Assembly: GCF_009914755.1 (NCBI RefSeq)
Contig: NC_060926.1
Reading direction: 5' to 3' (one strand)
Source: the human T2T-CHM13v2.0 reference genome, Homo sapiens
Length of the DNA stretch: 64,000 bases
In this document: piece after piece, positions 1 through 64,000 of the stretch
How positions within the stretch are numbered: the stretch's first letter is position 1
How the letters are laid out: each line of letters begins with the position of its first letter
Made by a program: the position numbers and the translations under genes
Notes under the pieces: generated by a model
Told to the model about the DNA's origin: nothing
What the model saw: only the letters and a program-made list of their open reading frames with translations
Database searches by the model: none

Positions 1-960
1 AAAGGTTCATTAGTAGAAATATCACTGTTAGATTATAAAGCACATTTGCTTTCAAAAAATTTTTTAAAAAATGAATATATTGTTAGGAGACTAAAAAATT
101 CATGTAGCAAATTTGAAAAGAAGTTTGTATAAAAATGTAGTTATTTTAAATTAAAAACTCAAAAATGAACTCATCAGATTAGACATGGCCAAGGTGAGAG
201 TTCATAAATATTTCAGAATGCATTACAGAAAATTTTGAAAAATGTAAAATGTGGACAGAATGATGAAGAGACATGGAAGATACAGTGAGAAAGTGTAGCA
301 TGTGTTTAGAGAGTGTTCTCATAGAAGAAGGGAACTGGGAAGGGACAATGTGTGTTGGTATTTTGTCTGAAAGTTCCCTAGACCTTTGTAAGACACTGAT
401 CTGCATATTCAAAAACTCCATGCATGCTAAGCAAGCTACAATGGAGATAAACCTACACCTATGTATCTCCTAGAGAAATAGTAAACACCCATGAAGGGAA
501 AAATATTTCAATTAGCACTAGAAAAATGAAATTACTTTTAATCATATTGAAATCTGAAAAAATGAAAGGTAAAATAAACAATATTATTTGTTAAGAATAA
601 TAATGCCATTCTGAATTTCTAAACGAAGAAAAATATTCATCAACCTGTGGCTAAATAACATATTTAGAGACAAAAAACAAAACGCAACCAGCAGAATTCC
701 ACTAAAGAAACTAAAGAGAAACTCTGAAAATATGCTTCAGAAAGGTTGAAGTTCTGAAATCAAAGAATGAACACAGAGTAAAATATATTGTAAACATACA
801 GATAGAACAAATAAGAAACTGGATGTTGAAACAAAAATATATTTAAAATTAGATAAGCACTGCAATATGTATGATAAAAAGAAAATTATTAGGGCTGAAG
901 TACTCAAAGAAATCTTAATTGTCTGACAAGTGCAGAAAAGTGAGTATGACTTTGCAACTC
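1..960 (+). mobile_element. Ancient L1 (L1M-type) ORF1-region fragment
   Basis: A-rich strand. ORF 273..473 (EDTVRKCSMCLESVLIEEG...ILSESSLDLCKTL) resembles degenerate L1 ORF1p (DTIKRSNI..IGVPE...IMAENFPNL). Confidence 0.55.
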
Positions 961-971
961 CTTTTCTTCTT

Positions 972-1230
972 CGAATGGAAAGGAATGGAATGGAATGGAA
1001 TGGAATGGAATGGAATGGAATGGAATCAAATGGAATTGAATGGAGAGGAATGGAATGGAATGGGAGATGAGATTGTGCCATTGTGTTACACAATGGGTGA
1101 AAGAATGATACACTCTCGAAAGAAAGGAATGGAATGGAATGCAATGGAGTGGAGTGGAGAGGAGAGGAGTGGAATGGAGTGGAATGGAATCAGATGTAAT
1201 GGAATGTAGTGGAATGGAATGGAATGGAAT
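972..1230 (+). repeat. (GGAAT)n simple repeat, HSat3-like border with GGAGT/GGAGA variants
   Basis: Near-pure GGAAT pentamers at about 982-1026 and 1126-1230. Confidence 0.95.
1062..1125 (+). mobile_element. Degenerate Alu 3'-end fragment embedded in (GGAAT)n
   Basis: gggagatgagattgtgccattgtgttacacaatgggtgaaagaatgatacactctcgaaagaaag aligns by eye to the Alu right-arm end (gtgagccgagattgcgccactgcactccagcctgggtgacagagtgagactctgtctc + A tail). Confidence 0.7.
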
Positions 1231-4200
1231 CATCATCGAATGGAATAGAATGGAATTATCATCGAATGGAATCAAATGGAAACACCATCGAATGGAAACG
1301 AATGGAGTCATCATTGAATGGAATCAAAAGGCATCATCATCCAATGGACTTGAATGGAATCATCATCGAATGGAATTGGATGGAATAATCATTGAATGGA
1401 ATCGAACGGAATCATCATCAAATGGAATTGAATGGAATCATCATTGAATGGAATCGAATGGAATCATCAACAAATGTAATCGAATGGAATCATCGAATGG
1501 AATCTAAAGGAACCATCATCAAATGGAACTGAATGGAATCATCATTAAATGGAACCGAACAGAGTAATCAGCAAATGGAATCAAATGGACTCATGATCAA
1601 ATGGAATCGAATGGACTCATGATCAAATGGAATCGAATGGAATCATCATCGTATGGAATCAAATTGAATCAATGAATTGAATCGAATGGAAAGATCACCG
1701 AATGGAATTGAAGGGAATCATCGAAAGGGATCAAATGGAATCATCAAAGGGAAACGAATGGAATCATCGAATGGATTCGGATGGAATCATCAGCGAATGG
1801 AATTGAATGGAATCATGGAATAGACTCGAATGGAGTCATCATTAAATGGAATCCAATGGAATCATCGAATGAACATGAATAGAATCGTCATTGAATGGAA
1901 TCGAATGGAATCATCGAATGGCATCGAATGGAATCATCATAGAATGGAATCTAATGGAATCATTGAATGGACTCGAATGGAATAATCGAATGGGCTTGAG
2001 TGGAATCATCATCAAATGGAATCGAATGGAATCATCAAATGGACTCGAATGGAATCATCGTCAAATGGAATCGAATGGAATCATCATCAAATGGAATCGA
2101 ATGGAATCATCATCGAATGGAATCGAACGGAGTCATCATCAAATGGAGTCACCAAATTGAATCTAATGGAATGATCATCAAAGACAATCGAAGGGAAACA
2201 TCGAATGGGATTGAACGGAGTCATCAAATGGAATCGATAGGAATCATCAAATGGATTCAAATGGAATCATCATCGAATGGAAACGAACTGAATCATCGAA
2301 TGGACACGAATGGAATCATCATCAAATAGGATTGAATGGAATCATCGAATGGCATCGAATGGAATCACCATTGAATGGAATCGAATGGAATCATCGAATG
2401 GCATCGAATGGAATCATCATCGAATAAAATCAAATGGAATAATCGAATGTACTCGAATGGAATCATCAAATGGATTTGAGAGGAATCATCATCGAATGGA
2501 ATTAAATAGAATCATCAAATGGACTCGAATGGAATCTTCATTGAATGGAATCGAATGGAATCATTGAATGGAGTCGAATGGAATCATCAGCAAATGGAAT
2601 CGAATGGAATCATTGAATAGCAACGAATGGAATCATCATCGAATGGAATCGAATGGAATCATCAAATGAACTCGAATGCAATCATCATAGAATGGAATCG
2701 AATGGAATCTTTGAATGGACCTGAATGGAATCATCATCGAATGCAAACGAATGGAATCATCATCAAATGGAAGCACATGGAAATATCAAATGGAAAAGAA
2801 TTGAATAATCATAGAAAGGAATTGAATAGAATCATCGAATGAAACCGAATGGAATCATCATCGAATATAATTGAAAACAATCATCAAATCGATTCGAATG
2901 GAATCATCAAATGGACTCAAATGGAATCATCACAGAATGAAATGAAATGGAATCATCGAATGGACTCGAATGGAATGGTCATCGAATGGAATCAAATGGA
3001 ATTATCGAATAGAATTGAATGGAATCATCATCGAATAGAATTGAATGCAATCATCGAATGTACTCGAATGGAATCATCATCAAATTGTATCCAATGGAAT
3101 CATTGAATAGAATCGAATGTATTCATCATCAAAAGAAATCACATTGAATTATCGAGTGGACTCGAATGGAATCATCATCGAATGGAATAGAATGGAATCA
3201 TCGAATCCACTCGAATGGAATCAACTTTGAATGGAATGGAATGGAATCATCAAAGGGATTCGAATGGAATCATCATCGAATGAAATCGTATGTAATCATC
3301 GAATGGAATCATCATTGAATGGAATCGAATGGAGTGATCTAACGAACTTGAATGGAATCATCATCAAATGGAATCGAATGGAAACATTGAATGGACACGA
3401 ATCGAACTGTTATCGAATGGAATCGAAGGGAATTATCATCAGATGGAATCGAATAGGATAATCATCGAATGGAATCACTGAATGGAATAGAATAGAATCA
3501 TCTCCGAATGGAAACAAAAGAATCATCGAATGAATTCAAATGGAATCATCATTGAATGGAATCGAATGGAATCATCATCAAATGGAATCAAATAGAATCA
3601 TCATCAAACGGAAGGGAAAGGAATCATTGAATGGACTCAAATGGAATCATCATCGAATGGAATTTAATATAATCTTCGAATGGACATGAATGGAATCATC
3701 ATCAAATGGAACTGAATAAAATCTTCGAATGCACTCGAATGGAAACATCATAGAATCCAATCGAATGGAATCATCATCGAATAGAATCAAAAGGAATCAT
3801 CATCGAAAGGAATCGAATGGAATCCTCGAATGGAATAGAATTGAATCATCATCAAATGGAATCGAATAAAATCATTGAATGAAATTGAATGGAATCATCA
3901 TCGAATGGAATCATCATCAAATGGAATCGAATCAAATAATCAAATGGAATCGAATTGAATCATCAACGAATGGAATCAAATGGAATCATCGAATGGAATC
4001 CCATGTGATTATCATTGAATTGAACCCAATGGAATCATTGCATGGACTCGAAATGAATCATCGAATAGACTCAATTGGAATCATCATTGAATGGAATAGA
4101 AAGGAATCATCGAACGGAAACGAATGGAATCATCATTGAATGAAATCAAATGGAATCATCATATGGACTCGAATGGAATCATCATCGAACGGAATTGAAA

Positions 4201-7200
4201 GCAGTCGTCGAATGGTCTCGAATGGAATCATCATCAAATGAAATCAAAAGGAATCATTGAATGGACTCGAATGGAATCTTCATCGAATGGAATCGAATGG
4301 AATCATCAAATGGACACTAATGGAATCACCATCCAATGGAATCGAAAGGAATCATCGAATGGAATCGAATAGAATCTTCATTGAATAGCATCGAATGGAA
4401 ACATCATTGAATGGAATCTAATGATATTATCATCAAAAGGAATCGAATGGAGTCATCATCTAATGAAATCGAATAGAATTAACAAGGAATGGAATCGAAT
4501 GGAGAAATCGAATGGAATCCATTGGAATCATCATTGAATGGAACCGAGTGTAGTCATCAGGGAATGGAATCGAATGGAATCAAAGAAGGGACTCGAATGG
4601 AACCATCATTGAATGGAATTGGATGGAATCATTGAATGGGCTCGAATGGAATCATCGAATGGGCTGTAATGGAATCATCATCAAATGGAATCAAATGGAA
4701 TCGAATGGAACCTTCGAATGGAATCTAATGGAATCATCATTGATTGGAATCGAATGGAATCATCAAATGGACTCGAATGGAATCATTGAATGCACTCGAA
4801 TGGAATCATCATCGAATGGAATCGAGTGGAATCCTCAAATGGAATCAAATGGAATCATCAATTGGTATCGAATGCAATCATCATCGAATGGAATCGAATG
4901 GAATCATCGAATGGAATAAAACACAAACATCATCAAAAGGAATCGAATAGAATCATCATCGAATAGAATCAAATGGAATCATCAAATAGAATCAAATGGA
5001 ATCATTGTCAAGTTTAATCGAGTGGAATCATCAAATGAAATCGAGTGGAATCATTGTTGAATGGAATGGAATGGAATCAATGAATAGAAATGAATGGAAT
5101 CACCAATGAATGGAATCGAATGGAATCATCATCGTATGGAATTGAATGGAATCATCGAATGGATTCAAACGGAATCATCATTGAATGGAATCACATGGAA
5201 TCATCATCGAATGGAATCACACGGAATCGTCATCGACGGGAACTGAGTGGAATGAAATTTGGACTCGAATGGAATCATCAAATGGACTCGAAGGGAAGCG
5301 TTGAATGGACTCGATTGGAATCATCATCGAATGGAATCAAAGGGAATCATCGAATGGAATCGAATGGAATCATCATTGAACGAAATCGAATTTACTCATC
5401 TAATGCACTAGAATGGAATCATCATCGAATAGAATTGAAAGAAATCATAGAATGGACTCGAATGGAATCATCATAATATGAAATTGCATTGAATCTTCGA
5501 ATGGACTCAAATGGAGTCATCATCGAATGGAATCGAATGGATTCATTGAATGGACTCGAATGCAATAATCATTGAAAGGAATGGAAAGGAATCATCAAAC
5601 GAAATCAATGGAATCTTCATCGAATGAAATCAAATGGAATAATCAAATGGCAGTGAATGGAATCATCATCGAATGGAATCACATGGAATCATCTAACGGA
5701 CACAAGTGGAATGATCATCAAATGGAATCGAATGGAAACATTGAATGGACACAAACGGAATCATCACCGAATGGAATCGAATGGAATCATAATCAAATGG
5801 AATTGAATAGAATAATCATTGAATGGAATCGAAAGGAATCATCGAACAGAAAAGAATGGAATCATCATCGAATGGAATCAAATAGAATCATCGAATGAAA
5901 TAAAATGGAATCATCATCGAATGGAATCGAATGGCATCATCATTGAATGGAATCGAATGGAATAATCATCGAATGTAATTGAATGTAATTATCATTGAAA
6001 GGAATTGAATGGATTCATCATCTAATGGAACCAGAGTCATCATCAAATGGAATTGCATGGAATCATAATCGAATGGAATTGAATGGAATCGAATGGAATC
6101 TTCAAATGGACTCAAATGCAATCATCGACTGAGCTTCAATGGAATCATCATGGAATGGAATCAAATGTAATCATCAAATGGACTCGAATGGAATCATCAT
6201 CAAATGGAATCAGATGGAATCATCGAATGGATTTGAATGGAATCATCGAATGGACTTGAATGCAATCCTCATTGAATGGAATTGAATGGAATAATCGAAT
6301 AGTCTCAAATGGAATCATCATCGAATGGAATTGAATGGAATCATCATCGAAAGAAATCGAATGGAATCATCGAATGGACTCGAATGGAATCATCATCAAA
6401 TGAAATTGCATTGAATCTTCGAATGGAATCAAATGGAGTCATCATCGAAAGGACTCGAATGGAAGAATCATCGAACAGAATGGAAAGGAATCATCAAAAG
6501 ATATCAATGGAATCATCATCGAATGAAATCAAATGGAATAATCAAATGGCACCGAATGGAATCATCATCAAATGGAATCAAATGGAATCATCTAACGGAC
6601 TCAAGTGGAATACGTATCGAATGAAATCGAATGGAAACATTGAATGGAACAAATGGAATCATCATCGAATGGAATCGAATGTAATCATCATCAAATGTAA
6701 TCGAATAGAATCATCATCGAATGGAATCGAATGGAATCATCAAACGGAATAGAATGGAATCATCAACGAATGGAATCAAATAGAATCCTCGAATAAAATA
6801 AAATGGAATAATCATCGAATGGAATCGAATGGCATCAACATCGAATGGAATTGAATGGAATCATCTTTGAAAGGAATCGAATGGATTCATCATCAAATGG
6901 AACCGAACAGAGTCATCATTGAATGCAACTGACTGGAATCGTAATCAAATGAAATCGAATGGAATCTTCGAATTGACTCAAATGCAATCATTGACTGGGC
7001 TTCAATGGAATCATCATGGAATGGAATTGAATGTAATCATCGAATGGACTCGAATGAAATCATCATCAAATGGAATCAGATGACTTGAAATGGACTTGAA
7101 TGGAATCATCTAATGGACACGAATGGAATCATCATCGAATGGAATCGAATGGAATCATTGAATGGAATCGAATGGAATCATCTAATGGACATGAATGGAA

Positions 7201-8568
7201 TCATCATTGAATGGAATTGAATGGTATCATCGAATGGTCTTGAATGGAATCATCATCAAATGGAATCGAATAAAATCGGCATGAATACAATCGAATGGAG
7301 TCATCATTGAATGGAATCGAACAGAATCATCATCAAATAGAATCGAATGGGATCATCGAATGAAACAGAATGGAATCATCATCAAAAGGAATGAAAGTAA
7401 AACGAAGAATGGAATACAACAGACTCATTGAATGGAATTGAATGGAATCATCATTGAAAGGACTCGAATGGAGTTATCATCGAATGGAATTGAATGGAAT
7501 CATTTAATGGACTCGAATGGAATCAACTTCGAGTGGAAACAAAAGGAAACATCTAATGGACTTGAATGGAATCATCACCTAATGGAATCGAATGGAATCA
7601 TCAGCAAATGGAATCGAAAGGAATCATCATGGAATAGAATTGAATGGAAACATCGAATGGAATGGAATGGAGTCATCATGGAAAGGAATCGAAGGGAATC
7701 ATCAAATAGAATCAAACTGAATCATTGAATGGAATCGAATGGAATCATCATCAAATGGACTTGAATGCAATTATCATCAAAAGGAATCAAATGGAATCAT
7801 CGAATGGACTCGAATGGAATAATCGAATGGACTTCAATGGAATCATCAAATGGAATTGAATGGAATCATCGAATGGACTCGAATGGAATCATCATCAAAT
7901 GAAATTGGATGGAATCAATGAATGGATTCAAATGGAATCATCAAATGGACACAAATGGAATCATCACTGAATAGAATCACATGGAATCAACATGAAATGG
8001 AATTGAATAGAATCATCATTGAATGGAATCATATGGAATCATTGCACGGAAGAGAATGGAATCATCATCGAAAGGAATCAAATAGAATCATCGAATGAAA
8101 TCAAACGGAGTCATCATCAAATGGAATCGAATGGAATCATCATCGAATGTAATTGAATGGAATCATCATTTAAAGGAATCGAATGGATTCATCATCAAAT
8201 GGAACCGAACAGAGTCATCATCGAATGGAATTGAATGGAATCATCATCGAATGGAATCGAATGGAATCTTCGAATTGACTCGAATGCAATCATCGACTGG
8301 GCTTCAATGGAATCATCATGGAATGGAATCGAATGGAATCATCAAATGGACCCGAATGGAATCAACATCGAATGGAATCGAATGGAATCATCATCGAATG
8401 GAATATAATGGAATCATCATCAAATGGAAAAGAATGGAATCATCAACGAATGGAATCAAATGGAGAAATCGAACGAAATCCGTTGGAATCATCATCATAT
8501 GGAACCGAATGCAGTCATCATTGAATGGAATCGAATGGAATCATCAAATGGATTAGAAGGGAATCATT
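1231..8568 (+). repeat. HSat2 (HSATII) satellite, GAATG strand on top
   Basis: Diverged 23/26-bp units such as gaatggaatcatcatcgaatggaatc and gaatggactc, rich in TCGA; typical of HSat2. Confidence 0.93.
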
Positions 8569-11500
8569 AGATTCCATTCGATGATGATTCCATTAGGGTC
8601 CATTTGATGATTCCATTCGAGACCATTGGATAATTCCATTCGAGTCCATTTGATGATTCCATTCTAGTCCATTCGATGATTCCATCTGATTCCATTAGAT
8701 GATGATTCCATTCGAGTTCATTCGATCATTCCATTTGATTCCATTTGATGATTCCATTTGAGTCCATTCAATTATTCCATTCGAGTCCATTCAATTATTC
8801 CATTCGAGTCCATTCGATGATTCCATTCAATTCCATTCGATGATAATTGCATTCGAGTCCATTTGATGATGATTCTATTCGATTCCATTCGATGATGACT
8901 GCCTTCGTTTCCATTCGAGGATGATTCCAGCAGATTCCATTCGATTTCTCCATTTGATTCCATTCATTGATGATTCCATTCGATTCCATTAGATGATGAT
9001 TCCATTAGATTCCATTTGATGACTATTCCATTTGATTCCATTCAATGATGATTCCATTCGTGTCCATTCAATGATTCCATTCAATTTCATTCGATGATGA
9101 TCCCATTCGAGTCCATTCAATGATTCCATTCAAGTCCATTTGATGATTCCTTTCAATTCCATTCGATGATGATTCCATTCGAGTCCATTCGATGATTCCA
9201 TTTGATTTCATTTGATGATTCCATTCCATTCGATTCGATGATTCCATTCTATTCCATTCCATGATGATTCTGTTCGAGTCCATTCGATAATGATTCCATT
9301 TGATTTCATTCGATGATTCTATACGATGGTGACTCAATTCTATTACATTGGATGATTCCATTCGATTCCATTTGATGATGATTCCATTCGATTCCATTCG
9401 ATGATGATTCCATTTGATTCCATTCGATTATTATTCCACTCGATTTCATTCGATGATTCTATTCGATTCCATTCAACGATGATTCAATTATGTTCCATTA
9501 GATGATTCCTTTTTATTCCATTAGATGATGATTCCATTCGATTCCAAATTATGATTATTCCATTCAATTCCACTCAATGATGATTTCATTCGATTTCATT
9601 CGATGATTCTATTTGATTCCATTCAATGATGATACAATTATATTCCATTGGATGATTCCATTCAATTCCATTCGATGATTGTTCCATTCGATTCCATTCG
9701 ATGATGACTCCATTCGATTGCATTCGATGAAAATTTCAATCGAGTCCTTTCATAGATTCCATTCGATACCATTCGATGATGATTCCATTTGAATCCATTA
9801 GATGATTTCATTCCATTCCATTCAATGATGATTCCATTAGATGCCATTCAATGATTTCCTTCGATCCCATTCGATGATGATTCCATTCAAGTCCATTCGA
9901 TGATTCCATTAGATTCCATTTGACAATGATTCCATTCGAGTCCATTTGATGATTCAATTCGATTCCATTCTATGATTCCATTTGATTCCATTCGATGATA
10001 ATTCCATTGGAGTCCATTCGAAGATTCCATACGATGATGATTCCACTCGAGTCCTTTCCATGATTCCATTCGAGTCCATTTGATTCTTCCCTTAGGTGCC
10101 ATTCATTGATGATGCTATTCAATGCCATTCAATGATTCCATTTGACTCCATTCGATGATGTTTCCATTCGAGTCCATTCGATGATTCCACTTGAGTCCAT
10201 TCAATGACACCATTCGATTCAATTCTATAATGATTCCATTCGAGTCCATTCAATGATGATTCCATTCGAATCCATTCGATGATTCCATTCGGTTCTATTT
10301 GATGATGATTCCATGGGATTCCATTTGATGAATCCATTCTATTCCACTCGTTGATGATTCCATTTGATACCATTTGATGATGATTCCATTCGATTCTCTT
10401 AATTGATGCTTCCAATTGATTCCATTCGATAATGATTCCATTCGACTCCATTCGATGGTGATTCCATTCGATTTCATTTGATGGTTTCATTTGATTCCTT
10501 TCGATGATGATTCCATTCGATTCCATTTGATGATTCCATGCGATGCCATTAGATGATGGTTCCATTTGTTTCCATTCGATGATTCCATTTGATTCCATTC
10601 GATGATGAGCCATTCAATTCAATTCCATCATGATTCCATTTGATTCAATTCAATGATGTTTCCATTCGATTCCATTCGATGATGATTCCATTAGATTGCA
10701 TTCAACGATGATTCCATTCGAGTCCATTCATTGATGATTCCATTTGAGTCCGTTCATTAATGATTACTTTGGATTTCATGCGATGCTTCTATTTGATTCC
10801 ATTCGATGATGATTCCATCTCATTCCATTCAATGAGTCCATTCGATTCCATTCAGTGATGATTCCATTCGATTCCACCAGATGATGATTTAATTTGATTC
10901 CATTCAAAGATGATTCCCTTAGAGTCCATTAGATGATTCCATTTGTGTCCAATCGGTGATTCCATTTGATTCCATTCAATGATGATTCCATTAGAGTCCA
11001 TTCGATGATTCCATTCGATTTCATTTGACACTGATTCCATTCGAGTCCATTTGATGATTCCATTCAATTCCAATTGATGATGACTCCATTCGAGTCGTTT
11101 CGATGATTCCATTTGATATCATTCGATGATGATTCCATTCGAGTCCATTCGATGAATCCATTCGATTCCATTCGATGATGACTCCATTCAAGTCAGTTAG
11201 ATGATTCCATATGATTCCATTCGATGATCATTCCATTCGAGTACATTCAATGATTCCATTTGATTTTATTCGATGATGATTCCATTCGATTCCACTCAAT
11301 GATGATTCCATTTGTGTGCATTCAATGATTCCCTTTAATTCCATTTGATGATGATTCCATTCGAGTCCATTCAGTGATTCCATTTGATTCCATTCGATGA
11401 TGATTGCATTCGAGTCCATTGGATGATTACATTCGATTCCATTCGATGACGATTCCATTCGAGTCCATTCAGTGATTCCATGTGATTCCATTCGATGCTG

Positions 11501-11699
11501 ATTCCATTCGAGCCATTTGATGATTCTATTTGAGTCCATTTGATGATTGCTTTCGATTATATTCAATGATGATTTCATTCGAGTCCATTCAATGATTCCA
11601 CTTGATTCCATTCGATGATGATTCCATTCGGGTGCATTAGATGATTCCATTCGATTACACTCGATGATGATTCCATTCTAGTCCATTCGATGATTCCAT

Positions 11700-12550
11700 T
11701 CGATTCCATTACCCGATGATTACTTTCGTGTCCATTCGATGATTCCACTCGATTCCATATGATGATGACTCCATTTGATTCCATTCAATGATTCAATTCT
11801 ATTCCATTAGATGATGATTCCAATCGAGTACATGAGATGATTCCATTCAATTCCATTCAATGATGAAGCTATTCGTGTCCTTTAGATGATTCCATTCGAT
11901 TCCCTTTGATGATGATTCCATTCTACTCAATCCAGTGATGATTCCATTCGTGTCCATTAGATGATTCCATTTGATTCCATTCGATGTTGATTCCATTTTT
12001 TTCCATTCAGTGATAATTCCATTCGGGTCCGTTAGATGATTCCATTTGATTCCATTCAATGATGATTCCATTATATTCCATTCTATGTTGATTCCATTTG
12101 AGTCCATTAGATGATTCCTTTCGATTCCATTCACCGATGATTACTTTCGAGTTCATTCGATAATTCCACTCAATTCCATAGGATGATGACTCCATTCGAT
12201 TCCATTCGATGATTCCATTCTATTCCATTAGATGATGATTCCATTCGAGTACATTAGATGATTCCATTAGATTCCATTCAATGATGATGCTATTCGTGTC
12301 CATTATATGATTCCATTCGATTCCATTCGATGATGATTCCATTCTATTCAATACAATGGTGATTCCATTCGGGTCCATTAGATGAATCCTTTCAATTCCA
12401 TTTGATTATGATTCCATTTTATTCCATTCAGTGATGATTCCATTCGTGTCCGTTAGATGAATCCATTTGATTCCATTCGATGATGATTCCATTTGATTTC
12501 TTTCAATGATGATTCCATTCGAGTCCATTAGATGATTCCATTCAATTCAA
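11700..12550. repeat. Diverged tandem duplication of about 421 bp inside HSat2
   Basis: ccgatgattactttcg at 11713 and 12134, followed by co-linear variants (gagtacat, gctattcgtgtcc, gtccgttagatg). Confidence 0.8.
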
Positions 12551-12954
12551 TTTGATGATGATTCCATTTGTGTCCATTCGATGATTCCATTCTACTCCAT
12601 TTGATGATGCTTCAATTCAAGTCCATTCAATGATTCTATATGAGTCCAATCAGTAACTGCTTTCGATTCCATTCGATAATGATTCCATTCGATTCCATTT
12701 GATGATGATTCCATTCGGTACCGTTCTATGATTCCATTCGATTCCATTCAATGTTGATTCCGTTCGATCCCATTCGATGATTCCCTTTGATTCCATTCGA
12801 TGATCATTCCATTTGATTCAATTCGGTGATTCCATTCGATTGTATTCAATGATGATTCCATTTGACTCCATTCGATGATGATTCCATTCGATTCCATTCG
12901 ATTATGATTTCATTCAATTCCATTCGATGATGATTCCATTCGATTCCATTAGAT

Positions 12955-13540
12955 GATTCCATTCGATTCCATTCGATGATGATTCCACTCAAGTCCATTT
13001 GATGATTTCTTTTGAGTCCATTTGATGATTCCATTAGATTCCATTCGATGATGATTCCATTCGATTCCATTCAACAATGATTCCATTCATGTCCATTCAA
13101 TGATTCCATTTGATTCCATTTCATTCCATTTGATGATGATTCCATTCGAGCCCATTCGGTGATTCCACTCAATTACATTCGATGATGATTCCCTTCTAAT
13201 CCATTTGATGATTCCATTCGATTCCATTCGATGGTGATTCCATTCGGGTCCATTCGATGATTCCATTCGATTCCATTCGATGATGCTTCCACTCAAGTCC
13301 ATTTGATGATTTCTTTTGAGTCCATTTGATGATTCCATTAGATTCCATTTGATGATGATTCCATTCGATTCCATTCAACAATGATTCCATTCGTGTCCAT
13401 TCAATGATTCCATTTGACTCCATTTCTTTCCATTTGATGATGATTCCATTCGAGCCCATTCGGTGATTCCACTCAATTACATTCAATGATGATTCCCTTC
13501 TATTCCATTTGATGAGTCCATTCGATTCCATTCGATGATG
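12955..13540. repeat. 304-bp tandem duplication inside HSat2
   Basis: actcaagtccatttgatgatttcttttgagtcc at 12987 and 13291; gagcccattcggtgattccactcaattacattc in both copies. Confidence 0.9.
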
Positions 13541-13659
13541 ACTGCATTCGGTTCCATCTGATGATTCCAATGGATTTCATTCGGTTTCTCCATTTGATTC
13601 CATTCGTTGATGATTCCATTCTTTTCCATTTGATGATGATTGCATTCTATTCCATTCGA

Positions 13660-16600
13660 TGATGATTCCATTCGATTCCATTCGATGGTGATTCCATTCG
13701 GGTCCATTCGATGATTCCATTCGATTCCATTCGATGATGATTCCATTCGAGTACATTCAATGATTCCATTTAAGTCCATTCGAAGATTACTTTCATTTCC
13801 ATTTGATGATTCCATTTGAGTCCATTCGATGATTCCGTTCAAGTCCATTCAATGTTTTCTTTTGATTCCAATCAATATTGATTCCATTTGAGTCCATTCG
13901 ATGATTCCATTCGAGTGCATTCCATGATGATTCCATTCGAGTCCATTTGATGATTCCATTTGATTTCATTTGGTGATGATTCCATTTGATTCCATTCGAT
14001 GATTCCATTCAAGTCCATTCATTGATTATATTCGAGTCCATTAAATGATTTCATTCGTTTCCATTCGATGATGACTCCATTCGAGTCCATTCAAGGATGA
14101 TTCCAGAAGATTCCATTCGATGATAACGTTGGATTCCATTCTTTGTTTCATTTCGATACATTTTGGTGATGATTCCGTTTGATTTCATTTGATGATCCCA
14201 TTCGATTCTATTTGATGATGATTCCATTCGATTCCATTGGATGAAAATTCCATTCATTTCCATTCATTGATGATTCCATTCTATTCTATTCGATGCTGAT
14301 TCTATTCAATTCCATTCAACGATGATTCCATTCGATTTCATTCGATGATGATTCCTTTCGAGACCATTCGATGATTCCATTCACTTCATTCGATGATGAT
14401 TCCATTCAATTCCATTAGATGATTCCATTAGAATCCATTTGATGACGATTCCATTCGATTCCATTCGATGATGATTCCATACGATTCCATTGGATGATGA
14501 CTCCTTTCATTTCCATTCGATGATTATTCCTTTCGACTCCATTTGATGTTGATTCTTTCAATTCCGTTTGATGATGTTTCCATTTGATTCCATTCGATGA
14601 TGATTCCATTCCATTCCATTCGATGATTCCATTCAATTCCATTAGATGATGATTCCATTAGAGTCCATTCAATGATTCCATTCGATTCCATTCTATGATA
14701 ATTCCATTGGAGTCCATTCGATGATTCTATTTGATTCTATTCAATAATGATTCCATTCGAGTCCATTCGATGATTGCTTTTGAGTCTATTCGAAGATTCC
14801 ATTCAATACCATTCAATGATGTTTCCATTCCAGTCCATTCAATAATTCCATCCGATTCCATTCGATGATGTCTGCACTCAGTTCCATTTGATGATGATTC
14901 CAATGGATTCCATTCAATGACACCATTCGATTCCATTCATTGATGATTCCATTCGATTCCATTCGATTATGATTACATTCAATTCCATTCGATGATGATT
15001 TCATTGGATTCCATTCCATGATGATTCCATTCGATTCCATTCAATGATGATTCCATTCAATTCCATTTGATGAAAATTCCATTCAATTCCATTCGATGAT
15101 GATTCCATTCGATTCTATTTGATGCTGACTCTATTCGATTCATTTGGATGATGATTCCATTCGATTCCATTTGATGATTCCATTCGATTCCATTCAATTA
15201 TGATTCCATTCGAGACCGTTCGATGATTCCATTCAATTCTATTCAATGGTGATTCCATTCGAGTCCATTCGATGATTCCATTCAAGTCCATTCTATGATT
15301 CCATCTCTTTCCATTCAATGATGATTCCATTCGATGATGATTCCATTCGATTCCATTCAATGATGATTCCATTGGATTCCATTCGATGATTCCATTCGAT
15401 TCCATTTGATGGTGATTCCATTCGGGTTCATTCGATGATTCCATTCGATTCCATTCGATGATGATTCCATTTGAGTACATTCAATGATTCCATTTAAGTC
15501 CATTCTAAGATTACTTTCAATTCCATTTGATGATTCCATTTGAGTCCATTCGATGATTCCATTCAAGTCCATTCGATGTTTTCTTTCGATTCCACTCGAT
15601 ATTGATTCCATTTGAGTCCGTTCGATGATTCCATTCAAGTGCATTCCATGATTTCATTCGACTCCATTCGATGATCATTCCATTCGAGTCCATTCGATGA
15701 TTCCATTTGATTTCATTCGGTGATGATTCCATTCGATTCCTTTCGATGATTCCATTCAAGTCCATTCATTGATTACATTCGAGTCCATTAAATGATTCCA
15801 TTCGTTTCCATTCGATGATGACTCCATTCGAGTCCATTCAATGATGATTCCAGTCGATTCCATTCGATGATAACGTTGGATTCCATTCTTTGTTTTTTTT
15901 TCGATTCATTTTGGTGATGATTCCGTTTGATTTCATTTGATGATCCCATTCGATTCTATTTGATGATGATTCCATTCGATTGCATTGGATGAAAATTCCA
16001 TTCGTTTCCATTCATTGATGATTCCATTCGATTTTATTCGATGCTGATTCTATTCAATTCCATTCGACGATGATTCCATTCGATTTCATTCGATGATGAT
16101 TGCTTTCGAGACCATTCGATGATTCCATTCACTTCATTCGATGATGATTCTATTCAATTCCATTAGATGATTCCATTAGAATGCATTTGGTGATGATTCC
16201 ATTCGATTCCATTTGATGATGATTCCATACGATTCCATTGGATGATGACTCCTTTCATTTCCATTCGAAGATTATTCCTTTCGACTCCATTTGATGTTGA
16301 TTCTTTCAATTCCGTTTGATGATATTTCCATTTGATTCCATTCGATGATGATTCCATTCCATTCCATTCGATGATTCCGTTCAATTCCATTAGATGATGA
16401 TTCCATTAGAGTCCATTCAATGATTCCATTCGATTCCATTCTATGATAATTCCATTGGAGTCCATTCGATGATTCTATTTGATACTATTCAATAATGATT
16501 CCATTCGAGTCCATTCGATGATTGCTTTTGAGTCTATTCGAAGATTCCATTCGATACCATTCAATGATGATTCCATTCCAGTCCATTCGATAATTCCATC

Positions 16601-17055
16601 CGATTCCATTCGATGATGTCTGCATTCGGTTCCATTTGATGATGATTCCAACTGATTCCATTCGATGACACCATTCGATTCCATTCATTGATGATTCCAT
16701 TCGATTCCATTCGATTATGATTACATTCAATTCCATTCGATGATGATTTCATTGGATTCCATTCCATGGTGATTCCATTCGATTCCATTCAATGATGATT
16801 CCATTCAATTCCATTTGATGAAAATTCCATTCAATTCCATTCGATGATGATTCCATTCGATTCTATTCGATGCCGACTCTATTCGATTCATTTGGATGAT
16901 GATTCCATTCGATTCCATTCGATTATGATTCCATTCGAGACCGTTTGATGATTCCATTCAATTCTATTCAATGGTGATTCCATTCGAGTCCATTCGATGA
17001 TTCCATTCAAGTCCATTCTATGATTCCATCTGTTTCCATTCGATGATGATTCCAT
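13660..17055. repeat. Two tandem copies of a ~1.73-1.75 kb HSat2 higher-order unit
   Basis: ORFs 14415..14642/16163..16390 and 14727..14936/16475..16684 are near-identical at offset 1748; the offset is 1724-1725 at either end. Confidence 0.92.
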
Positions 17056-17141
17056 TCGAGCCCATTCGATGATTCCACTCGATTCCATTCCATGATGATT
17101 CCATTGAAGCACATTTGATGATTGCATTCGTTCCATTTGAT

Positions 17142-20100
17142 GATTCCATTCGATTCCATTCGATGATGATTCCATTCAATTCCATTCGATGATGACTCTG
17201 TTCGGTTCCATTTGATGATGAATCCATTCGATTCCTTTAAATGATGATTCCATTCAATTACATTCGATGATGATTCCATTCGATTCCATTTGATGATGAC
17301 TCCGTTTGATTTCATTCGATGATTCTATTTGATTCCTTTCGATGATGATTCCATTCTCTTCCGTGCAATGATTCCATATGATTCCATTCAATGATGATTC
17401 TATTCAATTCCATTTCATGTTGATTCCATGTGATTCTATTCAGTGATGATTCCATTTGTGTCCATTTGATGATTCCATTTGAATCCATTCATTGATTCCA
17501 TCCAATTTCATTTGATGATGATTCCATTCGAGTCCATTCGATGATTCCATTCAATTCCATTTGATGATTCCATTGAAGTCCATTCGATTATTCCATTCGA
17601 GTCCATTCGATGATTCCATTTGATTCCTTTTGATGATAATTGCATTCAAGTCCATTTGATGATGATTCCATTCGATTCCATTCAATGATTCAGTTTGATT
17701 CTATTTGATGATTCCCTTCGATTCCTTTCCATGATGACTCCATTCCATTCCATTCGATGTTTCCATTCAATTCTATTCCATGATGATTCCTTTCGATTCC
17801 ATTTGCTGATGATTCCATTCGATTCCATTAGGTGATGATTCCATTCAAGTCCATTAGATGTTTCCTTTTGTTTCCACTCGAAGTTGATTCCATTCGAGTC
17901 CATTAAATGATTCCATTCAATTCCATTCGATGATAACTCCATTCGAGTCCTTTCAATGATGATTCCATTCAATTCCATTCAATGAGTCTGTTGTATTCCA
18001 TTCTTCGTTTTACTTTCATTCCTTTTGATGATGATTCCATTCTGTTTCATTCGATGATCCCATTCGATTCTATTTGATGATGATTCTGTTCGATTCCATT
18101 CAATGATGACTCCATTCGATTGTATTCATGCCGATTTTATTCGATTCCATTTGATGATGATTCCATTCAAGACCATTCGATGATACCATTCAATTCCATT
18201 CAATGATGATTCCATTCATGTCCATTAGATGATTCCATTCGATTCCATTCAATGATTCCATTCGATTCCATTCGATGATGATTCCATTCGTGTCCATTAG
18301 ATGATTCCATTCAAGTCCATTTCAAGTCATCTGATTCCATTTGATGATGATTTCATTCGAGTCCATTCGATGATTACATTCAATTCCATTCCATGATGAT
18401 TCCATTGAAGCCCAGTCAATGATTGCATTTGAGTCAATTCGAAGATTCCATTCGATTTCATTTGATTACGATTCCAGTCAGTTGCATTCAATGATGACTC
18501 TGTTCGGTTCCATTTGATGATGAATCCATTCGATTCCTTTCAAAGATGATTCCATTCAATTCCATTCGATGTTGATGCCATTCGATTCCATTCGATGATT
18601 ATTCCATTTTATTTTATTCGAGGATTCTATTTGATTCCATTCGTTGATGATTCCATTCTATTCCGTTTGATGATTCCATTCGATTCCATTCGATGATGAT
18701 TCTATTCGATTACATTTGATGATGATTACATTCGATTCCATTCGATGATGATTCCATTTGTTCCATTCAATGTTTCCATTCGATTTCATTCGATACGTAT
18801 TCCACTTGAGTCCGTTAGATGATTCCATTTGATTCCATTTGATGATGATTCCATTCGGTGCCATTTGATTATTCCATTTGATTTCATTCGATGATGATTC
18901 CATTGATATCTTTTGATGATTCCTTTCCATTCTGTTCGATGATTCTTCCATTCGAGTCCTTTCGATGATGACTCCATTTGATTCCATTCGAAGATTCAAT
19001 GCAATTTCATTTGATGATGATTCCATTCGAGTCCATTCGATGATTCCATTCGATTTCTTTCGATGATGATTCCATTCAATTCCATTCGATGATGATTCCA
19101 TTTGAGACTATTCGATTATTCCATTCAATTCCATTCAATGAGGATTGCATTCAAGTCCATTCGATGATTCCATTCAAATCCATTCGATGATTCCATCTGA
19201 TTCCATTTGATGATGATTCCATTCGAGTCCATTTGATGATTACATTTGATTCCATTCCATGATGATTCCATTGAAGCTCAGTCGATGATTGCATTTGAGT
19301 CCATTTGAAGATTCCATTCGATTCCATTCAATTCCATTCGATTATGATTCCATGCAATTCCATTTGATGATGACTCTGGTTCCATTAGATGATGAATCCA
19401 TTCAATTCCTTTCAATGATAATTACATTCAATTACATTCGATGATTATTCCATTCGATTCCATTCAATGATGATGCCATTCGATTCCATTCGATGATGAT
19501 TCCATTTTATTTCATTCGATGATTCTATTTGATTCCATTCGATGATGATTCCATTCTTTTCTGTTCGATGATTCCTTTCGATTCCATTCAATGATTATTC
19601 TATTCAATTCCATTTGATTATGATTCCATTCGATTCCATTCGGTGATGATTCCGTTTGTGTCCATTCAATGTTTCCATTCGATTCCATTTGATGATCATT
19701 CCACTTGTGTCCGTTAGATGATTCCATGTGATTCCATTCGATGATGATTCCATTCACTGCCATTTGATTATTCCATTTGATTTCATTCGATGAAGATTCC
19801 ATTGATTTCGTTTGATGATTCCTTTCCATTCCTTTCAATGATTATTGCATTCGAGTCCATTCAATGAATCCATTCGATTCCATTCGATGATGACTCCATT
19901 TGAGTCCATTCGAAGATTCAATGCAATTTCATATTATGATGATTCCATTCGAGTCCATTCTATGATTTCTTTCAATTCTATTCGATGATGATTCCATTCT
20001 AGTGCATTAGATGAGTAAATTCGATTTCGTTCAATGATGATTCCATTCGATTCCATTCGATGATTCCCTTTGATTCCATTCGATGATGATTCCAATCGAG

Positions 20101-23100
20101 TCCATTCAACGCTTCCCTTCGAGTCCATTTGATGATTCCATTCGAGTCCAAATTTCATTCCACTCAGTTCCCGTCGATGACGATTCCGTGTGATTCCATT
20201 CGATGATGATTCCATGTGATTCCATTCAATGATGATTCCGTTTGAATCCATTCGATGATTCCATTCAATTCCATACGATGATGATTCCATTCGATTCCAT
20301 TCATTGGTGATTCCATTCATTTCTATTCATTGATTCCATTCCATTCCATTCAACAATGATTCCACTCGATTTCATTTGATGATTCCACTCGATTAAACTT
20401 GACAATGATTCCATTTGATTCTATTTGATGATTCCATTTGATTCTATTCGATGATGATTCTATTCGATTCCTTTTGATGATGTTTGTGTTTTATTCCATT
20501 CGATGATTCCATTCGATTCCATTCGATGATGATTGCATTCGATACCAATTGATGATTCCATTTGATTCCATTTGAGGATTCCACTCGATTCCATTCGATG
20601 ATGATTCCATTCGAGTGCATTCAATGATTCCATTCGAGTCCATTTGATGATTCCATTCGATTCCAATCAATGATGATTCCATTAGATTCCATTCGAAGGT
20701 TCCATTCGATTCCATTTGATTCCATTTGATGATGATTCCATTACAGCCCATTCGATGATTCCATTCGAGCCCATTCAATGATTCCATCCAATTCCATTCA
20801 ATGATGGTTCCATTCGAGTCCCTTCTTTGATTCCATTCGATTCCATTCCCTGATGACTACACTCGGTTCCATTCAATGATGATTCCAATGGATTCCATTC
20901 GATTTCTCCATTCGATTCCATTCCTTGTTAATTCTATTCGATTTCATTAGATGATGACTCCATTCGATTCCTTTTGATGATAATATCATTAGATTCCATT
21001 CAATGATGTTTCCATTCGATGCTATTCAATGAAGATTCTATTCGATTCCATTCGATGATTCCTTTCGATTCCATTGGATGGTGATTCCATTAGTGTCCAT
21101 TTGATGATTCCATTCGATTCCATTCGATGAAGATTCCATTCGAGTCCATTCAATGATTCCTTTTGATTTCATTTGATGATGATTCCATTCGAGACCATTC
21201 GACGACTGCTTTCAATTCCGTTCGATGATGATTCCATTCGAGTCCATATGATGATTCCATTTGATTTCATTCAATGATGATTCCATTCGTTTCCGTTCGA
21301 TGATTCCTTTCTATTCCATTCAATGATGATTCCAATTGAGTCTATTCGATGATTCATTTCGAGTCCATGCAATGATTCCATTGGGTTCAATTCAATGATA
21401 ATCACATGGGATTCCATTCGATGATTCCATTTGATTCCATTCGTTGATGATTCAATTCGATTCCATTTGATTATTTGATTCGATTCCATTTGATGATGAT
21501 TCCATTCGATGATGATTCCATTCAATTTCATTCAATGATTTTATTCGATTCCATTTGATGATGATTCAATTCTATTCCATTCGAGGATTCCATTCGATTC
21601 CTTTCGATGATGATTCCTTTTGATTCTATTCGATGATGATTCCATTCGATTGGATTCTATGATGTTTCCATTCGAGTGCATTCGAAGATTTTATTCAGTT
21701 CCATTTGATGATGATTCCATTCATGTCCATTCGAAGATTATATTAAATTCCATTCGATGATGATTCCATTTGAGTCCATTCAATGATTCCTTTCCCTTCC
21801 GTTTGATGATGATTCTATTTGATTCCATTTGATGATGATTCCATTCGATTCCATTCAATGATGATTCCATTTGAATTCATTCGATGATTCTTTTGTTTCC
21901 ATTCGGAGATGATTCTATTCTATTCCATTCAGTGATTCCATTCGATGATTATCCTATTCGATTCCATCTGATGATAATTCCCTTCGATTCCATTCGATAA
22001 CAGTTCGATTCGTGTCCATTCAATGTTTCCATTCGATTCCATTTGATGATGATTCCATTCAAGTTCGTTAGATCACTCCATTCGATTCCATTCAATGATG
22101 ATTCCATTCGATGATTACATACGATTTCATTCGATGATGATTCCATTCGAATCCCTTTGATGATTCCATTCCATTCCATTCAAAGTTGATTCCATTCGAG
22201 TGGATTCGATGATTCCATTCTATTCCATTCGATGATGATTCCATTCGAGTCCACTCGATAATTCAATGTGATTTCTTTTGATGATGAATACATTCGATTC
22301 TATTCAATGATTCCATTGGATACAATTTGATGATGATTCCATTCGAGTACATTCGATGATTGCATTCAATTCTATTCGATGATGATTCCATTCAATTCTA
22401 TTCGATAATTCCATTTGATTCCATTCGATGACCATTCCATTCGAGTCCATTCGATGATTCCATTTCATTTCATTCTGTGATGATTCCATTTGAGTCCATT
22501 TGATGATTCCATTCGAATCGATTTGATGATTGTTTTCAATTATATTCGATGATGATTCCATTCGGTTTCATTCGATGATTCTATTCAATTCCTTTCTATG
22601 ATTATTCAATTCTTTTCCATTTGATATTTCCATGTGCTTCCATTTGATGATGATTCCATTCGTTTGCATTCGATGATGATTCCATTCAGGTCCATTCAAA
22701 GATTCCATTCGATTCCATTCTATGATGATTGCATTCGAGTTCATTTGATGATTCCATTCGATTCCATTCGATGATGATTCCATTCGTTGCTATTCAATGA
22801 TTCCATTCGATTCCATTTGCTGATGATTCCATTCGACTCCATTCAATGATTCCATTCGATTCCATTCAATGAAGATTCCATTCGAGTCCATTTGATGATT
22901 CTATTTAATTCCATTCGATGATGATTCCTCTCAAATCCATTTGATGATTCCATTCGAGTACATTCGATTATTCCATTTGATTTTATTCGATGATGATTCC
23001 ATTCGATGCCATTCGATGATTCCATTCGATTCCATTCAATGGTGATTCCATTCGATGCCATTCGATGATTCCATTCAATCCTATTTGATGATGATTCCAT

Positions 23101-25409
23101 TCGTGTCCATTCGATGATTCAGTTCGTTTCCATTCGATGATGATTCCATTTGAATCCATTTGATGATTCCTATCGATTCCATTTGATGACTCCGTTCAAT
23201 CCCATTCGATGTTTCCCTTCGATTGTCTTTGATGATCATTCCATTAGATTCAATTTGGTGACTCCATTTGATGATGACTCCGTTCGATTCCATTCGATGA
23301 TGATTCCATTCGATTCCATTTGATGATGATTCCATTCGATTCCATTTGACGATGATTCCATTCGAGTCCATTTGATGATTCCATTCGATTCCATTTGATG
23401 ATGATTCCACTCAAGCCCATTCGATTATTCCATTCGAGTCCATTCAATGATTCCATTAGATTCCATTCTATGATGATTCCATTCGATGCCATTCGATGAT
23501 TCCATTCGATTCCATTCAATGACGATTCTATTCATGTTCATTCGATGATTCCATTGGATTCCATTTAATGATGACTCCATTCGAGTCTATTCCATGATTC
23601 CATTCAATTCCATTCGCTGATGATTCCATCCGAATCCATTCGATGATTCCATTCGTTTCCCTTTGATGATTCCATTTGATCCCTTTCGATGATTCCCTTC
23701 AATTCCATTCGGTGATCTTTCCATTCGATTCAATTCATTGATTCAATTTGATTCCATACGATGATGATTCCATTCGATTCCATTTGATCATGAGTCCATT
23801 CGATTCCATTTGATCATGAGTCCATTTGATTCCATTTGCTGATTACTCTGTTCGGTTCCATTTAATGATGATTCCATTCAGTTCCATTTGATGATGGTTC
23901 CTTTAGATTCCATTCGATGATTCCATTCGATTACATTTGTTGATGATTCCATTCGATTCCATTCAATGATGATTCCATTCAATTCCATTTGATGATGATT
24001 CCGTTCGATTCCATTCAATGATTATTCCATCCAATTCCATTCGATGATGATTCCATTCAAGTCCATTGGATGATGATGCCTTTTGATTCCATTCAATGAT
24101 GACTCCATTCGTTTCCATTCGATGGTGTTTCCATTTGATTCCATTCGATGATAATTCCATTCTATTCCATTCGATGATGATTCCATTCCATTCCATTCCA
24201 CTACATTCCATTACATCTGATTCCATTCCACTCCATTCCACTCCTCTCCTCTCCACTCCACTCCATTGCATTCCATTCCATTCCTTTCTTTCGAGAGTGT
24301 ATCATTCTTTCACCCATTGTGTAACACAATGGCACAATCTCATCTCCCATTCCATTCCATTCCTCTCCATTCAATTCCATTTGATTCCATTCCATTCCAT
24401 TCCATTCCATTCCATTCCATTCCATTCCTTTCCATTCGAAGAAGAAAAGGAGTTGCAAAGTCATACTCACTTTTCTGCACTTGTCAGACAATTAAGATTT
24501 CTTTGAGTACTTCAGCCCTAATAATTTTCTTTTTATCATACATATTGCAGTGCTTATCTAATTTTAAATATATTTTTGTTTCAACATCCAGTTTCTTATT
24601 TGTTCTATCTGTATGTTTACAATATATTTTACTCTGTGTTCATTCTTTGATTTCAGAACTTCAACCTTTCTGAAGCATATTTTCAGAGTTTCTCTTTAGT
24701 TTCTTTAGTGGAATTCTGCTGGTTGCGTTTTGTTTTTTGTCTCTAAATATGTTATTTAGCCACAGGTTGATGAATATTTTTCTTCGTTTAGAAATTCAGA
24801 ATGGCATTATTATTCTTAACAAATAATATTGTTTATTTTACCTTTCATTTTTTCAGATTTCAATATGATTAAAAGTAATTTCATTTTTCTAGTGCTAATT
24901 GAAATATTTTTCCCTTCATGGGTGTTTACTATTTCTCTAGGAGATACATAGGTGTAGGTTTATCTCCATTGTAGCTTGCTTAGCATGCATGGAGTTTTTG
25001 AATATGCAGATCAGTGTCTTACAAAGGTCTAGGGAACTTTCAGACAAAATACCAACACACATTGTCCCTTCCCAGTTCCCTTCTTCTATGAGAACACTCT
25101 CTAAACACATGCTACACTTTCTCACTGTATCTTCCATGTCTCTTCATCATTCTGTCCACATTTTACATTTTTCAAAATTTTCTGTAATGCATTCTGAAAT
25201 ATTTATGAACTCTCACCTTGGCCATGTCTAATCTGATGAGTTCATTTTTGAGTTTTTAATTTAAAATAACTACATTTTTATACAAACTTCTTTTCAAATT
25301 TGCTACATGAATTTTTTAGTCTCCTAACAATATATTCATTTTTTAAAAAATTTTTTGAAAGCAAATGTGCTTTATAATCTAACAGTGATATTTCTACTAA
25401 TGAACCTTT
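17142..25409 (-). repeat. Right arm of the inverted duplication (reverse complement of 1-8268)
   Basis: Same mirrored ORF set with a constant coordinate sum, so no net indel between the arms; spot checks at both ends match. Confidence 0.97.
24180..24438 (-). repeat. (ATTCC)n border with embedded Alu fragment (24285-24348); mirror of 972-1230
   Basis: Reverse complement of the left border. Confidence 0.95.
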
Positions 25410-26000
25410 GTGGATCTGTTTGTAGTCTTTTTCTGCTTTCCTTTCAAATGGTGGAATATCATTTCCTTGCATGCTTAGATGCCTTTGAATGACAAATATT
25501 TATTTTTCTCTGAAAATTATTTTTGTGCACTTTTGCAGATTAGTAAGTAGAAAATTTGCCAAAGAGAAGTTGAATTTTTTTGTGATTCTACTAAAGGCAC
25601 CACCATTCTGGGACCACATTATGTTAATTCTTGGCCTAAAGGTGTTCGGACATATGTTTGGACTGCACATTTAAACAATTTTTAAATTAGTTGCTGTAAA
25701 TCATTAATGATTGAGTTTCTTTAAATCCGTCCAATCTCAAGTCATTTTTATTTGCCATTTCCAGGGAATGTGAAATGGGACTAATTTACCTCTGATTCTT
25801 CCTTATACTGAGGATAGAAATGTTGGTCCTAGCTTTAGGGAGGAGCTCCTGTGTGATGCCCTATCTTGGGAAAATCTATGTATTTTTTTACTGTCCTATG
25901 TAATGTATGACAATAGGAATCTGCACTCATTCATTTTGCTACATGTCCGTAGGGAAAAATCAGTTTCCATGTTTAGTTATATTTTGTCTGCTCCCTGCAT
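24450..26000 (-). mobile_element. Ancient L1 (L1M-type) fragment; mirror of 1-960 plus continuation
   Basis: T-rich strand, mirrored ORF1-like ORF 24937..25137; right boundary uncertain. Confidence 0.45.
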
Positions 26001-27699
26001 TCCCATGGTTTTGACCTTATATTTTACTTTTATGTGTGAACATACCAGTGCTTCAAATTTTTTCCAGTAATATATTCAACTATATTATGAGAAAGAGAAA
26101 AATTTTGATAAAACACAAATTTCATGTTTTCCTTCTCTAATTGGCTTTTACTTAAAAATACAGGTAAAATTTATTTGTGCTTTTTTGCTATTTCTGTTTT
26201 GCTATTCTCTGTCTATGTCTTCTCCACATAGACACAATTAGGGAATTTTGTACCCTCTTGTGCCAACTGCTTTGATAGTAACAAAATGTATTTCTGGAAC
26301 TCCTAGGTATAAAACTCAAGTATCCACAATTTAAATTCTTTTTTACTCATTTCTATTATGTTTCCAGTCTCAATAGAAATCGATGACAATCCAGAAATAC
26401 AAGCATTATTCTAATACTTCTCACACATTACAGGTATAGATTAAATTTTCTAGATCTCCTTAAATACTATCATTTTTCACTACTTGTATCTTAACTGTTA
26501 AGTTCAACATTTTCTATAATATTAATATGTTGTGAAAATTTCCTTACTTTCTTGTTTGTCCCAAGTTCAAGGTTTTGCAGTCTCTACCTCACCCTGTGAA
26601 GCATAAACATTGTACTATGCTGTACAAATATTACATAGTTCATGTGCTTAGAGATTGCACAATTTTTGTTTGGTTGACAATAGCTAATGTTTTCTTCTTC
26701 ATTTTCTATTTCCTGATTTTTCTTTATTTAGTATATGCTACATTATCATAAACATAAGAACGTTTTACAAACTAAAGCAAAAGAAACCCTAGGAAAAAAA
26801 TGCACAAATAAAATATATAAACATACAATTAGATGTACCATGTACCCTTCTAATTTATTTAGACATTTAATTGTAGTACAATTTTAATTAAAGTCTGTGT
26901 ATTATCTGCCATCGTCTTAGTATTTTTTATATAACAAATTGTGTAAATCAAAAAGCCTCAATGTCATTATAAACTATCTTGGCAGAGGTTGATGTCCAAG
27001 GAATAATTTCTCTCCCAAATTATGTCAATCAGAATTTCACTCTACCATAATTCTTTTAATCAGTTTCAGAGGAATCATAAATTTCAAAATTGTTCAAGGT
27101 TGTTGTTGTAGTTCAAGTACATTTTGACAGGTGTAAAACTGTAGACAGACTGATACAAACATATTCTATTTGACACAAAAGTATATGGGTCCTTTTTTAA
27201 ATTCTAGACTTTAAAATGTCTTGTCAACGTACACATGTTCTCCTTGTGAAATAATTGCTTTTTATTCTCTGGATAGAATAATTTAATCTTTAAACCTTCA
27301 ATTCACTGTTAAAAACAAAATATTACCTAAGGATATGCTTATAAAAATAATTCACAGCTAGCTTTTCAATTCAGAAATATATGTGAAAAATCATCAAGCA
27401 TCTAATGGATTTCAAGGAGAAATGGGTTAGTAATTTATTCCATATGTCTCAATTTTTCCTAGATTCAAGGCTTCCTTTAAAATAATTGTAGGCGTTTAAG
27501 AAACCATGTAAACTAAAAAGAAGAAATTGTGACACTGCCGCTTAGGTTTTTTAAATCTTTTGACATGAATCAATATACTTTTTAATTTTATCTTAATTAG
27601 ACATTGTGAGTTCACCATCTTCCTGTCAGTACAGCATCCAAGCTGATTATCATAGATTACAAGTTACACTATCAACTGTATTCTGAGACTCTTAAAAAA

Positions 27700-28098
27700 A
27701 AATGAGTGTTTTTGTTTGGGTATTCTTAAAGCAGGAGTGAGGACACAGCGAAAGTGAGACAAGGAAGAGAGAACAAAATAAAACAGGAAAGATAGAAAAG
27801 CCAGTACCACACGTGTTAAGAGGCAAGTTCCTGTGTTAGATATCTGGGCTTAATTCTATGGGAAGCTATGTGGAACATGCCTCAGAATTACATCACTGAA
27901 TCCAGGGAGATTCTTCTTAGTTGCCCTCACCTTTTCTTCCCACTTGCCCAGTATCAAGCTCCCATGCTGCTAGAGAAAGTCCTCAGCTAGAAACAGCTGC
28001 AAATTCTGGAGATGAGACCTTGTAGAGTGTTAAGAGTGGTTTTCTTCCCAGCAGCTACAGGTAAGGAATAGGGGCTGGGCTATTAATACATCTGCTAC
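27700..28098 (-). mobile_element. ERVL solo LTR, LTR33-like
   Basis: Ends in catctgctaca (reverse complement TGTAGCAGATG); contains gtgagacaaggaag, ggcttaattctatggg and cctcagaatt motifs as recalled for LTR33. Confidence 0.55.
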
Positions 28099-30857
28099 AA
28101 ATCAATATACCCCTTATGCTCCTTTTGGTGATCGACAATGTATTTGAAAATATTAGATGATCAAGAAGGGCTGCAGAAAGCAGGAAACAGAAACAAACAG
28201 CACACCTCTTGGTTTATTTTTATTCATTTCATCAGTTTCAAGGAAAATGTGTTGGGAGTTCCTGGCATAGAGAATGTCACAAAGATATGTTTTCAATAGT
28301 GGTGCTATCCCTAGGGCAGAGAAGATCCAGAGAAAGCACAAGTGGCTGCTGGAACAAAGTCAGACACCGTGCCACCTGTCCACACTCCTTGGTTCTGCCA
28401 TCATGCTGAAGATTGGTTTAAAGGGCTGGCTTCCCTTCCCACAAAATTAAAAGAGCACAGACTGAGAAACTGAATGTGGGAGACAGCAGTGGATTATGCT
28501 GTTCTCAGGGGTCACCTCAGCTTTGGAAGCATTCTTTCAAATTAACCCATCTCAGGCCATCTGCAGAGAAGAAAGGTGATACCTAACTTTTTTTCTTGTC
28601 AGCACTTGGTAGGGGTGTTTTGTTGACCAAATATGTTCCCACAACCTAGTTTCTTGTAACTAACTAAATATAGTAGATTTTTAAATGTTATCATCAAAAT
28701 CTATAGACAATTTTTTATTAAAATAGGCTCCACATCTATGTCCTCCTTTTCTTCTTATTAATTACATTGCTGTATAAAAGAACAAGACTTCAGAATCAAG
28801 AATATCTTGTCTCTTGGCATTGAATTTTTACAAGGTGCTCTTTCTTTAATGCTGTCTCAAAGCACATATTTTTACTCATTAAAAAGGAAGATCAGAATCT
28901 AGTTGTATGCACTGCTCCAACATATTAATAATTAAAATTAGGAGGTAAATGTGGTCAAAGCTATAGAAAGACTTGAGATGTCATTTATATTGATTACTGT
29001 ATAGCACTCTACAAACAGAAATTGTTAAATAATAGTTTATATAAATATTTTGTAGCATTTCAAATATTTGAGTGCCTGAAATTTCTCCTCCAATATAGTT
29101 CAGATTATCAATTTGAAGACTTACTCCGCTGGTTAAAAAGTTTTTAGTCTCGTTTGAGTATTATATAAAAGCAATTTTCAGTTAAATGTGTTCCGCTTAC
29201 ATAAAACATTACAAATTAGTGAGTATTTAATTACATTTTCGTGTTCCTGTAATGCCTTTAGAAGATTTTCATATTATTACCTATCAATATATGTATGCTT
29301 TTTCTAAGAAAAATCAATCATACACATCATTGAAATTGAAACTTTTTTAAAGTACTTATTAATTCTATTGAAAAACCACATCCATAGGAGCAATTACAAT
29401 ATAATATTGTGAACATGTAAATATATATCCTGTCTATTTTATATATAAGCATATGTGATTAAAACTATAGTTCAGAATTTTTAAACCTAGTATTATAAAG
29501 TAAAAATTAGTTAAACTTCTGATGATTATTTGTTAATTAAGATAAAATTATTTTGATTTGGGTGATTTTAAATGAACAAAAATATTAAATTACATGACAA
29601 AAATTCTTTATAAAATGTTTACGATTTTTACATTGGTTTTATCACTTTATTCCACTATTTTATTTTAAGATGACCTGCCTTGTTTAAAACACTGTATTCA
29701 TCTTAATTAAATTAAATTCCATTTGTAAAAAAATTAACAAATGATTTGCTCTATTATACAGTGAGGTTATAAACTGAGTCAGTATCTCAAGATTTGATCC
29801 CCATTATCGTCATCCGTGGCCCTATTTGTTTGATAAATGTAGTGTCTTTTTCCATGCCTGTCACATCTCTATTGCTCATTTATTTTTCTCCTTGTCCCTT
29901 ATAGGGAGCATTGCCTATCTCTAGATTAAGCAAAAGTTGCATCTTAAAAAAGCACAATAACCTGCTCAATCTTTCTCACACAGAGAAATGTTTGTTAAGT
30001 AATTAAATTGTAGATGATGATACAAAGAGCTTGATTAAATAAGATGCCAAAGTACCCTTGTGATTCAGAATAGGAATGGTATTTAATGCCTTTGAAATCA
30101 ATAATTGCTGAGTGACATTAATTAATGCCAATATTTCAGAAGTTGTTCTGGTTTGTGAAATGTGTACAACATGTAAAAGTTTCCGAACTCTGAAGGGCAA
30201 CATTATTCTATCATTAAGAATTAAGAATTAATTCACATTAATTATTGGGGAGAAATAATTTTAAGAATTAATGACTGAGAAAACGTTTTTTTTATTTAGA
30301 AAATTATTTTGTGCATGAGCATTACTGCAAGTTTTGCAAGAAACATAAAATTATAGAAACAATTATGTGCACAAGATGAATTTAATAACATCTTGATATT
30401 TCCCACTATTACAGTTGTATTTGGTAAATCTTTAAATGCCCATCATCTAAAGATAATAAATGAATCTTGGAAATCTTGAAGGTAAGGGTAAATATAAGGA
30501 TGCATCCAATTACATTTACACACACATAAAATTACATTTACACAAACATACATGCACACACGCTCACTGATACAGGTAAGCATATATATACATGAATTTA
30601 CCAATTGATTTTAGCTAATATTTGTAAGAGCCTGTAGGATTGATATATATTGTTGAACCTGAAAAATATTTATTATATACATGGTTAAAATACACAAAGA
30701 AATAAATAGTAATTGCACTAGGCATTTGAAACTGTACTTAAATATAAGCTGTGAACATTTTGTGATCATTACAAATTCTTACACTGAATATTTTTATTTT
30801 TATAATAATATGTTTGATACATGTGTACATTTTTTAAAATGTATTATTTTTGTCATA

Positions 30858-31199
30858 GAGTCATGTCATGTATAATAACATTTCAGTCAAAGATGGATTA
30901 CATATACAAAAGTGGTCCCATGAGATTATAATACATATTTTTACATTCTTTTCTATGTTTAAGTATGTTTAGATACATAAACTCTTACCACTGTGTTCTT
31001 ATTGCCTGCAGTATTCAGTATAGTAATGTAGTACACAGGTTTGTAGCCTAGGGGAGAGAGGCTATACCATATAACCTAAACGTGGTAGGCTGTACAAACT
31101 AGGTGTTTGTAATATTCTCTCTGACGTTGGCAAAATGATGAAATTGCCTATGGATGCATCTGTTAGAACGTATCCCTGTCATTCAGTGATGCGTGACTG
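30858..31199. mobile_element. Tigger3a (MER7A) non-autonomous DNA transposon
   Basis: Termini gagtcatg...gcgtgactg; internal gtggtcccatgagattataatac, caggtttgtagcctagg and agaacgtatccctgtc match the recalled consensus; TA precedes the element. Confidence 0.88.
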
Positions 31200-31729
31200 T
31201 GCTAAAATGCTAAATCTAAGTTTCAATGACCTCCATAAAATTGTTGTACTTTGAAATACAAATCTCTCACCTATGGCCTGAATATCTTTGCAAAGTAAGC
31301 AGATCATGGGAAGGAGAATGTGCTGGCATCGCTGGGATGATTTTCTCACACTACATGAATAATATCTCCAGACTTTGAGAATATGAGCCACTTGCATAGA
31401 GTTAAAGTAAGCATCTCTTTGCTGGGAAATTTATCAAATGGGAGTATGAAGTCTTTTTAAAAGATACTTGTCTGTTTGTAGATGGTAGGCCTACAGTGGC
31501 TCATGGCAATGGTTGAGGTTGCTAAGATCTGGTGGAAGGAGGCAAAATGAAATGGCCACTTATATGGTATATGGATCACTTGTTTCTGTTGAGTTACAGA
31601 TTCAGCTGGCTATTTCTCCCAATGTTAGTTATTTGGAGAAAAAACCATGATGGTAATTGTGGGGTAACAAATACAATATTTGATGAAAACAAATTTATTG
31701 AGGGTTAGACAAACTACAAGATAATTTAG

Positions 31730-32105
31730 GCTGCAAAGTCAACACGAGACTTCTGCCCCAAATTGTGCAGAGTTTGGGTCCAGCTGCAAAGTTCAAAGGA
31801 AGAGGCCATATAAGATGATTCGCACTTTTGTCACCAATTGCCAGTTCAGGGGTTTCCCAAGAACACCCTCAGTTTCAAGAATTTACTAAAAAGACTCACA
31901 AAAGTCATTGAATGCCATTGTACTCATGGTTTATAATAGAGAAAGGGTAGAAATTAGGACCAATCAAAGGAAGAGACATATCACATAAGGTGGAATCTAG
32001 GAGGATTTTGAATGTTAAATTTCCATTGTCTTCAGGACATATTACCTGTCATTGTTGTACAGCAATAAACATGGAGTACTACCAACCTGGGGAGCTCACC
32101 TGATG
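31730..32105. mobile_element. MER21/MER77-family LTR fragment
   Basis: ccagctgcaaagttc, ggggtttccc, gactcacaaaagtca, ccaatcaaaggaagagacata, ggagtactaccaacctggggagctcacc. Confidence 0.65.
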
Positions 32106-32109
32106 CTAA

Positions 32110-34676
32110 AAAGACACTATTTCGAAAATGAAAAGACAAAGGAAAGGATGAGATAAGATAACCTTCCACATTAAGGCACTGGAAAGAATAGCAAACTAAA
32201 CCTAAAGCAAGCAGAAGGAAGAAAATAAAAATTAGAGAAATTAATAATTTATAATATTAATCATATTTGTTAGTATTGACTAATTAATATTAATTCTTGA
32301 CTGACTTTTTTAAAAAAGAGAAATATTCACTTCCCAATTTATTCTATGGGGCCAGTGTTACCTTGATACAAAAATTAGTCCAAATAGCATAGAAAAATAA
32401 AACTACTATAAGTATAAATGCAAAATTCCTTAAAAACTACTAACAAATCAGATCTAGCAACATATACAAGAATTATACACTATGACAAAGTGAAATTTAT
32501 ACTAGTAATCTCAGGTTGGTTTAACAGCCCAAAATCCATTAAGGTAATACATCTTATCCATAGAATAAGAAACAAGAATTGCATGATCATGTCGATAGAT
32601 TCAGAAAAGACATTTAACAAAATCCAAATGCTTTAATGATTAAAAATAAAAATAAAAACTCAATGAACCAGGAATAGAGAACTTTCAACACCAGATACAT
32701 GGCACCTGTGAAAAGCCAACAGCAAGAATGCAACTTAATGGTAAAGGATGCTTTCCCGCTATGGTCAGAGATAGGAATAGGATATATACTTTGAGCTCTT
32801 CTAGTCAACACTGTACTAAAGATTTTATGCAGGGCAAGTCGGCAACTAAAAAAAAAGAGTCAACCATATTGAACAGGAAGAAATAAAACTTTATTTGAAA
32901 ATAATATTCTTGTATATAGAAAATTTTAAGGAATTCACTGAACAATAGAACTAGTAAATTATTTCAGCAATATTACAGCATACAAGATAAATCTACAAAA
33001 ATCAATTGCACACATCTACAATGAAAACCCAAAAATGAAATTAAGAAAACACTTCAATTTAAAATAGCACCAAAAAAAGAAATAATAATTAATTTGGAAA
33101 ATGTGATACAAGATTTTACTCGGAAAATTAAAAATTATTGTTTAAAGAAGATCTAAATAATTAGCAAATATCTTACAGCCATGAATTGGAAGATTTAATA
33201 TTGTAGTACTTTCAAGTTGAACTACAGATTTGACGTAATCCCTGCAAGTATCCCAACAGACTTCTGTCTAGAAACTGACAAGCTGATTCTAAAATACACA
33301 TGGGAATGTAAGGGACCCAAAATAGACAAAATAGTCTTGAAAAAAGAAAACATATTAGGATAATTCACACCCCCGTGCTCCAAACCTTACGGCAAGGCAT
33401 CAGTAATCAAGACAACACAATACTGATGAAAGAAAAATATATAGATTGATGGAAGAGAATTGAGAGTCCATATATAAAACTATGTGTCTATAGTCAATGG
33501 ATTCTTACAGTGGTGCCATGTGCAATTCAATGAGGAAGGGACAGTCTTTGAACAAACTGGGTCAACAGCGTACACGTGGATCGCCACTTGCAAAATAATA
33601 AACTGGAACCCTTACCCCAAAGCATACAAAAATATTAACTCAAATGAATTAAAGACATACATGCAAGAGCTAGAATAAAGCATATGGGAAAATCTTCAGG
33701 ATTTTGGATCTAGCAAAGAAATAGCTGTAACACCAAAAACATGAGCAACAAAATAAAAATTAGATATTTAAAATTTCTTAAAAATTAAAGACATTGGTGT
33801 TTCAAAGGACAACCAAGCAAGTCAAAAGGCAGCTCAAAAATTGTGAGAAAATATTTGAAAAACACATATCTATATGTCTGCATATATATGTATCTTGAAT
33901 ATAGAAAAATTGTTTTAACTCAGTAACAAATATCCCAACTCAAAACTGATAAACGATAGGAATAGATGTGTTTTCCAAGAAGATACACGAACGGTCAATA
34001 ATCCCATAAAAAGATACTCAACAGCATCACTCATCAGGCAACTACAAATCAAAACCACAGTTAGATACGCTATGGCTAGAACTGGCCACTTTGGAAAATA
34101 GGTTGATGGCTTCTAAATATATTAAACATAGAATTGTCATATGACCCAGAAATTTATTCCCAGGTATACACCTAGATTATTGGAAAGAGGTGTTCAAACA
34201 CAAATTGTACACAAGTATTTTTAGCAGCAGTATTTAAAATAGCCAAAGGCTGAACACAACTCAAATGTCAATAAAAATATTATTGGATAAACAAAATGTC
34301 ATATCCATGAAATTGAATGTTATACAGGTATAAAAACAAATAAAGTACCGATACGCATATGAACCTTGATAGCATTATGCCAACTGAAAGAAGCCAGGCA
34401 CAAAAGGCCACCTATTGTATGATTCTATTTAGATGAAAATAGAATAGGAAAATCTACAGAGACAGAAAACAGATTTGTGGTTGCTTAGGATTGAGTAGGG
34501 GATGAGTGCATAGGAGGTTAACAGCTAGAGAAAGTGGGGTTTCTTTTTGAAGTGATGAAAATGCTCTAAAATTCATTGTGATGATGGCTCCACTTATCTG
34601 CGTATATACTAAAAGCCATTGACTTGTAGACATTAATATGTGCACTCTACACTATGTAAATTATATCTCAATAAAT
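32110..34676 (+). mobile_element. Old 5'-truncated L1 (L1MB/ME-like): degenerate ORF2 plus 3' UTR
   Basis: ORF 32418..32636 (IIHYDKVKFILVISGWFN..KSIKVIHLIHR..NKNCMIMSIDSEKTFNKIQ) is L1 reverse transcriptase; 3' UTR ends ttatatctcaataaa at 34675. Confidence 0.88.
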
Positions 34677-34719
34677 CCTTTCAAAAATACACAGAAGACT
34701 AAGGGGTTTTGGAATGTTT

Positions 34720-35035
34720 CAGCTGGGAGGCAGTTTGAAATACTGAATAGGTCTCATCGAGAATGTGAGGTTTCAGTAAAGATTTGAGGAGTCGAATGAG
34801 CTGATCAATGGATATATGGGGGGATTTCTTTCAAAGCCAAGAAATTAACTAGAGTCTTGGTCATAAGACAGCAGCATGTTGGCATGTCCAGAGGACAGTG
34901 AGGTGGACAGGACCACTGGTAAGGTCAAGGGTGAAGACATAAAAGAATTTTGGCGGTTAACATGCGGCAGATCATGATGGGCTTGCAGACCATTGTACGA
35001 ATTGTGTCTTTTAGTGTAAATGAAATGGGGAGACA
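34720..35035 (-). mobile_element. L2 fragment
   Basis: gcagatcatgatgggcttgcagaccattgtacgaattgtgtcttttagtgtaaatgaaatgggga resembles the L2 antisense consensus. Confidence 0.65.
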
Positions 35036-36369
35036 AATCATTACCACACTATCAATATTTTAATAAATTGGATCCATGAACCAAATACAATGAGATTAAA
35101 TCAATTAGTAATAATATGCACATTTGTATTAAAATTACAAGAATTACTTGCACATTTGAGAACAGGAGAGTCATGATTTTTTATCAGCAATAATAAGCTA
35201 TTAATTTTAATTGTGATCAGCTAATTGAGATTAATTGCAATACATCATGCTTTATAATGTGACTGTCAAAAGGAAAGTATGATTGTAATCTTATACTACA
35301 TCTATCAATGTCTTTGATTCAGAGGACTATAGAATAAGCCCCTAGTTTTCAAAGCCAACTGATGAGGCAGTGACATCTTATGCAAGTTTGCTGCTTTCTG
35401 CCACAGTGGTCCTTGGTCAGCTGGCACAAATTGTTTTACAAACACCACTAGGTCTAAAAAAAGTTTGGATCACAATGAACACAGAAATACCTTCATTCCT
35501 TCAGAAATACCTATCAATTACTTCCAATACAGAATGAAAAATTGACAACGGAAGTATGTCGATTGTAAAAATGCCACATAGCTTGCATCTACATGAAAGA
35601 AAAATGCCATTTTTATTACAATACATCATCGTTTTACATGAGTTTTGGTATAGCACAATGTTGAACCAAGGGCAAAGAAAGATGAATTAATGAAATCTTA
35701 AGACATCAAGAATTTGAAAGAAAAGGAAGGTCATCTTTGAAGGTTAGTGACATAGCATTCATCTTCTGTTGTCACCTTTTCCGTCATTCCCTGTATGCCT
35801 GATGGACAGCTTTCACTCAAGTTCAGAGAACAGCATGCAAAGATTAGCTACCAATTAATTTTTATGAAGTGAGCTTAATTTCTAGCCAGACCGAGCTTAT
35901 GTTTTAGCAGGAAGCATTTTTGGGAAATGTTTATGTTAGAGTTTGCCCTTCTTGACAAGGTGAGGCATAAATGTCTACTTTATAGACATGAATTAAGATG
36001 GGAAGATATTTGGGGGAAAAATTTTCTCAAATGCTAAATAACAAAGGTACACAAAGGGGAAATTATACTAGATTTATTTCCCACTTGTTTTCTATGTCTC
36101 ATCCAATTCACCTTGATTCCCTTCAGTTTCTGTTTAATGTAGAAAGTGGCATTTTCATTATTTTAAGCTTCTAGCGCAATGAAAGAATTTCTCTTTTTCT
36201 TGAACAGGATCGTAAATGAAAGGGAGGAAGAGTGTCCAATATCATATTTATTGTTCAACAAAACACTGCTCCACGGCTTAAATTCAGTTTAAAAAAGAGA
36301 ATTTATTGAACATCTAACACATACATAAAAGGCAGTAAAGACAAATGAGAAGAGGGCAGGATATTGAAG

Positions 36370-36560
36370 TATACAGACTTAAATGCTGAGTTTTGTATCT
36401 TAGTAAGTTACTGCACCTTACAGAGACTCAATTTTCACTGATTTAGGAAGGCGATGTTAATGGGTATTTCATAGGTGTAAGTATAAAAATGTTGTATTTA
36501 AGAGAATCCCACAAGCTTGGTATAAGGCAGAAAATAAATAGATGTGACATTAATGAGTAG
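36370..36560 (+). mobile_element. MIR-like fragment
   Basis: gtatcttagtaagttactgcaccttacagagactcaattttc resembles the MIR core. Confidence 0.45.
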
Positions 36561-36740
36561 TTTCTTACATTTGTATGCTACCTGCAGACTAGAGGAAGCA
36601 AGAAACACAGCCACTATGCTTGATTAGCATTATATTCTAATTTGGAATATAAATAGAAAAGAGAAAAATAGAAAGCTATGCATAAACACATGCATTAAAA
36701 TGAATTTTATGTGGACTCTTTCAGGAAAATGTTCCTAAGG

Positions 36741-37400
36741 TATTTTATTTTTTTATTGTGGTAAAATACACATAACATAAAATGTACTCTGTTAACCATT
36801 TTAAATGTACAGTTCAGTGGTACTAAATATAGTCATAACATTGTGCAGCCGTCCCTACCATCCATCTCCATAACTCGTTTCATCTTGTGAAACTGAAACT
36901 CTATACCCATTAAACAGTACTTTCCCATGTCTTCCTCCCCCCAGCTTCTGGCATTCATCATTGTACTATCTCTATGATTCTGTCCAGTTTAAGTCTCTTA
37001 TACAAATGGAATTGTACTGTATTTGTCCTTCACTGACTAACTTATTTCACTTGGCATAATATCCTCAAGTTTCATCCAAGATGCAACATATGTCTGAATA
37101 TTTCCCTCATGTTTAAGGCTGAATGATTTTCCATTGTATGTATATATCATGTTTTGCATATCCATTCGTCTGTTGTTGGACACTTCAATTGCTTCTACGT
37201 TTTAGCTATTGCCAATAATGCTGCTGCAAACATGGATGTGCAAATATTTTTTCAAGACTCTGCTTTCAATTCTTTTGCTGTCTTGAGATGTGGGGCTGCT
37301 GAATCGTAAGGCAATACCATTTTGATGTTTTGAGGAACTACCATACTCTTTTCCACAGCAAACATAGGGTTTGGCATTCCCTCCAATATTGCAAAACGAA
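36741..37400 (-). mobile_element. L1MB-type 3' end, antisense
   Basis: ttttattgtggtaaaatacacataacataaaat...tgtacagttcagtgg...gaaactgaaactctatacccattaaac; the reverse ORF 37202..37432 resembles the L1 ORF2 C-terminus. Confidence 0.85.
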
Positions 37401-39574
37401 TCGCCACGTCCTTGCCTGTGGATTTTATTCACAAGTCCTGTGGCTCTCTCTACATAACGGCCACCATGTGTTATTTCCTGTTTATATATATGAAATCAAA
37501 GGTGCAGGAAATAATGAACTAAATTGGAAGGATAAACATGTAGAAAAATAGAGGTAAATACTGACTACATAAAACCATAAGAATAAGAATTTTGGATGAT
37601 CTATATATTATATATCTATTTATCTAACATCTGTCTGTTCCTCCATCTGTAATTAAAATATATTACAGTTAGAGAACAGAGAAAAAAGTAGGAATACATG
37701 AATTTAAATTTTAATTCTTCTTAGATTGTCTCACAGCATCATTATATGACAGAAAATTTATAGGTCAGTGTCTGTTAACTATAAATGTAACATTCTTAAA
37801 GAATTCAAATACATTGAATTACAGCATGAATAAAATATTACAATCCATTCAAGTTTATTTTATTCCAGGAACACAAAAATACAAATTTCATTTGCAATTC
37901 AAGAAAAACAGAAATCGATACATATGATTGATGTATATACACATTTAATGTATTTTTAAATATACATTTTTAAAAAATAGAAATTTAACTAGGACAACTA
38001 CTTAAAATATCACTGAAAATAGTGTTAGTAGATAATACCTTCCTAATAACTCTGGTATTACATAAGAAAACAAAATTAAAATTTCAGATAAGCTTAGAAA
38101 CTAAAAATTTTAAAAATATTATTCTGTTCTCCATATGTTCATATTTAATATTATTTCTTGTTTTCATTCTTCTTCAGTGTTCCTCTACTAAAATATAACA
38201 TACAACAGTTACTTTTGATTTCTGTTCTTATTACTCAAAATTGTATACATTTTCTCATGCTCTTAATTTAGCCATGCTACTTTTCTGTACTCCTGGAATT
38301 TTCACATTTTTGTTCACTCTCTTTTGAGTTCCCATAGTATCAAATAAGCTTTTTTCCCTCTTTTCTGATTTGAAGGTTCATCTCATAATTATTTTGTCCA
38401 CTCAATTTCTTTTCATTCTCAGTTAAGGGCCTCTCATCTGGCTTCTTTTCATTTGTAAGGTTTCCTTTCATCTTAAGCCAGTCTTTTATTTATATTTTGA
38501 TTTTGTTTTGTGGAGGACATGCTTTCCTGAATTTTAAGGAAGAGGCTAAAAGGTTCGTTCAAGTTTTTACCTGATACATTGGATTAAATTATCTAATGGA
38601 CACACCCTTAATTTAAGTCTAGGGGCGACTGTCTACTCTTGATTTTGTATAGTATTATTTTTCTTAACATCCAAGTCCATCTTCATCTATTTGTATATGA
38701 TCAATAAAAATATATTTGTCCAGAACCCTGCTTTGGTGGAGTTACTTCTTTCTAAGTAGGAGAGGTAGCAGTTGAGACATGAGCTGGGTTCTGGGTCAGT
38801 TTAGAGGGCTGGGCGACATTCCTCCTTTTGGTCTGTATGACTGAATGAATGCGGTTCTTGCTGTCTCGCTCCTCTCCTTAACACATTGAGCCATTGCAGC
38901 AGATGAGAAGGAATAATCCTGATCTGCCATTGAGGTGGAACACATGTTCTCTCCAACCACATCCATAGGTTGTACTCACACTCGGCCAGAATGTATCCTG
39001 TCAATGATATGGAGATGTATCTAGCTATCTAGTTAGATATCTACTTTGGTTTATGCTCTCTGGTTGCCCGTAAATTATCTCCTTAAAGTGAATATCAAAA
39101 GAGAGCTTGGTGATGGCAGTGTTATAAAATCCTCAAAATGCAGCACCCTCACCCAGAGGAATTTGTAGATTCTGGGATTCTAATTCAGATACCAAACTAT
39201 ATAAAAGGGGCATTGGTCATTGAGGGTTGCTAGGCTCTTTGTGGAGCATATTTGCTCTTTTCATGACTTTGAAATTATTTTAAAAATCTAACCTTTTTCT
39301 CAGTGTGCTGCAAGATGATTTGATTTTAATGCACGAGCACTGATTCTCCCCTAAGATTTGTACAATATATTTACTCTGACAAGCCATAGCCAGCAACTCA
39401 CTTCACAGCAATTTATAGCATTTCCACGACAAGTTGAATTATTTTTAACTAGACTCTCTTTGCCTTAATCAAAATATGAAGAAGCAATATATTGTTCTAG
39501 TTAGGTTCAAAAGTTGGCAGTCTCTCTCCTGGAAAGAATAATAAAACTTTTCAGTGGCCTAATATGCATCTATA

Positions 39575-39576
<2 letters not shown>

Positions 39577-39620
<44 letters not shown>
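39577..39620. repeat. (CA)22 microsatellite
   Basis: Perfect dinucleotide run. Confidence 0.99.
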
Positions 39621-39622
<2 letters not shown>

Positions 39623-41377
39623 CACTATTCATAATATTTAAAGCACATTCTGTTCTATGACTTCATTTATCTAGCACAAAATAAAACGATCTCAGTATAT
39701 GTCAAGTACCAATTATTTCGTATGGCCAATTATAGGTATTTTATTTTTTAAAGATTCGAGTGTTCTTGAAGCTCTTTCTATTTCTTTGTCAATGAACTAA
39801 ACATTGGCAAATATGTAGGGTTTCCCACATAAGAACATTATTAACATCAAAATAGAAAGCTGGTGGTAGAAATAATGATTAGGAACACAGAGTCTCTACT
39901 CAGCGTTCTACTTCTGCTATACCATAAGTTTGTGATCTCACGAAATATCTCTCCATGTTGTCATCCCTATGTATAGTTCTGTCATTTTTCAATAAGAGCT
40001 TTTTGCTTAATTATGAAGTACTAGTTACTATAACCATTATTTTGAGCTTCATGTAAATCAAGAACACATGGACTCCACTTGCAAAACATTGAAAATGTAG
40101 TTAGGGATTGGGGCCTAAAGCAACATTTTAAAATGTGTAAAGACAATGAGTAAGCAACAAAGTGTCCAATTTTTTAGGGCAAATTTGCATACGTCAGGAA
40201 AAGGCAGGATTAAGTAACAGAGAATTTGAATGATAACTGGCCAATTGGTGTCGTTTACAATTGCAAGTCATACAAATGAAGTTTGCTTTTTTAAAGAGAA
40301 AAGGAGTTAGTTAGAATGGGTCAACCTATTGGGGAAGCAATGTAGTTAGAGACAATGCCCAAAACCATGTGAGCAAATGCTCTGTAGAGCGCACCCCTGC
40401 AATGCTGCCATTGTGAGGCCAAGTCTCTCCTTGTCTTGGTACTGAGCCCTCCATTCTGCCTCCATCATTGCCACTGTAGCTGCCACAAAGTGAACCCTCA
40501 ACCACCGCTGCCCAGGAACAAAGAAAGAATTATGTCCTTCCGCGCTCTCAGATCAATTTCCAACATCAGGTGAGCCTTTGATGGGCACTATTCAGTTCCC
40601 ATATCCCTGAAATAGATGCAGTAAAAACATAGAAATTGCCTATGTGTTTCCCAATAAGACACATATGGAAGCCTGTTTTCCCACAACAGGAAGGGTTTTC
40701 CATGATGGGTGTTCAAAGGAACAATATTCCCTGCAAACCATACTTTGCCCATGTGAAGAAAAGCAATGAGGATTATTTAGTAAATAGACATAGAAACTCA
40801 TCCAGGGTTGGCTGATGAGAATCTGGTTAGCAAGGGGGTCTGCCTTCAGTTAGGACAAGGTCTGTGCTCCCCACAGGTTCTCTCCACAGCATGAGGGATG
40901 CAAACTTCCCTTTCCTCCCCTGCACCTACCCTCAAATGGCCCAGAGGTCTTCAGGTGCTAGAATTTCTCAATTAATGCTGCACAAAATAACAGACAGCCT
41001 TGGCTGTCACAGTCTGTTCTCATGAAGCTAGTCTCTGCTCACTACATAAAACAGGAGAGTAAGAACAAGGGTGTTTAACGCTACCCTAGCTCAAACAAGT
41101 TTCTCTCTGTAGGATGCCAAGAACCTGGGAACCAGTGCATCTGCTGCTTTCCCTTCTCGGATTCTAGCCCAGACAAAAGAGGCAAGGGTCATTTCTTCAG
41201 AGGCCTTGAGCTTCACTACACAATGCTCCAGGCTCTACATGCACCCTCTTTATATATTTCTACCTTGAAAAAAATTTTTATATAATATTAATAGTATATA
41301 TTTCTATATAAGAAACACATATGTTTATTTTATAGACAGATATACATAGATAAAGATCTCTAGTCACCCTTTTTTAA

Positions 41378-41675
41378 GGCTGGGCTGATCGCGGTGCCTC
41401 AAATCTATAATCCCAGCACTTTGGGAGGCCAAGGTGGCCAGATCTCTTGAGTCCAGGAGTTGGAGATCAGCCAGGGCAACATGGTGAAACCCCATCTTTA
41501 CAAAAATTAGCTAGTATGGTGTCATGCACTTGCAGTCCCTGCTACTCAGGAGACTGAGGTGGGAGAATCGCTTGAGCACAGTATGTGAAGGCTTCAGTGA
41601 GCTCTGATCACATGAATGCACCCCATCTTGGGTGACAAAGTGAAACCCTCTCTGAAAAATAAAATAAAATAAAAA
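41378..41675 (+). mobile_element. Alu (AluJ-like)
   Basis: Dimeric Alu: taatcccagcactttgggaggcc ... ttgagtccaggagtt ... gggtgacaaagtgaaaccctctctg plus (AAAAT)n tail. Confidence 0.93.
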
Positions 41676-41742
41676 GGCTACCACCATACTCACAGATAAG
41701 TGTGTCAGGTATATTTGCAGCTATCCTTCCTATATTCTATTT

Positions 41743-41745
<3 letters not shown>

Positions 41746-41779
<34 letters not shown>
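41746..41779 (+). repeat. A34 homopolymer
   Basis: 34 consecutive A. Confidence 0.98.
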
Positions 41780-41781
<2 letters not shown>

Positions 41782-42727
41782 CAAAGAACTCTTCTCATTC
41801 TAGATTTTTGTATTACTTAGACATTTGAAGTTTATAGCAGAAGAGCTATAATCATGTTTGGTATGTGTACTCTATAGACCAGATAGTGCAAACAGATATC
41901 AATGCTTTTTAAAAGTATATAAGGTTATTAGAAATATTTTAAACTACCTATAGGTGTATATGTATCTAATTGAACTATCAAATGCAAGTAAGATCATTTC
42001 CTTAGCGTGTTAAATCCACTCAATTTATTAAAATATTTTCTAATGTCTATTACAATAATGTTTCTTAATTAGCTAACATAAGAGGAGTTTTAAGACATTT
42101 ATTTATATGTACTTACTAGATTCAAACTCGATTCCACTATTTTCAGAAATCATGCTCTGAGACAAGTCCTTTTTTTATCTAACTATGTTTCTGCCTATAT
42201 TAAAAGACAGATATGTCCATTTTGCTAATCATGCTGTTCCAAACCTCTCCATCCTATTTTTCGGTTTGTTCTAGCAGTCATTCAGAGACTTACTTATATT
42301 CAAATTTCTCTCTAGGTTTAACATTTGTGTATGTCTTCTTGTGGTTTTGTCTATTTTTGCTGTATATAAGACATTTATTGACATATATCATACATGCAGA
42401 AAAGTACAATGATTAAATATGGATAGCTTCATTAATGAAACACATGTATTTGCTTATAACCATGTATGAAAATAGAACATTACTAAAAATAGTGATACTT
42501 CTCCTGCCCCTTTCCAAACACTAACCCTCATCCTCAATAGCAACAGATTTTTTTTTATCATAATTTGGTCTATTTTCAAATTTTTATTAAATAAATCAGA
42601 GTATCTACTCTAAGTCTATGTTTCTCTCATTGTTGCTATTTTGCTTATAGTATTTATCTGCTAATGGACATGGTAGATTAAAGACGGCTACATACACATT
42701 TTTTAATTAATAGATTTTTTGAGCACT

Positions 42728-42856
42728 TTGTGGCTCATGCCTCTAATCCCATCACTTTGGGAGGCTGAGGTGCGTGGATCATGAGGTCAGGAGATCCAGA
42801 CAATCCTGGCCAATGTGGTAAAACCCCTTCTCTACTAAACTACAAAAAATTAGCTG
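42728..42856 (+). mobile_element. Alu left monomer (AluS/Y type), cut just after the A-rich linker
   Basis: gtggctcatgcctctaatcccatcactttgggaggctgagg...ggatcatgaggtcaggagatc...ctctactaaactacaaaaaattagctg, then non-Alu sequence. Confidence 0.9.
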
Positions 42857-43002
42857 ATAGATAACATCAAGATAACATCTGGGTTCTTAGCTGCACTGAG
42901 TCAAGCCAACTTACATCTTTGTTTGTCTTCCTCTGCACTTTTCCTTCCACATCACACTCCAGGAATGCCAAGCTGTGCTGGCCTTCTACCCCATTTCCAC
43001 TA

Positions 43003-44248
43003 CTTTGCCCCCGCCGACGCGGCTTTTTGCCGCCATGGATTTTTGCCCCCGCTGCTGCGGGTTTTTGCGGCTTTATGCCTCCGCCGCCTCGACTTTTTGC
43101 CCCCGCCTCCGTTGCTTTCTGCCCCGGCCACCACGGCTTTCTGCCCCCGGCCTCGCGGAATTTAGCCCCTGCTGCCGCGGCTTTTTGGGGATCTTTGCCC
43201 TCGCAGCCGCGGCTTTTTGCCGCCGCAGCTTTTTGCGTCTTTCTCCCCCCACCGCCGCGGCTTTTTGCGGCTTTTTTCCCCCTGCCGCTGCAGCTTTTTG
43301 CCCCCGCCACCGCGACTTTTTCCGCCGCGGCTTTTTGCCACCGCCGCCGCGGCTTTTTATGACTTTTGGCCCCCGGCGCCGTGGCTTTTTACGGCTTTTC
43401 GCCCCCGCCGCCGCAGGTTTTTCCCGCCGCGGCTTCTTGCCCCCGCCGCCCCGGCTTTTTGCGGCTTTTTGCCGCCGCGGCTTTTGGCCCCCGCCGCCGC
43501 GACTTTTTTCCCCTGTCGCCGCAGGTTTCTCCTGCCCCGGCTTCTTGCCCCCACCGCCCGGGCTTTTTGCCCCCACCGCCGCGGCTATTTGCGGCTATTT
43601 GCACCTGCCACCGCGGAGTTTTGCCCCGTATGCGGCTTCCTGCCCCCGCCGCCGCGGGTTTTTATCACCCCCGCCGCTTTTTGCCCCCGCCGCCGCGGGT
43701 TTTTGCCCCCGCCCCCGTTGCTTTTTACCCCCGCCGCTGCGGCTTTCTGCCCCTGCCGACGAGGGTTTTTGCGGCTTTATATCCCCGCTGTCGTGGCTTT
43801 TTGCCGCCGTGGCTTTTTGCCCCCTCAGCCGTGGTTTTTTGCGGCTTTTGGCACCCGTCGCCGCCGCTTTTTGGGGCTTTTGGTGCCCGCCGCCGCGGCT
43901 TTTTTCCCCCGCCGCCGCAGATTTTTCCCGCCGCGGCTTTTTGCCGCCCCTGCTTTTTGCCCCCCTCCCCCCGCAGCCGCTTTCTGCCCCCGCCGCCGCA
44001 TCTTTTTGCCGCCGCGGCTTTTTGCCCCCGCCGTCGCGGCTTTTTGCCCCCAATGCTGCGGCTTTTTACGGCTTTTTGTGCCCATCACCGTAGCTTTTTG
44101 CCTCCGCCACCACAGCTTTTTGCCTCCGCCACCGCGGCTTTTTGACCCCGCCGCCATGGCTTGTTGCCCCCGTCGCCCTGGCCTTTTCCCCCACCGCCCC
44201 GGCTTTTTGCGCCCACCGCTGCAGTTTTTTGCCCCCACCGCCGCGGGT
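43003..44248. repeat. GC-rich pericentromeric minisatellite (GCTTTTTGC / GGGCAAAAAGCCG type)
   Basis: Units gcccccgccgccgcggcttttt (22 bp), gccgccgcggcttttt (16 bp) and gcggcttttt (10 bp); the + strand is nearly A-free. This repeat class is known from pericentromeric duplicon boundaries. Confidence 0.92.
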
Positions 44249-44398
44249 CTGAGGGCTGGATCCGCAGACTTGGCTGCCAGCTCTACCGGCGTCCTGACTA
44301 AGGCAGCGCCAAGGGGCGCTCCTGGTCCAGCTCTCCCGAATCAGGGGTTCCTTGCCTAGACGCCGGCGCCCAGGGCTCCGCTCCTGGGCTGCTGCAGC

Positions 44399-44629
44399 CC
44401 GCATAGAGCGGCGCTGCGCTCGGCTGCAATGGGAGAGAAGAAGGAGGGCAGTGGCGGGGGTGACGCGGCTATCGCGTAGGGAGGCACAGGGGCCGCGGCC
44501 AGCCGGGCGCTGCAGCAGTGCGGGCAGCTCCAGAAGCTCATCGGCATCTCCGTTGGCAGCCTGCGCGGGCTGCGCACCAAGTGCGCTGTGTCCAAGGACC
44601 TCACCCAGCAGGAGATACGGACCCTGGAG
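44399..44629 (+). pseudogene. KSR1: Unprocessed KSR1 exon-1 pseudogene (N-terminal CC-SAM coiled-coil part)
   Basis: Translates [76 protein letters not shown] versus recalled KSR1 [77 protein letters not shown]. Start codon replaced by CCG, TAG at 44477-44479, donor GAG|GTAAG at 44630. No further KSR1 exon recognised. Confidence 0.95.
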
Positions 44630-44914
44630 GTAAGGGGGTCAGGGACCAGGGCTGGGCTCCAGCACCAGACTGGACACCTCCATCTGGGCCCCAGTTCACT
44701 CCTGGCCGAGTTGCATCCTTGAGCCCACGTCGCCCCTTTGGAGGCTTCTCCTCCCTCCTGCACTCGCTGATGCGGCAGCCGGAGGACCTGGGACCAGCCC
44801 TCACCTTGGGCAGGATTTGTGGAGCGGTTGCGTGTTGGGAACTGTGATGGATGCTCAAGGGGCCCATGGGCGGGGTGGGCTGCACGCGGACATCCCCTTA
44901 CCCCCTGAATTGCC

Positions 44915-45060
44915 ATCTGGTCCAGCCCTCTCATCTTGTAGGTGAGGAAACCGAAGGCCTGAGGGAGAAATGACTTGCCAGGAACCCCTGTTAAGGAGAA
45001 TTAACAAAGAGTGGTTATTAAAGGAGCACTGAGTTGGGAGTCAGACCTGGAGGCCCGCAC
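44915..45060 (-). mobile_element. MIR fragment
   Basis: ccagccctctcatcttgtaggtgaggaaaccgaaggcctgagggagaaatgacttgcc is the antisense MIR core. Confidence 0.7.
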
Positions 45061-45453
45061 CCTTGGTTAAGACATTATAACACCTTGAGTCTGGCCTGTT
45101 GACTGAGGGTGAGCCACTCCATCCTCGTCTGATTGTGGGGTCTTGACCTCAAGGGGTTTCCTGCAGGAAGAAGCAAATGGGTTTGCCTCCCTAGCTCTGT
45201 CCAGTACCTTAGGGACCCTGAGAACTAGAGAGATTCTTGGAGAGCCATCTGGTGTATGTCATGGGTGGGCCTTGTTTGAAGGTCAGTCTGCCCAGTGGGC
45301 TGGCTCAGCCCGAATGAACTCTCTTGAATCTTTGGAGTTTTCTGTGTACTTTTAAGGGTTTCTCATCCTTGCACCAAAAGATCTCCTGGAAATTAGGTGG
45401 GAAAACCTTAACTTTTGTGGGGCCTTGTGTTTGTCTTAAAAGTTCATGCACAT

Positions 45454-45731
45454 GGCCAGGTGTGGTGGCTCACGCCTGTTATCCTGTCCTGGATCACTTG
45501 AGTCAAGGAGTTTGAGACCAATCTGGACAACATAGTGAGACCCCGTCTCTACAAAAAAAAAAAAAAAAATAGTAGCCAGGGGTGGTTGTGCACATCTGTA
45601 GTCCTACCTACTACTGTGGCTGAGGAGGGAGGAGCACTTGAGCCTGCACTGAGCTGTGATCTCACCAGTGTATTCCAGCCTGGGCCACACAGCAACACCT
45701 TGACTCAAAAAAGAAAAACCAACAAGAAAAA
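45454..45731 (+). mobile_element. Alu (AluJ-like) with internal deletions
   Basis: ggccaggtgtggtggctcacgcctg...ggatcacttgagtcaaggagtttgagacc...A-linker...ccagcctggg plus A-rich tail. Confidence 0.9.
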
Positions 45732-45839
45732 TTCTTGAAGATTTTACATTCTGTCTCACTATCGATTGGTTTTCATGTCAAGATAATGTCAGAAATTCTT
45801 TACAATTGCTTCCAGAAGGAGTAGCCTTTTGATCTAGTG

Positions 45840-46031
45840 CACAGGTGTCCAGTCTTTTGGCTTCTCAGGGCCACATTGGAAGAAGAATGCTCCTGGGCCA
45901 CAGATAAAATACACTACTGCTAATGATAGCTGAGGAGCTTAAAGAAAAAAAGGTTTGTGCATAATTTTCATGATACCCACCACCACAGATAGGCTGAAAA
46001 GTCCTTGTAGTCAAAGGGTTGGACACAGCTG
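45840..46031. mobile_element. MER30-type hAT element with a perfect 8-bp target-site duplication
   Basis: cacaggtgtccagtcttttggcttctcagggccacattggaagaagaa...gggttggacacagctg; atctagtg flanks both sides (45832-45839, 46032-46039). Confidence 0.88.
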
Positions 46032-46395
46032 ATCTAGTGTCTTGTCGTCCGTTTTGACTTTCTCCCTGACTCCAGAATGCAGGTAGAGGTGTAGAGACGT
46101 GCTCTCAGGACAGGTGTTGAGATAAAAAAATTCGTTGTCATTTATTCCCAAGGACAGCTGTTTGTCATTTGTATTGAAAAAGTTTCCATTCAAACCGCTG
46201 TCACATATAAAATCTATTTATATGTCTGTATGTTTCTGTTGTCTTGGCTTTTGTGGGCAGCAGTGTGTTTTAATGGAGCAAACTGTCCTTCCAAATAATG
46301 AAGCCGAAGTCAGCCTACCTGCTTGCCATTTTTCTTCCCCTTCCATTTTTCTAACCTCAGGATAATTGTAAGAATGAATTAAGATTTGTGTTTAA

Positions 46396-46538
46396 GGCCA
46401 GGCACAGTGTCTCAGGCCTGTAATCTCAGCACTTTGGGAGGCAGAGACGGATGTATCGCTTGAGCTCAGGAGTTGAAGACCAGCCTTGGCAACATACTGA
46501 GACTCTGTCTTGTATAATTAAATTAATATTTAAAAAAA
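46396..46538 (+). mobile_element. FLAM / Alu monomer
   Basis: ggccaggcacagtgtctcaggcctgtaatctcagcactttgggagg...cttgagctcaggagttgaagaccagcc...gagactctgtct. Confidence 0.85.
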
Positions 46539-47414
46539 GGAAAGAAAAGGACCAGTGTTTAAAATTTAAAAAAAAGGGGGGGAAAGTATAATGCAAAATG
46601 TGGACTATGCTAGCTATGATTGGGAAAAATAATTTTTCATACAGCATTATCTGTTGACTTGTATTAGCAGCACACTGGTCATAAGCGTTTTGCTTTCATC
46701 AAATATGAGGTAAGCTACTTTAAAGTGTGGTGGGGCTTTCTTCCGCATGGCTCCTGGAGGTGTTGAGTCCCAATTTAGCCAATTAATTGGGGTTTAGTTT
46801 TGATATGGATAAGGGAGACCGGCTTCATTCATGATGCACACACAGTTTTGCCAGTAAGGAAAAAAAACGCAACCTGAATGTTTCTACTCATTAGATGCTA
46901 TCTGGAGAGCTCCTACCCCAATGCCACAAAGGCCCAGGCCCTTAAAAAGACTCAATGCAGCCTTTGTGTGTCTCATACTGTATTCTGCAAGATACTCCTG
47001 TGAAAGAAATTTGTGCTGCATCAGCCATCTCCCTCCTGAAGATCCCTGCGGATGACGATTTGTGTTTTAAAGGTTCTGAGAAGTCCTGCAAAAACAGTTC
47101 TCAAACTTATTTGTCCAGGGGATCTTTTCTTCCACTGAACATAGTTGGGTAGACACGGCCTTAAGCCTTGAGCAGAGAAAGAGACAAGAAACTGTTGGCT
47201 CACTTACAACCAAGTGTTGTGTTTATGTTTTAGGTTTTTATGAAACTGAGGTGCTGTTTGAGGTTCTGAATCAAATTGGGTGGTTGAAGAGAGGCTGGTA
47301 TACCTGTAGACTTAGCCAGCCATGAGAGGTTGACTTCTGTTGAAGGAGGTGTTTTACAAAGGGAAATAGGGTGTCTCCTGGGCATCACATTAGCACTTAA
47401 ATACATGTATCACC

Positions 47415-47961
47415 GAAATGAAATGAAATGAAATGATGAAATGATGACATGAAATGAAATGAAATGATGAAATGATGAAACGAAATGATGAAATGAAGAA
47501 ATGAAATGAAATGACAAAATGATGAAATGAAATGAAATGATGAGATGAGATGAAATGGTGAAATGAAATGAAATGCTGAAATGAAATGAAATGATGAAAT
47601 GATGAAATGGAATGATGAAATGAAATGATGAAATGGTGAAATGAAATGAGGAAATGAAATGAAATGCTGAAATGAAATGATGAAGTGAAATGGTGAAATG
47701 AAATGAAATGAAATGATGAAATGAAATGAAAAGATGAAATGATGAAATGGAATGATGAAATGGAATGATGAAATGAAATGATGAAATGGTGAAATGAAAT
47801 GAGGAAATGAAATGAAATGCTGAAATGAAATGATGAAGTGAAATGGTGAAATGAAATGAAATGATGAAATGAAATGAAAAGATGAAATGATGAAATGAAG
47901 AAATGGTATGAAATGATGAAATGAAATGACAAAATGAAGTGAAATGATGAAATAATGAAAT
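47415..47961. repeat. (GAAAT)n array interrupted by GAT triplets, with an internal duplication of about 150 bp
   Basis: Direct reading; the variant gaggaaatg occurs at 47648 and 47801, and aaaagatg in both copies. Confidence 0.97.
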
Positions 47962-48161
47962 GAGGGGTGGAGCCAAGATGGCTGAATAGGAACAGCTCTG
48001 GTCTACAGCTCCCAGCGTGAGCGACGCAGAAGACGGGTGATTTCTGCATTTCCATCTGAGGTACCGGGTTCATCTCACTAAGGGAGTGCCAAACAGTGGG
48101 TGCAGGACAGTGGATGCAGTGCACCATGTGGGAGCCGAAGCAGGGAGAGGCATTGCCTCAC

Positions 48162-48416
48162 TCAGAAAGCACAAGGGGTCAGGGAGTTCCCTTTCCTAGT
48201 CAAAGAAAGGGGTGACAGACTGCACCTGGAAAATAGGGTCACTCTCAACCTAATACTGTACTTTTCCAACAGGCTTGGAAAACAGCACACCAGGAGATTG
48301 TGTCCCGCACCTGGCTCAGAGGGTCTTATGCCAATGGAGTCTTGCTGATTGCTAGCACAGCACTCTGAGATCAAACTGCAAGGCAGCAGCGAGGCTGGTG
48401 GAGTGGGACCCGCCAT
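48162..48416 (-). CDS. LINE-1 antisense ORF0, open, 84 aa
   Basis: MAGPTPPASLLPCSLISECCASNQQDSIGIRPSEPGAG... matches recalled ORF0p MAGAPPPASLPPCSLISDCCASNQRDSVGVGPSEPGVG. ATG at 48416 sits in a gcaATGg context. Expression unknown. Confidence 0.65.
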   Translation of the reverse strand: MAGPTPPASLLPCSLISECCASNQQDSIGIRPSEPGAGHNLLVCCFPSLLEKYSIRLRVTLFSRCSLSPLSLTRKGNSLTPCAF

Positions 48417-48992
48417 TGCCCAGGCTTTCTTAGGTAAACAAAGCAGCCAGGCAGCTGGAACTGGGTGGAGCCCACAACAGCTCCAGGAGGCCTGCCTGCC
48501 TCTGTAGGCTCCACCTCTGGGGGCAGGGCACAGACACACAAAAAGTCAGCAGTAACCTCTGCAGACTTAAATGTCCCTGTCTGACAACTTTGAAGAGAGT
48601 AGTGGTTCTCCCAGCACGCAACTGGAGATCTGAGAATGGGCAGACTGCCTCCTAAAGTGGGTCACTGAACCCCAAGCAGCCCAACTGGGAGGCACCCTCC
48701 AGTAGGGACAGACTGACACCTCACTCGGCCGGGTAGTCCTCTGAGACCAAACTTCCAGAGGAATGATCAGATAGCTGAATTTGTGATTCACGAAAATCCG
48801 CTGTTCTGCAGCCACCGCTGCTGATACCCAGGCAAACAGGATCTGGCGTGGACCTCTAGAAAACTCCAACAGACCTGCAGCTGAGGGTCGTGTCTGTTAG
48901 AAGGAAAACTGACAAACAGAAAGGACACCCACACCAAAAACCCATCTGTACATCACCATCATCAAAGACCAAAAGTTGATAAAACCACAAAG

Positions 48993-49999
48993 ATAGGGAG
49001 AAAACAGAAAAACTGGAAACTCTAAAAAGCAGAGTGCCTCTCCTTCTCCAAAGGAACGCAGTTCCTCACCAGCAACAAAACTGGACAGAGAATAACTTTG
49101 ATGATTTGAGAGAAGAAGGCTTCAGATGATCAAACTACTGTGAGCTACAGGAGGAAATTCAAACCAATAGCAAAGAAGTTAAAAACTTTGAAAAACAATT
49201 AGACGAGTGTATAACTGGAATAACCAATGCAGACAAATGCTTAAAGGATCTGATGGAGCTGAAAGCCAAGTTTCGAGAACTACGTGAAGAAGGCAGAAGC
49301 CTCAGGAGCCAATGCAATCAACTGGAAGAAAAGGTATCAGTGATGGAAGATGAAATGAATGAAATGAAGGGAGAAGGGAAGTTTAGAGAAAAAAGAATAA
49401 GAAGAAATGAACAAAGCCTCCAGGAATTATGGGACTATGTGAAAAGACCAAACCTACGTCTGATTGGTGTAGCTGAAAGTGACGGGGAGAATGGAACTAA
49501 GTTGGAAAACACTCTGCAAGATATTATCCAGGAGGACTTCCCCAATCTAGTAAGGCAGGCCAACATTCAGATTCAGGAAACACAGAGAACGCCACAAGGA
49601 TACTCCTTAAGAAGAGGAACTCCAAGACACATAATTGTCAAATTCACCAAAGATGAAATGAAGGAAAAAATGTTAAGGGCAGCCAGAGAGAAAGGTCCGG
49701 TTACCCACAAAGGGAAGCCCATCAGACTAACAGCTGATCTCTCAGCAGAAACTCTTCAAGCCAGAAGAGAGTGGGGGCCAATATTCAACATTCTTAAAGA
49801 AAGTAATTTTCAACCCAGAATTTCATATCCAGCCAAACTAAGCTTCATAAGTGAAGGAGAAATAAAATCCTTTACAGACAAGCAAATGCTCAGAAATTTT
49901 ATCACCACCAGGCCTGCCCTAAAAGAGCTCCTGAAGGAAGCACTAAACATGGAAAGGAACAACTGGTACCAGCCACTGCGAAAACATGCCAAATTGTAA
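48993..49999 (+). pseudogene. L1 ORF1, disrupted
   Basis: Start codon is ATA (48993), small deletions, TGA at 49127-49129. The C-terminal 248 aa are open (WDYVKRPNLRLIG, AARE.., YPAKLSF). Confidence 0.92.
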
Positions 50000-50062
50000 A
50001 GACCATCAAGACTAGGAAGAAACTGCATCAACTAACGAGCAAAATAACCAGCTAACATCATA

Positions 50063-53882
<3,820 letters not shown>

Positions 53883-54149
53883 ACAATGAGAACACACGGA
53901 CACAGGAAGGGGTACATCACACTTCGGGGACTGTTGTGGGGTGGGGGGAGTGGGGAGGGATAGCATTAGGAGATATACCTAATGCTAAATGACGAGTTAA
54001 TGGGTGCAGCACAGCAACATGGCACATGAACCCTTATGTTAAAAACCTGCACATTGTGCACATGTATCCTAAAACTTAAGGTATAATAATAAAATAAAAT
54101 AAAATAAAACAAAATATACACTAATACACATTAACCAACTTAAAAAAAT

Positions 54150-56420
54150 AGTAGAGAAAGGTCATTTAAAAAATATGAAGGATAGAGTAATAATCTAACA
54201 CGTTGAAATCTAAGAAGGAGAAAACAGCTTGTCTGAACAGCATTTTAAGTGGCAATGTTAGAGGTTTTATCAAAATTGACCAATAATATTAAACCTCAGG
54301 TTCAGGAGACTTTTCAAAGCAAAGGAAAACACACACAGAGGACACATCTAGAAACATAATGGGGCAATTTCTGAAAAGTAAAAGAAAAATGTAAAGAGCA
54401 CTTGATAAAAAAAAAAAATTGGACTAACTACAAAGAGAAAGAGTTGACTGATAACAACTTTCTCAAATGAAACAACGAAAGCCAACAAGTGAGGTACTGA
54501 TATCTTTCAAGTCCTGAAATAAAATAAGTGCTGACCTAGAACTGTCTACTTGGTGGACATATCCATCAAAACAAAGATACAATAAAGAATTTCTCCCAAG
54601 CAGACACACAGGAAAAGAAATACTAAACATTATTCTTCAGGTAGAAGAGCCATGATCCCTGATGAAAATTTGCATTTAGAAGAACAATTTTTTTAATGAA
54701 AGAAATAAACATAGAGAGAAATTTAATTGGATATCGACTGTATAACAGAATGCTATCTCATAAAGTTTAAAATATATCTTCCGTACAATGGCAGAAGCAT
54801 ATAAGTTGTGAGTTGGATAAATTAATTTTAAAATATTGTCAAGTTTTTTTTTTTTTTTTTTTTTTTTTTTGCAAATAGACAAATGGACCAATTACATTAG
54901 ACCCTGAATCCAAGAATACACGTTGTATTAAACCAGGTAAAATATAACCAGACCAGATTTTTTAAATGGACTCTCTTAAAGTTTTTATAATTTATATTCA
55001 TATTTCACATATGTTGAAAGTAAATAATGGAAAAGCATGCAATGCAAATATTAACCAAAATATAGCTTTAGTTGTACTTATATTCACATTTTAAAAGTTG
55101 GACACAGTTAAGTCTCAGTGATTTTTTTACACAACGGAGGCAAGCTGTGCAGTTTTAACTAGTATTATATTATGCTCTTGGCCTGATTACAGAAGGGAAA
55201 GGGGAGATCATACCAGACAATGGCAGAATGAAGCAACAAGGAGTAGAGTTACAGAACATGATGCTGTAACTTGGACTGGAGTTACTCTTTTCGAGTTAAA
55301 GAATAGTAAACAGGACAAAATATATGAAACATTTTTTTGAAGTACTGAACATCGGCAGCGCAGGACTGTGCTCTGCAAGAGAAGAGAAGGAGCCAGAATG
55401 AGTCCTGCATTATTCCCAGATTCTCCGTGACAGCAGTAGAGAAGAATCCCAGAGACAGCAGACATTGTCATTGCACTGAGGAACCAGATAAAAATCAAAA
55501 AAGGTTAAGTAGCTGGAATGTGTAGTAGAAGAGAACGTTTACAGAAAAAGGAACCAAGAATCAGCCTAAGGATTCTCCCAAGTCCCTAAGCCAAATGTAC
55601 ATAGGATGAAATTCTAAGGAGCTCAGCAAAAGACTCTACCAGGGAGTTGGAAGAAGAACACTTCCCTGGCATCACATGACAGGAAGACACGTTAGTTGTG
55701 ACCAGCCAGAGATGGGAATCCCCTCTGTACCTCCAGGATATTCAGTAAAGACCACTGGAGGTTCATGCCCTAGTGACAGTGCTCATTTAGCTCCAAATTA
55801 CAGATGGCTCTAGACTAACTCAACAAATTTTAAAGAGGAGATTTAAAGCAACAACAGAAAAATACTCATCCTGAAGTTACTGAACTGCCTGCCACAACAT
55901 TGTTCAAAGGTAGCCAATCAAATCTAGATATTCAATAGCATAACACCAAAATACCCCCCCCAAAAAAAACTCTGACATGCAAAGAAGCCGTAAGATATAT
56001 ATAATTAAGATATATATTAACAGGATAAAAATAAGTCATTTATAAATGACAGAAAAGAAGGAAATTTCAAGGTCCTTAAAGTAAATATATTTTATAAATA
56101 CATATAGATAAATACATATATATGTCAAGGTACTTAAATGAAAATTGAACATAGGAGAAAAATAGAAGTTATAAAATGAAAAATATGACATGTATAGATG
56201 AAAAATAAATATTTTAAATAAAAATTCCATGAGATAGAATAAGTAATGGATTTTACCCTAACATCAGAAAATTTATAGAACAAAATAGAAGCTTTACAAA
56301 CTAAAGGACAAAGGGTAAACTAAAATAAGAAAGCCAGAAACTCACTGATACGTCAGACAATATGCAGCAGTGTAACATACATGTAATTAATATCTCAAAA
56401 AGGATGGGTGGGGGAATTAC
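54150..56420 (+). mobile_element. Ancient L1 (L1M/ME) ORF1 and 5'-region fragments, including a T27 run at 54844-54870
   Basis: acatctagaaacataat, caactttctcaaatgaaacaacgaaagcca, gatatctttcaagtcctgaa and acctagaactgtcta are ORF1-like motifs; boundaries uncertain. Confidence 0.5.
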
Positions 56421-56489
56421 AGGTGAATAAAGAATGGTACACTCATTCCTGAGGGCACCGAGGAGGGAGGATAGCTTTAGATTCCTAAG

Positions 56490-56615
56490 GGAGGGTATTA
56501 TCCATTCATGAAGGTCGAACCCCATGACCAAACACCTCCCAGTAAGCCCCACCTGCAATATTGGGGATCAAATTTTAACCTGAGATTGGAAGGGGCAAGC
56601 ATTCAAACCATAGCA
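56490..56615 (-). mobile_element. MST-type MaLR LTR fragment
   Basis: cccatgaccaaacacctcccagtaagccccacctgcaatattggggatcaaattttaacctgagattggaaggggcaagcattcaaaccatagca. Confidence 0.8.
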
Positions 56616-58019
56616 AGAGTTAAATTTCCTTTTAAAAAAAATCACCGATATGATTCCATTTCGCCATAGATAAAAGCTAGTATTTCAGCCTACCATTGAG
56701 TGTGCTTATAGCTCACCAAAAGGGCACTCTGTCTCGGGAATACAGATTTGCCTAGAGGTATCCTGTTGCAGTCAAAGAAAGAGCATTGAGGGATAGAAAA
56801 GGTTAGTGATGGAGACACCAGCGCTGCATTTTGCAACAAACAATGTAAAAACTTTACGGATTGGTTCTGCTAACTTACTACAGTTTACATTCCTCTCATG
56901 TGGGAGAATTGTTGCGTTTTTTCTTAAGTTAGAAAAGCAATTCAGATAATCTGAAATCTCCACAAGAAGGATAAGAAGCACAGCAGAAACTATTCCAGGC
57001 AGGAAGTCAGTCCTTTCAACTGTCTGTGCTCCATAGAAACAATTGTCTGCACTGGGAGTCATATGAGGTACAGACAACAGCCAGACCTCTGATCCTCTCA
57101 TTAGCAATTTCAGAAGAAATTACCAGTCAACTGAGTAATTCACTGAGTTAAGTAAACATTTGGCACTGAAAGAGGTTAGACGGATAACTATTTGTATCAC
57201 CATATTCATGAAGCTGGAATATTTTCCATTACTGGTATCACATCCGAATGGAAGATGTTAAAAGGTCTCTCATCTTGTAAGATGGATATGAAAGAACATT
57301 TTCTGAGAAATGAAATTATTAACACACCTGCGAGGTGGATGGAAGAGAAAAAAAAGAATAAGCAGCTTGAGTTCTTCTCCTTGATAAGACAACTCACTAA
57401 AAACATAAAGAGAAAAATACAAGTTTAAAACAATTAACCAGAAGAAGACGACTCTAGAGTTTTTAAATTGTTGATAAGATTTTAATTTGCTCCAAGTTGA
57501 AAATAATTATATTCCTTGTGTTTTAAGGCACATGATGAGCAATTACATCACACATGATAGTTTCAGCAGTAAAATAGTATCCGTTAACAGCTGGAACTCA
57601 TAAAAGCATAGCACAATGTGAAGATGGAATTTGCTAAAATAAACCATCTGCTGAAAACTACTATTCTGCACATTTAAAAGTAAAGTCTAAATGTTATTTG
57701 TCTCATTTAATAGGTCTGTGAAAAAATGCGCTATTTGAAAAGTAGGTGCTACCTTAATTAATTCTTTATATTAGATGGCTGGTTACAGTAATGCACAGTG
57801 AGGTGCTACATAGATATATTGCTAAATTTTCTGCATATACTATGTATTTGGCTTAAATTATTTGAAATTTTATAGTTAAAATAACAAATGTATATTTAAA
57901 TGTTTTGACACAAATTGCAAATATACCTTTAAAAAGAGTCTTACACTCTAAATATTATTTGTCACCTACATATTTGTCTTTTCTCTATAGGAAATTTTAA
58001 ATTTTTCCCTTGAAGCTTT

Positions 58020-58870
<851 letters not shown>

Positions 58871-59854
58871 CCATATGTACAATAAATATTATTGTGATTT
58901 TTAATCTTTACTCTTCTGTGAAGAAAACACAGGTGTGATTTCTAGTGTAGCTGCACATCTTTTATTTGACAATATTGCACTTGTGTGTCGGTGTGTGGGT
59001 GTGTAGCTACTCTTTAATTTTGTTCTCACATAATGATTAGATATTAACAATTAATTCAGTAAAATGTATGTTTTGCAATATTTCTCCATGATATTATGCT
59101 TTAAATTAGTTTAATCATGCCCCTATAATGTGTACATTTTAACCTTTGACAATAGGTCTCAATCTTACTTTGATTCCTGTATTTGAATTTATGCTAATGA
59201 AGTCCTACAGCTGAAAAAGATTATATAAACTTATCTACATTTTTACTAGTATTCTGGTGTCATTTTACATTATGTAATGAAATCAAATTTTAATTTGGAT
59301 TATTGTTATCTGAGTTAAGGATCTAAATTTGTAATTTTCTTATAAATATTACATAATTATTTCTGAACCATATATTGACTAATCTGCCCTTTATATGATG
59401 TGCATTATAAGAGCTTGGGATTGTTTCATTTGCAAAGATGAATGCTTGAGAAGTAGATAATTAATCATAACATTTCAAAATCTACTGGATAACCTAGAAT
59501 TGAAAAATAGCCTATAGGTTGAAAAACTCCTGTAGTGAAGAAAGAAAATAACTAATATACAGTGACAATATAAATATTATAAGTATTTATTTTATTATCG
59601 TCCTGAAATTTGATAATACAAACATGTACTATCTACATATCATCCATATATCAGGTCAGAAAAAATCAATACATTCTTCAAAAATTTAGCATAACAGAAA
59701 ATGCACTCTCTCTCCTTCATGGAATTAAGTTACAAATAAAAGTAAAAATAAGTAGATAAGTAGATGGAAGTAGATGTTTAAAAACAAAGAAAAATATTTG
59801 TTTTGGATAACATAAAATCTCAATTGACAGTTCCAATATTTCCAGAACTTTGAC

Positions 59855-60042
59855 TGTCAACTTGCGGAGAGTTTTCCCCAGGAGACATTTGTCAATGTCT
59901 AGGGTTATTGTGGGGATGTCAAGACTGGTGGAGGTGTGAAATGTAGAGGTCAAACCAAACACCTAGCATTGCTAGGGAAGCCTCCCACAACAAAGAATCC
60001 TCTGGTCCTAAAGGTAAGTAGCACCAAGGTTGAGAAACCATA
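59855..60042. mobile_element. MER20 hAT DNA transposon
   Basis: ccccaggagacatttgtcaatgtct...cccacaacaaagaat...aggttgagaaacc. Confidence 0.82.
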
Positions 60043-60154
60043 ATCTAGACAGTAAACACTACGTAGCTATTCCAAGTGCTCAGGAAAACACATCAGTGCC
60101 CTCGAGGGGAAAAGTGTAAACACTTTAATTGCTGTACATGGTGACACAAATCCA

Positions 60155-60610
60155 TGTTGTTAATCTAAGTGGAAGGGGCTGAAGCACACAACGTAATTCA
60201 AAGAGTTTACTTGAGCCACGATGAGGACAGCTGCCTGGAAGAAACAGACCCAAGTATCCTTGGATATGAACTCCCTTTGGAGCTTTGCAACAAGCAGTTT
60301 CTTAAAGGCAAAAAAGGGTCCAGAAGTGGGATGATCCAAAGAGGTTTGTCACAAATTCTCATTGGCTTATGGAAATAACATTTATTAGTGACTGGCTATA
60401 CACTGTTACACTATTATTGGGTGTGGATTATAGTGTCTGGTGTGGCGTTATTGGTTAATTTATAGCTACTGTGGCAACAGCAAGCAGCCTAGATGAACAC
60501 ACAGCTCAAAGAGGAGCAGGACAGAACTGCCGTCTCATTTGAATATCTCTCTGGGCCTGATTATTTAAAAGGACTTGCATTTCTCACATGAAAGTTATTT
60601 TCTTTTCTCC
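60155..60610 (-). mobile_element. MER65-like (MER4-group ERV1) solo LTR
   Basis: Reverse complement begins gagaaaagaaaataactttcatgtgagaaatgcaagtccttttaaataatcaggcccagagaga. Confidence 0.6.
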
Positions 60611-60779
60611 ATGTCCATAAATGAGAATAAATAGACGTAAAATAGATCTTTTCGAGGATGAAGTAAATGGAATGAAAAACAAAACCCAAGCTGACCAGAA
60701 ATCATAGAGGGAAGAAAAGGTTATAAATATATGGATTTTTCAAAGTGATTTTAAGCTATTAGGAATCAGTTAAATGTTG

Positions 60780-61341
60780 GGGGATTTTGTCTGAGAATGG
60801 GCTAAAGGAGAATGTCCCTTTTGCCTTCTGAAGTTTCCCTGAAAATCACTAATAGGAGGCAGATACATAGTAGAAAAGGCATACAGGTTTCTGCAATGTG
60901 TGTACACTGGAGCCCTTAGAACGAAGACCCAGACACACGATGCGTGCAGAAGCTTATCTACCACATGAAGTTTACAGAAAGAATGGGGTCTTGGATCACA
61001 GGGAAAAAAAAAAAAAGGTTATGTGAGAAAACGACCCTGGCTAGCAAGAGTGGACTTATTACATAGGTGGAACCTCACTGGGAGCAGTCCTCAGAGAGAA
61101 TGGACAGAAAATGTTTCTTTCAGACCTTTGGAGACCTCAGACTCTCAGTTAACCTTTCCTAGATCCAGACAAGGGGGCAGACCTCAGAGAAAGCCTGGCT
61201 GCATCAAGGCAGATTCTCTACCAATGCAAATCTCCCCAAGACAGCTTTGCAGCTATGTTAGCATTTCCAGCCCTTCTCAATAGCCATTTTGAAATATATC
61301 AAGGAAATATATTTAGGGGTAAAATATATTAGTTTCCTTCA
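60780..61341 (-). mobile_element. MER34-group ERV1 solo LTR
   Basis: Reverse complement begins tgaaggaaactaatatattttacccctaaatatatttccttgatatatttcaaaatggctatt. Confidence 0.65.
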
Positions 61342-61369
61342 TACAGCTATAAAACATACAGGAATAATT

Positions 61370-62900
61370 TTTGTCAATGTCTACTACAAATCCAATATAG
61401 CAGTAATTATAAAACCCACCAGATATCGAAGAAAAAATATGTAGAGTACATCAATTACCAATGTTGATACTAAAATGCCAAATAAAATAAAAATAATATC
61501 CAACAATATTTGAAAGAGTAAGACAAGAAATTGGCAAAAAATAAAACAAATATCCACCTTGGAGATGAAAGTGTGTTTCCAAATTTGGTAATCCAATAAT
61601 ATTAATAATCATGTTGATTAGCACAAATTAAAAATAAATAGGGGATTCTCAGTACATGCTAAAATATATTTATTAAAAGGCAATATTCATGACTTTAAAG
61701 ATTTTAAATGCTCTAAAGAGTCTGATATTCTATATGCAAATATGTGTATGTCCACTACAAGAAGAGAGGCCTGATTTTCATGTGTTACTACATAGAGATA
61801 GAGAAGTGGATAGATTAATTTGCATATGCATAGAGAAAGCATAAAATAGAAATTTACTATCATATTAAAGGAATTTAAATTCAACAATAAAATAATTCAA
61901 AGGTAAAATTTTAACTATTTTTAACAGGTACATTATTAATATTAGATAATATTTATAATAATTGTGAAAATATTCAATGCTAAAATAAGATAGTATGTCT
62001 AAACACCAGTATTAAAACTAGTATAAATATTTGCTTGTTTATACAAGGAAAATTCAAGCTTGACCTAAAATTATATAGGAAAGAAAAGAAAAATTTTAAG
62101 GGAGCTCTTTAACAACATAAACATATATATATACACACACACATATAACATGTATATATGTTATATGGGATAGATATAGATTTAACATGTTATATCTATA
62201 TTTGTATCTGTAACTACAGCTGTATGTATCTACATTTCTATATATTTACTCTGATATAAATATAGACTGGAATAAATATAAAGGCACATATGATTCTTGG
62301 ATTAAAAGGATTTAGTATCATAAAGACAAATTCTTTCCAAATTCACCTATGAATTCACAACAATATACAGTTTCATTAGTATAATTTAAAATTTTTAAAT
62401 AAATTCCAAGATTCATTTAAAGGAATATACATATATACAAGCAGTCAAGAAAGAAGCAAGAGTGCACTAAACTAACTTGCTTTTAAAATACACTTTTAAA
62501 CTTAGCAACTAAAACTGAGCAGTACTGATTTGGAGTACTGGAATTTAGGTATATGGGATCTCAAAAGCACAGAGCTCAAAGGAGACCGCTGTATGCACGA
62601 GAGCTTAGGATGTGCTTTAGAAGGCATTACCAAACCACGGGAAAAGTTACTTTAGTGTCTTAGTCTTACTAGGTTTGAAAAGCCAGAAAAAAGACTCAAA
62701 ACCACCATATAAGAGCAAAACAAAAGGACAGGGAGAGAATGTGAAGATACTGAAACATTTTACATAAAGTTGTATAAAACATCCTTTAAGGAAAATGTAA
62801 AGTTTAGGATATTCATCAAAATCAGCAGAGCCACTAAATAAATAAATAGGCATTGTAAAATAGCAAGAGAAAATTTAAATGGATTTCTAAAAAATATTGA
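61370..62900 (+). mobile_element. Highly degenerate L1 ORF2 fragment
   Basis: A-rich strand; atatgattcttggattaaaaggatttagtatcataaaga and ttccaagattcattta resemble L1 ORF2 segments. Confidence 0.5.
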
Positions 62901-63239
62901 CACCTATGATTTTTAAAATATGTTTAAGAAATCCCGTATTTCACAGGGCAGCCTTTCACAACACAGATATGTTAGGACATAAAGGTCTTTCTGTTTTTAA
63001 TTTACTAGTGTTTATAGGGTTACAAATGTCTTCTACCCTTGTCTTTTGTCTGATGGTGCAAAAAATTTTCATAAGCATGTATTTCTGAATGCCTGATGGA
63101 TTGACATATATAATATGCTGCTAGTATTAAAATATGTGACGGAAAACGCATCCAATCTTCTCACTGTTTACATAAATTCTAGGTTTCTCCTATTTACCTC
63201 AAGCACGTATGGAGCGAATTCTTACCTTGTAATATTGCC

Positions 63240-63660
63240 ATGGCATTCACATTGAACATAAGTTGAACTCTCTCATATGGTAGCTGGGTTCAGATTCCCT
63301 TGACAATTTCCAGTTCTAACCCTCACAGTTCCTCAGTGTGGCTGGCCCAGATATTGACCCTACACAGTTGCCTCCTCCTGGTGACTACCAGCTATGGAAC
63401 CGTTGGATACAACCTACCTGACTCACCCCACAGACCTCACAGCGCACATGGACAGCCCCCACACGCCAGAGCGACCTGCTCGGTTGCAGCGGGAGTCAAG
63501 AAATGTGCCTGCTGGCACTCACCCCACCGACTAGTGCCCCGTGGAAAACTTATTTGGGTAATGTTCTGGGCCCAATGAAGTCTGGAGTCCCACAGACCCT
63601 TTTCTCTCTCCAGCTCCCCACTCATCTTCCCCATTTTGTTCAGCCTTGTAAGGTGTGCTA
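63240..63660 (+). mobile_element. MER74/MER73-like ERVL LTR
   Basis: ggatacaacctacctgactcaccccac, catggac, gtgcctgctggcactc, tttgggtaatgttctgggcccaatgaag. Confidence 0.7.
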
Positions 63661-63661
63661 C

Positions 63662-64000
63662 TGTATTAGTCCATTTTCACACCGCCAGTAAAGACATGCC
63701 CAAGACTGGGTAATTTCCAGAAGAAAGAGGTTTAATAGACGCACAGTTCCACATAGCTGGGTAGGCCTCACAATCATGGTGCAAGGTGAAAGGCACGTCT
63801 CACATGGCAGCAGACAAGAAAAGAGAGCTTGTGCAGGGAAACTCCTCTTTGTAAAACCATCAGATCTTGTGAGACTTATTCACTATCAGAAGAACAGCAT
63901 GGGAAAGACCTGCCCCCACGATTCAATTTCCTCCCACCTGTTCCCTCCCACAACATGTGGGAATTCAAGATGAGATTTGGCTGGGGACACAGCTAAACCC
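63662..64000 (-). mobile_element. THE1 (B/C-like) MaLR LTR
   Basis: tgtattagtccattttcac...gaaagaggtttaat...ggcctcacaatcatgg...aaaaccatcagatcttgtgagacttattcactatca...gagatttggctggggacacagc. Confidence 0.93.

What the first reader, a model, noticed from the sequence alone, without database searches (positions are those of the whole stretch)
1..25409. Giant satellite-cored palindrome with apparently identical arms of at least 8.27 kb
Seen: 1-8268 and 17142-25409 are reverse complements with no net indel. Even the (GGAAT)n tract lengths appear to agree, and 20 ORF pairs translate identically. I did not compare every base. Neighbouring HSat2 duplications are visibly diverged, so the arm identity stands out. 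Inference: a very recent inverted duplication, ongoing arm-to-arm gene conversion, or an assembly/fold-back artefact. The arm reaches the window edge, so the KSR1 pseudogene and L1 may also be mirrored upstream.
Basis: partly seen in the sequence, partly recalled or inferred. Interest (0 to 1): 0.8.

Follow-up and report, generated by a model that had tools for sequence, protein, structure and literature searches.

The report
Centre of the human IGK palindrome
This is the exact middle of the long-known mirror-image duplication of the human antibody kappa light-chain gene region: two roughly megabase-long arms meet at a 9-kb satellite spacer and are letter-for-letter identical for about 40 kb on each side.

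Summary
1-8268 and the reverse complement of 17142-25409 differ at 0 of 8,268 bases. With 200 kb of upstream sequence added, identity stays perfect to window 55961 (38.8 kb). The first substitution is at 59195. Mirror partners persist at 99.8-100% out to 450 kb and at about 99.2%, 94-96% and 97.9% at 600, 750 and 900 kb. V-kappa exons lie in the outer left arm. So this is the symmetry centre (window 12705, chr2:89,850,705) of the known proximal/distal IGK inverted duplication. The "800-kb gap" between the V clusters is itself mirrored. Only 8,873 bp of HSat2 (8269-17141) is unpaired. Arm divergence rises with distance from the centre, from under 7e-5 to about 4e-4, 1.2e-3 and 1-2%. I favour arm-to-arm homogenisation over simple youth. 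An assembly artefact cannot be excluded without reads. Unexpectedly, the inner roughly 200 kb of arm occurs four times on 2p11, as two HSat2-cored inverted modules. The entity is already known. The spacer, the gradient and the four-copy layout were not found in the papers I searched.

The parts
1..8268 (-). Innermost 8.27 kb of the left (telomeric, IGKC-side) palindrome arm. It continues leftward beyond the window.
   Evidence: 0/8,268 mismatches to the reverse complement of 17142-25409. It continues to at least window -38,591 with 3 substitutions and 1 indel in 46,859 bp. Sampled probes extend it much further.
8269..17141 (.). Unpaired spacer, 8,873 bp, made entirely of HSat2-type satellite. 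Its centre, 12705, is the symmetry axis (chr2:89,850,705).
   Evidence: Ungapped inverted identity on the arm axis is 0.25. TRF rows cover it with period 26/49. HSat2B signature hits occur throughout.
17142..64000 (+). Right (centromeric, distal-cluster-side) palindrome arm. It runs to the window end and beyond.
   Evidence: Probes right of the window still find mirror partners.
17142..55961 (+). Tract of perfect arm identity (38,820 bp). There is no substitution until 59195 (42,053 bp).
   Evidence: first ungapped mismatch at 55962. (indel in the C-run at 55953-55962; substitutions at 59195, 59865, 59956).
1212..8567 (+). HSat2 block read on the GGAAT strand. It covers the left-arm satellite plus about 300 bp of the spacer.
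   Evidence: TRF period 26/49. All 27 signature hits up to 8558 are on the minus strand. GGAAT/ATTCC counts agree.
8565..24198 (+). HSat2 block read on the ATTCC strand. It covers most of the spacer and runs on, without a strand change, into the right-arm satellite.
   Evidence: TRF. All 55 signature hits from 8639 onward are on the plus strand. GC and AT skew flip near 8-10 kb.
8558..8639 (.). Satellite strand-switch point. It lies about 300 bp inside the spacer, not at the arm boundary and not at the symmetry axis.
   Evidence: A local inverted repeat 8217-8546 / 8867-9196 (87%) flanks it.
43073..45118 (-). Predicted gene LOC124905939 (FLJ46347-like) in a GC-rich island. Its mirror LOC124905938 lies at -19708..-17663.
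   Evidence: Hub annotation. Both pairs of ends sum to 25410, the arm axis. GC is 0.50-0.56 at 42-46 kb. 0 Pfam families in the 6 ORFs scanned.
49130..53882 (+). Broken L1 element inside the arm, and therefore also mirrored.
   Evidence: Pfam hits to Transposase_22, Tnp_22_dsRBD, Exo_endo_phos and RVT_1 in separate ORFs.

Best explanation
The feature is the centre of the human immunoglobulin-kappa (IGK) proximal/distal inverted duplication as assembled in T2T-CHM13. It is one palindrome with arms of about 0.9 Mb. They meet at an 8,873-bp unpaired HSat2 spacer (window 8269-17141; axis at 12705).

Shown:
- The arms are identical for 38.8 kb next to the spacer.
- Mirror partners continue through the whole stretch that the literature treats as an 800-kb separation between the two V clusters, and on into the V clusters.
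- Arm divergence increases with distance from the centre.

Inferred:
- The inner identity is maintained by intrachromatid arm-to-arm sequence transfer (gene conversion or long-tract break-induced copying). This is more frequent, or more recent, the closer the two partner sites lie, that is, near the centre.
- Transfer stops where homology stops, at the satellite spacer. That would explain the sharp 100% to about 80% step at 8268|8269 and 17141|17142.
- The spacer is asymmetric: its satellite runs on into the right arm and changes strand about 300 bp inside the left boundary. This is what an inverted template switch or fold-back between oppositely oriented HSat2 blocks would leave.
- Because the arms are identical for about 39 kb, recombination between them should flip the spacer, so both orientations may exist in people.
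For: Identity: 0/8,268 mismatches. Perfect for 38,820 bp, with only 3 substitutions and 1 homopolymer indel in 46,859 bp.

Extent, from 2-kb probes:
- w64001: 100%.
- w80001: 1 mismatch plus 42 gap positions.
- w100001: 99.9%.
- w200001: 99.95%.
- w220001: 100%.
- w300001 and w450001: 99.8%.
- w600001: 3534 of 3608 bits, about 0.8% divergence.
- w750001: 94-96%, partial.
- w900001: 3419 bits, about 2.1%.
- All partners are on the opposite strand and roughly colinear, with axis sums running from 25,410 to about 65,400, about 71,000 and about 89,000.

IGK identity:
- The hub annotation puts the window inside IGK (-971630..952947).
- V-kappa exons are present in left-arm loci L041, L042 and L043.
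- The literature describes two large inverted SDs, more than 98% similar, separated by a predicted 800-kb unsequenced gap (passages read).

Gradient: 0/42,053 vs 6/14,739 (p=3e-4), and those two classes pooled vs 5/3,998 (p=4e-4).

Arms do recombine: a 1.3-Mb inversion between IGKV1-27 and IGKV1D-27 and a roughly 16-kb proximal/distal gene conversion are reported.

Outgroup copies: two further copies of the same inner-arm sequence on chr2 differ from the arms by 0.3-0.6% and 0.7-1.7%, while the arms differ from each other by 0-0.1% over the same segments. So the arms are more alike than their age relative to those paralogues would give.

Spacer size: 8.9 kb lies within the 766-70,466 bp range of spacers at human fold-back inverted duplications.
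Against: - No reads were available, so the perfect identity could partly reflect a shared graph node walked twice in the assembly.
- Sampling beyond the window is sparse: 14 right-arm 2-kb probes. Four of them (w120001, w140001, w160001, w180001) fell in a tandem array, matched only at 88-98% out of register, and were left out of the counts.
- Divergences at 600-900 kb are estimated from bit scores, not alignments.
- The step between 47-209 kb and 287-439 kb is not significant alone (p=0.064). A few discrete events could mimic a gradient.
- Outer-arm divergence of about 0.8-2%, with one probe at 4-6%, equals or exceeds the recalled human-chimpanzee divergence of 1.2%. Yet the duplication is reported as human-specific. 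This is unexplained and weakens any dating.
- Inverted homology just inside the junctions (42/50 and 45/50, then 36-38/50 matched columns) is no better than the satellite background. The best partner of the spacer's left 300 bp lies elsewhere, at 13489-13784 (91.6%). So the fold-back signature is not demonstrated.
Confidence: 0.6

Rival explanations
1. One recent event rather than ongoing conversion. A single long-tract repair (break-induced replication or a second fold-back) re-copied the inner part of one arm from the other. A young inner palindrome is thus nested in an older one.
For: The identity profile can be read as plateaus: 0/42,053, about 4e-4 to 1.2e-3 out to 440 kb, and at least 0.8% in the V clusters. 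The 47-209 kb vs 287-439 kb contrast is not significant (p=0.064). The perfect tract ends abruptly, with 4 differences in the next 8 kb.
Against: At least three distinct levels are needed, so one event is not enough. Arm-arm exchange is documented as recurrent in this locus: the conversion haplotype and the inversion.
Confidence: 0.2
2. Simple youth. The whole palindrome is very young and the arms have not had time to diverge. The higher divergence in the V clusters would come from local hypermutability or conversion from neighbouring V paralogues.
For: The duplication is reported absent from chimpanzee and gorilla. The w900001 probe has 88-89% paralogues nearby that could act as donors. One V-cluster probe (w750001) is implausibly diverged at 94-96%.
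Against: Within the non-V part, divergence still differs by more than tenfold between the inner 42 kb and 287-439 kb. The arms differ by 0.3-0.6% from copy 4 but by 0-0.1% from each other.
Confidence: 0.1
3. Assembly artefact. The two arms were collapsed into one string-graph node and written out twice, or the fold-back join or the spacer orientation is wrong in T2T-CHM13.
For: HiFi reads of about 20 kb cannot span 38.8 kb of identity. The T2T paper says the 2p11 tangle needed ONT-assisted traversal. An independent assembly (HV31) broke its IGK scaffold near SDs of at least 100 kb and at least 99% identity. The first difference is a homopolymer length, a typical error class.
Against: Real substitutions between the arms were resolved just beyond the perfect tract and at every sampled distance, so the assembler did separate the arms where they differ. 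The arms differ by about 40 kb in a tandem array, which a pure collapse would not give. The inverted IGK duplication was established by physical mapping and other assemblies. HV31 and CHM13 are said to be similar in this region.
Confidence: 0.07

Closest known systems
Human IGK proximal/distal inverted segmental duplication (Zachau/Kawasaki maps; Watson 2014 preprint 10.1101/006866; Engelbrecht 2024 PMC11327106; Lefranc 2022 PMC8945572; passages read)
   Same: Same locus and the same object. There are two inverted copies carrying V-kappa genes, the distal one on the centromeric side, more than 98% similar, with documented exchange and an inversion between them.
   Different: Those papers describe two V clusters 'separated by 800 kb' or by an unsequenced gap. 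Here the separating DNA is itself mirrored at 99.8-100% wherever sampled. Only 8.9 kb of HSat2 is unpaired. The word 'palindrom' occurs 0 times in the four IGK/assembly papers I searched within.
Large sex-chromosome palindromes (Y P1-P8, X palindromes; Jackson 2021 PMC8327919, passages read)
   Same: Arms of at least 8 kb and at least 99% identity with a short spacer. Identity is attributed to arm-to-arm gene conversion. Inversions arise through arm recombination. Instability is concentrated at the centre.
   Different: This one is autosomal and human-specific, carries antigen-receptor V genes rather than testis gene families, and has a satellite spacer. Its outer arms fall below 99% in 2 of the 3 V-cluster probes.
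Fold-back inverted duplications with a single-copy spacer (Hermetz 2014 PMC3907307, passages read)
   Same: Inverted duplication around a spacer of a few kb (766-70,466 bp there, 8,873 bp here). Junctions can lie in oppositely oriented homologous repeats.
   Different: Those are de novo terminal rearrangements with a deletion. This one is interstitial and fixed. The inverted homology at the spacer ends is not above the satellite background here.
DUP-TRP/INV-DUP rearrangements mediated by inverted low-copy repeats and iterative template switches (10.1101/2023.10.02.560172 and PMC11293582; only the search listing and abstract starts were seen)
   Same: An inverted copy lies between direct copies. 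Here the inner-arm block occurs in the order direct, inverted, direct, inverted on 2p11, and a pre-existing inverted pair could have mediated the switch.
   Different: The scale is about 1 Mb, fixed in the species. The junctions were not identified, and the copy relationships ((arms, copy 4), copy 3) do not fit the simplest version.
HSat2B array between the distal IGK cluster and the chr2 centromere (Zhang 2021 PMC8363018, passages read)
   Same: Same satellite type. Their 24-nt signature, allowing up to 2 mismatches, hits the window 82 times. The arms' satellite edge is 96.5% identical to the edge of that large array.
   Different: The core here is 23 kb of diverged HSat2, against about 620-650 kb there.

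Membership tests
IGK proximal/distal inverted duplication | Lies within the IGK locus on 2p11.2 | tested here: met
   The hub annotation places the window inside IGK (-971630..952947). The axis at 12705 is near the midpoint of that span.
IGK proximal/distal inverted duplication | The two copies carry V-kappa genes and lie in opposite orientation | tested here: met
   V-kappa exons are present in the left-arm loci L041, L042 and L043. Right-arm probes at w600001, w750001 and w900001 find their best non-self match on the opposite strand in the left arm. V exons on the right arm itself were not read.
IGK proximal/distal inverted duplication | Copies more than 98% similar over most of their length (Watson 2014, citing Kawasaki) | tested here: met
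   Of the 10 in-register probes, 9 are at about 97.9-100% and one (w750001) is 94-96% and partial. Sampling is sparse.
Large near-identical palindrome (criteria in Jackson 2021: arms at least 8 kb, at least 99% identity) | Arm length at least 8 kb | tested here: met
   46.9 kb is aligned in full. Sampled mirror partners reach about 890 kb from the centre.
Large near-identical palindrome (criteria in Jackson 2021: arms at least 8 kb, at least 99% identity) | Arm-to-arm identity at least 99% | tested here: met
   At least 99.8% at every in-register probe out to 450 kb and about 99.2% at 600 kb. Below 99% at 750 and 900 kb.
Large near-identical palindrome (criteria in Jackson 2021: arms at least 8 kb, at least 99% identity) | Identity maintained by arm-to-arm gene conversion (arm divergence lower than expected from age) | tested here: inconclusive
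   The arms differ by 0-0.1% from each other but by 0.3-1.7% from two paralogous copies, and there is a distance gradient. No ape orthologue or second human haplotype was available.
Fold-back inverted duplication with spacer | Single-copy spacer between the inverted copies | tested here: met
   8,873 bp with random-level inverted identity on the arm axis.
Fold-back inverted duplication with spacer | Inverted (micro)homology between the two ends of the spacer, above chance | tested here: inconclusive
   In register, 87 of the first 100 columns match, then about 75%. Other satellite registers score as well or better.
HSat2 satellite | Diverged (GGAAT)n with 23+26 bp periodicity and the HSat2B signature | tested here: met
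   TRF periods 26 and 49. 82 signature hits at up to 2 mismatches against 0 expected, of which only 2 are exact. The subfamily was not assigned.
Assembly artefact | No reads spanning arm-spacer-arm; abnormal depth | not testable with these tools
   No read data were available. The only related information is the T2T figure legend on ONT-assisted traversal of 2p11.

The most novel reading that the evidence does not exclude
The IGK palindrome is one of two adjacent copies of an HSat2-cored inverted module. The proposed layout is tel - Vprox - [B - 23 kb HSat2 - B'] - Vdist(inverted) - [B - ~620 kb HSat2B - B'] - cen.

A pre-existing inverted pair flanking the pericentromeric HSat2B array would have templated the human-specific IGK duplication by inverted template switching. 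Since then the roughly 0.9-Mb autosomal arms would have been homogenised from the centre outwards. The resulting identity gradient spans more than two orders of magnitude. That would make it an autosomal counterpart of Y-chromosome palindromes, in which conversion rate against partner distance can be measured.
Probability: 0.3. Interest if true: 0.7.

Novelty: already known. Interest (0 to 1): 0.45.

Why it matters
The kappa locus supplies about half of the human light-chain V repertoire, and its distal half exists only because of this duplication. Knowing that the two halves form one continuous palindrome has several practical consequences:

- It explains why the innermost V pairs are hard to tell apart.
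- It explains why assemblies break here.
- It explains why megabase inversions between the clusters arise.
- It predicts a spacer-orientation polymorphism.

It also offers a rare autosomal, recently formed, megabase palindrome. In it, the dependence of arm-to-arm exchange on distance, and the way the duplication arose, can be tested directly with existing human pangenome and ape telomere-to-telomere assemblies.

Tried and rejected
- Chance or ordinary satellite similarity: rejected. Other inverted HSat2 pairs are 78-88% identical.
- A symmetric continuation of the arms into the spacer: rejected. Identity is 0.25 ungapped. A gapped alignment in register shows 84-90% over the first 100 columns and then about 75%, which is no better than other registers.
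- The strand switch as the palindrome centre: rejected. It lies at 8558-8639, about 4 kb from the axis.
- KSR1 pseudogene: not found among the 14 ORFs scanned. Only L1 domains were found.
- 10-20 kb queries against the own genome scored only 3 candidates and missed the mirror copy. 2-kb probes worked.
- A search for paralogues spanning the right spacer junction (window 16142-18141) was not scored because there were too many satellite candidates.
One 1-kb piece was obtained, but it aligned 5.4 kb from the junction. Which side of the spacer is ancestral therefore stays open.
- Probes w120001-w180001 fell in a complex tandem array and gave no orthologous alignment.
- Left-arm pieces fetched for w600001-w900001 missed the mirror by more than 4 kb. 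The mirrors were then located by search instead.
- Vollger 2022 (the T2T segmental-duplication paper) is not held. The palindrome may be catalogued there or in supplements I did not open.

Full report
**Observation**

The claimed arms are exact. 1-8268 against the reverse complement of 17142-25409 gives 0 mismatches in 8,268 positions and no indel. The repeat finder returns the same pair as the longest of 349 inverted pairs. The next 24 listed pairs, all within the same satellite, are 78-88% complementary over 328-505 nt. The arm identity is therefore not a property of the satellite. Between the arms, ungapped identity on the same axis is 0.25.

**How far the arms go**

The hub annotation already shows gene models mirrored about an axis sum of 25410 (LOC124905938/LOC124905939). 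I fetched the 200 kb upstream of the window.
- Ungapped identity is perfect from 17142 to 55961, a run of 38,820 bp.
- The first difference is a C8/C9 run.
- Up to 64000 there are only three substitutions, at 59195, 59865 and 59956.
- In total that is 3 substitutions and 1 one-base indel in 46,859 aligned bases.

Against the left arm they gave the following:
- w64001: 100%.
- w80001: 1 mismatch and 42 gap positions over 1,933 columns.
- w100001: 99.9%.
- w200001: 99.95%.
- w220001: 100%.
- w120001, w140001 and w160001 matched only at 88-92% in several registers, and w180001 at 95-98%. These four lie in a complex tandem array and were left out of all counts.
- That array spans about -112,994..-74,790 on the left and is about 40 kb longer on the right. 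The axis sum shifts from 25,410 to about 65,400.

Further out:
- w300001 and w450001 mirror at 99.8%.
- The left pieces I fetched for w600001, w750001 and w900001 missed their partners.
- Whole-genome searches then placed those partners on the opposite strand at chr2:89,307,079, 89,157,113 and 89,025,234. The scores were 3534 of 3608 bits, 96%/94% partial, and 3419 bits. The two bit scores correspond to about 0.8% and 2.1% divergence.

**What it is**

The window lies inside the annotated IGK locus (-971630..952947), and the axis (12705, chr2:89,850,705) is near its midpoint.
- The left-arm pieces L041, L042 and L043 contain V-kappa exons.
- IGK is described as two large inverted segmental duplications, more than 98% similar, with the distal copy on the centromeric side. 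They are said to be separated by 800 kb or by an unsequenced gap 'dominated by complex repeats' (passages).
- The duplication is reported absent from chimpanzee and gorilla.

The finding is therefore the centre of that duplication. What the sampled data add is that the separating DNA is itself mirrored at 99.8-100%. The whole locus is one palindrome with arms of roughly 0.9 Mb, and the only unpaired DNA is 8,873 bp (8269-17141).

**Anatomy of the centre**

- TRF shows HSat2-type satellite with periods 26 and 49. It runs from 1212 to 8567 on the GGAAT strand and from 8565 to 24198 on the ATTCC strand.
- A published HSat2B signature hits 82 times at up to 2 mismatches, against 0 expected. All 27 hits up to 8558 are on the minus strand, and all 55 from 8639 onward are on the plus strand.
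- The spacer is therefore all satellite. About 300 bp continue the left arm's orientation, and 8.5 kb run without a strand change into the right arm's satellite. The strand switch is neither at the axis nor at the arm boundary.
- Just inside the boundaries the two sides still align in register at 42/50 and 45/50 columns, then 36-38/50. Other registers do as well: the spacer's left 300 bp match 13489-13784 at 91.6%. A fold-back microhomology signature is therefore not demonstrated.
- The spacer size lies within the 766-70,466 bp range of human fold-back inverted duplications. Three of the 21 junctions sequenced in that study lay in oppositely oriented homologous repeats.

**Divergence against distance**

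Substitutions between the arms:

| Region | Substitutions / bases | Rate |
|---|---|---|
| 17142-59194 | 0 / 42,053 | 95% upper bound 7e-5 |
| 59195-64000 plus five probes to w220001 | 6 / 14,739 | 4.1e-4 |
| w300001 and w450001 | 5 / 3,998 | 1.25e-3 |
| 600 kb and 900 kb | estimated from bit scores | about 0.8% and 2.1% |

- First against second class: p=3e-4.
- First and second pooled against third: p=4e-4.
- Second against third alone: p=0.064.

I read this as homogenisation that is more frequent or more recent near the centre. It could equally be a few discrete long-tract events. Exchange between the arms is documented: a common roughly 16-kb conversion haplotype and a 1.3-Mb inversion between IGKV1-27 and IGKV1D-27.

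The outer divergence equals or exceeds the human-chimpanzee figure I recall (1.2%; not from a call). That sits oddly with a human-specific origin and remains unexplained.

**Four copies**

The inner arm sequence, which I call B, occurs four times on 2p11.

Copy 3, chr2:90.80-90.992 Mb, in the orientation of the left arm:
- It is colinear with window 24076-36909 at 98.9-99.3%.
- It also matches w60001 (3451 bits), w100001 (92%), w200001 (3528 bits) and w220001 (95%, partial).

Copy 4, chr2:about 91.61-91.76 Mb, in the orientation of the right arm:
- It matches window 33001-35000 (3562 bits), w60001 (3577 bits), w200001 (3555 bits) and w220001 (96%, partial).

Relations between the copies:
- In mismatch equivalents, the arms differ from copy 4 by 0.3-0.6% and from copy 3 by 0.9-1.7% (bit scores; one search's direct alignments give 0.7-1.1%, and 1.8% over the 1.3 kb nearest the satellite). 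Copy 3 differs from copy 4 by 1.0%.
- Copies 3 and 4 bracket about 0.62 Mb. This matches the reported roughly 650-kb HSat2B array between the distal cluster and the centromere.
- A 1-kb piece from the copy-4 edge of that array is ATTCC-strand HSat2, 96.5% identical to window 22535-23528.
- The layout is therefore V - [B - HSat2 - B'] - V' - [B - HSat2B - B'].

One scenario fits these distances. A pre-existing inverted pair around the satellite mediated an inverted template switch, in the manner of inverted-repeat-mediated DUP-TRP/INV-DUP events (abstract starts only). The left arm was later overwritten from the right arm. This is inference from a few 2-kb probes.

**Artefact question**

Points for an artefact:
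- HiFi reads of about 20 kb cannot cross 38.8 kb of identity.
- The T2T paper's figure legend says the 2p11 graph was traversed with ONT help.
- An independent assembly broke near these duplications.

Points against:
- The assembly does separate the arms wherever they differ, including a 40-kb array length difference.

Spacer orientation needs reads of at least about 40-46 kb. I could not test this.

**Novelty**

The entity is known.
- Six library searches found no paper describing the centre, the spacer, the identity gradient or the four-copy layout.
- 'palindrom' occurs 0 times in four IGK/assembly papers searched within.
- The T2T segmental-duplication paper is not held, and I opened no supplements. 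These details may be catalogued there.

Noticed in passing
L011 about 6367-6850, minus strand (window about -63,340; a mirror is expected near window +88,750, not read): A V-kappa-1-like gene about 76 kb from the palindrome centre, far from either V cluster. It has an open leader, an intron and an open V exon (Pfam V-set, E=3e-15). The recombination-signal heptamer reads CACAGCG rather than the canonical form I recall. It may be an orphon-type or newly named IGKV gene.
   Followed up: partly
Left arm, window about -112,994..-74,790; right arm about w102,000-180,000: A complex tandem array with many sub-periods from about 0.5 to 4.7 kb. It is about 40 kb longer in the right arm than in the left, and is the largest structural difference seen between the arms. 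Probe spacing suggests that copies 3 and 4 of the block also differ in array length.
   Followed up: partly
chr2:90.80-90.992 Mb (minus) and chr2:about 91.61-91.76 Mb (plus): Two further colinear copies of the inner roughly 200 kb of the arm. They flank about 0.62 Mb that matches the reported HSat2B array, so they form a second, larger-cored inverted module next to the IGK palindrome.
   Followed up: partly
chr2:94,821,899-94,823,899 (-) and 94,872,278-94,874,278 (+); chr7:58,865,076 (+) / 58,885,791 (-); chr1:128,819,094 (+) / 128,966,783 (-): The same pericentromeric duplicon recurs elsewhere as oppositely oriented pairs with equal bit scores to the query (3330/3330, 3218/3218, 3193/3193). 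This hints at further near-identical palindromes in pericentromeric DNA.
   Followed up: no
window 8217-8546 and 8867-9196: A local inverted repeat (87%, 320-nt loop) straddles the satellite strand switch. Inverted matches offset by plus and minus 1,302 bp from the main axis (pairs I4 and I23) suggest a roughly 1.3-kb higher-order period in the inner-arm HSat2.
   Followed up: no
window 42000-46000: A GC-rich island (GC 0.50-0.56) carries the predicted FLJ46347-like gene and a 102-bp tandem repeat at 43293-43477. Long ORFs are open on both strands with no Pfam family, which looks like a compositional effect rather than coding.
   Followed up: partly
window 47415-47963: An (ATGAA)-rich 13-bp-period simple satellite lies just upstream of the broken L1.
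   Followed up: no
right-arm probes w750001 and w900001: Arm divergence in the V clusters (about 2% and 4-6% in 2-kb samples) is higher than expected for a duplication said to be human-specific.
   Followed up: no
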